NCBI GenBank assembly: GCA_036796335.1
Contig: DAIRDE010000008.1
Coordinates: 1,777-65,776 of the forward strand
Direction: 5' to 3'
Length of the DNA stretch: 64,000 nt
DNA from: Nonlabens sp.
GTDB lineage: Bacteria > Bacteroidota > Bacteroidia > Flavobacteriales > Flavobacteriaceae
Shown: in pieces, positions 1 to 64,000 of the stretch
Layout of the letters: each line of letters begins with the position of its first letter
How positions within the stretch are numbered: position 1 is the stretch's first letter
Program-made: the position numbers and the translations under genes
Notes under the pieces: generated by a model
What the model was told of the DNA's origin: nothing
What the model saw: the letters and a program-made list of their open reading frames with translations, nothing else
Databases searched by the model: none

Positions 1-286
1 TATCCAGAATTTCTTGTGTAAGCAGGTTGCGCTCAGCACTTTTGCCACTAGGGTCACCTATCATGCCCGTAGCGCCGCCTACAAGCGCAACTGGCCTGTG
101 CCCAGCACGTTGCAAGTGCATGAGTAAAATAATTTGCACCATGCTGCCTATATGCAGCGAGTCGGCTGTGGGATCAAACCCTATATAAGCAGTAACAACC
201 TCATTATTAAGCAGTTCTTCGGTATCAGGCATCATATCGTGAATCATGCCGCGCCATCTCAATTCTTCTACAAAATTATAAGCCAT
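1..286 (-). CDS. tyrS: tyrosine--tRNA ligase, N-terminal part (gene runs off the left edge)
   Basis: Hand translation of the minus strand from the ATG at 286..284 gives [63 protein letters not shown], a class I TyrRS N-terminal signature. It is absent from the ORF track because no stop lies inside the window. Confidence 0.85.
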
Positions 287-333
287 TGCTGTTGTTTTTT
301 TAGCTGGCAAATATAAAGGCTTTAACGCACTTC

Positions 334-341
334 TATCTTTG
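334..341 (+). promoter_or_regulatory. candidate Bacteroidetes -7 box TATCTTTG upstream of the epimerase gene
   Basis: Exact match to TAnnTTTG, 31 nt upstream of the ATG at 372, in the divergent tyrS/epimerase spacer. Confidence 0.3.
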
Positions 342-371
342 TTTGCAGGACGTATTGCTTACTTTTACCAT

Positions 372-1370
372 ATGATTTTAGTAACAGGAGGAACTGGTCT
401 TGTGGGTGGACATTTGCTGTATCGCTTTCGCGAAAGCGAACTCCCTATAACAGCCATTTACCGTAACAAAGCGCATCTAGCTAAAACGCGTGCGATATTT
501 GAATCCTATGCTGCAGGTGACGGGGCGCTGGTAGACCGTTTTAACTGGGTACAAGCAGATGTAACCGACCTGCCGTCGCTACAAGAAGTTGTGCAGGGAG
601 TAACCCATATTTACCATTGTGCAGCGCTTATAGAAGGTTCTTTTAAAGAACTGAAACTGGTAAACGTCCTAGGTACCGAAAATGTGGTGAATGTAGCGCT
701 GCATGCAGGCGTTAAAAAGTTGTGTTATGTAAGCAGCATTGCCGCACTAGGCGATCCTGTAAACGGCAAACCCACTACTGAAGATGATTTTTTTAACCTA
801 GATGCACGCAACAGCACCTATGCCATCACAAAATATGGTGCCGAAATGGAGGTATGGCGCGCAAGTCAAGAGGGCATGGACGTGGTTATTGTAAATCCAG
901 GTATTATTCTAGGCGAGGGGAACTGGAACAGCGGCTCTGGTAAATTGTTTTCTAAAACAGCCAGCGGGCAGCCTTTTTTTACGAGCGGCTCCAGCGGCTT
1001 TATAGACGTGCGCGATGTTGCTGAAATCATGCACAAACTTATGAATAGTGCGATTGCAAACGAGCGTTTTATTCTAGTCGCTGCAAATGAAACCTATAAA
1101 AAGGTCCTTACTAACATTGCTCAAGCACTTCACAAAAAACCGCCATATCTACACCTGCGCAGTGGTGTGTTATATGCAGTTTATGCATTACAACTCTTAG
1201 GCGCAATCGTCGGGATATCTAAAAGTCTTTCTCGTGCGATCATTAACTCGCTGGTGTCTCAAAGTTATTATAGTAGTAAGGCGGTTGCAGCTAGATTACC
1301 GCATACGTTTATCCCCTTAAACCAAACAATTAACCGTGTTGCGGCTAACTTTTTATCAAGCCGCAGTTAA
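372..1370 (+). CDS. NAD-dependent epimerase/dehydratase family (SDR) protein
   Basis: N-terminal Rossmann motif MILVTGGTGLVGGHL and an extended-SDR YxxxK (YAITKYGAE). The ORF opens at 339, but the internal Met at 372 sits directly before the glycine-rich motif. Confidence 0.85.
   Translation: MILVTGGTGLVGGHLLYRFRESELPITAIYRNKAHLAKTRAIFESYAAGDGALVDRFNWVQADVTDLPSLQEVVQGVTHIYHCAALIEGSFKELKLVNVLGTENVVNVALHAGVKKLCYVSSIAALGDPVNGKPTTEDDFFNLDARNSTYAITKYGAEMEVWRASQEGMDVVIVNPGIILGEGNWNSGSGKLFSKTASGQPFFTSGSSGFIDVRDVAEIMHKLMNSAIANERFILVAANETYKKVLTNIAQALHKKPPYLHLRSGVLYAVYALQLLGAIVGISKSLSRAIINSLVSQSYYSSKAVAARLPHTFIPLNQTINRVAANFLSSRS
423..438. repeat. palindrome CGCTTTCGCGAAAGCG, copy 1 (perfect, in the epimerase CDS, read as RFRESE)
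   Basis: Read directly from the sequence. The palindrome extends to 18 bp (TCGC..GCGA). Confidence 0.97.
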
Positions 1371-1381
1371 ACACCCATTTT

Positions 1382-1798
1382 TTACTTAACAATAGGCTTT
1401 AACTCTATAAGAGAGTCGGCTGTTACTGGTGTAACTTCATTTTGTTTGTTTTCTATTTCTATAAGCTCTTCTAGATTCTTTCTTTGGTTTGCCAAACGCT
1501 CGTTAGTACGTTTTAAGATTTCCTCATAATCCTCGGGACGATCTGCATAATAAGCAAAGTTTTTTTGAAAGGTAACGCTGTCTATTTTATGCTTTTTATA
1601 TACAAACTTATGGGGCAAGGTTTTGGTATTGAGAAATGCAGTTTGATTAGTAGCTAATGCCCCTTCTATCAAATAAATATCGGCCATGACGGCTGCCATT
1701 TTATCCTTATCTAGGAATCTATCTGGTTTTGGGGAGTAGCGCACCTGATTGCAAGAGGTGACTAGAATACCTAAAATAACGAGTGTTTTAAATTTCAT
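1382..1798 (-). CDS. small lipoprotein, DUF4296-like
   Basis: Lipoprotein signal MKFKTLVILGILVTSC. Its start overlaps the end of the upstream dihydroorotase gene by 4 nt. This position next to pyrC is, from memory, typical for DUF4296 in flavobacteria. Confidence 0.55.
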   Translation of the reverse strand: MKFKTLVILGILVTSCNQVRYSPKPDRFLDKDKMAAVMADIYLIEGALATNQTAFLNTKTLPHKFVYKKHKIDSVTFQKNFAYYADRPEDYEEILKRTNERLANQRKNLEELIEIENKQNEVTPVTADSLIELKPIVK

Positions 1799-3138
1799 CG
1801 ATTAAAAGTTACTGCTTGCGCGGCACGCACAGGTAAAACCTTAAAGTTATGATATACCAGCACACCATTTACAAACGTGTGGGTAATGCGGTTTTTAAAA
1901 GTAACGCCTTCAAATGGTGACCAGCCACATTTTGAAAGAATATTATCCCTAGTCACCGTCCATGGATTATACGGGTCTACAAGTACAAGGTCTGCCTTGT
2001 AGCCTGGTTTTATAAAGCCGCGGTCTGCAATATCAAACAAAATCGCCGGATTGTGACACATTTTTTCTACTACCTTTTCTATGGTAATGCGTTCTTCACT
2101 AACAAACTGTAGCATTGCGGGTAATGCATGTTGCACGAGCGGCCCACCGCTAGGACATGTGTTGTAGGTATTATTTTTTTCTTGGATGGTGTGTGGTGCG
2201 TGGTCGGTAGCAATAACATCGATACGGTCGTCTAGTAATGCTTGCCACAGTTGCGCTCTATCTTTAGCAGTTTTTATTGCGGGGTTCCACTTAATCAATG
2301 ATCCTTTTGTTGCGTAATCCTCGTCACAAAACCACAAATGATGAATGCATACTTCACTGGTAATTTTTTTATCGGCAAGCGCACTTTTTCCTCTTTCAAA
2401 AAGTGCCGTTTCTTTTCCCGTAGAAAGGTGAAAAACATGAATTCTTGCACCTGTTTCCTTAGCGAGTTGTATAGCGCGAGAACTGCTTAAATAGCACGCT
2501 TGCGCATTGCGTATAACTGGATGCTGATCGACGGGAATATGGTCGCCATAGGTTGCCACAGCCTTTTTTAAATTCTTTTTTATGGTGCTTTCATCTTCAC
2601 AATGTAAAGCAATACGCAATTTTACATTTGAAAATATATTTCTTAAAACCTGAGGGTTATCTACAAGCATGTCGCCTGTTGACGAACCCAAAAATATCTT
2701 TAATGCAGGCACTCTTTTCTCGTCAATTTTTAAAATCTCCTCCAGATTTGTATTTGTGCCGCCAAACATGAATGCATAGTTTGCGTGACTTGTTTTTGCA
2801 GCAACGCTCATCTTATCTTCCCATGCACTAATGGTCGTTGTTTGTGGGTTTGTGTTAGGCATTTCAAAAAAGGTCGTGATTCCGCCAGCGACTGCGGCTG
2901 CGCTTTCACTAGCGATATCGCCTTTGTGCGTAAGCCCTGGTTCTCTAAAATGTACCTGATCGTCGATTACACCAGGTAGTAGAAACTGGCCTTGTGCGTC
3001 TATGATAAGTGTTTCACCATTTTTTGCGCTTATGGTGTCTGCAATTTCTACAATGGTATCACCTTCTATGTAGACATCGCCAGTGGATATAACGCCTTCG
3101 TTTACAATTTTGGCGTTTTTTATTAGTGTTTTTTTCAT
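1795..3138 (-). CDS. pyrC: dihydroorotase-family cyclic amidohydrolase
   Basis: 447 aa with motifs DDQVHFREPG, ALKIFLGSS, LHCED, HVFHLST and ATDHAPH, typical of long bacterial DHOases. The first His of the HxH motif is Gln. Confidence 0.8.
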   Translation of the reverse strand: MKKTLIKNAKIVNEGVISTGDVYIEGDTIVEIADTISAKNGETLIIDAQGQFLLPGVIDDQVHFREPGLTHKGDIASESAAAVAGGITTFFEMPNTNPQTTTISAWEDKMSVAAKTSHANYAFMFGGTNTNLEEILKIDEKRVPALKIFLGSSTGDMLVDNPQVLRNIFSNVKLRIALHCEDESTIKKNLKKAVATYGDHIPVDQHPVIRNAQACYLSSSRAIQLAKETGARIHVFHLSTGKETALFERGKSALADKKITSEVCIHHLWFCDEDYATKGSLIKWNPAIKTAKDRAQLWQALLDDRIDVIATDHAPHTIQEKNNTYNTCPSGGPLVQHALPAMLQFVSEERITIEKVVEKMCHNPAILFDIADRGFIKPGYKADLVLVDPYNPWTVTRDNILSKCGWSPFEGVTFKNRITHTFVNGVLVYHNFKVLPVRAAQAVTFNR

Positions 3139-3866
3139 AATTCTAAACGACGGAGTACACTTTTAAATTTCATACTTAATACACCTATTACCGCCTCGCT
3201 TATAATATTGCTAGACATTTTTGATTTACCACGAGTGCGGTCAGTAAAAATCACTGGGACTTCTATAATGCGTGCTTGCAGTAACCATGCCTTAAACTTT
3301 AATTCAATTTGAAAGGCGTACCCTACAAATTTAATCGCTTCTAAGTTAATTTTTTTAAGAAGTGCTGCTCTATAACAAACAAACCCTGCGGTAGCGTCTT
3401 TTATGGGCATTCCTGTTATAAACCTCACATACCATGACGCGCCATACGATAACAATATGCGTGACAGTGGCCAGTTTACAACGTTAACACCTTTTACATA
3501 CCTGCTTCCTATCGCTACATCTGCTTGTTTTAAGTGGCAGCTATCGTAAAGTGCAATCAAATCTTTGGGATTATGAGAAAAATCAGCATCCATTTCAAAA
3601 ATATACTGATAATCTCTTTGAAGCGCCCATTTAAAGCCTGTTATGTATGCCGTACCCAGCCCTAACTTGCCACGGCGTTCTACAAGAAATAATCTGCTTG
3701 CAAATTGTTGTTGTTTGGTTTTTATAATCTGCGCAGTACCGTCGGGTGAATTATCGTCTATCACAAGTATGTGTGCATGTGGATATAAGGCAGTCAATGC
3801 ATCAATCATAAGCCCTATATTCTCTTGCTCGTTGTAGGTGGGAATAATGATAAGGCTATTTCTCAT
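3135..3866 (-). CDS. GT2 polyprenol-phosphate mannosyltransferase (Dpm1-like)
   Basis: IIIPTYNEQENI..VIDDNSPDGT..EMDADFSHNP are GT2/DPM1 signatures. Overlaps the downstream pyrC start by 4 nt. Confidence 0.8.
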   Translation of the reverse strand: MRNSLIIIPTYNEQENIGLMIDALTALYPHAHILVIDDNSPDGTAQIIKTKQQQFASRLFLVERRGKLGLGTAYITGFKWALQRDYQYIFEMDADFSHNPKDLIALYDSCHLKQADVAIGSRYVKGVNVVNWPLSRILLSYGASWYVRFITGMPIKDATAGFVCYRAALLKKINLEAIKFVGYAFQIELKFKAWLLQARIIEVPVIFTDRTRGKSKMSSNIISEAVIGVLSMKFKSVLRRLEL

Positions 3867-3943
3867 ATTGGGCAGTAAAAATAATCTTTTAAAGTACCAT
3901 CTACATCTTCAATAGCTAAAAAGCCATTATTTTTACATGCGCT

Positions 3944-4600
3944 ATGGGACAAGAACGCATCATTATATCGCAAGACTGGATCATCCTTGTTTTTGCCTTG
4001 TGTTTATTTCTTATTACCGTTGCAAAGATTTTTTCGAGAACATCTATTGCCGACCTTTTAACAGCTTATGTAAGCGATCGTTTTATCAATATATCGCGCA
4101 CAAAAAGCGATGGGTTCATTGTTCTAAAAACAGCAAGCCTAATAGTTTATGCGCTATGCATAGCGTTGCTAGTATATGCCCTGCTTGTTAACAAATCTGT
4201 AAAACCAGCGACGCTTAATACTTACTTTTTAAGTTTACTGGGCGTTAGTGTGTTTTTGTTACTAAAACATTACATAGCAAAACTTCTCGCTACCATTTTA
4301 GACTTTGAACCCCTTATCGAATACCTGCATTTTCATCGCAATATTTACCGGTGTATGTTGAGTTATCTCATTCTAGTAGCCTCGGTACTGCTTTTTATCG
4401 TTTTCAAAACATCACTTACCGCAACGCTGTACATTGCAGGATTTTGTCTTATCACCGTTTTGGTTTATAATATCGTATTGCTTTACACCCATAGACTGTT
4501 ACTTTTTAGCAGAATGTTTTATTTTATTTTGTATCTTTGCACGCTCGAAATTGTACCTTACCTACTTTTATTTAAGTACTTTAGGAACATAATGGGTTAA
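3944..4600 (+). CDS. multi-pass membrane protein, DUF4271-like
   Basis: Hydrophobic 218-aa ORF directly upstream of hemD on the same strand. DUF4271-hemD synteny is recalled from flavobacterial annotations. Confidence 0.55.
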   Translation: MGQERIIISQDWIILVFALCLFLITVAKIFSRTSIADLLTAYVSDRFINISRTKSDGFIVLKTASLIVYALCIALLVYALLVNKSVKPATLNTYFLSLLGVSVFLLLKHYIAKLLATILDFEPLIEYLHFHRNIYRCMLSYLILVASVLLFIVFKTSLTATLYIAGFCLITVLVYNIVLLYTHRLLLFSRMFYFILYLCTLEIVPYLLLFKYFRNIMG

Positions 4601-4622
4601 TAATTAAACAGAAGCGTCGCTT

Positions 4623-5363
4623 ATGAAAGTGAAAACAATTTTAGTTTCCCAACCTGAACCTAAAATGGAAAATTCACCTTACCAAAGTCTTGTTGACAAG
4701 ACCAAGGTTAAGATAGACTTCCGGTCGTTTATTCATGTAGAAGGTGCTACTGGTAAAGAAGTTAGAGAACAAAAAATAGACCTAGCAAAATTTACCGCCA
4801 TCATTTTGACCAGTCGCAACAGCGTAGACCATTTTTTTAGAGTGGCAGACGAAATGCGGTTTAAAATTCCTGACACGCTAAAATATTTTTGCCAAAGTGA
4901 GGCAGTTGCCTTTTATCTTCAAAAATATGTCGTTTACCGCAAGCGTAAGATTTATGTAGGTAAAAGAACTTTTAAAGACTTACTTCCTCTTATTAAGAAG
5001 CATAAAAATGAAGTGTTCCTAGCTCCTAGCTCTGATAAACTGGCTGAACCTATTCCCGAAGAACTAGAAAAATTAGGAATTAAGGGAACTGCGGCAACTT
5101 TTTTTAGAACTGTCATTAGCGACCTTTCTGATTTAGCCGACGTCAAGTATGACGTATTGGTTTTCTTTAGCCCTAGCGGTATAGACTCTTTGTTTCACAA
5201 TTTCCCGACGTTTAAACAAAACGATACGTGCATTGCCGTTTTCGGTAGTTCAACAATGCAAGCTGCAAAAGATAAAGGCTTGCGCATAGACATACTAGCT
5301 CCTTCACCAGAAGCACCCTCCATGACAATGGCGATAGAGAATTACATTAAAAACGCAAAATAG
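4623..5363 (+). CDS. hemD: uroporphyrinogen-III synthase
   Basis: 246 aa. The N-terminus KTILVSQPEP..SPY and the two-lobed length fit Bacteroidetes HemD. Confidence 0.75.
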   Translation: MKVKTILVSQPEPKMENSPYQSLVDKTKVKIDFRSFIHVEGATGKEVREQKIDLAKFTAIILTSRNSVDHFFRVADEMRFKIPDTLKYFCQSEAVAFYLQKYVVYRKRKIYVGKRTFKDLLPLIKKHKNEVFLAPSSDKLAEPIPEELEKLGIKGTAATFFRTVISDLSDLADVKYDVLVFFSPSGIDSLFHNFPTFKQNDTCIAVFGSSTMQAAKDKGLRIDILAPSPEAPSMTMAIENYIKNAK

Positions 5364-5406
5364 CAGTCTGTAGCTTTTACTAGTAACAATCGTTTAAATA
5401 GTACTC

Positions 5407-5445
5407 AAAAAAAAATGTCCTGAATTACCTCAGGACATTTTCATT
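5407..5445. terminator. bidirectional intrinsic terminator between hemD and pckA
   Basis: 9-bp stem ATGTCCTGA/TCAGGACAT (5415..5423 and 5430..5438) with a 6-nt loop, flanked by an A-run on the left and a T-rich tract on the right, between convergent genes. Confidence 0.6.
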
Positions 5446-5459
5446 TGATAAAACGCTAC

Positions 5460-7067
5460 TTATTTTACGGGCCCTCCCGCAAGAATTTCTGCGCTCGCTT
5501 GCTCTTCAAACTTTTTAAAATTTTCTCTAAAAAAGGTAGATAGCTTTGTCGCTGTTTTATAATAACCCTCGTCATTGTTCCAGGTAGCTCTTGGGCTCAA
5601 AACTTCGGTAGGCACGTTAGGGCAAACGCGAGGTTGTGCAACACCAAAAACAGAGTGTACATGATAGTTATCTTTATTAGCCAATTCTAAAGAACCGTCT
5701 AGCGCAGCGTTAATCATTGCTCGTGTATATTTAAGCTTCATGCGATAGCCCACTCCATAGGGGCCGCCTGTCCATCCTGTATTCACAAGCCACACTGTTA
5801 CACCCGCATCCTTCATTTTTTTACTCAACATTTCTCCATAAACCGTGGGATGTAAAGGCATAAACGGCGCTCCAAAACAAGCAGAAAAATTAGGGGTCGG
5901 TTCTACAACACCAGCCTCGGTACCAGCAACTTTGGCCGTGTAACCGCTTATAAAGTGATAGGCAGCCTGCCCTGGTGTAAGTTTAGAAATAGGAGGCAGC
6001 ACCCCAAAAGCATCGGCAGTTAAGAAAAATATATTTTTAGTATTTGTGCCTACCGACGGTACTTTAATATTCTCAATATGGTCAATAGGATAACTCACAC
6101 GGGTGTTTTGTGTAATGGAAGAGTCTGCATAATTAACAGACTTATCTGCATTTAAAACAACGTTTTCTAAAATTGCGCCCGGCTTAATCGCGTTGAAAAT
6201 TTCGGGCTCTCCCTCAGGGTCAAGATGAATAACTTTAGCATAACAGCCACCTTCAAAGTTAAAAATATCACCATTGGGAGACCAGCCATGCTCATCATCA
6301 CCTATAAGCTCCCGATTTACATCAGTAGAAAGTGTTGTTTTTCCTGTACCACTAAGTCCAAAAAACAAAGCTGTACTACCATCGGCACCCGCGTTTGCGC
6401 TACAATGCATAGGTAGTGTGTTTTTGTCAACCGGTAGTATAAAGTTAAGCGCACTAAATATTCCTTTTTTAATTTCTCCGGTATACCCCGTTCCACCTAT
6501 AAGTGCAATTTTTTTGGTAAAATTTAAAATGGCAAAATTGTGTTGTCGTGTGCCGTCACGTTCAGGAACAGCCATAAATCCAGGTGCATTTATGATGGTC
6601 CATTCGGGCATAAAGTTTTCAAGCTCACTAGCTGTAGGTCGTAAAAACATGTTATAGGCAAACATGTTAGACCACGGGTACTCGTTAATAACTCTTAAAT
6701 TTAAACGATATTCCTCATGAGCGCATGCATAAGCATCGCGCACATAAACATCTTTACCGTTAAGATAACCCGTTACGCGCGCTAGCAAAGCATCAAATAA
6801 AGTCGGGTCAAAAGCAATGTTAACGGCTCCCCACCATACTTTGTCTTGTGTGATGGCATCCTTTACGATAAACCTATCCAACGGAGACCTGCCTGTAAAC
6901 TCTCCCGTATTAACGGCGAGCGTACCATTGTCGGTCTCTTTCCCTCCATAAGAACTCACGGAATGTTTTTGTAGCGTGGATGGCTCAAGTTGGTAATAAA
7001 TTTTAGACGATGTGATTCCCCATTGATTTAACGCAATCGTTTTCGTAACTAAAGTGTTTGCTTCCAT
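5460..7067 (-). CDS. pckA: phosphoenolpyruvate carboxykinase (ATP)
   Basis: 535 aa with the kinase-1a loop GLSGTGKTTLS, IGDDEHGW and the RVSYPI motif. Confidence 0.97.
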   Translation of the reverse strand: MEANTLVTKTIALNQWGITSSKIYYQLEPSTLQKHSVSSYGGKETDNGTLAVNTGEFTGRSPLDRFIVKDAITQDKVWWGAVNIAFDPTLFDALLARVTGYLNGKDVYVRDAYACAHEEYRLNLRVINEYPWSNMFAYNMFLRPTASELENFMPEWTIINAPGFMAVPERDGTRQHNFAILNFTKKIALIGGTGYTGEIKKGIFSALNFILPVDKNTLPMHCSANAGADGSTALFFGLSGTGKTTLSTDVNRELIGDDEHGWSPNGDIFNFEGGCYAKVIHLDPEGEPEIFNAIKPGAILENVVLNADKSVNYADSSITQNTRVSYPIDHIENIKVPSVGTNTKNIFFLTADAFGVLPPISKLTPGQAAYHFISGYTAKVAGTEAGVVEPTPNFSACFGAPFMPLHPTVYGEMLSKKMKDAGVTVWLVNTGWTGGPYGVGYRMKLKYTRAMINAALDGSLELANKDNYHVHSVFGVAQPRVCPNVPTEVLSPRATWNNDEGYYKTATKLSTFFRENFKKFEEQASAEILAGGPVK

Positions 7068-7093
7068 ATAATCCTGTTTATTAAGATTTAGTG

Positions 7094-7101
7094 CAAAAGT
7101 A
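7094..7101 (-). promoter_or_regulatory. candidate -7 box TACTTTTG for pckA
   Basis: The reverse complement of CAAAAGTA matches TAnnTTTG, 27 nt upstream of the pckA ATG. Confidence 0.35.
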
Positions 7102-7121
7102 TAACAGTAAAAGGGCTCTCG

Positions 7122-7517
7122 CTAATTATTGATGGAATTATCTGTAACAATTTTCCACATCACAAAAAACCACCCTGCAATAAGGCTGAGGCCACCCAAA
7201 GGGGTAATTGGACCAAGGAATTTTAAATTGATTTGAAGCCATTTAGAAACCGACAATCCGTAAATACTAAAAGAAAAAAGCACCATCCCTATTACAAAAA
7301 AGTAAAATAATATGTTTTTAGAAGAATCTGTTAATAATCCTACTTGTGAAAATGCAATAAGTGCAATGGCATGGAATAATTGATAACGCACGCCTGTTTC
7401 AAAACTTTTTAATTGTTGTGGTTCTAACACCTTTTCTAGTGCATGGGCTCCCAATGCTCCCAGGATTACGGCAATCACCGCAAACCCGCAACCTGCGATC
7501 AATAACTTTTTTTCCAT
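7122..7517 (-). CDS. DUF423 family membrane protein
   Basis: MEKKLLIAGCGFAVIAVILGALGAHALE and four TM segments are typical of DUF423/YgdD. The internal start at 7517 is chosen because the longer ORF would overlap the divergent gene. Confidence 0.75.
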   Translation of the reverse strand: MEKKLLIAGCGFAVIAVILGALGAHALEKVLEPQQLKSFETGVRYQLFHAIALIAFSQVGLLTDSSKNILFYFFVIGMVLFSFSIYGLSVSKWLQINLKFLGPITPLGGLSLIAGWFFVMWKIVTDNSINN

Positions 7518-7571
7518 AGTATTTTTAGTTAGGTTAAAGACCCTTACCTTGCCAGCAAAATTACAATACCT

Positions 7572-8936
7572 ATGCGTCACATGCTAATTATAGGAGCTGG
7601 TAAATCTACCGGAGTTCTTGTAGATTACCTTATTAAAAAGGCACAAGAAGAAGATCTTTTTATCACCGTGGCCGATAAACAACTGCACCAGGCCGCCATA
7701 TTATGTGCAAAAAATGAACGCGCCAAGGCTATAGCACTAGACATCACAAATACTACCGAAAGACAAAACGCTATAAAAAGCGCCGATCTAATTGTCTCTA
7801 TGTTACCCGCTCATCTACACATAGAGGTCGCTATGGACTGTATTACTTTTAAAAAGTCCCTAGTAACCGCCAGTTATGTAAGCCACGCAATGCAAGAATT
7901 GCATGAGCAAGCCGTTGCAAATGGGCTGGTTTTTATGAACGAGATAGGCGTAGATCCAGGAATAGACCACATGAGCGCCATGGACATTATTGACCGACTG
8001 CGCGCTCAAGGAGCTAAAATTTTACTTTTTGAATCCTTTACCGGCGGGCTCGTGGCTCCCGACGATGACAATAACTTGTGGAATTACAAATTTACATGGA
8101 ACCCGCGCAATGTCGTATTAGCAGGACAAGGCGGCGCAGCCAAATTTATACAAGAAGGAACCTATAAACACATTCCTTACCACAGACTTTTTAGACGTAC
8201 CGAGTTTTTAGAAATAGAAGGTTACGGCCGTTTTGAAGTCTATGCAAATCGCAACAGCCTGCAATATAGAGATGCCTATAATCTTAATGACGTGCTCACA
8301 TTATACCGCGGGACGATGCGCCGTGTAGGTTTTTCTAAGGCGTGGAACATGTTTGTAACCCTAGGCATGACCGATGATACGTACACCTTAGAAGACTCTG
8401 AACACATGAGTTATCGAGACTTTATAAATAGCTTTTTGCCCTATTCTCCTACCGACAGTGTAGAACTAAAGACAAGGCACGAGCTTAAAATAGACCAAGA
8501 CGATATCATGTGGGATAAACTGGTAGAGTTAGACCTGTTTAACGCAACTAAAAAAGTAGGCCTTAAAAATGCCACACCCGCACAAATACTTCAAAAAATT
8601 CTCGAGGAAAGCTGGACCCTAAAACCAGGTGAAAAAGACATGATCGTCATGTACCACAAGATAGGTTTTGAACTTAACGGCGAGAAAAAACAAATAGACA
8701 GCACGATGGTGTGCCTGGGTGATGGACACAAACAAACAGCCATGGCAAAAACAGTTGGGTTACCTGTAGCCATCGCCGCACTTAAAATTTTAAACGGCGA
8801 GATACAGCGTCCAGGGGTTCAAATCCCAACGCAAGAGGCGATCTATAAGCCTATTTTAGAAGAACTTAGCCTGTATGGTGTTCGCTTTCGCGAAAGCGAA
8901 GTCCCCTACCTGGGCTACAACCACTTAAACCTTTAA
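7572..8936 (+). CDS. saccharopine dehydrogenase family protein
   Basis: Rossmann N-terminus MLIIGAGKSTG and IGVDPGIDHMSAM, the Lys9-like signature. The start may instead be 7581. Confidence 0.85.
   Translation: MRHMLIIGAGKSTGVLVDYLIKKAQEEDLFITVADKQLHQAAILCAKNERAKAIALDITNTTERQNAIKSADLIVSMLPAHLHIEVAMDCITFKKSLVTASYVSHAMQELHEQAVANGLVFMNEIGVDPGIDHMSAMDIIDRLRAQGAKILLFESFTGGLVAPDDDNNLWNYKFTWNPRNVVLAGQGGAAKFIQEGTYKHIPYHRLFRRTEFLEIEGYGRFEVYANRNSLQYRDAYNLNDVLTLYRGTMRRVGFSKAWNMFVTLGMTDDTYTLEDSEHMSYRDFINSFLPYSPTDSVELKTRHELKIDQDDIMWDKLVELDLFNATKKVGLKNATPAQILQKILEESWTLKPGEKDMIVMYHKIGFELNGEKKQIDSTMVCLGDGHKQTAMAKTVGLPVAIAALKILNGEIQRPGVQIPTQEAIYKPILEELSLYGVRFRESEVPYLGYNHLNL
8883..8898. repeat. palindrome copy 2 (perfect, in the saccharopine dehydrogenase CDS, read as RFRESE)
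   Basis: Read directly from the sequence. The palindrome extends to 20 bp (TTCGC..GCGAA). Confidence 0.97.
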
Positions 8937-8977
8937 AATGCAAAGGGCGCGCTATCAATTACTAAAAGTAGTGCTCG

Positions 8978-9676
8978 TTACTTGCGATTTAAAAATATTG
9001 AAATAAAATAAAGTAACGTTGCGAGAGAGCCTAACGCAGCAACCAGATACGTTCTTGCAGCCCATTTTAATGCGTCTTTTGCACCTGCATGCTCGTTATT
9101 TGTAAGCATTCTAGAGCTTTCTAGCCACGCAAGTGCACGATTGCTCGCATCGTACTCGACCGGCAATGTAACAAAGGCAAACAATGTTCCTAAACCAAAC
9201 ATGATGATACCTATTAGCAAGACCGTACTGCCAAAACCCGACGCTGCAGACAGCGCTAAACCGCCCATAATAACCCATTGAGAATAGGTAGAAGCAATAC
9301 TTACCAGCGGCACTAATTTAGACCGCATGCCTATCCACGAGTATGCTGTTGCATGTTGTATCGCGTGACCTACCTCGTGCGCAGCAACTGCTGCAGCTGC
9401 AGCGTTGCGCTCATGATAAACCACCTCGCTTAAATTTACAGTCTTGTTTGTAGGATTATAGTGGTCGGTAAGTTGCCCTTTAACAGAAATTATTTGTACA
9501 TCCCTAATACCGTGATCATCGAGCATTTTTTGCGCGATTTGGGCCCCAGATAATCTGTTTTGTAACTGTAATTGCGAGTAATGCTTAAACTTAGACTTTA
9601 GTTTGTTACTCACATATAAACTCACGAGCATCACTATACCGCCTATAATATAGTAGCCCATCATGCCTCCGTTCAT
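8978..9676 (-). CDS. membrane-anchored neutral zinc metallopeptidase (Zn_peptidase_2 family)
   Basis: HEVGHAIQH zinc motif, an N-terminal TM segment and C-terminal TM segments. Confidence 0.85.
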   Translation of the reverse strand: MNGGMMGYYIIGGIVMLVSLYVSNKLKSKFKHYSQLQLQNRLSGAQIAQKMLDDHGIRDVQIISVKGQLTDHYNPTNKTVNLSEVVYHERNAAAAAVAAHEVGHAIQHATAYSWIGMRSKLVPLVSIASTYSQWVIMGGLALSAASGFGSTVLLIGIIMFGLGTLFAFVTLPVEYDASNRALAWLESSRMLTNNEHAGAKDALKWAARTYLVAALGSLATLLYFISIFLNRK

Positions 9677-9758
9677 AATGATTTATTTTAAGTGAATTGC
9701 AAAATTATACAATATTTTGCCACGCTGCGCATTGTTAGTATAGTAGCTGATTAATTTT

Positions 9759-11873
9759 TTATCGGTCATAGGACCAGTTTAAAATATCGGTGCGCAATCC
9801 CAAATTTACCCATAGGGTACTTTCTTTTATTACAACAGCGTTGTCAAACAGCGGGTTCATATCTCTATAAATAGCCTGCGCATATATGGTAAGTCTGCTC
9901 GATGGATTTATGATGTAGCCCGCCTCTAAATGTCCATAAAAAAAAGATGCGGTATTGCCCTGTGCTAGGGTATTTCCATTATCGCTTATGCGGTCGAACT
10001 CGCTGCGGTAAATATCACCGCCATAATAGGCGTTGTCGGTACCATCTAGTTTATCAAATCCACGTTTTCCATAAATTACCTTCCCGATACCGTACCAACG
10101 TCCATGTGAATATCTGGCAATTCCCAATAGCTCATAAAAATTTGCACCCCATGGATGGGCAAGCGCCTGGTTGCTGTTGCCATAATTAAGGACTACGGTG
10201 TTGTGAGAATAGGTATATGGCCTTACCCGGTTATACTCTGCTTGCAATTGTAAACCACTTACCTGGAAAGGATTTTGCCACTTTACACCTAACTGATAGC
10301 CACTTTTATTTTGGTATCCACCATTGCCACTAATCACTGCCTCACTAGAAAACTCGTCGAGCACAAACTGTGCATAACCTGTGACACGGTCGGTAAATTT
10401 ATATTTTGCAGTAGCTCCTATAAGTGCATTACCGCCACGAGAACCTGTTTGCAACTCGATGACTTGATAAAAAATAATCGGATTTATATAATTAAAATCA
10501 AAACCACGATAATTATCATTTTGCCACAAGACGCTTTCAAAGAAGCCGATGTTCAGGTTTTTGGTGGCATTCCAACTTAGGTAATGGTGTACCATAAATT
10601 TTGTTCTAAAAGAATCGTCGGCAGTCACCTCAGACCGCACATCTCTAAGTGATGTGTACAACACGGTATAATCCAGTTTCCAAAATCTCGCATTTACCTT
10701 TGCATATGGAAATGGTTGTGAGTTATCACTTAAAACCAGCGATCGATACCCGTCACCTATAAAATGCTGCCCGTGACCTAATTGCAAATTAAAGTACGTA
10801 CTAGGCTGGTAATTGATGTAACCTGTTGCAACGGGGTAATCAAAAGTGCCATCGCCATCCTCGGCAATACCGCGACCTGGTACAATACCCGGATTGCCAC
10901 CATCGGGTGCAGCGCGAGTTATTTCGCGATTAAAGTAGCCAGCAAAAATCCCTTGCGACTCGTGAATGCTCGCGCCAAAAGTAAGTTGCTTACCCACCCC
11001 ACCATTTACTTGCACCAGTCGCGTGTTGTTGCGTGTATTTAAACCGTCACCAGTATCTCTCCCTAGTTGCAAGTCCACACCTGGATCTACCACAAACCAA
11101 TAGTCGTCCCCCGCTACTTGAAAAAAGTGCTCGTTCCACCACTTGCGCCCTAGCCACGATTGTGCATTCTTTTGCTGCGATTCTTGTTCGGCTTGTAAGT
11201 CATAATATTCACTAACATAACTAAATGTATATGGTTTTACGGCCGTGTGAGCGTTATTTCCTATCTTATGCATTCCTATTTCATAGGTGCTGTATCGTTG
11301 TGCAGATAATGGAATAAGCGCGTTAGAGAAGATTTCTTGGTTTACATATTTATTAGAAACTATGGTGGTGTAATCGTTGTTCGCTTTCGCGAAAGCGAGA
11401 TTTTTAACAGCACTCGTATTATTTTTAACCTGTTGCATGTCCATGGCGGCATTGCTGTACACTTGAAAGGAGCCATCGTCAATCATGGGTAGTGCTACCG
11501 TTAGCACAAATTGTATAAATGTGGGCGTACCATTATAAAGTGGCGGTTGTATCGTGGGCAGCTCTTTAAAACTGGCTAACAATGCCGATTTAACAAGCGT
11601 ATTTGCTGCATCGATGCGTATTAGTTCAAAAGCACCTGTTTTAGAAACCTCAAACCGCAAGGTTGCCTTGTCCCGAGACACCTTGGTTTGTTGCGTATCT
11701 GGATGATTATAGGAAGCTTTTAACTCCTTATAAAGGTTTTCATAAAAACATTGTTCTATAGCAGCTTGCTCCAATTCTTTACAAGCGTCAAAAACAGGAA
11801 AATACTCTATCCCTTGCTGCGCCTTTAAAAACGGTGGAAACAACAGTAAGCACAGGATAAAAGCTATTCTCAT
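9759..11873 (-). CDS. outer-membrane beta-barrel protein (Wzi/RemB-like) with an N-terminal TonB_C-like domain
   Basis: Signal peptide MRIAFILCLLLFPPFLKAQ. Residues about 25-140 align by eye with the C-terminal domain of the two downstream TonB-like proteins (PVF..C...C...LRFEV..G...LP...P...G.P). The remainder is Y/G/N-rich alternating beta-strand sequence ending in an aromatic residue. Confidence 0.55.
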   Translation of the reverse strand: MRIAFILCLLLFPPFLKAQQGIEYFPVFDACKELEQAAIEQCFYENLYKELKASYNHPDTQQTKVSRDKATLRFEVSKTGAFELIRIDAANTLVKSALLASFKELPTIQPPLYNGTPTFIQFVLTVALPMIDDGSFQVYSNAAMDMQQVKNNTSAVKNLAFAKANNDYTTIVSNKYVNQEIFSNALIPLSAQRYSTYEIGMHKIGNNAHTAVKPYTFSYVSEYYDLQAEQESQQKNAQSWLGRKWWNEHFFQVAGDDYWFVVDPGVDLQLGRDTGDGLNTRNNTRLVQVNGGVGKQLTFGASIHESQGIFAGYFNREITRAAPDGGNPGIVPGRGIAEDGDGTFDYPVATGYINYQPSTYFNLQLGHGQHFIGDGYRSLVLSDNSQPFPYAKVNARFWKLDYTVLYTSLRDVRSEVTADDSFRTKFMVHHYLSWNATKNLNIGFFESVLWQNDNYRGFDFNYINPIIFYQVIELQTGSRGGNALIGATAKYKFTDRVTGYAQFVLDEFSSEAVISGNGGYQNKSGYQLGVKWQNPFQVSGLQLQAEYNRVRPYTYSHNTVVLNYGNSNQALAHPWGANFYELLGIARYSHGRWYGIGKVIYGKRGFDKLDGTDNAYYGGDIYRSEFDRISDNGNTLAQGNTASFFYGHLEAGYIINPSSRLTIYAQAIYRDMNPLFDNAVVIKESTLWVNLGLRTDILNWSYDR
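11382..11397. repeat. palindrome copy 3 (perfect, in the Wzi-like barrel CDS, read as AFAKA)
   Basis: Read directly from the sequence. The peptide context is KNLAFAKANNDY. Confidence 0.97.
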
Positions 11874-12001
11874 ACAGAATCGATTGATGGACAAATATAA
11901 TTTAATTATGACTACTGGTTTTGATTGATACAACAGTTATTCACACGAACATATAGTTAACTATTCACTTTCTACAAACATTATATCATTTATTTAAAAA
12001 C

Positions 12002-12030
12002 AAAAAACCAGGCTATTGGCCTGGTTTTTT
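12002..12030. terminator. intrinsic terminator downstream of TonB-like copy A
   Basis: CCAGGC/GCCTGG stem with a 5-nt loop, flanked by an A6 run and a T6 run. Confidence 0.6.
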
Positions 12031-12050
12031 GTTCTATATAATGTGCCACG

Positions 12051-12788
12051 TTACTGCACTGAAAATATGATAGGGAAGGTATAAATTACCCCTACTGGTC
12101 TATTGCGTTGCTTTCCTGGGGTCATTTTAGGCAATTTAGCGACAACACGTTGCGCTTCTTTTTGCAATGCTGCGTTTTTGGCTTTTGTTTGAACATTTAC
12201 TACATCGCCGTTCTCATCTACTTTAAATTGTACAGCAATGGATTGTCTACCTTCTAGACCTTGCTCGTTTGCAAGACCTGTGTTAAAGTTTTTGTTTACA
12301 AACTGCTGTATTTTTTCATTCATACATTTTTTACGGTCGTCGTTATTCTTTTTGCCTTCGCACCCTGGAAATACCGGAACGTTTTCTATAACGTTAAAAG
12401 GCAAGTCAGCGATAACCTCAGCAGCTACGGCTTCTCTGCGTACTTCGGACACTGTAACCTCTTTTATCTCTTCGGTAATGGTAGTCTCTGTAGGCGCTAT
12501 GATTTGCTCGATAATCTCCTTTTCTTTTTCTACGATTTCTATTTTTTCAGGGATTACCGGTGGCGGTGGTGGCGGTGGTGGCGTGTCTAATTGCATCATG
12601 ACAACTGGCACGTCTTCTTCTTGTGTTTGCGACATGTCTAGAACAATCTCCTCTGGGATTTCTTCAATCTCTGTTGATTCAATTTCTAGTGCTTGCCACG
12701 ATAACAATAACATAAATGCTAGGCCAGTTAGGACATACGTTGTGATGTTTTTACGTAAATCTGCGCTTTCCGTTTTTTTGATTTCCAT
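12051..12788 (-). CDS. energy transducer TonB family protein, copy A
   Basis: N-terminal TM anchor, acidic linker, PPPPPPPP tract, and a C-terminal PVFPGCE..RPVGVIYTFPIIF TonB_C-type domain. Confidence 0.8.
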   Translation of the reverse strand: MEIKKTESADLRKNITTYVLTGLAFMLLLSWQALEIESTEIEEIPEEIVLDMSQTQEEDVPVVMMQLDTPPPPPPPPVIPEKIEIVEKEKEIIEQIIAPTETTITEEIKEVTVSEVRREAVAAEVIADLPFNVIENVPVFPGCEGKKNNDDRKKCMNEKIQQFVNKNFNTGLANEQGLEGRQSIAVQFKVDENGDVVNVQTKAKNAALQKEAQRVVAKLPKMTPGKQRNRPVGVIYTFPIIFSVQ

Positions 12789-12842
12789 GATGAAAAATTT
12801 AGGAGCTAAAAATAATTAAATTGTTGTTGCTTAAACAAACTT

Positions 12843-12990
12843 TCTAGGAAATATCTGATCTAAATTTTTCAGAAAATATCCATAGCATCAAAATGGCAAC
12901 AATAATGCCAAACGAATTTGCTACCATGTCTAGAACATCCATGGTTCGGTTTTGCGAAATAAAACCCTGCCCTAATTCTAAAAGCGCCCC
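12843..12990 (-). pseudogene. duplicated 3-prime fragment of the vanZ-like gene
   Basis: 148 nt identical by eye to 13978..14125, which encodes the last 49 codons plus the stop of the VanZ-like CDS. No matching N-terminal part lies upstream. Confidence 0.8.
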
Positions 12991-13185
12991 AAGGTTTAAA
13001 GAAATGATTGATTAATGAACAAATACTTCTAATTTGTGCCTAATGGATTAGAATGCCATTATATCCAGTCTAGTTAAGGGATCGTTACTGATATTCATGT
13101 AATCACTACTAAGAGAACATCCTTCTTTAAAACAACAAAAAACCAGACTTATCGCCTGGTTTTTTAACTTTATGATGCAGTATAT

Positions 13186-13923
13186 TTAATGTACCAAAAA
13201 TATAATTGGGAAACTGTAAATTACCCCTACTGGTCTATTGCGTTGTTTTCCTGGGGTCATTTTAGGCAATTTACCTACAACACGCTGTGCTTCTTTTTGC
13301 AAGGCAGGGTTTTTAGCTTTTGCTTCGACATTTACAACATTGCCATGCTCATCTACTTTAAATTGTACAGCAATGGATTGTCTGCCTTCTAGACCTTGCT
13401 CCTTTGCAAGACTGTTGTCAAAGTTTTTGTTTACAAACTTCTGTATTTTTTCATTCATACATTTTTTACGGTCGTCGTTATTCTTTTTGCCTTCGCACCC
13501 AGGGAATACAGGAACGTTTTCTATAATGTCAAAAGGAACGTCAACAATAACAGCTGCCTTTAAAACCTCTATACCCACGTCGGATACTGCGACCTCTTTA
13601 ATCGTATCATCGACAGCAGTGTCTGTAGGGGCGATGATTTGGTCTATGATTTGCTTTTCCTTTTCAACAATCTCTATCTGTTCAGGAATTAGTGGCGGTG
13701 GTGGCGGTGGTGGTGGCGTGTCTAATATCATTATGGCAATTTGCACATCATCTTCTTGTATTTGCGAGACGTCTAGAGCTATCTCCTGCGGAATTTCTTC
13801 AATCTCGGCAGACTCCACTTCGAGCGCTTGCCACGATAACAATAACATTAGTACCAAACCAGATAAGACATACGTTGTGATGTTTTTACGTAAATCTGCG
13901 CGTTCCGTTTTTTTGATTTCCAT
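13186..13923 (-). CDS. energy transducer TonB family protein, copy B
   Basis: Same 245-aa architecture as copy A. It differs at about 52 of 245 residues in my gap-free hand alignment. Confidence 0.8.
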   Translation of the reverse strand: MEIKKTERADLRKNITTYVLSGLVLMLLLSWQALEVESAEIEEIPQEIALDVSQIQEDDVQIAIMILDTPPPPPPPPLIPEQIEIVEKEKQIIDQIIAPTDTAVDDTIKEVAVSDVGIEVLKAAVIVDVPFDIIENVPVFPGCEGKKNNDDRKKCMNEKIQKFVNKNFDNSLAKEQGLEGRQSIAVQFKVDEHGNVVNVEAKAKNPALQKEAQRVVGKLPKMTPGKQRNRPVGVIYSFPIIFLVH

Positions 13924-13977
13924 GATGAAAAATTAAGGGGTTAGACAAATTAAATTCTTGTTGCTTAAACAAAAATT

Positions 13978-14397
13978 CTAGGAAATATCTGATCTAAATT
14001 TTTCAGAAAATATCCATAGCATCAAAATGGCAACAATAATGCCAAACGAATTTGCTACCATGTCTAGAACATCCATGGTTCGGTTTTGCGAAATAAAACC
14101 CTGCCCTAATTCTAAAAGCGCCCCTATAATTAAAGAAGTTAACGCAGCGTGTACCACCGCCATACGATTCCATTGCAACAGCGGTACCAACCGACTTTTT
14201 AATGCAGGTGCTTGCGCAACCACATCGTTCTTATTAAAAAACAAATACCACAGCAAAAACATCACTATGTATGCTGTTGCGTGGTATACTTTATCTATAT
14301 GGCTAACCTCAATATGTGGTACACGATTGTTACCTAACGACATGAAGGTAATAAAAGCCGTATAGAGCGGTGCAAGACCTAGGGTGAGTTTACGCAC
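13978..14397 (-). CDS. VanZ family membrane protein
   Basis: 139 aa with 4 TM segments and a VanZ-like pattern. Overlaps the gcvH stop by 8 nt. Confidence 0.75.
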
Positions 14398-14770
14398 CTA
14401 CAAGTTCCTTATATGCAGCTGCGTCTAGAAGGTTATCAAATTGCGCTGTGTCTTCAACGGTCATTTTTATCATCCATCCAGCACCATAAGGATCGGTGTT
14501 TACTAATTCTGGTGTGTCTGCAAGGGCTTCATTAAAGGCTGTAATCGTACCGCTAACCGGTAAAAATAAATCAGATACTGTTTTTACAGCTTCAACCGTA
14601 CCAAAAACCTCGTCCTGTGCCAGGCTTTGGTCTAGGCTCTCTACCTCTACATAGACGATGTCGCCTAGCTCGCCTTGAGCATAATCTGTGATACCTACTG
14701 TTGCAGTATCACCCTCTATAAGTATCCACTCGTGGTCTTTAGTGTATTTTAAATCGGCTGGAATATTCAT
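14390..14770 (-). CDS. gcvH: glycine cleavage system protein H
   Basis: 126 aa with the lipoyl-lysine motif [10 protein letters not shown] and YTKDHEW. Confidence 0.95.
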
Positions 14771-14834
14771 GTTTTATAATTTATGATGGGGTAAATTTAC
14801 TAATACATTTTAGCTTCTTACAAAGAAAGTGTTG

Positions 14835-17800
14835 TTAATTACCAAAAGTATAACGCAAGGTAAACCCACTGCGTATGGTGGTTTGCGGGAATGCTGTAGA
14901 AATGGCAAATTGTGAGAACGTGTGGTCATAATAAAATAACGCGGTAAACGCAGCGCTTAAAGCATACTCGCCTGTAAACTTAAGTCCATATATTGTTTGC
15001 CCTGCAGTAGCCTGGCTGTTATCTAAATCCAGATATCTTATAATGGTAACATTATCACGCACTGACCCATCTAAACGCAAGTTTAAGTCACTTTTAATAA
15101 TGGTACTTCTACCGCCTACATTTGTTTTAAATCGCAAATCCTTTATACGATATCCTAAACCCAGAATAAGCTCATTCCCATTAATTTCAGTTAATAAGTT
15201 ATTGTCAAAACTTAAAGAAACTACACGATCTCTTCTAATTTCGGCTGCTACCGAAAGTGAGTTTTTCATCTCAAAATCTAGTTTAATGAGCGGGCTAAAT
15301 TGCTCGGCGAGGTTAATGTTGAAGAATAAATTACTCGCTTTAAAATCACCGTTTTGGTTAAGAGCTACTGTGTTTTGCCTGTCGTACTCTAATCCAGGTG
15401 TACCAGATACAAAATCCAGGTTTGTTTGAAACTGGTTGATGGTGTAACTAGATCGATAACCGTGATTTAAAGAGAATCGATTAAAGCGCTTTTTAAACCA
15501 TTGAAGATTCATTAAACCTGTGTATTTAATGGTCCAGTTAGGTAACGGAATGTCCTTAAACGCACCAGATTTTTGGTCAGCAATGTCACGCCCCTCATAA
15601 GCTGCAAGAAAAGCAGGTAAAAGTACATTTTGGCTGTTACGACTGAAACCTTGCGGGAAACCATCGGCATCGCGGCTGTAGGTGTCAGACCCGTAAAATT
15701 CTCGTGCAAGACGCTCGGCAACTGCTAGCCTGTTTTCTCTAAAGGTGTCAAAAACGGGGGAATTATCAATCGTACTAGGTTTAAAGGCTGTTGCTATGGT
15801 TAATGTAGATATATTAAAATTTCCCGATGTATTAGGTGTAAGCTGTTGGTATGTTAAATCTATAGGATCTACACGGAAATTTTCAGAGAAATTCTCCTGA
15901 TAATTGCGATTAGCTATCACATCAATTTTTAAGTCCTTAAGTACATCGACATTAAAATTAACATCCAGCAATCGGGTCTCAACCTCGGTATATTGTTGGT
16001 TAAATTCCTGGAACAAGGTTAACCAACCGCGTCGTGCTGCTAGATCACGAATCTCGGCCTGTGAACCAAATGTAAAGCCTAGTGTTGGGGTGAGTGTCCC
16101 TATAAAACCGACATCGGGGGTGTAGCCTGGTAACGTGGTACCGTTTGTTTCTTGATAATTAATTTGAACACGTTTAACCGCAGTAACAATTCCCACAAGT
16201 GTGTTGTATGCTTGGTTTGCAAAATTCTTTTTAGGAATCTTAGCCTCCTCTCCTTTTTTATCGCCAGCGGCAGGTGGGGCGGCGGGTGCACCTCGTCTAG
16301 GAGTACTTGCTGCACGCGTTCTTGTACCTGCCGCTGGTACACCAAATTTCTTTTTCTTCAATCCTATGTAAGAGTATAACTTATCAAGATCTAAGGACCC
16401 GTTTAGGCGGTGTGTGTTTGCATTTTGAACAGTATTTCCTAAATCTGGTATGCCCTCTAGCTGCGAGAATTGTTGTGAACTGCGCTGCCAGTTAAAATCT
16501 GCAGAGTATGTGTAGTTCGCTTTCGCGAAAGCGAGAAACGGAAACTTATCAAAGGGTAACTGATACGTCGTTTGTAATTGCTGCGTGTGTGCATTAGGAA
16601 CCCCCTCGTCGATAAAGTTTGTCCATATCCCATAGCTCTCGTCTATACTGTCATCGTCGTTTATAAAGGAGCGTATAACGCGATCGTTGTTTGCAGAGAA
16701 ATTGACTTGTAGTGATTTTGTAATATCCCAATTAATGGCGTAGCGGTTGTTAAATGTAAAATTGCGATTTGTTAATGGGTCTATAGAAATGTTTTGGGCA
16801 TCAGGAATACCATCACCATTTAAGTCTACAGGATTTGTGTCTAACTGTAAGTCTCTAAATTGCTGGCGGTTAAATTGCCTAATCACGGTACTTGTTGCAG
16901 TAAAATTATTAGGTAAAAGATTTATATTAAAGTCTTTAGCAAAGTCAAAATATTTTGATTTACCTAAAAAACCTATGTTTTTAAATGGTTCTAAGGTAGA
17001 CTTAGGAAATGCATAGTTATAGGTCGCCGCCACATTTACCGACTGGTCTATGAATTCGGCAACCTCAAAATTGCGCTGATCGGTCTGGTTATAGGAACCA
17101 GAAAATGTAAAGTTTTCAATATTATAAGGCATGGGTTTAGCATCGCCGGTGCGGTCTTTACGCACGCCTATCAGGTTTACACTTTGCCTGCGGGTGTAAT
17201 CTTCACTTTGTTGTCTTATCGCCTCGCGTTCGGCATCACTTGTGGCGTTTGCTAGACGGGTATCTAGTTCTATGTCTTCAAATTGTGGGTCGAATTGTGG
17301 GGTCACTGTCGTTTCCCCGATGCTATAGGTAAATGGCAAGTTCACGCCCCATTTTTTTGGTAATAATTGCCCTAAACTCACACTGGTGGTGACATCGTAC
17401 TGGGTGACATCTTCTCGACTGCGCTCGTTAGGACCTTGTTCAATGGCCCCAAAACCTATAGTGCTTCTTCTTCCAGATGCACTTACGGTGGCAAAATCTG
17501 CAATGTTTGCATCCAGATTCATGACGGCAGCATATCCCCCCTGATTTTTAAGTCCCGAAAGTCGCAACTCGTTTACCCACACCTCGCCACAAATATCGTT
17601 TGTACTGGCGTTGCGCACGCCTATCATTAAGGTTCGTACATCGCCAAAATTAGGATTTCCCTTAATCCCAAAACGATGCAAGTTGGGTCTACCGGCTGCA
17701 GCGGGATTTAAATCTACTTCATTAAAAAAGTTGAGTTCGTTTACATTGAGTGCAGGATTGCCTAAAACCAAAGATTTGATTTGTTGTAAAAGCGCAAGAT

Positions 17801-20800
17801 CTATTCGTATATCATTGGACTGCGGCCAGATTTCTTCCCGCACGGTTGTTCCAAAAGCTGTAGGTTTAAGTGGAAGCCGTATTTCATAAAAATTTTCGGT
17901 AAAATCTAAACCTATGCGCAAAAAAACCTCCATCTGGTCGTCTAACAGCGGGACTTGATTTAAAAGAGACTCGGCATGCACAAACATTTCGAGCTGCTCA
18001 TACTGCCTCATATCTATACGTATATTTTTAAAGACTGCACGCGCATCGTCTGGTTCTAGACCGCAGGTTCTTAAGGCAAGAGACTGCTCGTTTTGTCTAA
18101 TGTTTTGGTTTTGCGTACGCAACTCCTCACGTTCAATTCCTGGGGGTAAACGGTAGGGAATGGGCGAGCGACTTTCGTTATTCTCTATGTTAACCCCTTC
18201 TACTTCAAAGGTGGTACCGTCATCATTAGGATCGGGATCTGTGTCTTGTAGGCTCGCTGTGTACCGTCTATAATCGCCACGCACAAGTTCTAAAGATCCA
18301 AACCGCAGATAGGTATCTTCAGCAAAGTTTGTCAATGCTAATCGCATAAACCGTATGGCACGCAAATCGGCTATTCCACCCACGACCTCGCGATTTGGGT
18401 CGTTTATTGGGACTCTAAATTGAACCCATCGGGTGTTGATTGTATTACCGTTAGGCAATGTGGTTTGTACGTTTTTTGTATCAAAGATATATTGGCTGCT
18501 AGCCACGTCCATTCCAGGAAATATGGGAATATCATAGGCATAATAACTGTCTATTGTATTCATTGTGTTATCGCGATTGATATCTTCTACATCGGGCAAG
18601 GTTGTAGAACCCCGATTGTTTTGTGTTACCTCGGTAGGTGAGTTTCCTTGCGTATTGTTATAACGCTTGTACCTGTTTAAGATATCCCCGTTTGCTGCAA
18701 GAAAATATTCATAATTATCGCCTGCTGGATCTTGTGGATCAAATTGCGGGAACAGCGCAGCCTCTTCAGCATCGCTTAACCCGTCTAAGCCTATGTCTTG
18801 ATTAACACGTTCTTGTCCCTCGGTATCAAATGCGTATATAAGCGATTGGTTAGAAGGAACTTTTCCATAATCTGTGGGTATAGTAAGAAGGGTCCCACCA
18901 TCTCTAGGAAGACCATTTTCAAACTGCTTGCGGTTATCTTTTAAAATATCCTCGCTTATACTTCCTAAATTTATGGATATGGTACCCCCGTTGTTAGTAG
19001 GTTCATATAGAAATGGGTCCATGAGCCAAAACTGAATATACTCAACATTTGTTTGCTCAAAATCGGTGCTAGAAAACGATCGGGTGATTCCACCCCAATT
19101 TTCACGTGGATTAGGCAAGGTGTTTGAAGCCGCTGCAAGGGGATTGTAGTTGTATGGACCGCGCTCGGTAGGATAATATGCAAGGTCTAAAGTGGGGATT
19201 ATTTGCTGTTGTCCCTGCTGTATATCGACGTTAGGAAATATTTCGTCTATAAAAACACGTCGCGTTCTATAATCAGAGATGTCATCATCGCTTAAACCTG
19301 CTGGACGCTGGTTACCATAAAAAATAGGATCTATAGAATACCATGCCAGCCTTGCTCTTAAATAATTATATGCCAGTCTATTAGAATCACTACCGCCATT
19401 CTCAAACGCTTTAGGAACGCTGGATAAGAACCATGCAAATGGGTTTAAGATGTCTATACTGGTTTGTGAACCTTCAAAATCGTCTACAAAAGCAGCTGCT
19501 CTACCTTGAAAATTATCACCTGCAGGGGATCCTGGTAACAAGTAAGCAAACTCCCCGCGTACTGAAAGGTTAGACTCTACATCGGTATCTATATTCGGTA
19601 ATTTGTTTGCAAGTCTTGTTAAAAAAGGAACCTGAGTGTTGTACAAAAAGTTTGTACCAATGATGGTATTATTGATAGGTTCAAAACCATAGGTTGCTTT
19701 AGGGGTAACAGGTCGCTCGTTGAGATTTAAGAAGGTCCCGCCCAAAATAAAATCTTTACTAAACTGGTGTTCTACATTTATTCCTGTAAAACGTTTTACT
19801 TGCTGGTTAAATGCCGAATTATTCTCTGTAGATACTTGTATAGGTGTATTTGAATTTAATAATGCTTGATCCAATATAATAACACGACCCGCCTGATAGT
19901 CTACGGTGTAATCGATTCCCTCTTGCAAAACACGCCCACCAGCATTTACAGTAACAGACCCGCGAGGGACGTTAAATGCACCAATAGGAATACCTTCTTG
20001 TCCCGTTGCTTTGTATTGACCTCGTATAAGGTATTTGTTTTTATCAGCACTTTCTAGAGCCTGTGCCTTTGTTGTACGGTACATATCCCTGTAAACATAC
20101 TGTGCCTGGTTTGCGTTATAGGTAGCGGGGTTGTCATAATTTTCACTTCCACTTGTAGGTGGGTTAACGAGTTTGTTAAATAAATAACTACCAAAGGGCT
20201 CAACGCTCGTAAATATCACCCGACCATTTTCTGTATCGATTGTTAAGCCTGGAATAAAATCAAAGAAGCCGTCACCCGCCGTTTGTGGATCGCCCTGCCT
20301 GTTTAATCGGTCTAGATTAAAAACACGTATTAACGTAGTTTGGTCAACACCTGGCGGTAAAGGCACTGGTGGGTTAGTTAACGTACCAGCCGATGCTGTT
20401 ATGTAGTTAAGCTCGGGCGGGAATTGATAGAATATGTTCAATTTAAAGTCTTCTTGCGACAACTGGAATCCACCTAGATTGTAGATGTTCTTCATCATTA
20501 AGTCCCAGATAGGCTCACTCACATTTGTTAGGTTGCTTTTAAGAAGTTTTACAACAAGGCTTTGATTGTTTACGGGCGGCTGTGCTGGATTGGGGTTTTC
20601 TATGACACTTGTTGCCACAACACCGTCGTTTGCAAATTCACCTACTTGAAAAACCCTTCCGTTAACGGTGTACTGAAAAGCAACTGCGAGAACCTCGTCG
20701 TTGTTTAATCGCTGTCTTAAAGAAATATATCCTAGTTGCGTATTAAGCGTGTATTCTTGAGGTGTTAATTTGCGCGCACTTTCTAAAGTCACATAATCAA

Positions 20801-22058
20801 ATCCCTCGTTAACGGTGGTTCCACCAAAACCAGCTTGCGCGGTTGCAATATCGCGTATCTGGTTGTTTAGAATGGTTTGGGTACCTGTATTAATCCCTAG
20901 CGGGTTAAAATCGTTATTTGCGTTATCAGGGAATGCGCCAGGTTGTGCATTTATAAATCCAGGTGGTACAGCATCTAGACCTATATTTGTCGGGTCGGCT
21001 TCTCCTATATCCTGTATCGCCACAAGATTACGCACATCTTGGGTACGATTTCCACGGTTTGTTATCCAGACCTCGGCCCTGGTGATTTGTATGTTTGTAT
21101 TGATAAAAGGATAGTTTTCTAATGCCCTGTCATAATTATCTCTAAAATAATGTGCGAGGAAGTAGTGCCTGTTTTCGTCATAATCTAGAGAGAAGAAGTC
21201 AAAATCGTTTATACTCGCCCCACCCGCTGCCTGCACCGTACGCGACTCAGACTGCTGCTCGCTAAAAACTGATGTGATACGGGTTTTACCAAATTGCAAA
21301 TCGGCCTTTATACCAAAGAGTGATTGCGCGCCCCGTATTAATTGTGAATTAAGTGGCATGGCGATGTTACCTACTTCTATACTTTGCAGGATGTCGTCCT
21401 CACTAGGTTTAAAATCTAATTTTAACTGGTTTTGAAAATTAAACGTGCTTTGCGTGTCATAATTTACATTAACATTTACCCGTGTCCCCACTTTACCTAG
21501 TAAACTTAGGTTGATGCGTTGATTAAAGTCAAAGGTTAGGTTTTGTCTATTACGCGGTGAAAAAATAGGATTATCACTTCTATTAAAAAGCACACCTAAA
21601 TCCACTTCGACCGACCCTTGCGGCACGATAGAAATTTCAGTACCCCCAAAAATGGACTCAAACAGGGCAGAATTTACATAGAAATTAGGGAGTAGGTTTT
21701 TTTGCTTGTCTTTATCGGCCTCGGTTTTTCCTTTTACTGCCCGATACTTTTCCTTAAAATAATCACGCATCTCTTCTTTTAACACGCGATCTAGATACTC
21801 CTGTCGTGTGAGTACAAATGGATAATCCACATTATATCCCGCAAATGTGCTAGAAAACACATAACGATCCATCACCGCGTCATAAATGTAGAGTGTTTTG
21901 ATGCTAGGCGGGTTGGGTAATACCAGTTTGCCAGTACGCCCACCCGTTTTAGTAGTGTCCTGTGGTGTTGTGGTGTCTTGCGCTTTCGCGAAAGCGAAAA
22001 CCATAAAACATAATAACACGGTTACATACTTGCGTAAACCTTTATAACTTACTATCAA
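14835..22058 (-). CDS. sprA: T9SS translocon / cell surface protein SprA
   Basis: 2407-aa secreted beta-rich giant protein whose size and composition fit SprA (Sov). The stop of ruvA lies 3 nt upstream. Confidence 0.9.
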   Translation of the reverse strand: MIVSYKGLRKYVTVLLCFMVFAFAKAQDTTTPQDTTKTGGRTGKLVLPNPPSIKTLYIYDAVMDRYVFSSTFAGYNVDYPFVLTRQEYLDRVLKEEMRDYFKEKYRAVKGKTEADKDKQKNLLPNFYVNSALFESIFGGTEISIVPQGSVEVDLGVLFNRSDNPIFSPRNRQNLTFDFNQRINLSLLGKVGTRVNVNVNYDTQSTFNFQNQLKLDFKPSEDDILQSIEVGNIAMPLNSQLIRGAQSLFGIKADLQFGKTRITSVFSEQQSESRTVQAAGGASINDFDFFSLDYDENRHYFLAHYFRDNYDRALENYPFINTNIQITRAEVWITNRGNRTQDVRNLVAIQDIGEADPTNIGLDAVPPGFINAQPGAFPDNANNDFNPLGINTGTQTILNNQIRDIATAQAGFGGTTVNEGFDYVTLESARKLTPQEYTLNTQLGYISLRQRLNNDEVLAVAFQYTVNGRVFQVGEFANDGVVATSVIENPNPAQPPVNNQSLVVKLLKSNLTNVSEPIWDLMMKNIYNLGGFQLSQEDFKLNIFYQFPPELNYITASAGTLTNPPVPLPPGVDQTTLIRVFNLDRLNRQGDPQTAGDGFFDFIPGLTIDTENGRVIFTSVEPFGSYLFNKLVNPPTSGSENYDNPATYNANQAQYVYRDMYRTTKAQALESADKNKYLIRGQYKATGQEGIPIGAFNVPRGSVTVNAGGRVLQEGIDYTVDYQAGRVIILDQALLNSNTPIQVSTENNSAFNQQVKRFTGINVEHQFSKDFILGGTFLNLNERPVTPKATYGFEPINNTIIGTNFLYNTQVPFLTRLANKLPNIDTDVESNLSVRGEFAYLLPGSPAGDNFQGRAAAFVDDFEGSQTSIDILNPFAWFLSSVPKAFENGGSDSNRLAYNYLRARLAWYSIDPIFYGNQRPAGLSDDDISDYRTRRVFIDEIFPNVDIQQGQQQIIPTLDLAYYPTERGPYNYNPLAAASNTLPNPRENWGGITRSFSSTDFEQTNVEYIQFWLMDPFLYEPTNNGGTISINLGSISEDILKDNRKQFENGLPRDGGTLLTIPTDYGKVPSNQSLIYAFDTEGQERVNQDIGLDGLSDAEEAALFPQFDPQDPAGDNYEYFLAANGDILNRYKRYNNTQGNSPTEVTQNNRGSTTLPDVEDINRDNTMNTIDSYYAYDIPIFPGMDVASSQYIFDTKNVQTTLPNGNTINTRWVQFRVPINDPNREVVGGIADLRAIRFMRLALTNFAEDTYLRFGSLELVRGDYRRYTASLQDTDPDPNDDGTTFEVEGVNIENNESRSPIPYRLPPGIEREELRTQNQNIRQNEQSLALRTCGLEPDDARAVFKNIRIDMRQYEQLEMFVHAESLLNQVPLLDDQMEVFLRIGLDFTENFYEIRLPLKPTAFGTTVREEIWPQSNDIRIDLALLQQIKSLVLGNPALNVNELNFFNEVDLNPAAAGRPNLHRFGIKGNPNFGDVRTLMIGVRNASTNDICGEVWVNELRLSGLKNQGGYAAVMNLDANIADFATVSASGRRSTIGFGAIEQGPNERSREDVTQYDVTTSVSLGQLLPKKWGVNLPFTYSIGETTVTPQFDPQFEDIELDTRLANATSDAEREAIRQQSEDYTRRQSVNLIGVRKDRTGDAKPMPYNIENFTFSGSYNQTDQRNFEVAEFIDQSVNVAATYNYAFPKSTLEPFKNIGFLGKSKYFDFAKDFNINLLPNNFTATSTVIRQFNRQQFRDLQLDTNPVDLNGDGIPDAQNISIDPLTNRNFTFNNRYAINWDITKSLQVNFSANNDRVIRSFINDDDSIDESYGIWTNFIDEGVPNAHTQQLQTTYQLPFDKFPFLAFAKANYTYSADFNWQRSSQQFSQLEGIPDLGNTVQNANTHRLNGSLDLDKLYSYIGLKKKKFGVPAAGTRTRAASTPRRGAPAAPPAAGDKKGEEAKIPKKNFANQAYNTLVGIVTAVKRVQINYQETNGTTLPGYTPDVGFIGTLTPTLGFTFGSQAEIRDLAARRGWLTLFQEFNQQYTEVETRLLDVNFNVDVLKDLKIDVIANRNYQENFSENFRVDPIDLTYQQLTPNTSGNFNISTLTIATAFKPSTIDNSPVFDTFRENRLAVAERLAREFYGSDTYSRDADGFPQGFSRNSQNVLLPAFLAAYEGRDIADQKSGAFKDIPLPNWTIKYTGLMNLQWFKKRFNRFSLNHGYRSSYTINQFQTNLDFVSGTPGLEYDRQNTVALNQNGDFKASNLFFNINLAEQFSPLIKLDFEMKNSLSVAAEIRRDRVVSLSFDNNLLTEINGNELILGLGYRIKDLRFKTNVGGRSTIIKSDLNLRLDGSVRDNVTIIRYLDLDNSQATAGQTIYGLKFTGEYALSAAFTALFYYDHTFSQFAISTAFPQTTIRSGFTLRYTFGN
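16518..16533. repeat. palindrome copy 4 (perfect, in the sprA CDS, read as AFAKA)
   Basis: Read directly from the sequence. The peptide context is FPFLAFAKANYT. Confidence 0.97.
21981..21996. repeat. palindrome copy 5 (perfect, encodes the end of the sprA signal peptide, AFAKAQ)
   Basis: Read directly from the sequence. The peptide context is CFMVFAFAKAQDTT. Confidence 0.97.
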
Positions 22059-22061
22059 ATT

Positions 22062-22643
22062 TTATAGCTGTTTTAATGCTTCCTTAATTAAACGTTCTAC
22101 AGTAGCATCAGGCTCTGCAGAAAGAATTTTGTCAACCACCTTTTGAGATTGCTTGCGCAAATATCCCAGCGTTTCTAATGCAGATAACGCTTCTTCCTTA
22201 CCAGTATTGCTTGTGAATGTAGAAATTTCTGTTTCACCAAGTACGGTAAGAATTTTATCCTTTAAGTCTATAAGTACCCGTTGTGCAGTTTTTAATCCTA
22301 TGCCCTTAACACCTTGTATGGTGCGCAAGTCACCCGTGGCAATGGCCTGCGCCAGGACCTGCGGCTCGAGGCTACTCAACATTACCCGCGCGGTGTTGCT
22401 ACCTATTCCCGATACCGATATAAGCATTTTAAACAATTCACGCTCAGACTTTTCTATAAATCCATAAAGCTTGTGCGCATCCTCGCGCACAATCATGTGG
22501 GTAAAGATTTTTACATAATCGCTGTCTGGTAACAGGGCGTATGTGTGTAGCGATATTTCTACAAAATATCCCACACCATTGCAGTCTATGATGATATCTG
22601 TATGATTTTTTTCTACTAGCTTCCCTTGAAGTTGCGCGATCAT
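22062..22643 (-). CDS. ruvA: Holliday junction branch migration protein RuvA
   Basis: MIAQLQGKL..GVGY N-terminus plus the HhH motifs ISVSGIGSNTA and VKGIGLKTAQR. Confidence 0.95.
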   Translation of the reverse strand: MIAQLQGKLVEKNHTDIIIDCNGVGYFVEISLHTYALLPDSDYVKIFTHMIVREDAHKLYGFIEKSERELFKMLISVSGIGSNTARVMLSSLEPQVLAQAIATGDLRTIQGVKGIGLKTAQRVLIDLKDKILTVLGETEISTFTSNTGKEEALSALETLGYLRKQSQKVVDKILSAEPDATVERLIKEALKQL

Positions 22644-22665
22644 CTATAACGGGTTAGAATGAGGT

Positions 22666-22673
22666 CAAATATA
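22666..22673 (-). promoter_or_regulatory. candidate -7 box TATATTTG for ruvA-sprA-gcvH-vanZ
   Basis: The reverse complement of CAAATATA matches TAnnTTTG, 23 nt upstream of the ruvA ATG. Confidence 0.35.
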
Positions 22674-22824
22674 CTAACATCCATAAACTATTACTGTTTA
22701 TTGACTCTTCTTTATTAATGATCTGCTAATTTTTAACAAAGGCTTTGTTAAAGAGAAATACGTGTGATTCCTAGTTTTAAATGACAAACAAATTTTTTAA
22801 GGCTTGTCGCAAACATGAATATTA

Positions 22825-25131
22825 TTATCGTTGCAACTGCCTTTGTATGCGTTCTTTTTCTCGCTTTTCTTTTTGTTGTGAATCTATAACTGCCACTGCT
22901 GCCATGTTTACAATCTCGTCTACACTGGCGTTTAACTGTAATATATGCACGGGTTTTTGCATCCCCATCATTATAGGGCCTATGGAATCTATACCATTAA
23001 GTTCTTTGAGCAGTTTATAGGTGGAATTTGCACTTTCCAGATTTGGGAAAATTAGGGTGTTCACTTTTTTTCCTGCTAGTTTTGAAAAGGGGAATTTTTC
23101 TGCCAGCATCTCTGCATTTAATGCAAAGTCTGTTTGTACCTCGCCGTCTACAATCATGTCTGGATAATACCGGTGTAAATATTTTACAGCATCGGTCACT
23201 TTAGTAGCATGCGGGTGAGACGATGACCCAAAGTTAGCATAGGAAATCATGGCAGTGACTGGCGTAATCCCAAACATGCGTGCGGTACGATCGGTCATTT
23301 GTGCAATCTTTGCCAGTTCTGTGCTATCTGGATTAATATTTATCGAGGTGTCTGATATAAATAGTGGGCCACGATCGGTCACCATCAGGTTTGTGGTCGC
23401 TACTTTAACGACTCCTGGCGCTCTACCTATTATCTCCATCATGGGTTTTACTGATTTGGGATAAGACTGCGCAACGCCTGTTATAAGGGCATCTGCATCG
23501 CCCAGTTTTACCATCATCGCTGCAAAATAGTTGCGCAATCTCAGGGTTTTTTCTGCATCAAATTCAGTAACGCCCTTGCGTTGTCTTAGTTTCCAAAATT
23601 CGTGTGCATAGCGATCGCGACGCACTTTTTCATCATCTTCTTTAGGATCTATGACTAGGCACGGCTGGTCAAAATCTAGCTCTTCCATCATGCGCTGTAT
23701 GGTATCCTTGCGACCTAGCAAAATGGGAATACCTATACCTTCTTCTTGCACGATTTGTGCAGCTTTAAGCACACTTATATTATCTGCCTCGGCAAAGACG
23801 ATACGTTTTGGGCTCATACGCGCCCTGTTTATAAGCAGGCGCACTATTTTATTATCGTTACCCATGCGGCCTAGCAGTTGATCCTCATACTTTTGCCAGT
23901 CTTCTATAGGCGCTTGTGCTACCCCGCTTTCCATGGCTGCGCGAGCTACTGCCGGGGGTATGGTCGAGATGAGTCGTGGGTCAAATGGCTTGGGAATGAT
24001 GTAATCCCTACCAAAAGCAAGTTTTGTCTCGCCATAAGCAATATTTACCTGTTCAGGAACGGGTTCTTTGGCGAGTTGGGCGATGGCTTTAGTAGCTGCC
24101 ATTTTCATTTCCTCATTAATCTTAGTAGCACGCACATCCAGTGCTCCTCTAAAAATAAATGGGAACCCCAGTACATTGTTTACTTGATTAGGGTGGTCAC
24201 TGCGACCTGTGGCCATGATCAGGTCTGGTCGGGTGGCAATGGCGATATCATAATCTATCTCGGGCGTGGGGTTTGCCATCGCAAAAACGATGGGATTTTC
24301 ATTCATGTCCAGTAACATCGCTGGACTAACAATATTTCCTGCACTCAGTCCTAAGAAAACATCGGCACCTTTAAAGGCTTCTTTTAAACCTATGGGCGCC
24401 ATGTCTCTAGCAAAACGCATTTGCTCCACCCCTAAATCGGTGCGCGAGGTAGTGATAAGACCGTCCACGTCAAACATCATGATGTTTTCGGGTTTTGCGC
24501 CTAGTTTTACATACAGGTGTGTACACGATATGGCAGCACTACCTGCGCCCGAGACTACTATTTTAACCTCGTCTATATTTTTTTCTGCAAGTTCTAAGGC
24601 ATTTAATAATGCGGCACTAGAGATAATCGCTGTACCGTGCTGGTCGTCATGCATCACAGGGATGTCCAGCTCTTCTTTAAGCCTACGTTCTATTTCAAAA
24701 GCCTCAGGTGCTTTAATGTCTTCCAGGTTTATCCCACCAAAAGTGGGAGCGATATTTTTTACCGTTTGTATAAACTCGTCTATGTTTTTTGTGTCTACTT
24801 CTATATCAAAGCAGTCTAAATCTGCAAAAATTTTAAAGAGCAGCGCCTTACCTTCCATGACCGGTTTAGAAGCCTCGGGACCTATATCACCCAGACCTAA
24901 AACGGCGGTACCGTTACTGATAACCGCTACCAGGTTGCCTTTGGTGGTATATTTATAGACGTTTTCTTTATCTTTTGCTATTTCCAGGCAGGGCTCGGCA
25001 ACACCGGGACTGTAAGCAAGGGCTAGGTCACGCTGGCTGCTGTATTTTTTAGTCGGAACGATTTTAATTTTACCCGGTGTAGGCTTTGCATGATACACCA
25101 GTGCTTCCCTGCGTCGGCTTTCTTTACTCAT
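22825..25131 (-). CDS. maeB: NADP-dependent malic enzyme (malic + PTA-like domains)
   Basis: 768 aa with LALAYSPGVA, the NAD(P) fold VVSGAGSAAIS and a C-terminal phosphotransacetylase-like domain. Confidence 0.95.
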   Translation of the reverse strand: MSKESRRREALVYHAKPTPGKIKIVPTKKYSSQRDLALAYSPGVAEPCLEIAKDKENVYKYTTKGNLVAVISNGTAVLGLGDIGPEASKPVMEGKALLFKIFADLDCFDIEVDTKNIDEFIQTVKNIAPTFGGINLEDIKAPEAFEIERRLKEELDIPVMHDDQHGTAIISSAALLNALELAEKNIDEVKIVVSGAGSAAISCTHLYVKLGAKPENIMMFDVDGLITTSRTDLGVEQMRFARDMAPIGLKEAFKGADVFLGLSAGNIVSPAMLLDMNENPIVFAMANPTPEIDYDIAIATRPDLIMATGRSDHPNQVNNVLGFPFIFRGALDVRATKINEEMKMAATKAIAQLAKEPVPEQVNIAYGETKLAFGRDYIIPKPFDPRLISTIPPAVARAAMESGVAQAPIEDWQKYEDQLLGRMGNDNKIVRLLINRARMSPKRIVFAEADNISVLKAAQIVQEEGIGIPILLGRKDTIQRMMEELDFDQPCLVIDPKEDDEKVRRDRYAHEFWKLRQRKGVTEFDAEKTLRLRNYFAAMMVKLGDADALITGVAQSYPKSVKPMMEIIGRAPGVVKVATTNLMVTDRGPLFISDTSININPDSTELAKIAQMTDRTARMFGITPVTAMISYANFGSSSHPHATKVTDAVKYLHRYYPDMIVDGEVQTDFALNAEMLAEKFPFSKLAGKKVNTLIFPNLESANSTYKLLKELNGIDSIGPIMMGMQKPVHILQLNASVDEIVNMAAVAVIDSQQKEKREKERIQRQLQR

Positions 25132-25158
25132 AAATAGCGTTATTTACTCTGTTGCAGA

Positions 25159-25166
25159 CAAAAATA
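25159..25166 (-). promoter_or_regulatory. candidate -7 box TATTTTTG for maeB
   Basis: The reverse complement of CAAAAATA matches TAnnTTTG, 28 nt upstream of the maeB ATG. Confidence 0.35.
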
Positions 25167-25216
25167 GGCTATAATATGGAAAGGATTTTTAAGTGTGGTT
25201 AAAATGTGGGGTGTTT

Positions 25217-25232
25217 CGCTTTCGCGAAAGCG
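25217..25232. repeat. palindrome copy 6 (perfect, intergenic, upstream of maeB)
   Basis: Read directly from the sequence. It is a 20-bp palindrome and shares 25 identical nt with copy 8. Confidence 0.97.
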
Positions 25233-25292
25233 AACTACCTATAATCATCATGCATTTAACGGTCAGTTTGCAGGAACAGGCTTTACGGTCAC

Positions 25293-25330
25293 AAAAAAAA
25301 ACACCGCTTAGCATATACAAACGGTGTTTT
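25293..25330 (-). terminator. possible terminator downstream of the T9SS-CTD remnant
   Basis: ACACCG/CGGTGT stem with a large 15-nt loop, followed on the minus strand by a T8 run. Confidence 0.4.
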
Positions 25331-25349
25331 AGATAAGGTTCAAAGAATT

Positions 25350-25697
25350 TTAATTAATGGGTATTTGATGCACCTCTAACTGGTTGCTGTCGTGCATGAC
25401 ATGCATAATGTACGTGCCTGGTGATAGCATGGAAACGTCTATAGAACTTCCTAACTGATGCGAGGGCTTATTTAAAACCATAGTTCCTGTAAAGTTATAG
25501 AGTTTAACAGATACATACGTTGGGCAATTTGTACTGCCACCTAAATCAAAGATACCATCACTACAACCCAGGGTGTAAAAAGTCCATGTGGGATTTTGCA
25601 CCTTATCGATGGCAATAACCGTATTTGCGGGAACTGGTGATATAATAAAGTTAGAGGAGACAATGTTGCCAGCTGCTGGTGCACCGCAGTTTTGCAA
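25350..25697 (-). pseudogene. orphan C-terminal remnant of a T9SS-secreted protein
   Basis: The last ~55 aa, VKLYNFTGTMVLNKPSHQLGSSIDVSMLSPGTYIMHVMHDSNQLEVHQIPIN, look like a type A T9SS sorting domain. There is no signal peptide or cargo domain, and the upstream frame is broken. Confidence 0.5.
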
Positions 25698-25788
25698 ACA
25701 ACCCGATACAGGTATGCTAAAATGTTTTGTGAAATGCTCTATTACTTAAAAATAATGCTCAAGAGCAAATTGCTGGGCAGCATAAACT

Positions 25789-26073
25789 TCAATGTACTGC
25801 TACTCGATTGGTTGGTAGATGTTGCCACTGCCATGGTGCGTTTGGTTTTATGATGTTGCCGAAAACATTTAGATCCAAGTAATTGGTATCTCTTAACACA
25901 CCATCATAAGCAGTTATATCAGTAAATTCCATGGCATAATCCAGAAGATGTCCTGACTGCACTTTTGATTTGTCTACATGTTGAAAGATGTTATTGATTT
26001 CTGTTTTCCAGTCGGTGTCAACTTCTAATGGAGCAAAGATTAAACGGTGCGTGTAACTTTCAATAGCGACCAA
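25789..26073 (-). other. unassignable 94-aa ORF, probable gene fragment
   Basis: No signal peptide, no recognisable motif, and no good start context. It lies in the same AT-rich decay islet. Confidence 0.2.
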
Positions 26074-26194
26074 AGAAGCAACGCCCCTTATTTTTCAATC
26101 GTAACGTTAGAAACTAAATCGCTGTCGAAGTTTCGGGATTGGTTTCAACTCCCAAACCTCGCTTAAAAAAGATACATAAAGTTGTGCAACGATA

Positions 26195-26507
26195 TTAATT
26201 GTGAGTCAGAATCTTTAATAATTTTTTTGGATTTTGCCGATTATCCCAAAATGCTGTAATTAAAATTTCTTGCTCAGATACCGTATAAAGAATGCTATAA
26301 TTTCCAAGCGATGCAACACGAGTATGATTAAAGTCAGCTTTTTTTATAGATGAATGGTGTTTCAGCTATCTGTTAAGTTCGTTGCGCCACAATTTTTATT
26401 AATTTCTTTGAGTAAGTTGTGGATTTATTTCGCTTGACCCAATATTCCAATATTCCTACATACTGTATATCCGCTGTACGTGTCCATCTTACATTCCGTT
26501 TAGCCAT
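26195..26507 (-). pseudogene. RelE/ParE-family toxin, inactivated (nonsense plus frameshift)
   Basis: Hand translation gives MAKRNVRWTRTADIQYVGILEYWVKRNKSTTYSKKLIKIVAQRT, a TAA at 26373..26375, then QIAETPFIYKK. A +1 shift in an A7 run (26339..26345) leads to ADFNHTRVASLGNYSILYTVSEQEILITAFWDNRQNPKKLLKIL. The start overlaps the antitoxin end. Confidence 0.7.
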
Positions 26508-26731
26508 TCAAGATTTCGTTTGTCCATTGCTTCTTGTGAAATTAATCTACCATTTTTGATGTCCGCTTCACTCATCTCTAACATTATTTTCTGTTCCTTA
26601 GTCAAATTAACTAATTCAGAATCGGAAGAACTTGAAGTAATCAATTTGTCAAGTGCCAGTAAAAAATCTTTGTTATTAATGGATAAAATTTTATCAATTA
26701 AACCGTTTCGTATATGATCAACAGTTGCCAT
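26489..26731 (-). CDS. small antitoxin-like protein (addiction-module component), intact
   Basis: 80-aa helical acidic ORF immediately upstream of, and overlapping, the toxin remnant. This is classic antitoxin-toxin gene order. Confidence 0.55.
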   Translation of the reverse strand: MATVDHIRNGLIDKILSINNKDFLLALDKLITSSSSDSELVNLTKEQKIMLEMSEADIKNGRLISQEAMDKRNLEWLNGM

Positions 26732-26791
26732 TTATGATTTATTTTATCGTAAATATCTAAAAAAACAGTCACTTTTCCTAATGTAGCGCAA

Positions 26792-26998
26792 CTAGGAAGT
26801 TATGCCCAAGCGTAAAAAGACAGTGCAACTCTTAAAGAGACAAGTAAAAAACGGTTCGCCATTCACCAAACACCCAAAAGTCCCAACACCCGTTTGTGTT
26901 GCAGGTGGCAGGCAGTCAACACCTACACAACGTGGCTCGTCATTTTTATCACAGCCATATAGCGTAATGGCTAGGAAAAGAATGTATGTATTTTTCAT
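26792..26998 (-). other. short lipoprotein ORF, possibly truncated
   Basis: The lipobox LAITLYGC is followed by only ~50 aa, and the Cys-rich mature part ends abruptly. Confidence 0.3.
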
Positions 26999-27256
26999 GA
27001 TAATAATTTTTATGATGATACATCAATTATTGCAACGTACGGGATAAGAAGTGGTTAGGACATCTCAACCGTTTTGAATTGGGTTGCACGTATGAGAGCA
27101 ATTACAACAATGCACACTTAAAGCATTTTTTTATTCCCACTGTGCAAACCGCACCTTTGTCTGGATTGCTTTGGCGGCGCAGGACAAGGTTACCCATCAC
27201 AAAACAATAGTAACAGTTACCATCTTTATTATGAATAGATTATCTGGTTGTTTATT

Positions 27257-27272
27257 CGCTTTCGCAAAAGCG
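27257..27272. repeat. palindrome copy 7 (15/16, CGCTTTCGCAAAAGCG, intergenic, just downstream of the P450 stop)
   Basis: Read directly from the sequence. There is a single central mismatch. Confidence 0.9.
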
Positions 27273-27298
27273 AACAAAACAAAACCCTCCTATTTATG

Positions 27299-28645
27299 CT
27301 AGGCCAGATTCTTAAAAATAAGGTGCGCGTTTCTGGGTTTTAAAGTGATTAACGGGTGGTAATCTATAAAATCGTGCACAGTTTGCAACTCAAAACATTC
27401 TAGAATGCGCCGCAATACCAGCATCAATTCCATCATCGCAAAGTTGTTGCCCACGCACATGCGCGGCCCTGCACCAAATGGAAAATAAAAGTCGCGGTAA
27501 GCCTTTGCCCGCTCAGGTTCAAATCGGGCGGGATCAAATGTTTCTGGATGTTCCCACAGGTCTGCGCGGCGGTGCATCTCGTAAAATGAAATAAGCCAAA
27601 TGCTTTCCTTTTCTATGGCAATATCCTCGCAAACGTCTTCTTCTATCGCAACACGATCGGTAACATAAGCCGGTGGATACAACCGCAGGGTCTCTTCCAC
27701 AACTTGTTTGAGATAGGGCATGCTCATAAGTTGGGTCATAAGATCGCCTGCTACGGGATTTTTTAAATCTCTCCGGGCCGCGTCTATCGTTTCTGGATGA
27801 TGCGCAAGTAATTGCACAGCAAAGCTCAGCGCATTTGCAGTGGTCTCGTGACCTGCTATAAAGAGCACTAAAATCTCGTCCACGAGCTGGTCGTCTTCCA
27901 TAAACGTGCCGTCGTCATAGGTGCTATATAGCAGCATATCTAGTAAATCCCCCAGATGTTTACCACTGTACCTGCGGTTTATAATAATCGTGCGCAAGAT
28001 ATCACGTGCCTCGTTTACCTCGTTAAGCGCATGCGGAATACTGTTTGCTCCTGAAAGCCATTCCCTATCAAAATACCATTTCATCCACGGGATGCGCAAT
28101 TCTTTTATCAGCATTTTTTGTGCGGCCTCAGTCACTTCTTGCAGGCGAGAAATCTTTTTATCTAAATAATCTATGTCGCCTAAATCGAATAAACTGCGGG
28201 CTACTATTTTAAAGGCAAGGTTATTAAAAATAGCATATACATCGGTAACCTCGTTTAGCTTTATGTGATGCAGCTCTTCCTGAATCACCTGGTCCATGGT
28301 GTCCATAATACCCGCAATGGACTTTTTGTAAAAAGCAGGTTGTATAAGTTTACGATTAGCGCGCCACTTTTCGCCGTTTTCGGTGAGCAACCCATGGCCT
28401 ATGTACTTCCCTAAATCGTCTGTTTGTAAAGAGGATTTATTAAAGTTTTTTTGGTTTTTTTGAAGGATGTGTTGGGTGAGTTGCTCGTCGCAGGTAAAGT
28501 GAATCATAAGCCCAGGCTTGGGACTTAATTTAAAGGTATTGCCGTATTTCTTAAAATTCTCACGGTGAAATGGCAGCGGATTTTTGTAAATCTGCCGGGA
28601 TTTAGACAAAAAGGTAATGGCACTTATTTGTTGAATTTCTCTCAT
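27299..28645 (-). CDS. cytochrome P450
   Basis: Heme-thiolate loop [14 protein letters not shown], ExxR (EETLRL), and I-helix AGHETT. Confidence 0.9.
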
Positions 28646-29673
28646 GATATATCAAATAAACCGCCAAGCGCATTACCACGAGTTTTACCCAGATGCTTGT
28701 AAGCTAAATCGGTCACCTCACGACCTCGTGGCGTGCGCATGATAAACCCCTGCTGTATTAAAAATGGCTCATAGACCTCTTCGATGGTTTCGGCACTTTC
28801 ACTCACTGCGGTGGCAATGGTTGTAAGACCTACGGGGCCACCTTTAAACTTTTCGATAATGGTCATTAAAATCTTGTTATCCATTTCGTCCAGTCCGTGC
28901 GCATCCACGTGCAATGCTTTTAACGAATACTGCGCGATAGGTAGGTCGATTGTGCCATTGCTTTTAATTTGCGCAAAGTCACGCACCCGTCGCAGTAATG
29001 CGTTAGCTATGCGGGGTGTGCCGCGACTGCGACCTGCGATTTCTATCGCTGCGTCCAAGTGAATAGGGACATTAAGGATCTCGGCACTGCGTGTGACGAT
29101 GGTTGCTAGCAATTCGGTCGTGTAATACTGTAACCTTGACTGTATGCCAAAACGTGCGCGCATAGGTGCCGTAAGTAGTCCAGATCGTGTTGTAGCGCCT
29201 ATTAAGGTAAATGGAGAGAGGTTGATTTGCACCGTACGTGCATTAGGCCCAGATTCAATCATGATGTCTATTTTATAATCCTCCATTGCCGAATATAAGT
29301 ATTCTTCTACCACAGGGCTTAAACGGTGAATCTCATCTATAAACAACACATCGCGTTCATCCAGATTTGTCAATAATCCCGCAAGATCGCCCGGTTTATC
29401 CAATACAGGACCCGATGTCACCTTAATACCCACACCCAGCTCGGCCGCAAGAATATGTGCGAGCGTGGTTTTACCCAGTCCCGGCGGACCGTGAAAAAGC
29501 GCGTGATCTAAAGCATCTTTACGCCTATTTGCAGCTTCCACAAATACCTTAAGGTTTTCTAGCACCTGATCCTGACCTGCAAAATCATCAAAACTGAGCG
29601 GTCTTAGTGCTCTTTCGACATCATTCTCCTCGTTAGAAAAATGGTTACCAGTCGGGTCTAAATTTTCGTTCAT
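28642..29673 (-). CDS. ruvB: Holliday junction DNA helicase RuvB
   Basis: Walker [10 protein letters not shown], Walker B LFIDEIH, and the sensor and winged-helix regions. Confidence 0.97.
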
Positions 29674-29716
29674 GATTCAAAGATAAGCTAAGGTGCAGTG
29701 TTAAGGTTTGATGTTT

Positions 29717-29732
29717 CGCTTTCGCGAAAGCG
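29717..29732. repeat. palindrome copy 8 (perfect, intergenic, 44 nt upstream of the ruvB ATG)
   Basis: Read directly from the sequence. It is a 20-bp palindrome. Confidence 0.97.
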
Positions 29733-29835
29733 AACTCGCAAAAATCATTGTGTTCTAAAATAGTTTGGACGATAAATAAAAGGGCTATGTTTGGTTTAAA
29801 CTGGTTTTATGAGCACATTAAAAGAAATTCTGTAC

Positions 29836-29868
29836 AAAAAAAGCTGCCTTTGTAGAGACAGCTTTTTT
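29836..29868 (-). terminator. intrinsic terminator after cytochrome oxidase subunit I
   Basis: AGCTG/CAGCT stem extended by CT/AG, flanked by an A7 run and a T6 run, 16 nt downstream of the subunit I stop. Confidence 0.5.
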
Positions 29869-29883
29869 GAAATGTATGAGGTT

Positions 29884-31695
29884 CTAATGATTCATTTCCT
29901 CTTCTCCTACTTGTAGCGGGATGTGCTGTGGTACATAATCCTGATCTGGAATCACATACTCACCGTTGTCATTTACTTTAGAATAATCGTATGGCCATCT
30001 ATAAACCGTTGGGATTGCGCCTGCCCAGTTACCGTGAATGTGCTTGTCACCGGTGGTCCACTCAAGCGTGTTAGACTTCCATGGATTTAACGGTGCCTTC
30101 TTACCATAGAAAATAGACTTCACAAAATTGTACACAAAGAATAGCTGCGCTAATGCGGTTGCAATAGCAAAGTAGGTAATCATATTGTTAGTATCAGCAA
30201 GATCATCAAAATATGGAAACGCGGTGTTTGAATAGTATCTTCTAGGAAGACCAGCCATACCTACAAAGTGCATTGGGAAGAAAACGCCATAAGCACCAAC
30301 CGCAGTTAACCAAAAGTGAATATAACCCAGATTCTTATCCATCATGCGATTAAACATTTTAGGGAACCAGTGGTAAACTCCTGCAAATAAACCGTATAAT
30401 GCCGATATACCCATTACCAGGTGGAAGTGCGCAACAACAAAATAGGTATCGTGTACATTGATATCCAGCGTACTGTCTCCTAAAATAATACCTGTCAAAC
30501 CACCCGTGATGAACGTAGAAACGAGACCTATAGAGAACAACATAGCAGGGTTGAGCTGCAAGTTACCTTTCCATAAAGTGGTAATGTAGTTAAATGCCTT
30601 AACCGCAGACGGAATGGCAATAAGCAACGTTGTGAACGTAAAGACCGACCCCAAGAACGGATTCATACCCGACACAAACATATGGTGACCCCACACAATG
30701 GTCGATAAAAAGGCGATCGCCAAAATAGATGCTACCATCGCACGATACCCAAAAATAGGTTTACGTGAATTTGTTGCAATAATCTCAGATGTGATACCTA
30801 AAGCTGGTAGAAGAACGATATAAACCTCAGGGTGTCCTAAGAACCAGAACAAGTGCTCAAATAACACTGGTGATCCTCCCTGATTTGCAAGAACCTCACC
30901 CTGAATATAAATATCGGATAAGAAGAAAGATGTTCCAAAGCTTCTATCCATAATCAACAACAACGCTGCTGCAAATAATACAGGGAAAGAAACAATACCA
31001 ATAATAGCAGTTACAAAAAACGCCCAGATTGTTAACGGTAATCTTGTCATGGACATACCTTTGGTACGCATATTAATTACGGTAACCACATAGTTCAAAG
31101 AACCTAACAAAGAAGAAGCAATAAAGATGGCCATAGATACAAGCCACAGCGTCATACCTGTACCAGAACCACCCATTGCTTGTGGAACAGCACTAAGCGG
31201 TGGGTAGATAGTCCATCCAGCCGCAGCAGGTCCTAACTCTACAAACAGCGAACTAATCATAATCACTGAAGACATAAAAAACAACCAGTAAGATACCATA
31301 TTTAAGAAACCCGATGCCATGTCTCGTGCACCGATTTGTAATGGTATTAAAAAGTTAGAGAACGTACCACTTAAACCTGCAGTAAGCACAAAGAACACCA
31401 TAATGGTACCATGTATAGTAACCAATGCTAAATACATATTAGGGTCCATAACACCATCTGGTGCCCATTTACCTAGCAACGCACTGAAAACCACATTAGG
31501 CTCGGCTGGGTTTGCTAATTGTATTCTCATAAGAACCGACATGGCAATACCTATAGCTCCCATGATAAGACCAGTAATAAGATATTGCTTAGCAATCATC
31601 TTATGGTCTTGTGAAAAAATATACTTAGTTACAAAAGTTTCCTTGTGGTGGTGATGACCTTCTTCGAGTGAGTCAATTGCAATTGCGTGTCCCAT
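29884..31695 (-). CDS. ctaD: cytochrome c oxidase subunit I
   Basis: 603 aa with the heme-copper signatures WFLGHPEVY, HHMF and VAHFH. Confidence 0.97.
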   Translation of the reverse strand: MGHAIAIDSLEEGHHHHKETFVTKYIFSQDHKMIAKQYLITGLIMGAIGIAMSVLMRIQLANPAEPNVVFSALLGKWAPDGVMDPNMYLALVTIHGTIMVFFVLTAGLSGTFSNFLIPLQIGARDMASGFLNMVSYWLFFMSSVIMISSLFVELGPAAAGWTIYPPLSAVPQAMGGSGTGMTLWLVSMAIFIASSLLGSLNYVVTVINMRTKGMSMTRLPLTIWAFFVTAIIGIVSFPVLFAAALLLIMDRSFGTSFFLSDIYIQGEVLANQGGSPVLFEHLFWFLGHPEVYIVLLPALGITSEIIATNSRKPIFGYRAMVASILAIAFLSTIVWGHHMFVSGMNPFLGSVFTFTTLLIAIPSAVKAFNYITTLWKGNLQLNPAMLFSIGLVSTFITGGLTGIILGDSTLDINVHDTYFVVAHFHLVMGISALYGLFAGVYHWFPKMFNRMMDKNLGYIHFWLTAVGAYGVFFPMHFVGMAGLPRRYYSNTAFPYFDDLADTNNMITYFAIATALAQLFFVYNFVKSIFYGKKAPLNPWKSNTLEWTTGDKHIHGNWAGAIPTVYRWPYDYSKVNDNGEYVIPDQDYVPQHIPLQVGEEEMNH

Positions 31696-31697
31696 AA

Positions 31698-32780
31698 TTA
31701 ATCAATTTTGGCAGTTGCTGCCGATTTTGTTTCAAATGTTTCAAGAGTCGATAACCAGTTATTGAAATCCTTTTCAGACTCAACAACCATTTTTATTTGC
31801 ATGTTATAGTGCGATGCGCCACAGATTTTATTACACAATAAATAATATTCAAACTCGTACGGGTCTAAAACTTCAGCATCTGTACCCGCTGCATCCTCGT
31901 TTTTTTGTCGTCTTATTTCGTTAATCTTACGAACTTTTCGCTGCATAAATTCGGTAGATTTATAATCAGTTGACGTCGTGGTAGGTGTAAATTTAAACTG
32001 AGTGACCATACCTGGAACCACGTTCATTTGAGCTCTAAAGTGAGGCATGTAAGCAGAGTGCAACACATCCTGACTTCTAAATTTAAACAATACCGGTCTA
32101 TTAACGGGTAGGCGCAATTCTTGAGTTACTATGTCATCTGCTCCGTCTTTGTCGGTAGGATCGATACCTAACTCATTAATTCCCTCGATATAACGCACGT
32201 TTGCGTCGCCCAAGATATTATCAGCACCGCTGTATCGTACTTTCCAACCGAATTGATAGGCGTAAACCTCTACAATAAGTGGATCATCATCGGTACTTGC
32301 ATCCATGATTTCGTTCCAAGAAAATAACCCCCAAAGAATCAATCCCGCGAGTACAACTACAGGTACTGCAGTCCATATAAACTCTAAACGGTCGTTATCA
32401 GCAAAAAACAATGCCTTTTGGCCTTTGCGACCACGATATTTATAAGAAAAATAATGTAACAGCGCTTGCGTAAGAAACTGCACAATCATGATAACGATTG
32501 TTGTTGTGAGCAACAACTTATCATAATCAGCACCATGCTTAGAAGCAGCATCTGGTAAGAAAAAATCCTTGTAAGCAATAAAACAAGCAATCATCATCAC
32601 ATACATGGCTATCACAAAATAGAGCATGTATTTACCGTGACGATCATTGTCGGCGTCATTAGCGATTTCGCTTTCAGAACCCTCGATACCGGATGGTTTA
32701 CCTAGTTTAACAATTTTTGACAATTGCCATATCGTGATGGCAGCAAGTGCGGCAATTAATATGATTAGAAACGCAGTCAT
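31698..32780 (-). CDS. ctaC: cytochrome c oxidase subunit II
   Basis: CuA ligands DVLHSAYMPHF and CNKICGASHYNM, with two N-terminal TM helices. Confidence 0.9.
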   Translation of the reverse strand: MTAFLIILIAALAAITIWQLSKIVKLGKPSGIEGSESEIANDADNDRHGKYMLYFVIAMYVMMIACFIAYKDFFLPDAASKHGADYDKLLLTTTIVIMIVQFLTQALLHYFSYKYRGRKGQKALFFADNDRLEFIWTAVPVVVLAGLILWGLFSWNEIMDASTDDDPLIVEVYAYQFGWKVRYSGADNILGDANVRYIEGINELGIDPTDKDGADDIVTQELRLPVNRPVLFKFRSQDVLHSAYMPHFRAQMNVVPGMVTQFKFTPTTTSTDYKSTEFMQRKVRKINEIRRQKNEDAAGTDAEVLDPYEFEYYLLCNKICGASHYNMQIKMVVESEKDFNNWLSTLETFETKSAATAKID

Positions 32781-32799
32781 AGCAGTTTGTATCTATGTT

Positions 32800-34164
32800 T
32801 TAATAATGAAAATGTTTACTCTCTCCCATGAATGGGTCACCTTTTGCTAATAGCGGTGTTTTTGAAATAGCGTTGAATATCACAAATACAAAAAGACCTG
32901 CAAAAAATAAGAATGCTCCGATTTCAGGGAACCCAAGGAACCAAGATTTACCTACAGTTGATGGCATAACCATTACAAAAATATCGAGGTAGTGACCTAT
33001 AACTATAAACAGCCCGGCAGTTACAACAAACCAGTTTACACGTTTAAAGTCAGAATTCATCAAAATAAGTAGTGGGAAAATAAAATTAATTACAACCATT
33101 CCAAAAAACAGAATATTATAATCTTCAATACGTGTAACAAAGTAGGTCACCTCCTCTGGTATGTTTGAGTACCAAATAAGCATGAACTGAGAAAACCATA
33201 GATAGGTCCAAAATACACTGAGTCCAAACATAAATTTGGCCAAATCATGGATGTGTGAATCATTAACAAATTCCAAATATCCCTGAGATTTCAAATAAAT
33301 TGTAACTAATGCAATCATGGTGATACCAGTCACAAACATACTTGCAAAAACATACCAACCAAACAAAGTAGAAAACCAATGCGGGTCAAAACTCATGATC
33401 CAATCCCAAGACATGATAGATTCGGTTACTATAAAGAATACTAAAAATGCCGCACTGTGCTTAAAAGCCTTTTTGTACCAAACGTTACCAGTCGGTTCGG
33501 CATCTTGTTTTAAAGAAAACTTGCGCAAGTTCCAGCGGTAAAGGTTCCATCCTACTAAGAACGCACCTGCTCGAATTAAGAAAAACTCAACATTTAAAAA
33601 GGCAGATTTACCAGCAATGATTGCGTCGTAGTGAGAGCTATTTGGATCTACAACCTCGGGGTCCATCCAATGAAAAATGTGATTGACATGGAAAGCTGAT
33701 AATAATAAAAGAACAAACATGATGATACCACCTGGCAAAATATAACTGCTTATGCCTTCCATAACCCGAAACAGTACTGGTGACCAACCTGCTTGCGCCA
33801 CTTTTTGTAAAGCATTAAAAACCAGTGCGCCCAAACCTATCATAAAGAAAAAGAATGCTGACACATAAACGGCTGCCCAAGGTCTGTTCTTTAATTGGTG
33901 GTATACGGCATAGGCATCGGTATCGCTACCATGTCCAGCATGCTCAACTTTCTGGGTAACACCACCTGCTTTAGCGTCTTGAGCATTATTTTCATGGGAC
34001 CCAGTAGCATGGTTGCTACCATGTCCATGATTGTTATCGTCTAACATTTTTTGAACGGCTTGTTCAGATGCTGGAGCGTTTAAAAAGCCTACAACCGTTA
34101 AGCCTGCGCCCAGCACCATTAAAACTATTGCAAAAATCTTTAATTTACTTGAAACTGTATACAT
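32800..34164 (-). CDS. actF: Alternative Complex III subunit ActF (quinol:cytochrome c oxidoreductase membrane subunit)
   Basis: 454-aa polytopic protein at the ActF position of the act cluster. Confidence 0.75.
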   Translation of the reverse strand: MYTVSSKLKIFAIVLMVLGAGLTVVGFLNAPASEQAVQKMLDDNNHGHGSNHATGSHENNAQDAKAGGVTQKVEHAGHGSDTDAYAVYHQLKNRPWAAVYVSAFFFFMIGLGALVFNALQKVAQAGWSPVLFRVMEGISSYILPGGIIMFVLLLLSAFHVNHIFHWMDPEVVDPNSSHYDAIIAGKSAFLNVEFFLIRAGAFLVGWNLYRWNLRKFSLKQDAEPTGNVWYKKAFKHSAAFLVFFIVTESIMSWDWIMSFDPHWFSTLFGWYVFASMFVTGITMIALVTIYLKSQGYLEFVNDSHIHDLAKFMFGLSVFWTYLWFSQFMLIWYSNIPEEVTYFVTRIEDYNILFFGMVVINFIFPLLILMNSDFKRVNWFVVTAGLFIVIGHYLDIFVMVMPSTVGKSWFLGFPEIGAFLFFAGLFVFVIFNAISKTPLLAKGDPFMGESKHFHY

Positions 34165-34208
34165 AGTTATCGCTTCTGTGTTCTTTATCGGTTAACCAAT
34201 TAAGGTTT

Positions 34209-34898
34209 TTATTTGCTTTGGTTATTTTTAACAACCGCCTTCTCTACCAATACTTGTGGTTTGTTAGCTGGTTGCACAACTTCTTGGGCAGGAGTGTCAC
34301 CACTAACAAATTCTTTGCGTGGAAGTCCCTTTAAATCCTGAGTAAGGGCATCAACATGGTGAGCAATCTGCCATCTTTCTTCGGTTGACGTTTGAGAGGC
34401 ATAAGAACCCATATTGTTAATCCCGTAATACATTACGTGGTAAATAGATCCTTGAGAAATATTTCTACCCGCATCATCATAACTCGGCACTCCTAGAATT
34501 TTTTCTGTCGTCACAAGGTGTCCTTTCCCGTTGCCTTTTTCACCGTGACAAATACCGCAATAGATGGTGTAGAGTTCTGCACCCTTTGTTAAATGCTCTT
34601 CCGTATACGGCAGTGAATTTACTAATTCTGCCTTTGCAGCTTCATATCCTTCATTAGTATTCTCATAGTCGTATGGCAACCAACCTTTAGAAACAGTTCC
34701 TTCTACAGGTAGTTGAGCCTGTTGATTACCTTTAAAAACCTTACCCTCTTGGTAAGTTTCATAGCCAACAGACTGGTACATATTAGGGAAATATTGGACA
34801 CTCGTTTTTGTTGTCTGGTCAATTTCCTTATTATCACCACAAGCAACAATAAGCGCGGTGAGAAGAAAAAGAATAAACGTTTGCAAATATCTTTTCAT
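34209..34898 (-). CDS. actE: ACIII monoheme cytochrome c lipoprotein ActE
   Basis: Lipobox LIVAC and a single CGICH heme motif. The start abuts the ActD stop. Confidence 0.8.
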   Translation of the reverse strand: MKRYLQTFILFLLTALIVACGDNKEIDQTTKTSVQYFPNMYQSVGYETYQEGKVFKGNQQAQLPVEGTVSKGWLPYDYENTNEGYEAAKAELVNSLPYTEEHLTKGAELYTIYCGICHGEKGNGKGHLVTTEKILGVPSYDDAGRNISQGSIYHVMYYGINNMGSYASQTSTEERWQIAHHVDALTQDLKGLPRKEFVSGDTPAQEVVQPANKPQVLVEKAVVKNNQSK

Positions 34899-35434
34899 TA
34901 GTGATCTTCTTTGTCAATTAATTTAATTTCGGTCGCACCAGTGTCATAGAGAAACTTTGTAACTTCCTCGATATCCTGTCCGTGATGTCCGTCTATTTCC
35001 ATTAAAAAGTGGTCGTCAGTTGTTCTTACATCAGGATTCTCTGATTTCTTAAATGGCCATAATCTACTTCTTAGGTAAAAGGTAATTACCATTAAGTGCG
35101 CTGCAAAAAACACCGTAAGCTCAAACATGATAGGAACAAAAGCAGGCATATTTTCTAAATAAGAAAAACTTGGCTTTCCACCAATATCTTGAGGCCAGTC
35201 CTCTATCATAATGTAGTTCATCATGATTGTAGCAACAGCTAAACCAACGATACCATACAAGAACGCATTAATAGCTAACCTTGTATCGGGCATCCCCATA
35301 GCCTTTTCTAAACCATGCACCGGAAATGGAGTGAATACCTCCTCAATAAGTAATTTACGCTCTCGTACCTGTTTTACTGCACTTAGCAAAACATCGTCGT
35401 CTGTATAGAACGCATATATATTTTTTGTTGCCAT
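34898..35434 (-). CDS. actD: ACIII membrane subunit ActD (DUF3341)
   Basis: The 178-aa size, the N-terminus YAFYTDDDVLLSAVKQVR..FTPFPVHGL and two TM segments are typical of DUF3341. Confidence 0.8.
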   Translation of the reverse strand: MATKNIYAFYTDDDVLLSAVKQVRERKLLIEEVFTPFPVHGLEKAMGMPDTRLAINAFLYGIVGLAVATIMMNYIMIEDWPQDIGGKPSFSYLENMPAFVPIMFELTVFFAAHLMVITFYLRSRLWPFKKSENPDVRTTDDHFLMEIDGHHGQDIEEVTKFLYDTGATEIKLIDKEDH

Positions 35435-35479
35435 AATCTTATGAATGATTCGCTTTTAATTTTTTGTTAGAGATCAACC

Positions 35480-36880
35480 TTATACTACTGTAGAGGCTTC
35501 CTTACTTTCTCTTTGCGATTTATACTTACTACCACTGGATTTCAATATAGACTTCACCTCAGCCTGAGCAATAACAGGAAAGGTTCTTGCGTACAATAAA
35601 AACAGTACAAAGAAAAATCCGATGGTACCTATAAATATTCCTATATCCACAAAAGTTGGAGAAAACATCGTCCAAGACGATGGTAAATAATCTCTATGTA
35701 ACGAAGTCACGATAATCACAAAACGCTCAAACCACATTCCTATATTTACCACAATCGAGATGAAAAAAGAAAACATGATGCTGGTTCTTAATTTTTTAAA
35801 CCACATAAATTGCGGCGACAATACGTTGCAAGTCATCATACTCCAATATGCCCAAGCATATGGTCCAGTCGCACGGTTTAAAAATGCATACTGCTCGTAT
35901 TCAACTCCTGAATACCAGGCAACAAACAATTCGGTGATGTAGGCAACACCTACAATAGAACCTGTAATCATGATAACGATGTTCATTAACTCTATGTGCT
36001 GAATGGTAATATAATTCTCAAGATTACTTACCTTTCTCATAACAATAAGAAGCGTATTCACCATCGCAAATCCCGAGAAAACTGCACCTGCAACAAAGTA
36101 AGGAGGAAAAATCGTCGTATGCCATCCCGGAATTACCGAGGTAGCAAAGTCAAAAGATACAATCGTGTGTACAGAAAGTACAAGTGGTGTGGCTAGACCC
36201 GCAAGAACAAGAGAAACTTGCTCAAATCGCTGCCAATCTTTTGCTCTACCGCTCCATCCAAAAGAAAGTAATGAATAAATCTTCTTGTTAAAAGGGGTTA
36301 CGGCACGGTCGCGCAACATTGCAAAATCAGGAAGCAAACCAGTCCACCAAAAAACTAAAGAGACCGATAAATAAGTAGATATCGCAAAAACGTCCCAAAG
36401 CAGTGGTGAGTTAAAATTCACCCATAATGAGCCAAACTGATTAGGAATGGGTAAAACCCAGTAAGCTAACCAAGGTCTACCCATGTGGATAATTGGAAAT
36501 AATCCCGCCTGTATAACCGAAAAAATAGTCATCGCCTCTGCTGAGCGGTTAATTGCCATACGCCACTTTTGACGGAATAACAAAAGAACTGCCGAGATAA
36601 GCGTACCTGCGTGACCTATTCCTACCCACCAAACGAAATTAGTGATATCCCACGCCCAACCAATGGTTTTATTAAGACCCCAGGTCCCAATACCATTGGA
36701 TATGGTGTACGTAATACATCCTATCCCATAAAGAAAGGCAATAAGCGCTATAGAAAAAACAATCCACCATTGTTTGTTGGCAGTCCCTTCAACAGGTGCC
36801 GCAATGTCTCTTGTAACATCAGCATACGTTTTATCACCGGTTACAAGCGGTCTTCTTATGGAAGCTTCATAATGAGCCAT
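35480..36880 (-). CDS. actC: ACIII quinol-oxidising NrfD/PsrC-like subunit ActC
   Basis: 466-aa polytopic NrfD-family pattern at the ActC position. Confidence 0.88.
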   Translation of the reverse strand: MAHYEASIRRPLVTGDKTYADVTRDIAAPVEGTANKQWWIVFSIALIAFLYGIGCITYTISNGIGTWGLNKTIGWAWDITNFVWWVGIGHAGTLISAVLLLFRQKWRMAINRSAEAMTIFSVIQAGLFPIIHMGRPWLAYWVLPIPNQFGSLWVNFNSPLLWDVFAISTYLSVSLVFWWTGLLPDFAMLRDRAVTPFNKKIYSLLSFGWSGRAKDWQRFEQVSLVLAGLATPLVLSVHTIVSFDFATSVIPGWHTTIFPPYFVAGAVFSGFAMVNTLLIVMRKVSNLENYITIQHIELMNIVIMITGSIVGVAYITELFVAWYSGVEYEQYAFLNRATGPYAWAYWSMMTCNVLSPQFMWFKKLRTSIMFSFFISIVVNIGMWFERFVIIVTSLHRDYLPSSWTMFSPTFVDIGIFIGTIGFFFVLFLLYARTFPVIAQAEVKSILKSSGSKYKSQRESKEASTVV

Positions 36881-36904
36881 AATATCTTTGTTAGTTTATT
36901 AATA

Positions 36905-39900
36905 TTATACGTTTCTTACCTTTACTTGGTACATCACATTAGGTTCGGTTCCTACTTCCTCTAATAAATGATACATACGGTCTTGCTGTTTTAAGGCAAA
37001 AATCTCTGATTGTTTATTGTTAACGTCACCAAACTTGATAGCGCCGTTAGAACATGCATTTGAACACGCGGTCGCAAACTCGCCCTCGCCTACTGCACGG
37101 CCATCCTTTTTAGCTTCTAGAATGACCATTTGAGTCATTTGAATACACATAGAACATTTTTCCATAACACCACGAGAACGCACTGTCACATCTGGGTTAA
37201 TAACCATACGACCTAAGTCATTGTTCATGTGATAATCAAACTCGTCATTGCCGTTATACAAGAACCAGTTGAAACGTCTTACCTTATAAGGGCAGTTGTT
37301 AGCACAGTAACGTGTACCCACACAACGGTTGTACGCCATATGGTTTTGACCTTGGCGACCATGAGAAGACGCTGCAACAGGACAAACTGTCTCACATGGT
37401 GCGTGGTTACAATGCTGACACATTAAAGGCATAAAAGCAACCTGTGGATTTTCAGCAGGTATTTCAAGTTCACCAAATCCACCTAGCGAGCCATTGTCAC
37501 CAAATAAACCAGAGAAACCATCTTTTTTCTCTTCGTCTTTTTCAAAACTAACAGTAGAAGAATAATATCTGTCAATACGCAACCAGTGCATATCGCGAGA
37601 TTTCATAACCTCAGCCTTACCTACAACAGGTACATTATTTTCTGCATGACAGGCAATAACACATGCACCACAGCCCGTACAAGCATTTAAATCAATAGAC
37701 ATATTGAAGTGATGCCCTACCGTTCTATCAAAACTGTCCCACAAATCAACATCGGGAGAAGTTACGGGGGTTTCAATATGATTTAAGGAAACTTCGGGAA
37801 CTGGATTAAATTCATCTTTATTCCCTAAGATATAAGTAGAAAGAGTCGTTTCTCTAATAATATCACGACCCATCATTGTATTTTGTAACTGCGTGCAAGC
37901 AAAAGGATGTAAACCATTTGTTTTTTCAACCTTCACCGCCTGTGTACTCACGCCGTCTACGTAAAAAGGAAAAGCATTTACCCCTGTTTGCATCTCGGAC
38001 TGTATAGAGGCCGTTTGCCCGTATCCTAAAGCAATACCTAGAGTACCTACTGCTTGACCCGGTTGAATAATCACTGGGAAATTAGCTGTAGTACCACCTA
38101 AGGTTACTTTGACTAGACCGCCAGTTAATGAGCCATCTGCTGTATTTTCATTTGTAATTTCCAGCTTAGCGGCATCTGCTTGAGACATGGTCACATAATT
38201 ATCCCATGTAGTACGTGTAATAGGATCTGGCAATTCTTGAAGCCACGGATTATTAGCTTGCGCACCATTACCTAATCCTATTTTTGTATAAAGCACAAGC
38301 TCCATACCGCTAGGTTTTTTAGCATTTGCCAATGCACTAAATGCAGACGCGTCGTTAATAGCAGGTTGCTGGGCAACAGCACTTTCAGCTACCGCAGTGG
38401 CAGCGGCCATTGATTCATAAAAACCATTTTGCAAAGCCTGCGACCAGCTAACATTTAAACCCATCGCGCTTTCTTTTAAAAAGTCTTTATAAGAAGTTTC
38501 CACACCCGCCCATTTCAACAAAGTATCTTGCGCTTGGCGTGTTCTAAATATCGGTTTTATAGTAGGCTGCATCAATGACACAAAGCCTTTCTTAATCTCT
38601 ACATCTCCCCATGACTCAAGGTAGTGAGGTGTTGTTGCCACATATTGAGAAGCAGTGGCTGTAGCATCCAATCGGGTTGAAAATGATACCGTGAGGTCTA
38701 CTTTTTTCATCGCTTTCGCGAAAGCGTCACCACTACTGTGACTATACACTGGATCTACACCTATGGTAAATAAAGCACCAACTTTACCAGCATTCATCTC
38801 GCCTAACAAAGTGTCAACCGATTTACGATTGCCTTGTCTTGTAAGAATAGGCGCGTTAACATCAATAATTGTCGAGCCAATAAGTTCGTTTAGCGATAAC
38901 GTAAGTTGTTGCGCTGACTCGTCAGGGATACCGCATAATACAATTCCCTTATTACCGGCTTTGCGCAGGCTTTCGTATGTTTTTGCAACGGCTTTGTTAA
39001 GTTTATCAGGCAAAGCGCTTACTGTACCCCCATTAAATTTAGCATATAATGCAGCGAGGACAAGTTTTTGTTCGGTTGGTGTCAATGGATAACGCACATC
39101 GGCACTAGCCCCTGAGAGCGTCATGTTAGACTCAAACTGAATGTGATGAGACATTTGACCGTTTGCAGGAACGCGTGATTTAGCGTACCCTTTATCAAAA
39201 TTTCCACCTTGCCAGTCTCCTACAAAATCTGCCCCGATAGAAACAATGCAAGCAGCCTCAGTAAAATCATAGTCTGCAAGACCTCTAACACCATATTTAC
39301 GTTCAAAAGCATTAAGTGCGGCATCCTCACCTACTGAATCATAGATGACGTGTTTTACATTTGAATATTTTGCTTTTAAAAGACCAATGATGGCATGTAC
39401 CGACGGACTTGCAAATGTTTGCGTTAGTAAAACGAGTTGCTTACCATTTAACGCGCCCAGCTTTGCAGCAACCTGCTTATCTAATTCTTCCCAAGTGGCT
39501 TTTTCACCTTTTATAAGAGGCGTTTTAAGACGATTTGTGTCATATAACGAAAGTACCGAGGCATGCACACGTGCATTTGCGTGTCCACGGTGCGGTACAT
39601 CGCGGTTGCTTTCTACTTTTATTGGGCGACCTTCTCGAGTCTTGATCAACACACTTGCAAAATCATACCCATCTGCTATTGTCGTGGCATAATAATTAGG
39701 CAGGCCAGGGATTAATTGCTCTGGTTGATTTACATAAGGTACCGAATAAATAACTGGTCCCTCGCAAGCGGCTAAAGAAGCAGCAGCGGTGCTAAAACCA
39801 ACATATTTAAGGAAGTCTCTACGCGTAGTGTTTGAGGACTCCATCGCTTTATCATTTCCTAAAAAAGACTCAGTAGGTATGGGAGTTACAAACTCGTTTT

Positions 39901-39976
39901 CTACAAGATTTTTTACAATCTCATTGTTCTCTTGTAGTTGTATACTGCTTTTCCAGTATTTTTTTGTAGTAGCCAT
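36905..39976 (-). CDS. actB: ACIII ActB (molybdopterin-oxidoreductase-like plus 4Fe-4S ferredoxin domains, Tat signal)
   Basis: Twin-arginine motif TRRDFLKYVGFSTAAASLAA and the Fe-S motifs CTGCGACVIACH, CQHCNHAPCETVCP and CVGTRYCANNCP. The start is taken at MATTKKYW (39976) rather than the ORF-track 40030, which would overlap actA. Confidence 0.9.
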   Translation of the reverse strand: MATTKKYWKSSIQLQENNEIVKNLVENEFVTPIPTESFLGNDKAMESSNTTRRDFLKYVGFSTAAASLAACEGPVIYSVPYVNQPEQLIPGLPNYYATTIADGYDFASVLIKTREGRPIKVESNRDVPHRGHANARVHASVLSLYDTNRLKTPLIKGEKATWEELDKQVAAKLGALNGKQLVLLTQTFASPSVHAIIGLLKAKYSNVKHVIYDSVGEDAALNAFERKYGVRGLADYDFTEAACIVSIGADFVGDWQGGNFDKGYAKSRVPANGQMSHHIQFESNMTLSGASADVRYPLTPTEQKLVLAALYAKFNGGTVSALPDKLNKAVAKTYESLRKAGNKGIVLCGIPDESAQQLTLSLNELIGSTIIDVNAPILTRQGNRKSVDTLLGEMNAGKVGALFTIGVDPVYSHSSGDAFAKAMKKVDLTVSFSTRLDATATASQYVATTPHYLESWGDVEIKKGFVSLMQPTIKPIFRTRQAQDTLLKWAGVETSYKDFLKESAMGLNVSWSQALQNGFYESMAAATAVAESAVAQQPAINDASAFSALANAKKPSGMELVLYTKIGLGNGAQANNPWLQELPDPITRTTWDNYVTMSQADAAKLEITNENTADGSLTGGLVKVTLGGTTANFPVIIQPGQAVGTLGIALGYGQTASIQSEMQTGVNAFPFYVDGVSTQAVKVEKTNGLHPFACTQLQNTMMGRDIIRETTLSTYILGNKDEFNPVPEVSLNHIETPVTSPDVDLWDSFDRTVGHHFNMSIDLNACTGCGACVIACHAENNVPVVGKAEVMKSRDMHWLRIDRYYSSTVSFEKDEEKKDGFSGLFGDNGSLGGFGELEIPAENPQVAFMPLMCQHCNHAPCETVCPVAASSHGRQGQNHMAYNRCVGTRYCANNCPYKVRRFNWFLYNGNDEFDYHMNNDLGRMVINPDVTVRSRGVMEKCSMCIQMTQMVILEAKKDGRAVGEGEFATACSNACSNGAIKFGDVNNKQSEIFALKQQDRMYHLLEEVGTEPNVMYQVKVRNV
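38711..38726. repeat. palindrome copy 9 (perfect, in the actB CDS, read as AFAKA)
   Basis: Read directly from the sequence. The peptide context is GDAFAKAMKK. Confidence 0.97.
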
Positions 39977-39998
39977 AATAATCTCTAACGCTAATTTA

Positions 39999-41330
39999 TT
40001 AATAGTGGCACTTACCACATTCCAGACCACCTAAATCTGCGATAGTCAATTGGCGACCGCCGCGTTTTTCAGATAGTTCTTTGTGAATTTTCTCATAGTA
40101 ACCATTTCCTGCAAGATCTACATTTGTTTCTCTATGACAGTTAATACACCAGCCCATTGTTAACGGGGAGTGTTGATACATAATTTCCATTTCTTCTACC
40201 GGGCCGTGACAGGTCTGACACGCTATTTTGCCAGCGTTTACGTGTTGCGCATGGTTAAAATAAGCTAGGTCGGGTAGGTTGTGTATGCGCACCCATCGCA
40301 CGGGCTCTTCTTTACCTGTAAACGCATTTTGGTTAGGATCCCAACCGGTAGCTGCATACAGTTTTTCAATTTCTTTATTGTAGTCGATACCATACTCTTC
40401 CATTCCTTCTTTATAAGTAGACTCTGCAACCTGATTGATGGATTTGTGACAGTTCATACAAACATTAAGCGATGGGATTCCAGAATGTTTTGACTCCTTA
40501 GCCGATGAGTGACAATAATTACAATCTATCTGGCTGGTACCTGCATGAATACGGTGCGAATAATGGATAGGCTGCACAGGTGCATACCCCTGCTCAAGAC
40601 CCACACTCATCAATCCGCCGTATAAAAAGTATGCACTTGCAAGTAACATAAACACTGCTGATACGAGTACTAAAAATTGGTTTTGTACAAAAGCTTTCCA
40701 TATTGGCAATCTTTCTTCTTTTTCTTCCTCTTCAAATTCCACCTGAATACCATTGGCCTCGGCAAATCGTTTTAGGGTTTTATTTACAACAAATAGCACA
40801 GCAATAAGAAGCGCTAACACTAATGCCAGACCACCTAAAATAATGTTGTTTGTCATCGCATCACCACCACCAGATACAGGAGCAGCAGCACCAGCAACAT
40901 CAACCACAGCTGCGGCGGTAGGTTTAGGGGTGTCTGTATAAGCAAGAATATTATCTATATCGGCATTAGACAACGCAGGAAACGCGTTCATTTTAGACTG
41001 TCCGTACTCGTTGTAAACAGCATTTGCACGCGCATCGCCACTAGCAATAAGCGCTGCTGAGTTTTTTATCCACGAATACAACCATTCCTTTTCATACTTC
41101 TGTGAAACTAAATGTAACTGCGGTCCAACGGCACGCTGGTACAACTTATGACAAGCGGCACAATTTGCTTTAAACAACGCTTCACCAGCGGCAGCATCTA
41201 CAGGAGCAGTAGCTGCAGCATCGGGTGCGGCAGCGGCGTCCTGAGCTTGTAACCCATTAAACGAGAACATTATAAATACCAGCAGCAGAGACACCTGCAA
41301 GAAGGTAAAATGTAATTTCCTTTTTTTCAT
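39999..41330 (-). CDS. actA: ACIII multiheme cytochrome c ActA with an extra N-terminal monoheme domain
   Basis: Six CXXCH motifs are counted: CAACH, CNYCH, CMNCH, CQTCH, CINCH and CGKCH. It has a signal peptide and two internal TM helices. Confidence 0.88.
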   Translation of the reverse strand: MKKRKLHFTFLQVSLLLVFIMFSFNGLQAQDAAAAPDAAATAPVDAAAGEALFKANCAACHKLYQRAVGPQLHLVSQKYEKEWLYSWIKNSAALIASGDARANAVYNEYGQSKMNAFPALSNADIDNILAYTDTPKPTAAAVVDVAGAAAPVSGGGDAMTNNIILGGLALVLALLIAVLFVVNKTLKRFAEANGIQVEFEEEEKEERLPIWKAFVQNQFLVLVSAVFMLLASAYFLYGGLMSVGLEQGYAPVQPIHYSHRIHAGTSQIDCNYCHSSAKESKHSGIPSLNVCMNCHKSINQVAESTYKEGMEEYGIDYNKEIEKLYAATGWDPNQNAFTGKEEPVRWVRIHNLPDLAYFNHAQHVNAGKIACQTCHGPVEEMEIMYQHSPLTMGWCINCHRETNVDLAGNGYYEKIHKELSEKRGGRQLTIADLGGLECGKCHY

Positions 41331-41400
41331 GTTATTAATTGAATATTACAATAACTTTGGCACAGATTTTACAGCTTTATCGACACTCTGTACGCGATTG

Positions 41401-41408
41401 CAAAAATA
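41401..41408 (-). promoter_or_regulatory. candidate -7 box TATTTTTG for the act-cox operon
   Basis: The reverse complement of CAAAAATA matches TAnnTTTG, about 70 nt upstream of the actA ATG. Confidence 0.3.
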
Positions 41409-41476
41409 AGTCATAAACGTCAGATTCTTGCAGTGAATAAATGAAGAAATTAATTTATAGCGATTCTAAATAATTA

Positions 41477-41492
41477 CGCTTTCGCGAAAGCG
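41477..41492. repeat. palindrome copy 10 (perfect, intergenic, in the actA / SPOR-gene divergent spacer)
   Basis: Read directly from the sequence. It lies 27 nt upstream of the SPOR gene ATG. Confidence 0.97.
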
Positions 41493-41518
41493 AAATACCG
41501 CAAAAACCCCATAAACTT

Positions 41519-41899
41519 ATGTACTTAAAGACACGTTATTTAACCGCCTGTGCACTCGTTATCGTATGCGGAATGAACGAGATAAACGCACAAAACACGG
41601 GGCCTTTGAACCCTGTAAGACTAGACTCTCTCGTTGCGACGAGGCTTAAAATGCCGGTACCATCGCGTGTGTCAGGTAATTATATGATTCAACTGTTTTA
41701 TGGTGATAAAATTGCTGCTGAACGCGTTAAGCAAACCTATGATAGTAAGGAATTGCAATGGGAATCTTTTATGAAATATGAGCAGCCTTTTCACAAGGTT
41801 TGGATCGGAAAATTTAAGAATAAAGCCGAAGGTGAACGCGTCCTGAATGAAATGCGCAAAGAGTACCCAAAGGCATTTGTTTTTCTGCCAAAATCGTAA
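41519..41899 (+). CDS. SPOR domain-containing protein
   Basis: Signal peptide plus a ~75-aa C-terminal segment, YMIQLFYGD..VWIGKFKNKAEGERVLNEMRKEYPKAFVF, that is SPOR-like. Confidence 0.7.
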   Translation: MYLKTRYLTACALVIVCGMNEINAQNTGPLNPVRLDSLVATRLKMPVPSRVSGNYMIQLFYGDKIAAERVKQTYDSKELQWESFMKYEQPFHKVWIGKFKNKAEGERVLNEMRKEYPKAFVFLPKS

Positions 41900-41916
41900 A
41901 TAAAAAATAGTCCAAC

Positions 41917-41950
41917 AAAAAAAGCGTTTTCTCGAGAAAACGCTTTTTTT
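41917..41950. terminator. bidirectional intrinsic terminator between the SPOR gene and infB
   Basis: Perfect palindrome GCGTTTTCTCGAGAAAACGC, flanked by an A7 run and a T7 run. Confidence 0.7.
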
Positions 41951-41967
41951 ACACTATCTATTGAAAA

Positions 41968-44844
41968 TTACTTGAGTTTCTTCTTCACCTCTACCTCACG
42001 GAAAGATTCGATGATATCGCCCTCTTGTAAATCGTTGTAATTTTTAATTTGTGCACCGCACTCGTATCCTTTTGCAACTTCTTTTACGTCGTCTTTAAAA
42101 CGTTTAAGTGCTACAAGTTCACCAGTATAAATAACCACGTTGTCTCTTATAAGTCGCACACTACCAGACCTGTATATTTTACCATCCAGTACCATACAAC
42201 CTGCTACTGTACCTAGTTTAGATATTTTAAAGATTGCACGTACCTCTGCACTACCGGTAATTTCTTCTTTAAGTTCGGGCGACAACATGCCTTCCATCGC
42301 GTCTTTAAGATCATTAATAGCGTCGTAGATTATTGAATACATTCTGATATCTACCTCTTCTTGCTCGGCAATCGCACGTGCATTGGCCTGTGGTCGAACG
42401 TTAAATCCTATGATGATCGCATCAGAAGCACTCGCAAGAAGGACATCACTCTCGGTAATCGCTCCCACGGCTTTATGTATGATATTGATTTGTATTTCCT
42501 CGGTAGAAAGTTTTTGGAACGAGTCTGTAAGCGCTTCAACCGATCCATCCACGTCTCCTTTAAGTATCAGGTTAAGTTCTTTGAAATCACCTAGGGCAAT
42601 TCTACGACCTATCTCGTCCAGCGATAATGTTTTTTGTGTTCTAACCGATTGCTCGCGTTGTAACTGTGTACGTCTTGCAGCAATGGTTTTAGCCTCACGT
42701 TCATCTTCAAAAACGTGAAACTTGTCACCCGCTTGCGGCGCACCATCCAGACCTAGAATCGATACTGGTGTAGAGGGTCCAGCAACGGTTACGTTTTGGC
42801 CACGCTCGTCTTGCATTGCCTTTACTTTACCATGAGTTCTACCAGCAAGTACATAATCACCTATTTTTAGGGTACCACCTTGTACTAAAATGGTAGAGAC
42901 ATATCCTCGACCTTTATCAAGAAATGCTTCTACAACGGTTCCTGTGGCAAGTTTGTCTGGGTTTGCTTTAAGATCCAAAAGATCGGCCTCTAATAGTACT
43001 TTTTCTAAAAGTTCTTTAACTCCAAAACCTGTTTTAGCAGATATTTCTTGCGATTGTATTTTACCGCCCCAATCTTCTACAAGAAGATTCATTGCTGCAA
43101 GAGATTCTTTAATCTTTTCAGGTTTTGCGTTTTCGCGGTCCACCTTATTAATTGCAAAAATAATAGGCACATTTGCAGCTTGCGCATGCGAAATGGCTTC
43201 TTTGGTTTGTGGCATCACGTCGTCGTCGGCAGCGATAACAATAATTGCAAGGTCAGTCACTTGCGCACCACGTGCACGCATAGCGGTAAAGGCCTCGTGA
43301 CCAGGTGTGTCTAAAAAGGCAATCTTTTGGCCGTCTTCTAATTGTACACCATAGGCACCTATGTGTTGTGTAATACCACCACTTTCTCCTGCGATAACAT
43401 TTTCTTTACGTATGTAATCTAATAAAGATGTTTTACCGTGGTCTACGTGACCCATAACGGTAACAATTGGAGCGCGGTATATTAAATCTTCTGGAGCATC
43501 TACTGTTGCACTCGCTATTGTTTCTTCTATATCTGCATTTACAAATTCTACATCAAAACCAAATTCCTCGGCAACGATAGACATTGTTTCTGCATCTAAA
43601 CGCTGGTTCATGGTAACCATGAGTCCAAGAGACATACAAGCACCGATGACCTTATTTACAGGAACATCCATCATCGTCGCGATATCATTTACGGTTACAA
43701 ACTCTGTTACCTTAAGTGTTTTATCTTGTGCATCAGCTTCCTCGGCAGCTTCTACTTTTTCACGATGCGAATCACGTTTGTCACGTCTATATCTTGCGGC
43801 TTTGGATTTAGAAGACTTACCCTGAAGTTTTTCGAGGGTCTCGCGTACTTGCTTTTGGATTTCTTCTTCGGTAGGCTCTGCCTTAACGACTGGTTTGCGC
43901 CCTGGTGCCGTATTATTACCTGGGCTTCTTCTATTACCAATAGGTCCAGAACCCGTTTTTCCTGGGACAATACCTGCGCGGGGATTAGCTGCGCCCGGTG
44001 TTTTAGAAATGCGTTTACGTTTGCGTTTATTCGGGTCTTCTTTTTTAGCTGGTTTTGCAAACTTAGATAAGTCGATTTTTTCACCAGTAACCTTTAAGCC
44101 ACCTAATTTTTGGTATTCAGTTGCTATTTTTTCTGGCTCTTCGCTGTTGGGCTCAGGGACGGCAACCTTATTTTCTACCACCTCTTCGCTTTTAGGAGCG
44201 GGCGGATCAACTTCTTTAGCAGGAACGACCGCCTCTTGCGTAGTTACCTTTTGATTTTCAAAAGGTTTTTTAAATTCCTTTTGATTAGGTTTTGAAGGAT
44301 TACTCTTTCTTTTAGGCTCTAAGTCTATTTTACCCATGAGGGTAGTACCTTGCACTCTAGCAGGTCTATTAGAAACCGTTTGAGGTACTGCATTTTCTTC
44401 TACAACCTCAATCGGCTTTTCTTTTAAAGGCTCCTTGAGAACCTCAGGTTCTTTAGCTGGTTCCTGTTTTGGTTCTTCAACAACTGCTTTAACAGCGGGA
44501 TTTAGGTCAATTTTACCTACAGGTCGTGGACCTTCTAGAATTGTTGCCTTAGCCTTTATTACTTCAAAGCGCTTGTTTTTTTCTTCTATTTCCTTTTCTC
44601 GTTGCAGACGCAGTTCCTCTTGTTCTTTGCGTCGTTCAACACCTACCTCTTTAGAAGCTACTTTCTTGCTTTTGTCTTTTTGAAACTCATTTGTTAAAGC
44701 CTGGTAAACGCTCGCACCTACTTTTGTATTGGGGTTGCGTTCTATTTCTATCCCCTTAGAGGATAGAAAATCCACGGCACGTTCTAAAGAAATATTAAAT
44801 TCCTTTAGCACCTTGTTGAGTCTCATGTTGTTTAATTCGGCCAT
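41968..44844 (-). CDS. infB: translation initiation factor IF-2
   Basis: 958 aa with the G-domain motifs [14 protein letters not shown] and NKVD, and a Lys/Glu/Pro-rich N-terminal region. Confidence 0.97.
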
Positions 44845-44872
44845 AAATGGTTATGGTTTCTTTTTTTAATTA

Positions 44873-46111
44873 CTAATCTTCAAATTCTGATTTCAGAATA
44901 TTCACGACCTCTATGATAGTTTCTTCTTCTAAATCAGTACGCTTTACTAACTCGGCAATGTCTTTGTCTAGAATTTGTTTTGCGGTATCCAGACCCACGC
45001 GGCTAAACTCTTCTATAATCCAAGATTCTATTTCATCAGAGAACTCTGACAATTCTACATCTTCTTCGGCACCTTCTCTTATAACATCAATCTCATATCC
45101 AGTCAACTTGCCTGCTAATCTAATGTTGTGACCGCGTCGCCCGATTGCTTTAGAAACTTCATCTGGATGCAGACGCACTTCAGCCTTTTTATTTACCTCG
45201 TCTATTTCCATAGACGTAATTTTTGCAGGACTTAACGCTCTTGCAATATAAAGTTGTGTATTGTTGGTATAATTGATAACGTCAATATTCTCGTTACCTA
45301 ATTCTCTAACGATACCGTGTATACGAGATCCTTTTACCCCAACGCATGCACCTACAGGGTCTATACGATCGTCATAGCTATCAACAGCTACTTTAGCCTT
45401 TTCTCCTGGTTCTCTAACAACCCCTTTAATGGTTATAACACCATCAAAAACTTCAGGTATTTCCTGAAAAAACAACTGTTCTAGGAATTTAGGTGACGTT
45501 CTAGAAAGAATAATATTAGGCTTATTACCTCTTAATTCTACACTTTCAATTACACCACGCACTGTTTCACCTTTTCTAAAAAAGTCCGAAGGAATTTGTC
45601 TGTCTTTAGGCATGATAATCTCGTTTCCATCGTCATCCAGCAGGATAATCGCGCGATGTCTCACGTGGTGCACCTCAGCCGTGTACAACTCGCCTTCTAG
45701 CTCTTTAAAATGCTTGTAAATATTGGTGTTATCGTGTTCGTGAATTTTTGCAATAAGATTTTGACGCAACGCAAGAATTGCACGACGCCCTAGTTGTATC
45801 AATTTCACTTCTTCGGCAACATCCTCACCCACTTCATAATCTGGTTCTATCTTTTGTGCTTCAGAAAGTGAAATTTCAGAATTGTCATCCTCTACCTCAC
45901 CATCGGCCACAACGACTCTATTTCTCCAAATCTCAAGGTCACCCTTATCTGGATTTATAATGATGTCAAAATTGTTATCGTCTCCATATTTTCTTTTTAG
46001 AGCGCTTCTAAAAACATCTTCTAAAATCGCCATCAGTGTGACACGATCTATAAATTTATCATCTTTAAACTCAGAAAAAGACTCGATTAATGCGAGATTT
46101 TCCATATTCAC
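44873..46111 (-). CDS. nusA: transcription termination/antitermination factor NusA
   Basis: 412 aa with S1 and KH domain motifs (RTSPKFL, DPVGACVGVKGSRI, AIGRRGHNIRLA). Confidence 0.97.
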   Translation of the reverse strand: MNMENLALIESFSEFKDDKFIDRVTLMAILEDVFRSALKRKYGDDNNFDIIINPDKGDLEIWRNRVVVADGEVEDDNSEISLSEAQKIEPDYEVGEDVAEEVKLIQLGRRAILALRQNLIAKIHEHDNTNIYKHFKELEGELYTAEVHHVRHRAIILLDDDGNEIIMPKDRQIPSDFFRKGETVRGVIESVELRGNKPNIILSRTSPKFLEQLFFQEIPEVFDGVITIKGVVREPGEKAKVAVDSYDDRIDPVGACVGVKGSRIHGIVRELGNENIDVINYTNNTQLYIARALSPAKITSMEIDEVNKKAEVRLHPDEVSKAIGRRGHNIRLAGKLTGYEIDVIREGAEEDVELSEFSDEIESWIIEEFSRVGLDTAKQILDKDIAELVKRTDLEEETIIEVVNILKSEFED

Positions 46112-46115
46112 TTAA

Positions 46116-46583
46116 TTAATTAAAGGTTATAATAACTTTAGCTTGTTTAATATTATCAAAAGGTATAGACCAATGTTTGGTCACCGTTTCTTTGCCTTTC
46201 CCCAGGGCTTTTGCTTCTCGCGCTTGCCACTCTAGTGTAATCTCGTTAGACACAACTTTTAAGAGTTTACCACTTTGTTTTTCATTGCTGGTACTTACTA
46301 CCTCTAGCTCACGTCCCACATTCTTTGCATACTGTCGCAAATTCACAAGCGGCTTACCTACTCCGGCACTGGTAACTTCTAATGAAAAGTCTACCTCTTC
46401 TCGGTCTAGCTGGTGTTCTACCGCTCTAGAAACAAAAATACAATCGGCAACTTTTAAATCGTTATCACCATCTATAACGACTTTAATATCCCCACCTGTG
46501 CTGATGTCACAAGACACCAAAAACAAATCGGGACGCTCTTCAAAGGCATCATCCAATAGCTTATCTACTTTCTCTTTCAACAT
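46116..46583 (-). CDS. rimP: ribosome maturation factor RimP
   Basis: The 155-aa form starting MLKEKVDKLLDDAFEERPDLFLV fits RimP. The longer ORF-track form up to 46772 would overlap the divergent usp gene. Confidence 0.85.
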   Translation of the reverse strand: MLKEKVDKLLDDAFEERPDLFLVSCDISTGGDIKVVIDGDNDLKVADCIFVSRAVEHQLDREEVDFSLEVTSAGVGKPLVNLRQYAKNVGRELEVVSTSNEKQSGKLLKVVSNEITLEWQAREAKALGKGKETVTKHWSIPFDNIKQAKVIITFN

Positions 46584-46585
46584 AT

Positions 46586-46617
46586 TTTTATAAAAAGAGG
46601 GGACTTGGGTCCCCTCG
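46586..46617 (-). terminator. intrinsic-terminator-like hairpin in the rimP-nusA-infB leader (candidate attenuator)
   Basis: On the minus strand, the 8-bp stem GAGGGGAC/GTCCCCTC (46616..46609 and 46604..46597) with a 4-nt loop is followed by TTTTTAT. It ends about 7 nt before the rimP ATG. Confidence 0.5.
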
Positions 46618-46635
46618 CATTGTTCAAATACTTTG

Positions 46636-46643
46636 CAAATATA
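46636..46643 (-). promoter_or_regulatory. candidate -7 box TATATTTG for rimP-nusA-infB
   Basis: The reverse complement of CAAATATA matches TAnnTTTG, 53 nt upstream of the rimP ATG and upstream of the leader hairpin. Confidence 0.3.
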
Positions 46644-46733
46644 GTACTTTTTTGAGGTTTTGCAACTTACCCACTTCAAGATGCTGATTTGTAACTTTTT
46701 TTGTACATTTAGGAGCCTAATCAATCCAACATT

Positions 46734-47555
46734 ATGAAAAAAATAATCGTACCTACAGATTTCTCTACACAAGCAGAGAATGCTTTAAGAGTTGCAGCTG
46801 ACATAGCGCGCGAAAATGATGGAGAAATATTTCTATTACATCTTTTAGACTTACCCCTGCACCTTTCTAACAATGGTAGTTCAGACCTACCTGAGGTATT
46901 GTTTTTTATGAAACTTGCTAAAGAAAAATTTGACGACCTTATGCGTTCTGACTTTTTAAAAGATATCACTGTACACGGGGACGTTGAAACTGGAGCTGCC
47001 TTTAGTGGTATTATGAATGTAGTAAAACGCCATAAAGGTGACCTTATCGTTATGGGCAGCCACGGCACAGGTGGCGTTAAAAATATGTTTGTAGGATCTA
47101 ATGCCGAAAAAGTCGTTAGAAACTCAGAAGTGCCCGTGCTAGTCGTAAAAGAACGCAAGAAAAAACTAGACGTAAATAACATGGTTTTTGCAACAGACTT
47201 AGACCCTGAAGCTGTGGGCGCATTTCAACAAGTTTGCGCATTTGCAAGGAAAACAAATTGTAAATTACATTTATTGTATGTAAACACACCATCTAGGTTT
47301 TTATCAAGTAAAAAAGCCGAAGACATGGTACGCGAATACTTAAAGCACACCGACGAAGAACCCACTGACTACACCATTTACAATGACTATTCTATAGAAG
47401 AGGGCGTCTTTAATTACACACAAACAATTAAGGGAGATATTATCGCCATTGCAAACCACGGTCCTAAAGGACTATCCCACTTTTTTAACGGCAGCGTTAG
47501 TGACGATATTGTAAATCACTCTTCGTTACCTGTGATTACCTTTAGGATTTCCTAA
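46734..47555 (+). CDS. universal stress protein (tandem Usp domains)
   Basis: MKKIIVPTDFS.. and two Usp-like halves, each with G..G motifs (GSHGTGG in the first, HGPKG in the second). Confidence 0.85.
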   Translation: MKKIIVPTDFSTQAENALRVAADIARENDGEIFLLHLLDLPLHLSNNGSSDLPEVLFFMKLAKEKFDDLMRSDFLKDITVHGDVETGAAFSGIMNVVKRHKGDLIVMGSHGTGGVKNMFVGSNAEKVVRNSEVPVLVVKERKKKLDVNNMVFATDLDPEAVGAFQQVCAFARKTNCKLHLLYVNTPSRFLSSKKAEDMVREYLKHTDEEPTDYTIYNDYSIEEGVFNYTQTIKGDIIAIANHGPKGLSHFFNGSVSDDIVNHSSLPVITFRIS

Positions 47556-47680
47556 ATAAATAGGTGTTAGACCCTATTTAAAAAACTAATACCTGTTAAT
47601 GCTAAGAGCCAAAAAGGATAAGCGACAACTTTAAAAAAGACTGTTAAAATCACAAACAGTACAAACTTGTAATTATTCTA

Positions 47681-47724
47681 AAAACAAAAAAACCTCAACT
47701 ACCTTAAAAACAGGTTATTGAGGT
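47681..47724 (-). terminator. probable terminator after tRNA-Gln
   Basis: Interrupted stem ACCTCAA..ACCT/AGGT..TTGAGGT, followed on the minus strand by TTTTTTGTTTTT. It begins about 10 nt past the tRNA 3-prime end. Confidence 0.45.
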
Positions 47725-47733
47725 TTTAAAAAG

Positions 47734-47804
47734 TTGTCCCACAAGGACTCGAACCTTGAATGACGGTACCAAAAACCGGAGTGTTACCATTACACCATGG
47801 GACA
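47734..47804 (-). tRNA. tRNA-Gln (anticodon UUG)
   Basis: Hand-folded cloverleaf: acceptor TGTCCCA/TGGGACA with the U1:A72 pair typical of bacterial tRNA-Gln, D arm GTGT-AATGGTA-ACAC, anticodon arm CCGGT-TTTTGGT-ACCGT (one C:U mismatch), and T arm CAAGG-TTCGAGT-CCTTG. No CCA is encoded. Confidence 0.9.
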
Positions 47805-48047
47805 ATTTTGGATTGCAAATGTAGTACAATTCCTAAATCACGCAAAAAAAAATTGCAAATTTTACATAACAGTAAAATTAAGTAGTTAAATAATTGTTTT
47901 ATAGCAGTTTATAAAACACCTGAAGCGCAAAATGAAAACCTGTGTTTGCCTCAATTCACAATTTATAACACAACAAGTGTATCTCTTCAACGTTTTACGG
48001 TGGTGTAAACACATAAAATCTTATTTTCGCAACTATTAAATAACTCT

Positions 48048-51000
48048 ATGAACATTGCATACGACCGATTAAACAAAATAATAGGATGGTTAAGTTTTAG
48101 CATCTCTTTGTGTGTGTATTGGCTTACTGTTGAGCCTACCGTAAGTTTTTGGGACGCAGGCGAGTACATCGCCACCTCGTCTGGATTACAAGTAGGTCAC
48201 CCACCTGGGGCACCACTTTATCAAATGTTAGGTGCATTTTTCTCCATGTTTGCGTTTAGTCCTGATAAAATAGCCTACATGGTAAACATGATGTCTGTTT
48301 TTTCTAGTGCATTCACCATACTGTTTATGTATTGGTCTATCACACTGCTACTTAAAAGGCATATTTTAAAAGACAAAGGAGATGATACCGTAATCCTAGG
48401 AGCAGGATTTATAGGGGCAATGGCATTTACATTCTCTGACACTTTTTGGTTCAACGCGGTAGAAGCCGAGGTTTATGCACTCGCAACATTGCTCATGGCA
48501 GTCATGTTTTACCTAGGTTTATTGTGGGAACGGGACATGCTGCAACCTCGCGGTAATCGCTGGTTAATATTATTATCACTAATTATTGGACTTTCTTTTG
48601 GCGTGCACTTTATCGGTATACTTACCATCCCGGCAGTGGGCATGCTTTGGTATTTTAAACATTATAAAAAAATCACGATTCTCAATTTCATTGTTGCTAA
48701 CGTGGCAGTGGTAGCGGTGTTACTATTTGTTTTCAAATTATTATTACCATACACACTCAGTATTTTTGGCTATTTAGAAATCTTCTTTGTGAACGACATT
48801 GGTTTACCCTTTAACTCGGGAACCATCATTGCACTATTGCTTGTTGTGGGCGCCTTTGTAGGTCTTATTTCGCTTTCGCGAAAGCGTAACAATCCACTAC
48901 TCAACAACATCGTGTTATGCGTCATGTTTGTTTTAATAGGCTTTTCCTCGTGGACCATGCTGCCTATACGAGCAAATGCTGGCACACCTATTAACGAAAA
49001 TAAACCCGAAGACGCGCGTTCATTACTAGCATATTACAACCGTGAACAGTACCCTAGCGCACCCCTATTTTATGGAGAATCGTTTACAGACCAATACTCG
49101 GGATTAAACCCAGACGACCCATTTACCGATGAGAAGCCTAAATATGAAAAAGATTATAAGCTGGGAAAATATGTTATCGTTAATAAGTTTGAAAACGCGT
49201 TACAAAACTCAAATCCAGAACATATTGGGGTTTTACCGCGCATGTCTGACACCTCTCGTGCTACCGAATATGTAAAGTTTATGGGCGGTCTTAATTATGA
49301 GATCATGCCACAGTTTAGGGACAATCAGGAGTTGTTAAGCCTACTTGATGATAACCAGCGGCAGCTAGAGCGCGGTCGTATAGACGAAAGTGAATATATA
49401 GAAACACTAACATCTTTACAAAGCATTCCTGACCAAGAAGGTGGACGCATAGAGGTGCTTAAAATTCAGAAACCTACATTTAGCCAAAACATGGCATTCT
49501 TTGCCCAGTATCAGGTAAGTTATATGTACTTGCGATACTTTATGTGGAATTTTGTAGGCCGTCAAAACGATGAGCAAGGTATGTGGGATCGTTTTAATGG
49601 GAACTGGTTGAGTGGTATCCCATCTATAGACTCGTGGCACATAGGCACACAAGATAATTTAAGCCCAGACATGTTAAACAACAAGGCGCGAAATGTTTAC
49701 TTTTTCTTGCCTCTTATTCTAGGTATTATCGGTGCTGTTTTTCACGCAAAACGCGATTTGAAGTCATTTTATGTAACGTTGGTGTTGTTCTTATTCTCTG
49801 GACTTGCTATAATCGTGTATTTAAACCAAAGCATGTTTCAGGTGCGGGAGCGAGATTATGCGTATGTAGGGTCTTTTCTGGTCTTTGCCATGTGGATAGG
49901 CATGGGTGTGTATTCGATGTATGAAGGAGCAAAATCCTATATAAATGGACCCATAGCAAAATATGCAGTTATATTGAGTTGCTTTATTGCTGTACCGCTA
50001 TTAATGGGATTTCAAAACTGGGACGACCATGACCGGTCTGGCAAGTATACTGCCCTAGCAAGTGCTAGAAAGTATCTGGACAGCTGTTTGCCTAATGCTT
50101 TAATATTTACCATAGGCGATAATGACACTTTCCCGCTGTGGTACCTGCAAGAAGTAGAAGGTTATCGCACCGATGTGCGTGTGGTTTGTACAAGCTTACT
50201 AGCTACTGACTGGTATATGGACGATATGAAAAAGAAAGCGTGGCTTAGCGACCCTGTACCATCGACATTACCACATGAAAAATACAGATACGGTACAAGA
50301 GATGCATTGTGGTATGCCGACAAGGATCGCCTGCGCCAGCGTATAGGTGACCCTAATCTTGTTTTCCCTGACACGATGAGTATTAAACAGTGGATGGACT
50401 GGGTTGCAAGTGATAACGAGGTGACACTAGAAGAGATGCGCAGCGGTCACATGGAAAACACCTTCCCTACAAAATATGTAACCATACCCGTTAATAAAGA
50501 AAATGTATTAAAAAATGGTGTGGTACTTGCAAGGGATGCCGATAAAATTGTAGACGAAATAACGATAAAAATAAATTCTAACCTCGTTTACAAAAACCGC
50601 ATGCTTATGCTGGACATTATTCTAGCAAACGACTGGAAACGCCCTATTTACTTTTCTGGTGGCGCTTTTGGCGATGATGACTACATCTGGATGAAAGACT
50701 ATTTGCAACTAGACGGTTGTGCTTACCGACTTTTACCGATACAATATAAAAGCTCTAACCCTAGAGATCCGTTTGAAATGGGGCGTGTAGATCCAGATTA
50801 TGCCTATAAAACAATTATGAAATGGGACTGGGGTAATAGTGGAGACCCTGATGTGTACCATGACGTGGAAACCAGACGCAATAGCGTGGGCTACCGTTCT
50901 AATATCGCACGTGCCGCCGAGGCACTAACCATGGCTGGGCAATTTAAAAAAGCCGAGCAATTACTAGACCTGGGAATGGAAAAAATGCCTTTAGATATTT

Positions 51001-51422
51001 TTGGCCATTATTCAATGATAGAACCCTTTTCTACAGGATATTATGAAGTTGACAAAACCACCAAAGCGCGTAAATTACTAGACGCTGTGATTAAAAAATA
51101 TCAGGAAGAACTAGATCATTACAAAGCACTTACCCCCGACGAGCAGTCAACCGTACGATTAGAGATCATCACCGCAGTAGAACGTTACCGCAGCCTTGTG
51201 CGAGTTCCTATTTATTATGAAGATGATAAGCAGGTAGTAAAACACCTGAACACATTTAACAACTATGTAAAAGCGTTTCCTATGTATTACAGCCCCGAGG
51301 AACTTCTTAATGAAGACGGCAGCACACCTATGGAAACCAAAGCAGCCCAAGAAGAACGACAAGCTCTTTTAAACGATAGTTTGGAAAAAACAATGTCACA
51401 AATTATCGACAGCGCAAAATAA
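48048..51422 (+). CDS. DUF2723 (TMEM260-like, GT-C fold) membrane glycosyltransferase-family protein
   Basis: 1124 aa. The N-terminal motif SFWDAGEYIATSSGLQVGHPPGAPLYQMLG, ~10 TM helices and a large C-terminal soluble TPR-like part are characteristic of DUF2723. Confidence 0.8.
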   Translation: MNIAYDRLNKIIGWLSFSISLCVYWLTVEPTVSFWDAGEYIATSSGLQVGHPPGAPLYQMLGAFFSMFAFSPDKIAYMVNMMSVFSSAFTILFMYWSITLLLKRHILKDKGDDTVILGAGFIGAMAFTFSDTFWFNAVEAEVYALATLLMAVMFYLGLLWERDMLQPRGNRWLILLSLIIGLSFGVHFIGILTIPAVGMLWYFKHYKKITILNFIVANVAVVAVLLFVFKLLLPYTLSIFGYLEIFFVNDIGLPFNSGTIIALLLVVGAFVGLISLSRKRNNPLLNNIVLCVMFVLIGFSSWTMLPIRANAGTPINENKPEDARSLLAYYNREQYPSAPLFYGESFTDQYSGLNPDDPFTDEKPKYEKDYKLGKYVIVNKFENALQNSNPEHIGVLPRMSDTSRATEYVKFMGGLNYEIMPQFRDNQELLSLLDDNQRQLERGRIDESEYIETLTSLQSIPDQEGGRIEVLKIQKPTFSQNMAFFAQYQVSYMYLRYFMWNFVGRQNDEQGMWDRFNGNWLSGIPSIDSWHIGTQDNLSPDMLNNKARNVYFFLPLILGIIGAVFHAKRDLKSFYVTLVLFLFSGLAIIVYLNQSMFQVRERDYAYVGSFLVFAMWIGMGVYSMYEGAKSYINGPIAKYAVILSCFIAVPLLMGFQNWDDHDRSGKYTALASARKYLDSCLPNALIFTIGDNDTFPLWYLQEVEGYRTDVRVVCTSLLATDWYMDDMKKKAWLSDPVPSTLPHEKYRYGTRDALWYADKDRLRQRIGDPNLVFPDTMSIKQWMDWVASDNEVTLEEMRSGHMENTFPTKYVTIPVNKENVLKNGVVLARDADKIVDEITIKINSNLVYKNRMLMLDIILANDWKRPIYFSGGAFGDDDYIWMKDYLQLDGCAYRLLPIQYKSSNPRDPFEMGRVDPDYAYKTIMKWDWGNSGDPDVYHDVETRRNSVGYRSNIARAAEALTMAGQFKKAEQLLDLGMEKMPLDIFGHYSMIEPFSTGYYEVDKTTKARKLLDAVIKKYQEELDHYKALTPDEQSTVRLEIITAVERYRSLVRVPIYYEDDKQVVKHLNTFNNYVKAFPMYYSPEELLNEDGSTPMETKAAQEERQALLNDSLEKTMSQIIDSAK
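48871..48886. repeat. palindrome copy 11 (perfect, in the DUF2723 CDS, read as LSRKR)
   Basis: Read directly from the sequence. The peptide context is ISLSRKRNN. Confidence 0.97.
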
Positions 51423-52042
51423 TGAAAACCTATCCAGACCACATTCCAGCCTGGTTTTCGGATAGGTTTACTTCATTTTTATGGCATAAAAGCAGGGAGC
51501 AGCCTACCATTTACCTAACATTTGACGATGGTCCAACACCCGACGTCACAAACTATGTAATAGCCTTACTAGCTTCCTATAATTTTAAAGCTACATTTTT
51601 TTGCATTGGTAAATGCGTGCGCAATTACCCCGATATTTACGAGACCATACTTGCACAAGGACACGCGGTAGGAAATCACACTAACAACCACCTTAACTCT
51701 TGGAAAGTGACCCGCAGGCGTTATTTAAAAAATGTAGATAAAGCTGCTCGTGTCATTACCAGCAAATTGTTTAGGCCACCTTATGGTAAATTATCACCCG
51801 GTAAGTACAAGCAATTATTACAAAAAGATTACACCATTGTGCTATGGGATGTGCTCTCAGGGGATTTTGACGCCAATCGCGATGCGCAGTCTATTCTAGA
51901 AAATATATGTCATAACACACAGCCAGGAAGCATTATTGTGTTTCATGACAGCGCTAAATGTTTTTCAAAATTAAAAGAAGTATTGCCTACGTATTTTGAG
52001 TTTTTAAAAAACCAAGGATTAAGCAGTAAAGCACTGTATTAA
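51422..52042 (+). CDS. polysaccharide deacetylase (CE4/NodB) family protein
   Basis: NodB motifs TFDDGP, HAVGNHTNNH and RPPYG. The ATG overlaps the TAA of the DUF2723 gene by 1 nt (TAATG). Confidence 0.85.
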   Translation: MKTYPDHIPAWFSDRFTSFLWHKSREQPTIYLTFDDGPTPDVTNYVIALLASYNFKATFFCIGKCVRNYPDIYETILAQGHAVGNHTNNHLNSWKVTRRRYLKNVDKAARVITSKLFRPPYGKLSPGKYKQLLQKDYTIVLWDVLSGDFDANRDAQSILENICHNTQPGSIIVFHDSAKCFSKLKEVLPTYFEFLKNQGLSSKALY

Positions 52043-52339
52043 TTAATCGTGTTGCTTAAGCAGTGTAATAAGTGTGTTATCCTGCTGTATACCGCTTTGT
52101 CGCCATTTCATATCACCGCCTTTATAAATAATACAAGTAGGTAGCCCTTTAATACGCAAGGCCTCAGCAAGCTCAGGATTCTTGTCGACATTAATCTTAA
52201 TGACCTTTGCGCCATCACCCATGGCTGCGGCGACATTGCGCAAAACTTCGTGCATGTTAACAGAGTCCTCGTTCCAGTCTGCAAAAAAATGTAATAAAAC
52301 AGGAACGCTGGTATTTATGAGTTCGCCAAATTTTGACAT
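52043..52339 (-). CDS. thioredoxin-fold protein lacking the CXXC active site
   Basis: Trx-like pattern VLLHFFADW....VL..VA...KV.KINVDKNPELA....I.G.PT, but WNEDS replaces WCGPC. Confidence 0.7.
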   Translation of the reverse strand: MSKFGELINTSVPVLLHFFADWNEDSVNMHEVLRNVAAAMGDGAKVIKINVDKNPELAEALRIKGLPTCIIYKGGDMKWRQSGIQQDNTLITLLKQHD

Positions 52340-52382
52340 AATGCGCTAATTAGTCTACCAAAAGTAAACAATTCTTAGATAT

Positions 52383-53603
52383 TTAACCTCTTTTAAGCGT
52401 GATTACAGTAATCTCGGGCCATATACCAGCCCGACCCTTATAACCTAAAAAGCCAAAACCCCGGTTTACGTTTAAAAAACGGTCAAATTCTTTATAAATG
52501 CCTGCCCATTTTTTATAAACAAACCACGCAGGACTTAATTTTATAAAACCAGGTATCTCAATGCCAAACTGCATCCCGTGCGTATGCCCACTTAACGTCA
52601 GGTGAAAGTTGCTGGGACTTTCCTTAACCTGCAAATCCCAGTGTGTAGGGTCATGGCTTAAAAGCACCTTAAACAAATTTGAATCCAGTCCCTGTGCGGC
52701 TTTACTTAAATTACCATATTTAGGAAAACGACCGCCACCCCAGTTTTGCACCCCTACGATAGCAAGCTGGTCCTCACCGCGTTTTAAAATTTCGTGCTCG
52801 TCCATTAACAGCCGCCAACCCATATTTTTTTGAATACTAGCCAGTTCTTCTAAATTACCCCTTTTAGCAGCATCACTAGGCCACTGTACATAATCACCAT
52901 AATCATGATTCCCTAATACCGAGTAAACACCATCTTGAGCACGCAAACTCCCAAATATTTCTTCCCAGCCATACATTTCACTTGCCTGATTATTTACTAA
53001 ATCCCCTGTAAATAATATGAGATCGCCTTGCTGTTTATTTGCCAGATCTATCGCATATCGCACCTCTTCTTTATCATTAAAACTGCCCACATGAATGTCA
53101 CTTAAATGCGTCATGCGGTAGCCATCAAATGCGGCTGGTAAATCCTTAAAACGCAACTCATATTTTCTAACTTGGTAATTATATTTTCCCCGCCATGCCC
53201 CATAAAATATAGCTCCAAATGGCAGCGCGGCAACTCCCAGTCCTATCGTTGCAATAAACTGCCGCCTGCTGGGTAAAAAAGGTTGTTGGGCATCTCGCTT
53301 TCGCGAAAGCGAACTCCACAAACCCTCGCCCAGTCTATACACATCTTCTATAAGCATGAAGAGTATGAAAAACGATTTTGCCGTGAGAAATGCAATAAAG
53401 ATTGTCGTTGCAAAATCCCGAGAAGTGGACAAGGCATTTCTATCTGGATTTAAATAAAACTGTAAAATAAGGTTCAGGATAACACCTATGGACAATGCGA
53501 GATACAACCATTTCCACCAGTGACCACGTGAAATGCTGCGTATAAGTTGAAACGCATAGATTTCGAGTAAAATAAAAATGGCTATCGCAATAAATAATCT
53601 CAT
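52383..53603 (-). CDS. membrane-anchored metallophosphoesterase
   Basis: Motifs LSDIHVG, GDLVN, GNHDY and GHTH, with four N-terminal TM helices. Confidence 0.85.
   Translation of the reverse strand: MRLFIAIAIFILLEIYAFQLIRSISRGHWWKWLYLALSIGVILNLILQFYLNPDRNALSTSRDFATTIFIAFLTAKSFFILFMLIEDVYRLGEGLWSSLSRKRDAQQPFLPSRRQFIATIGLGVAALPFGAIFYGAWRGKYNYQVRKYELRFKDLPAAFDGYRMTHLSDIHVGSFNDKEEVRYAIDLANKQQGDLILFTGDLVNNQASEMYGWEEIFGSLRAQDGVYSVLGNHDYGDYVQWPSDAAKRGNLEELASIQKNMGWRLLMDEHEILKRGEDQLAIVGVQNWGGGRFPKYGNLSKAAQGLDSNLFKVLLSHDPTHWDLQVKESPSNFHLTLSGHTHGMQFGIEIPGFIKLSPAWFVYKKWAGIYKEFDRFLNVNRGFGFLGYKGRAGIWPEITVITLKRG
53296..53311. repeat. palindrome copy 12 (perfect, in the metallophosphoesterase CDS, read as LSRKR)
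   Basis: Read directly from the sequence. The peptide context is WSSLSRKRDA. Confidence 0.97.
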
Positions 53604-53854
53604 GTGCCAAAGTTAGCCTAGCTGCGCTATTAAAATGTTTGCATTTTGTTAAAGAAAAACAAACGATTATGCTGGCTATCAATGGATAAAATGTGAACTG
53701 GTGACGCACGTAGCTAAATCATGCCTTCTAATCCTTTACTGTACTATAAACACCCTTTTAAAAAGGTCTAGCAATTCATAAAACCAATTACGTATCATAT
53801 ATTGTGTAAAACACATTACTAGGTGTTTTGATAGGTTCAAAAGAGCAGAAAAAT

Positions 53855-53862
53855 TATCTTTG
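53855..53862 (+). promoter_or_regulatory. candidate -7 box TATCTTTG for asnS
   Basis: Exact TAnnTTTG, 22 nt upstream of the asnS ATG. A TTTG lies at 53827..53830 as a possible -33 element. Confidence 0.35.
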
Positions 53863-53883
53863 CGTGTTTTTTAGTATAAAATC

Positions 53884-55320
53884 ATGAAAAGAATAGATGC
53901 CTTATTGGCAAGTGAGCCTAGTCTGGTAGAAATCACCGTAAAGGGCTGGGTGCGCAGTTTTAGAAACGATAGATTTATAGCCATAAACGATGGATCGACC
54001 ATACACAATCTACAGTGTGTTATAGAACCAGCAAATTTTGAACAAGAAGTGCTGGATGCAATTAACGTTGCCGCTGCAGTTGCAGTTACAGGACACCTTA
54101 CCGAAAGCGCTGGTAGTGGACAACGTGTAGAATTACAAGCAACTAAGGTTGTTATTTTAGGCGCCGCCGACCCAGAGGATGTGAAGCTAACCATTTTGTC
54201 ACCTAAAAGACACAGTTTAGAAAAATTGCGCGAACAGGCACACTTGCGGGTGCGCACAAACACTTTTGGCGCGGTAATGCGGGTGCGAGCTGCCCTGTCA
54301 CATGCGGTGCATACGTATTTTAGAGAGCACGGTTTTTACCAGGTGCACACACCCATTATCACTGGTGGCGATGCCGAGGGTGCTGGCGAGATGTTTAAAA
54401 TATCGACCCTAGATCCCAAAAACCCACCACTTAACGAGGACGGTACGGTAAACTATAAAAAAGACTTTTTTGAAAAAGAATCTAACTTAACCGTTTCTGG
54501 ACAGCTAGAGGCCGAAACCTATGCCATGGGTCTCGGGCAGGTGTATACGTTTGGACCTACATTTAGAGCAGAAAACTCGAACACATCGCGCCACCTAGCC
54601 GAGTTTTGGATGATTGAACCCGAAGTTGCATTTAATGATTTAAATGCAAACATGGATCTTGCCGAAGATTTTATAAAATATGTCGTAAAATATGCGCTAG
54701 ACCACTGCGAGGACGATATTGCTTTTCTAGAAAACAGACTTATCGAAGAAGACAAACAAAAACCTCAAAATGAACGTAGCCCCATGCCGCTGCGTGAAAA
54801 ACTTAAGTTTGTAGGAAAAAATAACTTTAAACGAGTTTCTTATACCGAGGCTATTGAGATTTTGAAAAATTCAAAGCCCAATAAAACCAAGAAATTTAAC
54901 TACATCATCGACGAATGGGGCGCAGACTTGCAAAGTGAGCATGAGCGTTATCTGGTAGAAAAACACTTTGAGTGTCCCGTGATTTTATTTGATTACCCTG
55001 CAAAAATAAAAGCGTTTTACATGCGCCTTAATGACGATAAAAAAACAGTGCGCGCCATGGATATTTTGTTTCCAGGTATCGGCGAGATTGTAGGTGGATC
55101 GCAGCGAGAAGAACGCTATGATGTTTTAAGACAAAAAATGGCCGATGCCCATATCGACGAGGCCGAGTTGTGGTGGTATTTAGAAATGCGCAAATTTGGT
55201 AGCGTGGTACACAGCGGTTTTGGACTTGGGTTTGAGCGCCTCGTCATGTTTGTTACTGGTATGGGCAATGTGCGCGATGTAATACCGTACCCAAGAACAC
55301 CGGGTAATGCTGAGTTTTAG
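53884..55320 (+). CDS. asnS: asparagine--tRNA ligase
   Basis: 478 aa with class II motifs FRAENSNTSRHLAEFWMIEPE and GFGLGFERLV. Confidence 0.97.
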   Translation: MKRIDALLASEPSLVEITVKGWVRSFRNDRFIAINDGSTIHNLQCVIEPANFEQEVLDAINVAAAVAVTGHLTESAGSGQRVELQATKVVILGAADPEDVKLTILSPKRHSLEKLREQAHLRVRTNTFGAVMRVRAALSHAVHTYFREHGFYQVHTPIITGGDAEGAGEMFKISTLDPKNPPLNEDGTVNYKKDFFEKESNLTVSGQLEAETYAMGLGQVYTFGPTFRAENSNTSRHLAEFWMIEPEVAFNDLNANMDLAEDFIKYVVKYALDHCEDDIAFLENRLIEEDKQKPQNERSPMPLREKLKFVGKNNFKRVSYTEAIEILKNSKPNKTKKFNYIIDEWGADLQSEHERYLVEKHFECPVILFDYPAKIKAFYMRLNDDKKTVRAMDILFPGIGEIVGGSQREERYDVLRQKMADAHIDEAELWWYLEMRKFGSVVHSGFGLGFERLVMFVTGMGNVRDVIPYPRTPGNAEF

Positions 55321-55328
55321 CGCATACA

Positions 55329-55472
55329 GCGTTTAAAACGTGCAAACTATTGACATCACATAAAAAAGTTGCCGCAAGGTGGGGCTAGAAATCGTGCAAA
55401 TAACCGTAAAACAACCTTATTGTTACTTACGCGTTTTATAGGTTAACATCACAAACAAACATATTGCCGCAA
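55329..55472 (+). repeat. two imperfect ~45-nt direct repeats upstream of rpoN
   Basis: 55329..55377 and 55431..55472 share the ordered blocks GCGTTT(A/T)A, (G/A)ACATCACA, an A-rich spacer and TTGCCGCAA. Confidence 0.5.
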
Positions 55473-55561
55473 TTATGTATCATAAAATAGCTGCTATATG
55501 TCTTAACTTTATGGATAGCAAGTCAGGCTTTTTATTATTTTTACGTGATTAAGTAATCATT

Positions 55562-57025
55562 ATGCTCAAACAGTCTTTAAGTTTTAAGCTTTCGCAAAAG
55601 CTTTCCCCGCAACAAATACAGTTAATGAAACTGATACAGTTGCCTACACAAGAGTTTGAGCAACGGGTAAAAGCCGAACTCGAGGAGAATCCTGCACTAG
55701 ATAGCGGTAGTGAAAAGAATGAGGACGATTATGACGAGTTTTCTAATGAAAACGACAGCGATTATGACACTGATAGTGAATCGATAGAAACAGATATTAA
55801 TGTAGATGATTACCTGAGTGACGACGACATACCCGAGTACCGCACACAGGCAAATAATTACAGTGCAGATGACGAGGACCGCAACATGCCCTATGCAGCA
55901 GGTAAGTCATTTACCCAAACGCTTAACGAGCAATTAGATACCCTAAGACTTACAGATGAAGAGGCAGCGATTGCCGCCTTTCTTGTAGGCAGCATTGACG
56001 AGAGCGGTTACATAAGGCGCTCCTTAGAAGATATTACCGACGACCTGGCATTTACCTCCAATATATTTACCGAGGTTGCTGTGGTAGAAAAAGTACTGAA
56101 AATAGTGCAAACGATAGACCCTGCGGGCGTGGGTGCCCGTGACTTGCAGGAGTGTTTGTTAATTCAGCTTTCGCGAAAGCGTAAAACCGAATCTACCGAA
56201 CTTGCTATAAAATTGCTGCGTGACTCCTTTGATGCATTCAGTAAGAAGCATTACGATAAAATTGTAGCAAAGTATGATCTAAACGAGGATCAACTGCGCG
56301 CCGCGATAGACGAAATTGCCCATTTAAACCCCAAACCAGGTGGTTCAATTTCTGGTGGGAACTTGCGTGCCGTGGAACAAGTAATTCCCGACTTTATTAT
56401 ACGTATAAAAGATGGGGAATTAGAACTTACCCTAAATGGTCGTAATGCGCCTGAACTGCATGTTTCAAAAGATTATTCTAACATGCTTAAAGGCTATAAA
56501 GAGGCTAAAGAAAAAAGCAAATCGCAAAAAGATGCTGTCATGTTTATTAAACAAAAACTGGATGGTGCAAAATGGTTTATAGAGGCCATAAAACAGCGCC
56601 AGGAGACACTTTTTGTAACCATGTCGGCCATTATGAACTACCAGAAAGACTTTTTTTTAAGTGGTGACGAGCGCAACCTGCGCCCCATGATTTTAAAAGA
56701 TATTGCCGATGAGATAGGCATGGACGTGTCTACCGTTTCCCGCGTGGCAAATTCTAAATATGTAGACACACCATACGGCACAAAACTTATTAAAGTATTT
56801 TTTTCAGAATCAATGACAAATGCCGATGGCGAGGAAGTTTCTACCAGAGAAATTAAAAAAATACTAGAAACTGTTATAGGCGAGGAAAAAAAACGAAGGC
56901 CACTTACCGACCAGCGACTTGCCGAAATTCTTAAAGAAAAGGGCTATCCTATTGCACGTAGAACTGTTGCAAAATACAGGGAACAGCTGGACATACCCGT
57001 TGCCCGTTTAAGAAAACAAATCTAA
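55562..57025 (+). CDS. rpoN: RNA polymerase sigma-54 factor
   Basis: 487 aa with region I LKQSLSFKLSQKLSPQQIQLMKL, an acidic region II, the HTH STVSRV and the RpoN box ARRTVAKYR. Confidence 0.95.
   Translation: MLKQSLSFKLSQKLSPQQIQLMKLIQLPTQEFEQRVKAELEENPALDSGSEKNEDDYDEFSNENDSDYDTDSESIETDINVDDYLSDDDIPEYRTQANNYSADDEDRNMPYAAGKSFTQTLNEQLDTLRLTDEEAAIAAFLVGSIDESGYIRRSLEDITDDLAFTSNIFTEVAVVEKVLKIVQTIDPAGVGARDLQECLLIQLSRKRKTESTELAIKLLRDSFDAFSKKHYDKIVAKYDLNEDQLRAAIDEIAHLNPKPGGSISGGNLRAVEQVIPDFIIRIKDGELELTLNGRNAPELHVSKDYSNMLKGYKEAKEKSKSQKDAVMFIKQKLDGAKWFIEAIKQRQETLFVTMSAIMNYQKDFFLSGDERNLRPMILKDIADEIGMDVSTVSRVANSKYVDTPYGTKLIKVFFSESMTNADGEEVSTREIKKILETVIGEEKKRRPLTDQRLAEILKEKGYPIARRTVAKYREQLDIPVARLRKQI
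55587..55602. repeat. diverged relative AGCTTTCGCAAAAGCT (13/16, in rpoN codons for KLSQKL)
   Basis: Read directly from the sequence. It is itself a near-palindrome with the same central variant as copy 7. Confidence 0.6.
56166..56181. repeat. palindrome copy 13 (15/16, AGCTTTCGCGAAAGCG, in the rpoN CDS, read as QLSRKR)
   Basis: Read directly from the sequence. The only mismatch is the middle base of a CAG Gln codon. Confidence 0.95.
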
Positions 57026-57031
57026 CAGCGC

Positions 57032-57637
57032 ATGGGTAAATTGTTGCGCAGCTGGAGTTATATTTCTAATCCTATCTTTATTCCAGCACTGGTAAGTTTG
57101 TGGTACTTTTCTCTTGTGAGCATGTCTGACCCCCGTGTGATGCGCAACAAAATGTACCTGATATTAATTCTTACCACGGCCATACCACTCATACTTTTTA
57201 TGATATTAAAAGTTATTAAAGCGGTGCGGTCCATACATTTAGAAGATACACGCGAGCGCATTTTACCATTAATTCTTTACATATTCTTGCTTATCCTATT
57301 AATCAAAGGTGTTTTTAAAAATGAACTGAATCAGCCGCTTCATTATTTTTTTGTTGGGATTGTCATGGCTAGTCTGGTGTCGCTCGTACTGGCGATTGCG
57401 CGTTATAAAATTAGTTTACACATGATAGGAATGGGTGGTGCTTTAGGATTTGTGGTCATGTTGCATGTAAACCTAGGTGGTTCATTTTCATACAACATCA
57501 TACTACTTGTTTTGTTAAGCGGTATCACTGCATCCTCAAGGCTCTATATGAAAGCGCATAAAGGTCATGAATTGTGGTTTGGAATGGCTCTAGGACTAGC
57601 GAGCCAATTGATCGTGGGAGCAAATTATACGTTATAA
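57032..57637 (+). CDS. polytopic membrane protein (weak PAP2-like C-terminal motif)
   Basis: 201 aa with 5-6 TM segments. SSRLYMKAHKGHE resembles a degenerate PAP2 C3 motif. The assignment is tentative. Confidence 0.45.
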   Translation: MGKLLRSWSYISNPIFIPALVSLWYFSLVSMSDPRVMRNKMYLILILTTAIPLILFMILKVIKAVRSIHLEDTRERILPLILYIFLLILLIKGVFKNELNQPLHYFFVGIVMASLVSLVLAIARYKISLHMIGMGGALGFVVMLHVNLGGSFSYNIILLVLLSGITASSRLYMKAHKGHELWFGMALGLASQLIVGANYTL

Positions 57638-57669
57638 GAATCACATAACCTGATACGTTTTTAATAACA

Positions 57670-58386
57670 CTACAAGAAATAAAACTCTAATCCAAATTTA
57701 ATAGGCTGTAGGTTTAATCTCTCGCCATTCACCATAGCACTTTCGCTAAATAGAGGGTTCAAATCATATTGTACAAAACCATTAAAACTACCGTTACCAA
57801 CAGTAAAGGTTGCCGCATACCTAAAAAGATCCAACTCAGGGATATTGCGATTTCTTACAGATAGATCATCACCATCAAATTTTGATACATGTGAAAAAAC
57901 ATAGGAAACCTTAAAACCCGTGTGTATACGCCAAAATGTATGCGTTGTAGCAGTAGAAGTGCGCCACCTGTATTGTATAGGCATCTCTATCAGGTTTGTA
58001 ACCAACCTATTGCGATCTACGGCTGTATTATCTGGAAGAATGTCAAAGGTTGTGCTATTATTTACAGTCTCACCGATAAACAGATTTGTATTAAAAATAC
58101 TGCGAGCTAGACCTAAACCGATTCCTATAGCTTTATTCCTACGTTTGTTGAATGGCATATCCCTAATAACCCCTAATTGCACACCGCCTGAAAATCCGTT
58201 TTGTGAAAAACCACTAGGCTGATTATTTAATAAATTAAATGCTAGGGACACATAAACCTGATCCTCTCTATACATAGAATCAACTACCACAGGAATAGCG
58301 TTTGCTGCTTTTTGATTTTTTGCTTGACCTATTGCAAAAAAAGGAAAACAAATACACATCATCAATACAATTTTTCTCATAAGCAA
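57670..58386 (-). CDS. small outer-membrane beta-barrel (porin family) protein
   Basis: Signal peptide, alternating beta-strand pattern, and C-terminal LEFYFL. Confidence 0.6.
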   Translation of the reverse strand: MLMRKIVLMMCICFPFFAIGQAKNQKAANAIPVVVDSMYREDQVYVSLAFNLLNNQPSGFSQNGFSGGVQLGVIRDMPFNKRRNKAIGIGLGLARSIFNTNLFIGETVNNSTTFDILPDNTAVDRNRLVTNLIEMPIQYRWRTSTATTHTFWRIHTGFKVSYVFSHVSKFDGDDLSVRNRNIPELDLFRYAATFTVGNGSFNGFVQYDLNPLFSESAMVNGERLNLQPIKFGLEFYFL

Positions 58387-58411
58387 TAGGTATTATCTAA
58401 CCACAGTGATT

Positions 58412-58440
58412 AAAAAAGCCAGCTGTTAAAAGCTGGCTTT
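58412..58440 (-). terminator. intrinsic terminator after the exbB-exbD cluster
   Basis: 8-bp stem AGCCAGCT/AGCTGGCT (58417..58424 and 58431..58438) with a 6-nt loop, followed by a T6 run on the minus strand. Confidence 0.55.
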
Positions 58441-58462
58441 ATAAAAACATTTCAAATTCTTA

Positions 58463-58948
58463 TTATCGATTCAAGTTTTTCATAGGATCACCGTTAACCG
58501 CCGTATAATTAATCTTTAAAGCATTTGCGCGGCGCAATTGCTCTTTTACATCAGTTAACACCCCCACGGTAGCTTCACCATCTACTTTTAAAGAAACCAT
58601 CATCTGGTCCTTTATATCCTCGGCCATGCCGTTTCTTTTAGTGTTTACAAAATCATACACACGCTCTGGCGGAGAGATTTTATCACCTAATTGAACAACT
58701 GCGGTATTACCAAATTGCTTTTGGTAAGCGGCAGTGGGCTTTCCTATGTAAATATATACTAATTTATTGCGTTCCTCAAGCTTTTCTACTTGATTAGCCA
58801 TCGGCAACCTGTTTTCTACACTCAATTCGTCCTCACGCATTACCGTAGCAACCATGAAGAAGAACAAGAGCATGAAAACGATATCTGGTAGCGACGCTGT
58901 AGAGATAGCAGGAACTTCACCACCTTTCTTTTTTGAAAACTTTGACAT
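58463..58948 (-). CDS. exbD: biopolymer transporter ExbD/TolR family
   Basis: The N-terminus ..LPDIVFMLLFFFMVATVM and the ~160-aa size fit the family. Confidence 0.85.
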   Translation of the reverse strand: MSKFSKKKGGEVPAISTASLPDIVFMLLFFFMVATVMREDELSVENRLPMANQVEKLEERNKLVYIYIGKPTAAYQKQFGNTAVVQLGDKISPPERVYDFVNTKRNGMAEDIKDQMMVSLKVDGEATVGVLTDVKEQLRRANALKINYTAVNGDPMKNLNR

Positions 58949-58953
58949 AATAA

Positions 58954-59577
58954 TTAGTTTTTAATAGGCTCACCCTCGGACAAATTACGAGGATATAAAT
59001 CTGCAATTTTCTTAATCTTCTCCTCTAACTGGCTATATTCTGGTTGATCACGTTCTTCCTTAGGCCACTCCGCAAGTCTTTTAACCATTAGTGTATAGGC
59101 CTCACCATAGCGTGCAACAGCCTCGCGATCTCTAAGAACATTGTAGGCCTTAACTAACTCATTCATAACCGTCGCATAGGTATTGTACGATGCTAGCCTG
59201 TCATTAAAAAGAGATATCACAGCTTTTTTTGGACTTTCAGAAGACATAGGATCACGTTCTCCCTGGCAATAATCACAAGCGTTAATACCCGATCCTGCCC
59301 CATTGTCTAAAAACTTTTGCGCTGCTTCGCTCAACTCTTTTATATCCATCGGTTCTTTACCAACTAAAAGTTGATTATCGGCGTTAACAATAACCTGAAA
59401 AACATTTTCGGGTCTGAATTGTGGTGGTGGAATATTATCGTCTTGTTCAGGCGGTAGTTTACTCGTAATCCCGCTATCCACCTCTATGGTCGTTGTTACA
59501 AGAAAGAAAATGAGAAGCAAGAAGGCGATGTCTGCCATGGAACCTGCGTTTACTTCTGGAGCTGCTCTTTTTGCCAT
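58954..59577 (-). CDS. exbD: biopolymer transporter ExbD/TolR family (long form)
   Basis: N-terminal motif EVNAGSMADIAFLLLIFFLVTTTI. Confidence 0.8.
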   Translation of the reverse strand: MAKRAAPEVNAGSMADIAFLLLIFFLVTTTIEVDSGITSKLPPEQDDNIPPPQFRPENVFQVIVNADNQLLVGKEPMDIKELSEAAQKFLDNGAGSGINACDYCQGERDPMSSESPKKAVISLFNDRLASYNTYATVMNELVKAYNVLRDREAVARYGEAYTLMVKRLAEWPKEERDQPEYSQLEEKIKKIADLYPRNLSEGEPIKN

Positions 59578-59583
59578 GATAAA

Positions 59584-60051
59584 TTATTTTTTGAGTGATT
59601 TAGACACGCTTGCCCAAACGACAGATGCTACCGCAATTGTTCCCACAATATAGAACGTGATGATAGAGGCACCTATTACCTTTGACTCGCCAGGAGTAAT
59701 TGGGTCGTTGCCAGTATCAACAAGTTCGTTGAAAAAAGAAGCATCATCACCACTAGAAAGAACGTAAGAAATACCAATGATAACCACAGCAATACCTACG
59801 GCGATACCTGCACTTTTAAGTTTTGCAGGACTGGCCAATAAATTTTTTACAAGAAATGCTACAACGAGGGCTACCGCTATAAACATTGTTATGTAAGTAA
59901 GTATCATCATAGGTGAGATGGTAACGCTTTGTACACCACCTTTATCGGCTGCAACTGCCTCATCTCCTACGCTTGTTGTGTAAATAAAAAACACACCCGC
60001 TAGAATACAAAGACCTAGAACAACATATTTTAATGCTTTATGTAAAACCAT
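59584..60051 (-). CDS. 4-TM membrane protein of the exb cluster, function unknown
   Basis: Hydrophobic 155-aa ORF tightly packed between exbB and exbD. Confidence 0.5.
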   Translation of the reverse strand: MVLHKALKYVVLGLCILAGVFFIYTTSVGDEAVAADKGGVQSVTISPMMILTYITMFIAVALVVAFLVKNLLASPAKLKSAGIAVGIAVVIIGISYVLSSGDDASFFNELVDTGNDPITPGESKVIGASIITFYIVGTIAVASVVWASVSKSLKK

Positions 60052-60075
60052 TATTAGGGTTTTTAAATGTTAAAA

Positions 60076-60879
60076 TTATTTTTTACCATTCTTGAAATCT
60101 ACAAGAATGTCTATAAGGGTGATAGAAGCGTCTTCCATATCATTAACGATCGCATCTATTTTTGCAATGATGTAGTTGTAAAATATTTGTAAAAATATCG
60201 CAACTACAAGACCGAATACTGTTGTAAGAAGTGCCACTTTAATACCTGTTGCAACAAGAGTAGGATCCATTGCTCCAGCAGCAGCAATACTGTCAAAAGA
60301 CTGAATCATCCCTATAACCGTACCCATGAAACCAAGCATAGGAGCAAGAGCGATAAATAAAGAAACCCAAGAAACGTTTTTCTCTAATTGACCCATTTGT
60401 ACGCCACCATAAGCGACAACTGCCTTTTCTGCAGCCTCGATGCTTTCATTAGCGCGATCTAGACCTTGATAATATATAGATGCTACTGGACCTTTTGTGT
60501 TGCGACAAATATCCTTTGCAGCTTCTACACCGCCGCTTCTTAAGGCAGACTGCACATCCTCGGCAAGTTTTTTAGAGTTTGTGGTAGAAAGGTTTAAGTA
60601 GATAATTCTTTCTATTGCAATAGCTAGTCCTAGAATAAGACATAATAGAACGATTCCCATAAAGAACGGACCTCCTTCAATAAAGCGTCTTTTTAACTCT
60701 TGATGAAAAGTTACATCTTGTTTAGGCTCGTCGGCAGCTGCTGCCTCGTCTTGTGTTGCCGTTGTAGCAGCGTTGATTGTAATCGTGGTTAATGCAGTTG
60801 TTGAAGTTGCAGATGCGTTTGTAGACGTTCCTAACATCATAACTACTGCCATGAACAAAATTGAAAGTGATCGTTTCAT
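60076..60879 (-). CDS. exbB: MotA/TolQ/ExbB proton channel family protein
   Basis: Signature APMLGFMGTVIGMIQSF, three TM segments, and a Thr/Ala-rich N-terminal periplasmic extension. Confidence 0.9.
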   Translation of the reverse strand: MKRSLSILFMAVVMMLGTSTNASATSTTALTTITINAATTATQDEAAAADEPKQDVTFHQELKRRFIEGGPFFMGIVLLCLILGLAIAIERIIYLNLSTTNSKKLAEDVQSALRSGGVEAAKDICRNTKGPVASIYYQGLDRANESIEAAEKAVVAYGGVQMGQLEKNVSWVSLFIALAPMLGFMGTVIGMIQSFDSIAAAGAMDPTLVATGIKVALLTTVFGLVVAIFLQIFYNYIIAKIDAIVNDMEDASITLIDILVDFKNGKK

Positions 60880-61162
60880 TTGAAAATTATTGTTTATTTG
60901 TTTTTTTCAGTTAAGGGGTAAATATATAATTCTTTCGGCGAAAATAGAACAATTCATATAAAGCTATCATTAAATTTTACTAGAAATTTATTTTTTAATA
61001 GAAACTTGTCTAAAAACACCTTTCTTATCCATGATAACAACCTTGTTTAAAGATTATTGTAAAGCACTGCTTGTTTTAAAGGCCATTATCGCTACAGGCC
61101 AGATTAAAAACATAAGTAAGTGTGCACAGTCTTTTCATGTTCATTTTCTAGGGAAATCTGTT

Positions 61163-63076
61163 TTACTCTTGAAAAATAGGTGCCTGTTTTATTCCTGGCA
61201 AATTATTGCCTACTTGCACTGCACTACTTCCTAAAATAGTTACTTGCCCGACAGTAAAGTCTGCTGCAGTGGCTTCAAAAATATTGTCCACATACTTTTG
61301 TGGGTTGCAGTCTATATAAGGAAACCATGTGCTGTGAATTTGAATCATGATGCGGTGGCCTTTTTTAAAGGTGTGTAAAATATCTTGTAATGGAAAGTTT
61401 ACTGTTTCTTGAGCACCTTCTTCAAATGGTTCTGGTTTTGAAAAATCATTTCTAAAACGTCCTCTAAACGTCTCGGCACGCACAAGCTGCTGGTAGCCTG
61501 CAAGTGTCACATGTTTTGGAGTTTTTTCATGATTTTCTTCATCATCTGGATAGACATCGATTAGTTTTACGATAAAGTCGGCATCTGTAATCCCGTTAAG
61601 AATAACTTCTAGATTTGCCTGTATTTCTCCTGCTAGTGTTACATCGTCGGCGAGCACAGGGGTTTTAAAAGTGAGTACATCGGGTCTGCGCGAGGCGTGT
61701 CGCTGGTCGTCGGTCATGTATGCTCTAGGAGTAAAGGTTACTGGTGTAATCTCACTTCTAAAAGGAACCGGTTTTGCTGGGTCACTTACATAAGAAAAGG
61801 ATACCGAATTATCACTTACCTTGTTAATAAGCAATTCCTCGTTCTTACCAAAGCCTAAAGTCACCTGATTATCTACCGGTGGCCACACATTAAAGGTTTT
61901 CCATTCTTTTTTCCCGGTGTCAAACATGTAAGCCTCTGGCATAGGCTTCATAGCTGTACCCCTAAGATGATGCTCAAAAAAAGGCGTCTCTATATTGCGT
62001 TGATAAAAGGTAGAAATGCTATCGCCAAAGTAAATATGATTCACCATTTGACTGCCCGGCTCTCGTGACCAGTTGCCGTGGCTCCATGGACCCATGACAA
62101 TGGTGTTGCTCTTTATTTTTGGATTGTTGCGCTCTAGTTTTTTGTAAATATTTAACGGACCGTAGAGATCCTCGGCATCAAACCAGCCGCCCACCGTCAT
62201 CACTGCATGCTTTACATTTGTAAGATGCGGTATGATGGAACGTTTTTGCCAAAACTCGTCATAATTAGGGTGGGTTGCAACATCTTTCCAAAAGAAATTA
62301 TCTGGGAAAATATTTTTAGTAACGTTGCTAAGCGGTCCTATGTTCATATTAAAGTCATAGGTGTCTTTCATGTTGCCAGCCTTGCGCATAGCATCCCATT
62401 TATCGTCATACCAGCTTTTGGTAGTAGGCTCGGTCTGGTGGCCGAAAACTGGGTAAGCCATTAAATAACTTTGCAATGTCGCCCCCATGTGGTGAAAATC
62501 GTCAAAATAAAAATCGCCGATAGGTGCTTGTGGTGAAGATGCGACCAGTGCAGGATGTGCCTCGGGCAATGCAGCTGCTGTATAAAATCCAGGGTAAGAA
62601 ATTCCCCATTGTCCTACTTTCCCGTTGTTGTTAGGTATGTTTTTAAGAAGCCAGGCAATCGTGTCATAGGTGTCAGAGCTCTCGTCGATGTCCTTCTTGT
62701 TTTTAGGATTGTTCCCAGCGATATGTGGACGCATGTTGTCAAAATCACCTTCACTCATCCAGCGACCGCGCACATCTTGGTACACAAAAATGTACCCCTT
62801 TTCCATAAGCATGGGATTAGGTCCTAATCGCGCAGGGAATTTATCATCGCCATAAGGTGCCACACTATAACAAGTGCGTTGCATTAAAATAGGTGATTTT
62901 TCGGTGGCGTTTTTTGGTGTGTAGACGGTGGTGTAAAGTTTTACGCCGTCCCGCATGGCTACCTGATAGGATTTTTTATTATAATGGTCTTTAACATTAA
63001 ATGTGCTTTTTGGGGATTGCGCTTTCGCGAAAGCGAAACTACCCACAACCAATAGTGCTAATAGAAATTTTTTCAT
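61163..63076 (-). CDS. CocE/NonD family (S15, X-Pro dipeptidyl-peptidase-like) hydrolase
   Basis: 637 aa with a signal peptide, a nucleophile-elbow-like GISYPG, and a C-terminal jelly-roll region of typical length. Confidence 0.8.
   Translation of the reverse strand: MKKFLLALLVVGSFAFAKAQSPKSTFNVKDHYNKKSYQVAMRDGVKLYTTVYTPKNATEKSPILMQRTCYSVAPYGDDKFPARLGPNPMLMEKGYIFVYQDVRGRWMSEGDFDNMRPHIAGNNPKNKKDIDESSDTYDTIAWLLKNIPNNNGKVGQWGISYPGFYTAAALPEAHPALVASSPQAPIGDFYFDDFHHMGATLQSYLMAYPVFGHQTEPTTKSWYDDKWDAMRKAGNMKDTYDFNMNIGPLSNVTKNIFPDNFFWKDVATHPNYDEFWQKRSIIPHLTNVKHAVMTVGGWFDAEDLYGPLNIYKKLERNNPKIKSNTIVMGPWSHGNWSREPGSQMVNHIYFGDSISTFYQRNIETPFFEHHLRGTAMKPMPEAYMFDTGKKEWKTFNVWPPVDNQVTLGFGKNEELLINKVSDNSVSFSYVSDPAKPVPFRSEITPVTFTPRAYMTDDQRHASRRPDVLTFKTPVLADDVTLAGEIQANLEVILNGITDADFIVKLIDVYPDDEENHEKTPKHVTLAGYQQLVRAETFRGRFRNDFSKPEPFEEGAQETVNFPLQDILHTFKKGHRIMIQIHSTWFPYIDCNPQKYVDNIFEATAADFTVGQVTILGSSAVQVGNNLPGIKQAPIFQE
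63020..63035. repeat. palindrome copy 14 (perfect, encodes the end of the S15 peptidase signal peptide, AFAKAQ)
   Basis: Read directly from the sequence. The peptide context is GSFAFAKAQSPK. Confidence 0.97.
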
Positions 63077-63189
63077 AGGATAAATTTATGGTTGAAAATT
63101 AGAAAGCATTAAAACCAAATTATCTTAATAAAAACCAAAAATATTGCTATAACACGCTACAGCATGTTTTTACTTTTAAAATCCTGTGG

Positions 63190-64000
63190 CTATTGTACGA
63201 TTAGTTTCTTAGTTATTGAGCCAGTTGTTGTACTTAATTTTAAGAAATACATGCCAGACGCCACTGCCGACAGGTCGATGCTGTGGTTAGGTGTTGTTAC
63301 CTTGTTTTTACGCAAAATTTCTTTGCCACTTATATCATAAACGGCGTAATCTAGTTGCTGGTCGCCGTTCCATGTTAGGGTAAATAACCCTGAAGACGGG
63401 TTGGGATACACGTTGAAAAGACTATCTAGAGCAAGGTCTGCTGTGTTTAAAGTGCCTGTTACCACAAAATTGTCGATGATGGCGCCCTCTTTAGTTACAC
63501 TGTCATCGGTATGAAGTACAAATCTAAAAGCAACCGATGATAGGTTGCCCAGAATGGTAAACGGGTGCGCATATCTTTTTGACACGATATCTGTACCTGT
63601 CCATTGCGCACCTACACAATTAAAACAGTTTGTAGCATTAGGTACGTTGCTAGAATTATACCAGTTAGGCGCCGTTGCGTCACCTAGAATGTTCCAGGTA
63701 ACACCATTGTCTATGGAATACTGCATATATAGGATGTCCCAATTTAATTCTAGATCATAGGACATATCAAATTCGACAGTCGGGTTTGTAACAGCCGTGA
63801 GGTCATAGCACCCAGAGTACAGGTAGGCGATGGTATTATTAGGATAGTTTCCCGATAAATTTGTAGCATAAACCTGTGATCCTGCTGGTGCCTGGTTTAA
63901 TAAAACTCCTGTGGGCACACCCCGCTCCCAAACCGCTGTGCCACCACTCGCATTATTGGTTAAAAAACTGCGGTTTTCAAATCCATAGACATCGTTTGCC
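63190..64000 (-). CDS. T9SS-secreted protein, C-terminal part (gene runs off the right edge)
   Basis: The frame stays open to position 64000 in my hand translation (..NDVYGFENRSFLTNNASGGTAVWERGVPTG..). The C-terminus NVYPNPSSGLFTLTW..GMYFLKLSTTTGSITKKLIVQ is a type A T9SS sorting domain. Confidence 0.75.
   Translation of the reverse strand, partial: ANDVYGFENRSFLTNNASGGTAVWERGVPTGVLLNQAPAGSQVYATNLSGNYPNNTIAYLYSGCYDLTAVTNPTVEFDMSYDLELNWDILYMQYSIDNGVTWNILGDATAPNWYNSSNVPNATNCFNCVGAQWTGTDIVSKRYAHPFTILGNLSSVAFRFVLHTDDSVTKEGAIIDNFVVTGTLNTADLALDSLFNVYPNPSSGLFTLTWNGDQQLDYAVYDISGKEILRKNKVTTPNHSIDLSAVASGMYFLKLSTTTGSITKKLIVQ

Follow-up and report, generated by a model that had tools for sequence, protein, structure and literature searches.

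REP elements are extragenic, imperfect palindromes that are spread by a transposase (RAYT) and are present as insertions. The DUS and USS are asymmetric 9-12-mers that occur about once per kb, often as inverted pairs forming terminators, and their uptake bias has been shown experimentally. HIP1 (GCGATCGC) of the cyanobacteria spreads through nucleotide substitution, and its orthologous sites are conserved (PMC5861425). It raises transformation efficiency and is now proposed to act as an uptake or Chi-like signal (bioRxiv 10.1101/2024.09.10.611283; 10.64898/2026.06.24.733823). The word discussed here is a 16-mer from Nonlabens. An earlier note on this DNA knew of no described function for such a motif in Bacteroidota, and a literature search likewise found no earlier description of the 16-mer.

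The word and its copies

The window, the whole 64-kb stretch of Nonlabens DNA that was analysed, has a GC content of 0.38-0.42 (estimated earlier at about 40%) and contains 12 exact copies of CGCTTTCGCGAAAGCG, a perfect 16-base palindrome. These copies, two at 15/16 and one at 13/16 had been reported in the earlier note and all were found again at the same positions (Table 1). There are no other matches in the window with up to three mismatches, where 0.15 are expected, and the 16-mer is the only iterated k-mer. The chance expectation is 0.2^10 x 0.3^6 x 64000 = 4.8e-6 copies, close to the hand estimate of about 5e-6 made before, and none of 100 dinucleotide-preserving shuffles of the window contained a single copy. 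The over-representation that had been claimed is extreme. The 16-mer holds four CpGs and has an NruI-type centre (TCGCGA).

Table 1. Copies of the word and associated features in the window
Positions	Feature	Location	Encoded peptide or remark	In relatives
423..438	exact copy	NAD-dependent epimerase gene (339-1370, +)	R-F-R-E-S, right after GxGxxG motif	
8883..8898	exact copy	last 18 codons of saccharopine dehydrogenase gene (7572-8936, +)	RFRES	orthologous copies in L121, L124, L118
11382..11397	exact copy	gene of 724-aa protein, function unknown (9759-11933, -)	AFAKA	orthologous copies in L120, L121, L123, L124, L118
16518..16533	exact copy	sprA (14835-22058, -), residue ~1842	AFAKA	
21981..21996	exact copy	sprA signal peptide (-)	..FAFAKA/Q..	
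25217..25232	exact spacer copy	85 nt upstream of malic enzyme gene start		
25233..27256	lineage-specific DNA, ~2 kb	T9SS C-terminal sorting domain fragment and small ORFs	flanked by 25217 and 27257 copies	single copy, no insert in L065, L122, L124, L121
27257..27272	15/16 copy (G10 to A), CGCTTTCGCAAAAGCG	26 nt downstream of P450 gene stop (27299-28645, -)		
29717..29732	exact spacer copy	between ruvB (start 29673) and cytochrome oxidase subunit I gene (end 29884)		ahpC gene present, copy on one of its sides
38711..38726	exact copy	Fe-S/molybdopterin oxidoreductase gene (36905-40030, -)	AFAKA	orthologous copies in BBFL7, N. marinus, N. ponticola
41477..41492	exact spacer copy	divergent region, multihaem cytochrome gene / SPOR-domain gene		kept in BBFL7 and N. 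marinus; TGC..GCA in N. ponticola
48871..48886	exact copy	TMEM260-like glycosyltransferase gene (48048-51422, +)	LSRKR	
53296..53311	exact copy	metallophosphoesterase gene (52383-53603, -)	LSRKR	
55587..55602	13/16 relative, AGCTTTCGCAAAAGCT	rpoN N-terminus	probably a decayed or incipient copy	
56166..56181	15/16 copy (outer C1 to A; 14-mer core whole), AGCTTTCGCGAAAGCG	rpoN (55562-57025, +)	LSRKR	
63020..63035	exact copy	signal peptide, X-Pro dipeptidyl peptidase gene (61163-63076, -)	..SFAFAKA/QS..	

The copies are not confined to intergenic DNA, as had been stated, and 9 of the 12 exact ones lie within ORFs. Pfam, applied to nearly all genes of the window, found housekeeping genes only and, in line with the earlier reading, no transposase. 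An assembly or library artefact had been named as an alternative. It is excluded by independent isolate genomes, MAGs, JGI metagenomes and Logan SRA assemblies, which share the word at orthologous in-frame sites.

The strictly kept core of the word is the inner 14-mer GCTTTCGCGAAAGC, which is usually extended as T-N-core-N-A. The flanks share no long sequence, as was claimed, but they are not featureless: 88% of spacer copies have T at -2, and the roughly 20 nt 5' of the core contain almost no C on either strand. Exact copies outnumber inner-position variants by 153 to 11, and near-matches at 2-3 mismatches are rare compared with exact copies. Among the 41 one-mismatch copies, the variant seen most often (18) is C1 to T, at a CpG. 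The outer bases carry lineage "dialects": N. ponticola retains the 14-mer alone, and at position -1 Dokdonia has A where the window has T. Variants of these bases are symmetric only at chance level (3/8 in N. ponticola vs 0.34 expected).

The word occurs in multiple copies in Nonlabens, Dokdonia and related MAGs. In loci chosen by their genes and not by the motif, clade genomes have 4-6 exact copies per 27 kb, apart from one genome with 1, and a second gene-anchored region has 1-6 per 23 kb. The matching syntenic regions of Constantimarinum and Salinimicrobium contain none, even at two or fewer mismatches. In the sequences compared, the word is restricted to one clade of marine Flavobacteriaceae at the sub-family level. 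A zero-truncated Poisson treatment of 8-kb tiles gives about 1 copy per 9-12 kb, and the overall density is roughly one per 5-10 kb. Word-bearing tiles are scattered over replicons of 2.4-3.4 Mb, and the number of copies is estimated at several hundred per genome. Neither copies nor near-copies are present in two lytic Nonlabens phages. In some bona fide phage contigs, though, the word is about as dense as in the hosts; a 37-kb phage contig from IMG/VR contains 6 copies, some of them within the terminase and portal genes.

Origin, conservation and placement

At the sprA site near residue 1842, about 36 of 40 clade homologues read AFAKA and some 80 outgroup homologues read KFIRA. At the TMEM260-like site LSRKR is found in 32 of 44 clade homologues and in none of 76 outgroup homologues, which have YTR[RK]K. 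Because the outgroup orthologues have a different sequence at equal length (KFIRA to AFAKA, YTR[RK]K to LSRKR), the word arose by substitution. The identical length of orthologues with and without the word also shows that nothing was inserted, and it bears out the earlier statement that there are no target duplications. The alignments indicate that point substitutions in the ancestor of this clade (Nonlabens/Dokdonia) turned existing sequence into the word.

Among the sprA genes of 7 genomes, identical residues use the same codon at a rate of only 0.40-0.54 between genomes, and a single codon is shared by all 7 at just 5.7% of invariant degenerate columns. The motif codons of sprA are identical in 7/7 and 5/7 genomes although the synonymous sites are saturated; the copy at 21981 is the one with 7/7 and forms the longest identical-codon run of this gene of about 2400 codons. 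Every AFAKA, RFRES or LSRKR in 294,000 residues came from the motif or a 1-mismatch derivative and never from synonymous codons. In the malic-enzyme spacer (25217), which is otherwise unalignable among 7 genomes, the 16 motif columns are the sole invariant block, and there are three isolated single invariant columns besides. At the DNA level every letter of the word is kept, although the DNA around it has diverged to saturation.

All three reading frames are used, and the peptide counts (61 AFAKA, 20 RFRES, 15 LSRKR) favour the mildest peptide. The word occupies places where the encoded peptide, or the spacer, can accommodate it. Spacers hold 37% of the copies vs 12% of random positions, a threefold enrichment, and the other 63% are in-frame in genes. 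Of 61 stop-codon distances, 26 are 2-17 nt, and none of the copies comes within 20 nt of a start codon. Spacing is more even than random (CV 0.45, P = 0.004), with a minimum gap of 2.5 kb (P = 0.001). Copies also turn over locally: in L123 the saccharopine dehydrogenase copy is lost, and a spacer about 1 kb from there contains one. Lineage-specific DNA is bounded by copies in the window (the 2-kb insert), in L118 (a 476-bp insert) and in N. marinus (an MFS gene), and copies adjoin the ahpC presence/absence polymorphism; spacer length is a confounder of this link to indel junctions.

Possible functions

The word can be likened to HIP1 or to DNA-uptake sequences because it stays letter-perfect amid saturated divergence in both genes and spacers. 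The reading preferred here, at a probability of roughly 0.4, is a HIP1/DUS-like genome word that a dimeric protein acting in DNA exchange or recombination would read in duplex form. A two-fold symmetric, sequence-specific protein would recognize the duplex word and serve exchange or recombination among relatives, as has been proposed for Neisseria DUS, Pasteurellaceae USS and cyanobacterial HIP1. The word could be a tag that favours uptake, or one that favours the survival or recombination of incoming kin DNA. The quantity maintained would be local density, with each site preserved by its advantage in exchange (through selection or molecular drive) and lost sites replaced nearby. Weak reading of the outer bases would let lineages drift into dialects. 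As a by-product, identical 16-20-bp copies may serve as junctions for gene gain and loss.

We know of no natural competence in Nonlabens or Dokdonia, and Pfam, run on nearly all window genes, pointed to no partner protein, competence system or methyltransferase. Natural competence with a preference for self DNA is known within the Flavobacteriales from Riemerella columbina (PMC7965970). It counts against DNA exchange that some phage contigs have the word at host-like density, unlike classic DUS, and that an HTH dimer organising the chromosome would suit a perfect 14-16-bp palindrome just as well. The C-depleted flanks are not explained by the model. It is rather doubtful, though conceivable, that the word is the first sequence-specific DNA-exchange signal in Bacteroidota, with a palindrome, a putative dimeric receptor, genus-level dialects and a second use as a gene-swap junction. 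If it were such a signal, HIP1-type words would be a general bacterial strategy and not a cyanobacterial oddity.

Could the copies instead be an array of binding sites for a protein that organizes or segregates the chromosome? Such an array would be like ParB-parS, Noc-NBS, SlmA-SBS or MatP-matS, with far denser sites: a dimeric HTH protein bound to the palindrome every few kb would shape the nucleoid or set its position. The parS and NBS sites are likewise perfect 14-16-bp palindromes that are also found within genes. Even spacing and conserved sites with local turnover agree with this idea, and the flank bias of about 20 bp on either side resembles a wide footprint. Temperate phage contigs at host density would leave no site-free gap after integration. 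The periodicity of HIP1 has been interpreted in the same way (PMC5861425). However, the known systems use about 5-70 sites restricted to the ori, ter or non-ter domains, while here hundreds of exact sites are estimated, with tiles spread over whole chromosomes, and no ParB/Noc-like gene was linked to the word. A chromosome-organising role is an unlikely but serious alternative.

A less probable explanation is that the word has no function of its own and is a by-product, or a target, of DNA methylation and biased mismatch repair. An orphan methyltransferase would act on TCGCGA/CGCG or on the whole word, and a very-short-patch-like repair would convert near-matches and restore mutants. This is the classical idea for HIP1, which two orphan methyltransferases recognize (PMC4390886). 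The four CpGs, the NruI-type centre and the prevalence of the C1 to T variant at a CpG would fit. The scarcity of 2-3-mismatch near-matches relative to exact copies, the lack of copies and near-copies in the two lytic phages and the chance-level symmetry of outer-base variants do not, and even spacing with local compensation suggests a density-dependent benefit and not blind conversion. Also against it, we know of no repair system that reads 14-16 bp.

A self-copying miniature mobile element, whether REP/REPIN, MITE or some other palindrome driven by a transposase, would account for many identical palindromic copies and for the pairs that flank lineage-specific DNA, but it is already contradicted and very improbable, given the in-frame copies, the lack of target duplications, of long shared flanks and of any transposase or RAYT between close pairs or in the window, and the occupation of the same sites across genera with saturated synonymous sites. 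Selection on the peptide (AFAKA at signal-peptide cleavage sites, as in two window copies) or on an RNA hairpin acting as terminator or stabiliser (many spacer copies shortly follow stop codons) is just as improbable, contradicted by the use of three frames and spacers, by the finding that synonymous codons are never used for these peptides, by motif codons that stay identical where synonymous sites are saturated, and by the absence of a U tract, a terminator-like score in only 1 of 4 scanned spacer copies and no Rfam match. The earlier note had suggested an extraordinarily stable mini-hairpin, which finds no support: the single-stranded 16-mer folds weakly (-4.3 kcal/mol, z = -0.9 vs shuffles) and its arms lack covariation. 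A structured RNA or intrinsic terminator class was rejected on the same grounds.

Comparison with known systems

REP/BIME (REPIN) elements are also short palindromes with hundreds of copies per genome. They differ from the word, which is mostly intragenic, perfect and substitution-born, with no RAYT seen in the window or between close pairs. The REP/REPIN-RAYT class was rejected on these points and on the unchanged length of orthologues, and a MITE was rejected on the element size of 16-20 bp, the missing target-site duplication and the equal length of orthologues.

The parS and NBS sites share with the word a perfect 14-16-bp palindrome suited to a dimeric HTH protein, tolerance in coding sequence and conserved position. 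A genome has between a handful and about 70 of them, restricted to certain regions, whereas the word is estimated at several hundred copies and is found chromosome-wide, not at a few domain-confined sites. The half-site of the word, CGCTTTCG, is not the parS half-site, TGTTTCAC.

The word resembles DUS/USS in being clade-specific, in using all frames where the peptide is tolerated and in its enrichment in spacers near gene ends. Orthologous positions are conserved, spacing is even, the extended flanks are weaker, lytic phages lack copies (for the word, two Nonlabens phages), and there are lineage dialects (for DUS, PMC7371117). In contrast to DUS/USS, the word is a single palindromic 14-16-mer, longer and 5-10 times sparser, and not an asymmetric 9-12-mer found about once per kb and often as terminator pairs. 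Some phage contigs carry it at host-like density, and no competence or uptake bias is known in Nonlabens/Dokdonia.

The closest likeness suggested earlier, to HIP1 and not to REP, BIME or MITE elements, is supported by coding and non-coding copies and by the lack of a transposase, target duplication or indel. The precedent is apt, as the word too has spread by substitution and is conserved at orthologous sites. It is not HIP1 proper, which was rejected: the two are unrelated in sequence, the word has no GATC, and its hosts are Flavobacteriaceae. At 14-16 bp, or 20 with flanks, it has twice the length of HIP1. Its density of about 1 per 5-10 kb is 5-10 times lower than that of HIP1 (up to more than 1 per gene), and it is found in one sub-family-level clade, whereas HIP1 spans a phylum. 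HIP1 has cognate orphan methyltransferases (GATC / CGATCG), and none is known for the word. Both are perfect palindromes, vastly over-represented in genes and spacers, born by substitution and not transposed, with non-random spacing. Their orthologous sites are conserved beyond neutral expectation, for the word in 7/7 and 5/7 genomes against a background of 5.7% and in the invariant spacer block. Both are implicated at recombination or excision junctions, and the function of HIP1 is still debated (PMC5861425, PMC4390886, bioRxiv 10.1101/2024.09.10.611283). The Nonlabens word is a HIP1-like word in a new phylum, at twice the length of HIP1.

The word in the window

The 16-bp palindrome CGCTTTCGCGAAAGCG occurs in 12 exact copies in the window at a density of 1 copy per 5.3 kb. 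The earlier note had listed these 12 copies as well as two 15/16 copies and one 13/16 relative, and all of them were reproduced at the same positions (see table). When up to 3 mismatches are allowed, only the three inexact copies are added, and 0.15 would be expected. The exact 16-mer was found in 0 of 100 dinucleotide-preserving shuffles of the window. A hand calculation gave the same chance expectation, about 5e-6 in 64 kb, that had been proposed, and the GC content, estimated earlier at about 40%, is 0.38-0.42. No other iterated k-mer was found within the window, and no different iterated word was found in the 27 kb of outgroup loci that were examined.

It had also been claimed that the copies are not confined to spacers, and this is borne out since 9 of the 12 exact copies are located inside long ORFs, with all three frames in use. 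The host genes have ordinary housekeeping roles and encode an epimerase, saccharopine dehydrogenase, SprA (two copies), an Fe-S oxidoreductase, a TMEM260-like glycosyltransferase, a metallophosphoesterase, RpoN and X-Pro dipeptidyl peptidase. The remainder is core chromosomal DNA with genes for IF-2, NusA, RimP, AsnRS, RuvA and RuvB, as well as cytochrome oxidase, alternative complex III and ExbBD genes. This region also contains two tandem paralogous TonB-C-domain genes (245 aa each, 79% identical), and in each of them repeats of the 12-mer CACCACCGCCAC encode a run of prolines. Two TonB-like genes are found at this position in most relatives as well.

Positions of copies of the word and of other features (window coordinates unless an L-handle, denoting a locus or tile fetched from another genome, is given)
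Feature	Coordinates	Strand	Remark
Copies read as AFAKA	11382, 16518, 21981, 38711, 63020		exact
Copies read as RFRES	423, 8883		exact
Copies read as LSRKR	48871, 53296, 56166		exact; 56166 is 15/16
Other exact copies	25217, 29717, 41477		25217 in P450-malic enzyme spacer; 29717 at ahpC-less site
Other inexact copies	27257, 55587		15/16, 13/16
Flanks, positions -24..-1 and +1..+24	399-422, 439-462		example
TonB-C-domain genes	12051-12788, 13186-13923	-	tandem
12-mer CACCACCGCCAC	12560, 12569, 13692, 13701		in proline runs
Lineage-specific insert	25233-27256		2 kb, between copies 25217 and 27257
Hairpin-plus-T terminator	25298-25330	-	canonical, inside insert
T9SS C-terminal sorting domain fragment	25350-25697	-	inside insert
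tRNA-Gln	47733-47804	-	anticodon TTG
Copies beside ahpC	L118:3274, L123:4112, L124:4412		ahpC present
Copy at ahpC-less site	L122:4468		one copy remains
Saccharopine dehydrogenase tail	L123:~23853-23900		EFTEKE, no motif
Spacer copy	L123:22879		~1 kb from this tail
Core copies, N. ponticola	L171 (CP034549, 287477-310845)		mainly 14-mer
Copies, uncultured Aquimarina sp.	L069:156, 1089		exact and one-mismatch
Word-bearing phage material	L146:2050-6097; L163; L166 (IMGVR_UViG_3300040781_000495)

Conservation and taxonomic range

The word is restricted to certain lineages at orthologous positions of the same proteins. In the SprA signal peptide, the residues ..FAFAKAQ.. are found in all of about 40 homologues with at least 68% identity, except for two that are N-terminally truncated and one with AFAKG. 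At the internal SprA site, about 36 of these about 40 homologues have FPFLAFAKA[NST]YTY, and the exceptions have AFAKT, AFANA, AFAEA or DFART. The homologues with 61% identity or less (about 80, from Constantimarinum, Aequorivita, Ulvibacter and others) all have FPFLKFIRATYSY, with equal length. A similar situation exists for the TMEM260-like protein: LSRKR is present in 32 of 44 homologues from the clade formed by Nonlabens, Dokdonia and related Flavobacteriaceae MAGs and in 0 of 76 outgroup homologues, which have YTR[RK]K in its place with the length unchanged. With lengths equal in both proteins, the copies originated by substitution.

Loci of 27 kb anchored on sprA were compared for six clade genomes and one outgroup, picked by protein rather than by motif. 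The clade loci have 4-6 exact copies at the window's five or six orthologous positions, with the exception of L120, the locus from the closest relative of the window, which has 1 exact and 3 one-mismatch copies. The Constantimarinum outgroup locus has 0 copies, also at up to 2 mismatches. In a second syntenic region there are 3 exact copies in the Nonlabens genome BBFL7, 6 in N. marinus, 1 in N. ponticola and 0 in the outgroup Salinimicrobium.

The word is constrained at the DNA level, as demonstrated by codon usage in sprA and by the conservation of the motif in a spacer. Synonymous sites in sprA are saturated; identical residues share a codon at only 0.40-0.54 between genomes, and just 5.7% of the invariant degenerate columns have one codon throughout the seven genomes. 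At the signal-peptide site GCT TTC GCG AAA GCG is unchanged in 7 of 7 genomes, and the motif codons form the longest identical-codon run of this 2400-codon gene. The motif codons of the internal site are identical in 5 of 7 genomes. In the spacer between the P450 and malic enzyme genes, the 16 motif columns are the sole invariant block in a 7-genome alignment that is otherwise unalignable.

The exact word was also searched for in 185,579 species genomes (596 Gb) divided into 8-kb tiles, and at least 117 tiles contain it. Among the matches listed are 45 tiles from Dokdonia, 33 from Nonlabens (including BBFL7) and 26 from Flavobacteriaceae MAGs, many with 2-3 copies, and a zero-truncated Poisson estimate on these tiles puts the density at about 1 copy per 9 kb for Dokdonia and about 1 per 12 kb for Nonlabens. 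The 13 remaining tiles listed belong to genomes that are unrelated or more distantly related, some of which (several) have a high GC content, and each has one exact copy; this is consistent with chance, as about 140 copies are expected in 596 Gb at equal base frequencies. The SprA identity to BBFL7 (78%) places the window organism within or next to Nonlabens. In a tile from an uncultured Aquimarina sp., an exact copy encodes part of a signal peptide (..VSAFAKAQQ..), and a copy with one mismatch is located at a distance of 0.9 kb; the word may therefore also occur sparsely beyond the Nonlabens/Dokdonia clade.

Anatomy, placement and variable gene slots

Variations in the outer positions of the word have been observed among lineages. 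Thirty of 41 one-mismatch variants differ in the outermost base pair only and 11 in the 14 inner positions, the core GCTTTCGCGAAAGC. The N. ponticola region has eight copies of this 14-mer and one exact 16-mer only, and its outer base is free (A6, C6, T4 over 16 half-sites), which is a lineage dialect. L120 likewise has mainly outer-base variants. A further dialect exists at position -1, where Dokdonia has A (TA-core-TA) and the window has T (TT-core-AA). Symmetrised outer-base variants, which would be a sign of hairpin-templated correction, are not above chance. The flanks are also biased: T is found at -2 in 88% of spacer copies, the 5' flank of each strand is T-rich to position -12, and C is depleted for about 20 nt 5' of the core on each strand (5-10% vs 19%), so that the 3' side is G-poor. 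The C-depleted flanks are equal in coding and spacer copies, and no tested model accounts for them.

The 153 exact sites collected in 811 kb include 61 that are read as AFAKA, 20 as RFRES and 15 as LSRKR. Spacers hold 57 of the 153 (37%) vs 12% of random positions, and convergent, tandem and divergent spacers have copies in proportion to the length on offer. For spacer copies, 26 of 61 stop-codon distances are 2-17 nt, and none of these copies lies less than 20 nt from a start codon. Within the window, the intervals between copies are more regular than expected at random (CV 0.45, P = 0.004), and none is shorter than 2.5 kb (P = 0.001). The copies are placed where harm is least, and it seems to be their local density that is maintained. 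An example of site turnover beside a gene insertion is found in the relative's locus L123, where the saccharopine dehydrogenase gene ends in EFTEKE without the motif and is separated from a spacer copy by an additional abhydrolase gene.

Copies are also found at junctions where gene content varies. The 2-kb lineage-specific insert in the P450-malic enzyme spacer of the window lies between an exact and a 15/16 copy; four relatives (L065, L122, L124 and L121) lack the insert and have just one copy, and L118 has a 476-bp insert flanked by two copies at the same site. Besides the features in the table, the window's insert contains small ORFs with no Pfam match. In L118, L123 and L124, an ahpC gene with a copy on one side or the other separates the cytochrome oxidase subunit I gene from ruvB. 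The window and L122 lack ahpC and retain one copy, and it seems that ahpC was lost or gained through recombination at the copies. N. marinus has an MFS gene between two copies, and N. ponticola has another gene at that position. A copy is present in 5 of 8 variable slots vs 1 of 16 stable slots, a comparison confounded by spacer length, and the link between copies and variable slots is a lead only. The tRNA-Gln gene occupies a slot of variable content, with rimP/usp on one side and the TMEM260-like gene on the other; in BBFL7, N. marinus and N. ponticola this slot is filled by differing genes and includes a copy of the motif.

Function and relation to known systems

What might such a word do? 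The function that we infer from these DNA-level observations is that of a tag for DNA exchange or recombination, which would be read by a dimeric protein. This is the best explanation at present, with a probability of about 0.4. Natural competence with a preference for own DNA has been described in one member of the Flavobacteriales (PMC7965970). The literature searched contained no description of the 16-mer or of such a word in Flavobacteriaceae, nor of a word of this kind as an uptake sequence in Flavobacteria or Bacteroidota.

Two other explanations are ranked below the exchange tag. The copies could be an array of binding sites that organises the chromosome, which is unlikely. It is more doubtful still that the word is a by-product of methylation and biased repair. 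Pfam searches of nearly all window genes revealed no methyltransferase, nuclease, recombinase, transposase or unusual DNA-binding protein.

A general mutational bias acting on all DNA in these cells is an unlikely source of the word, as indicated by phages. The lytic Nonlabens phages P12024S and P12024L (L167/L168; 35.7 kb each) have 0 copies, also at 3 mismatches, and the host density would predict about 3-7 in each. Several phage-like contigs in IMG/VR have multiple copies, including a 37-kb contig with six, some of them within the genes for the portal protein and the large subunit of the terminase. The word can still be acquired by elements that presumably reside in the chromosome.

Readings of the copies as mobile elements, peptides, RNA or artefacts are effectively excluded. 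For every AFAKA, RFRES or LSRKR in 294,000 clade residues, the codons are those of the word or of a derivative with one mismatch, and synonymous alternatives never occur, which argues against selection on the peptide. Rfam searches covered the window at gathering thresholds and the surroundings of three spacer copies at permissive E-values, and they gave just a tRNA and a chance sRNA match. A terminator scan gave no general match and there is no U tract. The arms do not covary past the nearest 4 nt over 153 sites, the remainder being a lineage effect, and a longer structured hairpin is rejected; the extraordinarily stable mini-hairpin suggested in the earlier note was not supported, as the single-stranded 16-mer folds with an unremarkable -4.3 kcal/mol. 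A transposase or RAYT was sought between close pairs of copies and only ordinary genes were found; together with the Pfam result, this agrees with the earlier statement that no transposase lies near the copies.

Hyper-iterated words under DNA-level selection are known in very few lineages, namely HIP1, DUS/USS, Chi and KOPS. Only part of their biology is understood, and what HIP1 does has been under debate for 30 years. The hosts of the present word are culturable and ecologically important marine Flavobacteriaceae. At 14-16 bp, or 20 with flanks, the word is essentially noise-free, and with in-group and out-group genomes that are clearly distinguished, dialects that occur naturally and a lineage whose copies are eroded, the reader protein should be findable and the function directly testable. 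The word could serve as a mark of kin DNA in genetic tools for these poorly tractable bacteria, and it is a taxon-specific signature for binning and for detecting foreign DNA. In addition, a requirement at the DNA level dictates five-residue peptides (AFAKA, RFRES and LSRKR) in hundreds of proteins, cleavage regions of signal peptides among them.

The word, whose in-group and out-group are cleanly defined, fits the small class of genome words selected at the DNA level, as a HIP/DUS-like member from a new phylum. HIP1 is reported to raise transformation efficiency and has been proposed to be an uptake or Chi-like signal (bioRxiv 10.1101/2024.09.10.611283; 10.64898/2026.06.24.733823). In form HIP1 is nearest, as both are palindromic, substitution-born, conserved and non-randomly spaced (PMC5861425). 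In habits DUS/USS are nearest, with tolerance of frame, spacer enrichment close to the ends of genes, dialects and, judged by the two lytic Nonlabens phages, absence from such phages. The word described here is perfectly palindromic and has genus-level dialects; it is twice as long as HIP1 and belongs to another phylum.

Follow-up and report, generated by a model that had tools for sequence, protein, structure and literature searches.

A 16-base palindrome, CGCTTTCGCGAAAGCG, recurs throughout the 64 kb of Nonlabens DNA analysed here (this whole stretch is referred to as the window), and it is the DNA word, not a peptide encoded by it, that is maintained. It occurs only in Nonlabens, Dokdonia, and their uncultured relatives among the Flavobacteriaceae, and is apparently an undescribed, longer counterpart of cyanobacterial HIP1 and the DNA uptake sequences. 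We place it with high confidence in a general class of DNA-level recognition words that originate by substitution and are maintained by selection or drive; the narrower reading, that it is a HIP1- or uptake-sequence-like word with a putative dimeric reader and preserved through selection or molecular drive, is in our judgement probable. An earlier reading of the same sequence, hereafter the original prediction, had drawn attention to the coding copies; the lineage restriction, the intergenic copies, the flank signature, the spacing rule, and the likeness to HIP1 and uptake sequences go beyond it.

Within the window there are 12 exact copies of CGCTTTCGCGAAAGCG and two copies with one mismatch (CGCTTTCGCAAAAGCG at 27257 and AGCTTTCGCGAAAGCG at 56166), compared with a chance expectation of 0.02 and a largest count of 1 in dinucleotide-preserving shuffles. 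Their positions and settings are as follows.

423 to 438: exact copy in an NAD-dependent epimerase gene (339 to 1370, + strand); RFRES, directly past the GxxGxxG loop
8883 to 8898: exact copy in a saccharopine dehydrogenase gene (7572 to 8936, + strand); RFRES, with the stop 12 codons further
11382 to 11397: exact copy in the gene of a secreted protein (9759 to 11933, - strand); AFAKA within an N/Q-rich linker
16518 to 16533: exact copy in sprA (14835 to 22058, - strand); AFAKA in place of outgroup KFIRA
21981 to 21996: exact copy in sprA (14835 to 22058, - strand); signal peptide end, ..FAFAKA/Q
25217 to 25232: exact copy, intergenic; 86 nt upstream of a malic enzyme gene, left edge of a 2-kb variable segment
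27257 to 27272: one-mismatch copy (G10>A), intergenic; 27 nt downstream of a P450 gene, right edge of the 2-kb variable segment
29717 to 29732: exact copy, intergenic; between coxI and ruvB
38711 to 38726: exact copy in an ActB-type Fe-S subunit gene (36905 to 40030, - strand); AFAKA
41477 to 41492: exact copy, intergenic; divergent genes on either side
48871 to 48886: exact copy in a TMEM260-like/DUF2723 gene (48048 to 51422, + strand); LSRKR
53296 to 53311: exact copy in a 4TM metallophosphoesterase gene (52383 to 53603, - strand); LSRKR, in a variable loop
56166 to 56181: one-mismatch copy (C1>A) in rpoN (55562 to 57025, + strand); (Q)LSRKR, Gln codon kept
63020 to 63035: exact copy in an S15 peptidase gene (61163 to 63076, - strand); signal peptide end, ..FAFAKA/Q

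Ten of the 14 copies lie within long ORFs, all in frame and in genes on both strands, and are read as RFRES, AFAKA, or LSRKR exactly as originally claimed. That prediction had placed them in 10 unrelated ORFs between 423 and 56181; the ten coding copies were confirmed, while the ORFs number nine, SprA having two copies, and the last of the ten, at 63020, lies beyond that span. Pfam matches were obtained for the epimerase, saccharopine dehydrogenase, SprA, the ActB-type Fe-S protein, the TMEM260-like/DUF2723 protein, the metallophosphoesterase, RpoN, and the S15 peptidase. The product of 9759 to 11933, previously described as a Wzi-like barrel, matched no Pfam or NCBIfam family, but is a real secreted protein, most likely starting at Met21, and carries the word in a linker. 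An Rfam scan of the window returned a tRNA at 47734 to 47804 as its sole match, leaving the word without an RNA family. The coding fraction of the window is 0.90, yet four of its 14 copies are intergenic (25217, 27257, 29717, and 41477); in the larger set, 55 of 166 copies fall in no ORF of 120 codons or more and approximately two-thirds are inside genes.

That the DNA word is what is maintained is seen in how the encoded peptides are spelled. Across approximately 290,000 codons of long ORFs, taken from the window and the fetched loci, the palindrome or a one-base variant of it spells 85 of 85 occurrences of AFAKA, 32 of 32 of FRES, and 36 of 39 of LSRK, and the control peptides AKAFA, SERF, and KRSL occur 0 to 2 times. 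The codons that the word imposes are disfavoured ones (GCG, 17% of Ala; TTC, 15% of Phe; TCG, 12% of Ser; CGA, 10% of Arg), such that codon usage alone would give the palindromic spelling of AFAKA with a probability of approximately 0.0008. Since the peptides are almost never spelled otherwise despite these rare codons, it is the word that is held. Orthologues encoding the same pentapeptides with other codons, the pattern expected of a conserved peptide, were sought; outgroup orthologues do not encode AFAKA, LSRKR, or RFRES at the word sites. The spelling census, the disfavoured codons, and the orthologues thus all agree with the precedence originally given to the DNA word.

Comparison with orthologues also shows how the coding copies came about. 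No indel was found at the word in alignments covering eight coding copies, and alignment to outgroups is gap-free at the word in rpoN, ActB, the internal SprA site, the TMEM260-like gene, the metallophosphoesterase, and saccharopine dehydrogenase (the two signal-peptide copies are not alignable beyond the clade). Outgroup ActB proteins have [DE]FAEG where the word reads AFAKA, the closest saccharopine dehydrogenase homologues have VFKEY or VFKET, the Leeuwenhoekiella metallophosphoesterase has LFGES, and the TMEM260-like protein of N. ulvanivorans has IRFSRKR, three mismatches from the word. Half-sites are already present at the same codons in outgroups. Taken together, outgroup sequences of the same length and of prior similarity show that the coding copies were made in place by point substitution at sites already word-like, rather than by insertion. 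A site in a cytochrome gene, where GY[ED][AL]AKA has become GYASAKA, spelled CGCTTCCGCGAAAGCG, appears to have been caught part-way to the word.

Two of these sites illustrate the forces involved. In rpoN, outgroups carry IQL[KRHE]RK or QL[KRHE]R[KR][EDT] and I-Q-L is invariant; the QLS previously held to be conserved was borne out for Q-L, the Ser not being conserved outside the clade. The only mismatch in this copy, C1>A, leaves the codon for the invariant Gln intact, as had been noted, and N. dokdonensis has the same mismatch. In SprA, a nearly invariant outgroup block, KFIRA, has been overwritten by AFAKA without a gap and the change is fixed across the Nonlabens clade, which argues for a strong DNA-level force. 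Copies arise only where one of the three pentapeptides is tolerable, such places including signal-peptide ends, loops, linkers, and hydrophobic-to-polar boundaries.

A palindrome repeated in this way, about one-third of its copies being intergenic, also calls to mind a small mobile element (REP/RAYT, MITE, or Rickettsia-palindromic-element-like) inserting in frame, and Rickettsia palindromic elements do sit inside genes. This explanation is hardly credible: none of the six alignable coding sites has an indel, outgroup half-sites occupy the same codons, a length of 16 bp is not divisible by 3, and no copy-specific extension, inverted-repeat arms, target duplications, or flank complementarity were found at the copies. 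For the coding copies, insertion is refuted by the gap-free alignments to orthologues, in agreement with the original preference for substitution over a 16-bp cassette. Moreover, REP/BIME sequences are extragenic, RAYT-mobilised, imperfect palindromes with a conserved 5' tetranucleotide and are often clustered, whereas the word is mostly intragenic, perfect, and solitary; Rickettsia palindromic elements resemble it in being palindromic and in frame within genes, but are insertions of 100-150 bp, whereas here the coding copies are substitutions and the repeat unit is the word alone.

The word has a hard core, the 14-mer GCTTTCGCGAAAGC, with the 16-mer as its usual form. The non-coding consensus is approximately T-T-A, CGCTTTCGCGAAAGCG, T-A-A, with a T-rich, C-poor 5' flank and an A-rich, G-poor 3' flank, and a flank signature of approximately 25 nt is common to Dokdonia, Nonlabens, and unclassified Flavobacteriaceae and lacking at chance singletons. 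The hairpin is weak (-4.3 kcal/mol); together with the A-rich 3' and T-rich 5' flanks and the mostly intra-ORF location of the copies, this does not match an intrinsic terminator, in which a stable GC-rich hairpin and a U-run follow a gene. For a word so long, exact, and symmetric, whose flank preferences are also symmetric and whose hairpin is weak, the simplest reading is a binding site for a homodimer, and we propose that a sequence-specific DNA-binding protein of this kind, acting genome-wide, would bind it.

Among one-mismatch variants, 35 of 47 differ at the outermost base (position 1 or 16), a concentration also reported for HIP1 (PMC4390886). Such variants, the origin by substitution at pre-similar sites, and the presence within the word of CGCG and TCGCGA, typical methyltransferase targets, would suit a by-product of methylation-linked or sequence-biased mismatch repair, as in Elhai's HIP model, by which near-copies are 'corrected' to a functionless word. 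We consider this improbable. A core of 14-16 bp plus flanks is far more specific than methyltransferases or Vsr-type enzymes are known to be, away from the word TCGCGA occurs at its composition-expected frequency (8 observed, approximately 9 expected), and neither the flank signature nor the repulsion between neighbouring copies described below is predicted. Additionally, the cultured phage P12024S, which replicates in a Nonlabens host, contains neither the word nor any near-copies.

Beyond the window, other Nonlabens DNA yielded 9 exact copies in 68 kb (three loci), and 304 kb of outgroup DNA yielded none, the Leeuwenhoekiella and Mesonia loci lacking the word even at 2-3 mismatches. Density in both Nonlabens and Dokdonia is approximately one copy per 5 kb, or 600-750 copies per genome by extrapolation from the 64 kb and from loci of 21-23 kb. 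Copies are held letter-perfect over the long term while neighbouring DNA diverges to approximately 70% identity. The ActB site, for example, matches the word at 16/16, 15/16, and 16/16 positions in three Nonlabens species at 67-71% local identity, and six orthologous copy pairs are kept at local protein identities of 40-91%. Copies 21981 and 25217 are retained in an orthologous Nonlabens locus (L065), copy 29717 is found at the same coxI/ruvB junction in N. ulvanivorans (L165, 20777) and N. tegetincola (L166, 20183), copy 41477 is conserved in N. ulvanivorans (L165, 8472), and FAFAKAQ and PFLAFAKA are fixed across approximately 38 Nonlabens SprA lineages. Copies are also evenly spaced in the window (CV 0.51, P=0.006), and within-tile gaps shorter than 1 kb number 3 of 72 where 19.9 were expected. 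New copies do not accumulate within approximately 1 kb of an existing one, although this repulsion could be due instead to the instability of close repeats.

Persistence and spacing of this kind bring to mind an architectural or segregation site, bound approximately every 5 kb by a nucleoid-associated or ParB/Noc/SlmA-like dimer and kept by purifying selection at each site without drive. Sites for parS, Noc, matS, and SlmA are perfect palindromes of 14-16 bp, dimer-bound, often intragenic, and scattered; parS (16 bp) and Noc sites (14 bp) match the word in length and symmetry, and a palindrome of 16-22 bp is more typical of such sites than of the uptake-like word that we favour. Even spacing, repulsion below 1 kb, and conserved orthologous positions are all consistent with this role, a chromosomal function fits the absence of the word from a lytic phage, and the same idea has been advanced for HIP1 (PMC5861425). 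Nevertheless, we regard it as unlikely. The known sites mark regions and number from a few to approximately 100 per genome, so that the extrapolated count for the word is about ten-fold higher, and the word shows no sequence relationship to the conserved parS consensus. Any one site should bring very little benefit, yet SprA has had a nearly invariant block rewritten and the change fixed; an architectural role would need strong per-site selection to explain the conservation, and such selection is conceivable. Prophage-like contigs also bear the word at near-host density, and no candidate protein is known.

Mobile and variable DNA provides a further perspective. The word is present in viral contigs bearing phage-structural and integrase genes, in one of which a copy lies 7 nt past a tyrosine integrase gene. 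Two copies bracket the 2-kb variable segment (25217-27257), where the relative represented by L065 has one copy at the junction, and 4-5 of approximately 7 synteny junctions carry a copy compared with approximately 15% of ordinary spacers, in a small, post hoc sample. Such observations would accord with a crossover or insertion point for a recombinase, an integrase, or palindrome-induced breakage, kept for gene-order flexibility or carried by mobile DNA. We hold this to be very improbable, as two-thirds of copies lie in conserved genes without rearrangement, the coding copies arose by substitution, and junction spacers are simply the least constrained DNA. No copy lies inside the 2-kb segment, in a 9-kb unshared block of locus L163, or in phage P12024S, again a small sample, and the prophage-like contigs do carry the word; uptake sequences are absent from recently acquired genes (PMC2817400).

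The uptake-like reading draws on two families of known words. HIP1 (GCGATCGC) and the alternate cyanobacterial palindromes resemble the present word in being GC-rich and hundreds-fold over-represented, 15- to 300-fold or more being characteristic of the class, and in being limited to particular lineages, perhaps with variants among them. No RNA or peptide function is known for HIP1, which is conserved both inside ORFs and in the DNA separating them; as with our word, it occurs in all coding frames and in non-coding DNA, and its orthologous conservation exceeds what codons or peptides explain (PMC5861425). HIP1 is an octamer, whereas the flavobacterial word, with its 14-16-bp core and approximately 20-22 bp including flanks, is twice as long, approximately ten times less dense (one per 5 kb against up to more than one per gene), and has no known counterpart of the cognate orphan methyltransferase of the HIP1-like class, none being seen in the window. 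We found neither short-range repulsion nor a 25-nt flank signature reported for HIP1. The uptake sequences of the Pasteurellaceae (USS) and Neisseriaceae (DUS) similarly reach hundreds of copies by point mutation, are read in every frame, inflate the peptides they encode (doubling the frequency of the encoded tripeptides), are enriched between genes, fall mostly on poorly conserved residues, and are shared by related genera (PMC2817400). They differ in being asymmetric, 9-12 nt long, and spelled in preferred codons at approximately one per kb, about four times the density of the rare-codon palindrome described here.

By analogy with uptake signal sequences, and with the proposal that HIP1 is itself one (bioRxiv 10.64898/2026.06.24.733823), the putative reader may bias which DNA is taken up or recombined, and alleles that gain the word would then spread by molecular drive even at the cost of conserved residues. 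Taken on its own, this mechanism is a tentative preference. We know of no reader protein, methyltransferase, or competence phenotype in Nonlabens or Dokdonia, which counts against it. No member of the Bacteroidota is known to take up DNA by sequence, although Riemerella columbina, of the same order (Flavobacteriales), is a competent species with a preference for its own DNA (PMC7965970). A bolder version, to which we give somewhat less credence, is that in this word the Bacteroidota have their first sequence-specific 'self' tag for taking up or recombining DNA, unusually long at 16-22 bp, symmetric, and read by a dimer, with drive overwriting conserved positions in essential proteins, SprA among them, and with a horizontally transferred reader under which two genomes were rewritten in parallel. 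The last element stems from Nonlabens and Dokdonia each being as close to genera without the word as they are to one another, a relationship based on four protein identities and not on a phylogeny.

Thirty years on from the discovery of HIP1 there is still no agreement on what it does, and just two families of proteobacteria are known to have uptake sequences. An independent, longer, and more specific word in cultivable marine flavobacteria, with Dokdonia and Nonlabens strains held in culture collections, offers a second system in which to weigh uptake tag, chromosome architecture, and repair bias against one another, and a palindrome of 20-22 bp is an ideal bait for its putative reader. In metagenome binning, the word also serves as a clear-cut taxonomic marker of DNA from Nonlabens, Dokdonia, and their prophages. 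For the biology of these bacteria, it provides single-site evidence that a DNA-level force can rewrite conserved protein positions (SprA KFIRA to AFAKA, rpoN, ActB) and can shape signal-peptide ends, and amino-acid substitutions and codon usage in such genomes should be interpreted accordingly.

Analysis of the window, of about 40% G+C, revealed that the perfect 16-bp palindrome CGCTTTCGCGAAAGCG occurs in its 64 kb as 12 exact and two one-mismatch copies, while dinucleotide-preserving shuffles of the window give a chance expectation of 0.02, and that the core 14-mer GCTTTCGCGAAAGC occurs 13 times. The word encodes AFAKA, LSRKR or RFRES, one peptide per reading frame, and its copies are located as follows.

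Copies of the palindrome in the window
423, 8883: coding, read as RFRES
11382, 16518, 21981, 38711, 63020: coding, read as AFAKA
48871, 53296, 56166: coding, read as LSRKR
25217, 27257, 29717, 41477: intergenic

Ten copies lie inside long ORFs, in genes of both strands, and are in frame every time. The original prediction of a word translated in all three frames and on both strands thus held, although its 10 unrelated ORFs are in fact nine ORFs carrying ten copies, and the range that it gave, 423-56181, misses the copy at 63020, the four intergenic copies being additional. Outside the word, the NruI-type core TCGCGA is neither avoided nor in excess (eight observed, about nine expected).

Pfam confirmed the host genes of all coding copies except ORF 9759-11933 (−), which has no Pfam or NCBIfam match, so that its earlier designation as a Wzi-like barrel finds no backing there. 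The mechanically assigned start of this ORF is a TTG located 20 codons 5' of a plausible Met and signal peptide (MRIAFILCLLLFPPFLKA/QQ, the slash marking the signal-peptide end), and its product is most likely a secreted protein that starts at Met21 and carries the word within a linker. The SprA copy at 21981 and the S15 peptidase copy at 63020 form signal-peptide ends (..FAFAKA/Q). Because copies adjoin a Rossmann GxxGxxG loop, lie at these two signal-peptide ends or fall within conserved blocks, they are truly coding, and false ORF extension, in which copies would lie 5' of the true starts, is ruled out.

[quoted passage not shown] Firstly, long ORFs totalling about 290,000 codons contain AFAKA (n=85), FRES (n=32) and LSRK (n=39), and the palindrome, exact or with one base changed, spells every AFAKA, every FRES and 36 of the 39 LSRK occurrences; controls with the residues reversed or shuffled occur 0-2 times in the same codons. 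Such spelling is improbable for a selected peptide: from window codon usage, in which the codons GCG, TTC, TCG and CGA are each in the minority, the probability of GCT TTC GCG AAA GCG given AFAKA is 0.0008, and that of the observed spelling given LSRK is 0.0007. Secondly, outgroup orthologues do not encode AFAKA, LSRKR or RFRES at the positions of the word. Together these data rule out selection at the peptide level and bear out the earlier claim that it is the DNA word that is maintained.

Of the ten coding copies, eight were covered by orthologue alignments; the two signal-peptide copies could be aligned within the clade only. IQLSRKR is the reading of about 70 Nonlabens-clade sequences at rpoN, apart from a few IQL[LKAV]RK variants, and about 47 outgroup sequences (Leeuwenhoekiella, Gillisia, Aquimarina and Gelidibacter among others) read IQL[KRHE]R[KR][EDT] at equal length. 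Comparison of the Leeuwenhoekiella codons (CAG TTA AAG CGA AAG GAT) with those of Nonlabens (CAG CTT TCG CGA AAG CGT) indicates that the right half-site pre-existed and that the left half was rewritten. The single rpoN mismatch indeed keeps the invariant Gln, as had been predicted, and N. dokdonensis carries the identical mismatch. The orthologous rpoN site of a Dokdonia MAG (L077, about 660-690; window 56166) reads CTT TCG CGA AAA GCG (QLSRKA), at the same codons as the Nonlabens near-copy; the two lineages either inherited this site or converted one proto-site in parallel.

Similarly, ActB reads D-AFAKA-x in the clade and [DE]FAEG, VFVKA and similar in outgroups, whose DNA is gap-free at the site in 76 of 78 aligned sequences and differs from the word by 6-12 mismatches in ordinary AT-rich codons; a metagenome scan for within-clade ActB DNA returned almost exclusively outgroups and served as a negative control. 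The internal SprA site lies in a nearly invariant outgroup block (PFL-KFIRA-TYSYTGDFQWQ) that reads PFL-AFAKA-xYTY in about 36 of 40 Nonlabens sequences, with a few variants of one or two residues (AFANA, AFAEA, DFART), such that three residues are replaced without a gap. Alignments are likewise gap-free at the word in the TMEM260-like protein (ISLSRKR vs IRFSRKR), the metallophosphoesterase (SLSRKRD vs SLFGEST) and saccharopine dehydrogenase (GV-RFRES-EVPYLGYN vs G[IV]-VFKE[YT]-E[VM]PY[LV]GYN). One further site, in a cytochrome c, appears to have been caught part-way toward the word: N. ulvanivorans and N. tegetincola encode GYASAKA by CGCTTCCGCGAAAGC[A/G] (L165 15335 and L166 15332, respectively), while the site is unconverted in the window (GYEAAKA, about 34.4-34.8 kb) and in Mesonia (GYDLAKA). 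Since the orthologue alignments are gap-free at the word, insertion is rejected for the six alignable coding sites, and the alignments, with the Gln-sparing rpoN mismatch, support the original model of conversion to the palindrome by substitution, within limits set by purifying selection, the copies arising at tolerant sites already similar to the word.

Once formed, copies are kept long-term at orthologous sites. The ActB site matches the word at 16/16, 15/16 and 16/16 positions in three species at a local DNA identity of 67-71%, and five of five synonymous third positions are kept across the three, such within-clade comparison drawing on DNA from three or four species. Other Nonlabens species carry counterparts of the intergenic copies 41477 and 29717 at equivalent junctions, copies 21981 and 25217 are retained in the orthologous Nonlabens locus L065, and randomly sampled tiles contain six orthologous pairs with the exact 16-mer whose surrounding 120 residues are just 40-91% identical. 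The copies are thus old and retained. Turnover is also observed: copy 48871 is specific to the window, and N. dokdonensis has copies absent from it. Random 8-kb tiles, a sparse sampling, contain no orthologous sites common to Dokdonia and Nonlabens. Among one-mismatch variants, 35 of 47 deviate at the outermost base and changes inside the word are rare, which defines a hard core of 14 bp; the same end bias was reported by Elhai for one-nucleotide deviations of HIP1, the iterated palindrome of cyanobacteria (PMC4390886).

The word is also accompanied by flank preferences. About 25 nt on either side are skewed in composition, with few C (9%) and many T residues 5' of the word and few G and many A residues 3' of it. 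Non-coding copies share a consensus of T-T-A before and T-A-A after the word; 90% of them have T at -2, and 84% have A at +17. This signature is present, oriented by gene, in all three coding frames and in Dokdonia, Nonlabens and unclassified Flavobacteriaceae alike; chance singletons are without it. Inside genes it amounts to a hydrophobic stretch, the word and a polar stretch, a pattern that favours signal-peptide ends and helix-loop boundaries, while the signature of the non-coding copies cannot be explained by protein tolerance. Extended hairpin or MITE arms were rejected, flank complementarity being 7.4 of 20 within the same copy and 7.0 between different copies. The hairpin of the word is weak (-4.3 kcal/mol), and this, together with an Rfam search that matched a tRNA alone, rules out a terminator or known RNA. 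The word appears to be neither a mobile element nor an RNA motif nor a terminator. The sole Rfam match in the window is the tRNA gene at 47734-47804 (−).

Frame use is uneven (AFAKA 61%, RFRES 22%, LSRKR 17%), and in genomes with a coding fraction of about 90%, about one third of copies fall in no ORF of 120 codons or more. The AFAKA frame recurs as a signal-peptide end of the form ..[FS]AFAKA/Q, which fits A-x-A cleavage with Gln as the next residue (window 21981 and 63020; fetched loci L023 1302, L044 7054, L065 6346, L069 156 and L071 3058), and about 11 of 68 AFAKA-frame copies are located no more than 25 residues from the first Met. Copies repel one another: gaps in the window have a CV of 0.51 (P=0.006) and none is below 2 kb (P=0.0006), and in 60 independent tiles just 3 of 72 gaps are below 1 kb, against 19.9 expected, a count as low in 0 of 20,000 simulations.

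The distribution of the word is lineage-restricted. A GTDB scan with a single genome for each species (596 Gb), in 8-kb tiles, identified at least 117 word-bearing tiles. Among those listed, at least 45 are from Dokdonia, at least 33 from Nonlabens (BBFL7 included) and at least 25 from uncultured Flavobacteriaceae; two are labelled uncultured Aquimarina and share an orthologous signal-peptide site, one is from an unclassified bacterium, and 11 tiles with one copy each come from elsewhere (unrelated phyla, one Leeuwenhoekiella MAG and one Flavobacterium phragmitis), about the number expected by chance for 596 Gb. The window organism is placed as a Nonlabens relative by its RpoN, which shares 84% identity with that of N. 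dokdonensis, and comparison loci picked irrespective of the word gave the following counts.

Copies in comparison loci of Nonlabens species
N. dokdonensis: four exact and one near copy in 21 kb
N. ulvanivorans: two exact and three near copies in 23 kb
N. tegetincola: three exact and four near copies in 23 kb

No copy was found in 21 kb of Leeuwenhoekiella or in 69 kb of three Mesonia species, and 80 outgroup flavobacterial loci contain zero exact copies in 304 kb. A genome-wide number of about 600-750 copies is extrapolated from the 64-kb window and loci of 21-23 kb. By AsnRS, RpoN, IF2 and NusA, Dokdonia is not nearer the window organism than the word-free Leeuwenhoekiella and Mesonia, and the distribution therefore requires either that the word was lost several times or that its reader or writer was transferred. 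In Mesonia algae the Nonlabens word is absent and TTCCGCGGAAGCG, of identical architecture but symmetrically changed at two positions (T6>C / A11>G), occurs three times in 23 kb (L167 1024, 8757, 13454); M. ostreae has one (L168 596), and M. phycicola and Leeuwenhoekiella none. This may be a weak lineage variant, like the alternate HIPs of cyanobacteria; the counts are too weak a signal for a systematic variant word in outgroups.

Foreign DNA gives a mixed picture. In-frame copies (TLSRKRY, FSLSRKRR, RRFRESA) are found in a viral contig whose genes include those for tape measure, baseplate and tail, and several IMG/VR contigs, including the integrase-bearing L127, hold 3-6 copies each, near host density (copies at L159 1287, 7847 and 9086 and at L127 2734). 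One viral-contig copy lies 7 nt past a tyrosine integrase gene. The lytic, cultured Nonlabens (Persicivirga) phage P12024S (L250, whole genome, 35.7 kb) has zero copies, even allowing three mismatches. Within the window, two word copies bracket a variable segment of about 2 kb that has no long ORF and contains fragments only, and at the orthologous locus L065 the malic-enzyme gene neighbours the P450 gene, one copy lying between them.

The variable segment and features inside it
25233-27256: variable segment
25350-25697: T9SS C-terminal-tail-like ORF fragment
26373-26731: RelE/ParE-like 44-aa ORF and antitoxin-like 80-aa ORF

When the window was compared with L065, L163, L165 and L166 at about 25.2-27.3, 29.7, 41.5 and 53.6-53.9 kb, the word was found in the spacer at 4-5 of about 7 gene-order junctions, versus about 15% of ordinary spacers. 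This association, in a small post hoc sample, is suggestive; that the word is itself a recombination site is nevertheless very improbable.

A 14-16-bp symmetric core, symmetric flank preferences and a merely weak hairpin point to a homodimeric sequence-specific DNA-binding protein that would read the word genome-wide, for whose capture TTACGCTTTCGCGAAAGCGTAA is named as a word-bearing bait. The word works like HIP1 and uptake sequences and is a member of neither. HIP1 is half its length and belongs to another phylum, the word is less dense and without a known methyltransferase, and it differs from uptake sequences by being palindromic. Our search of full-text literature found no prior description of the word, of Nonlabens or Dokdonia palindromes, or of iterated palindromes in flavobacteria. 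A methylation or repair bias is an unlikely source of the word. The strongest competing explanation is an architectural site kept by selection, a role proposed for HIP1 (PMC5861425), which we regard as rather doubtful here.

The process tentatively favoured, at less than even probability, is an uptake- or recombination-type molecular drive. It is disfavoured by the nature of known uptake sequences, which are short, lack symmetry, occur at higher density and consist of preferred codons. Such a drive would naturally account for fixed changes in conserved residues, and would explain the intergenic enrichment and inflated encoded peptides, the apparent scarcity in foreign or variable DNA, the sharing by co-occurring genera and the lower return from a second copy close to the first; all of these features have parallels in uptake sequences (PMC2817400). 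It is further favoured by the recent proposal that HIP1 acts by uptake-type drive (bioRxiv 10.64898/2026.06.24.733823) and by the competence of one Flavobacteriales member, which prefers its own DNA (PMC7965970).
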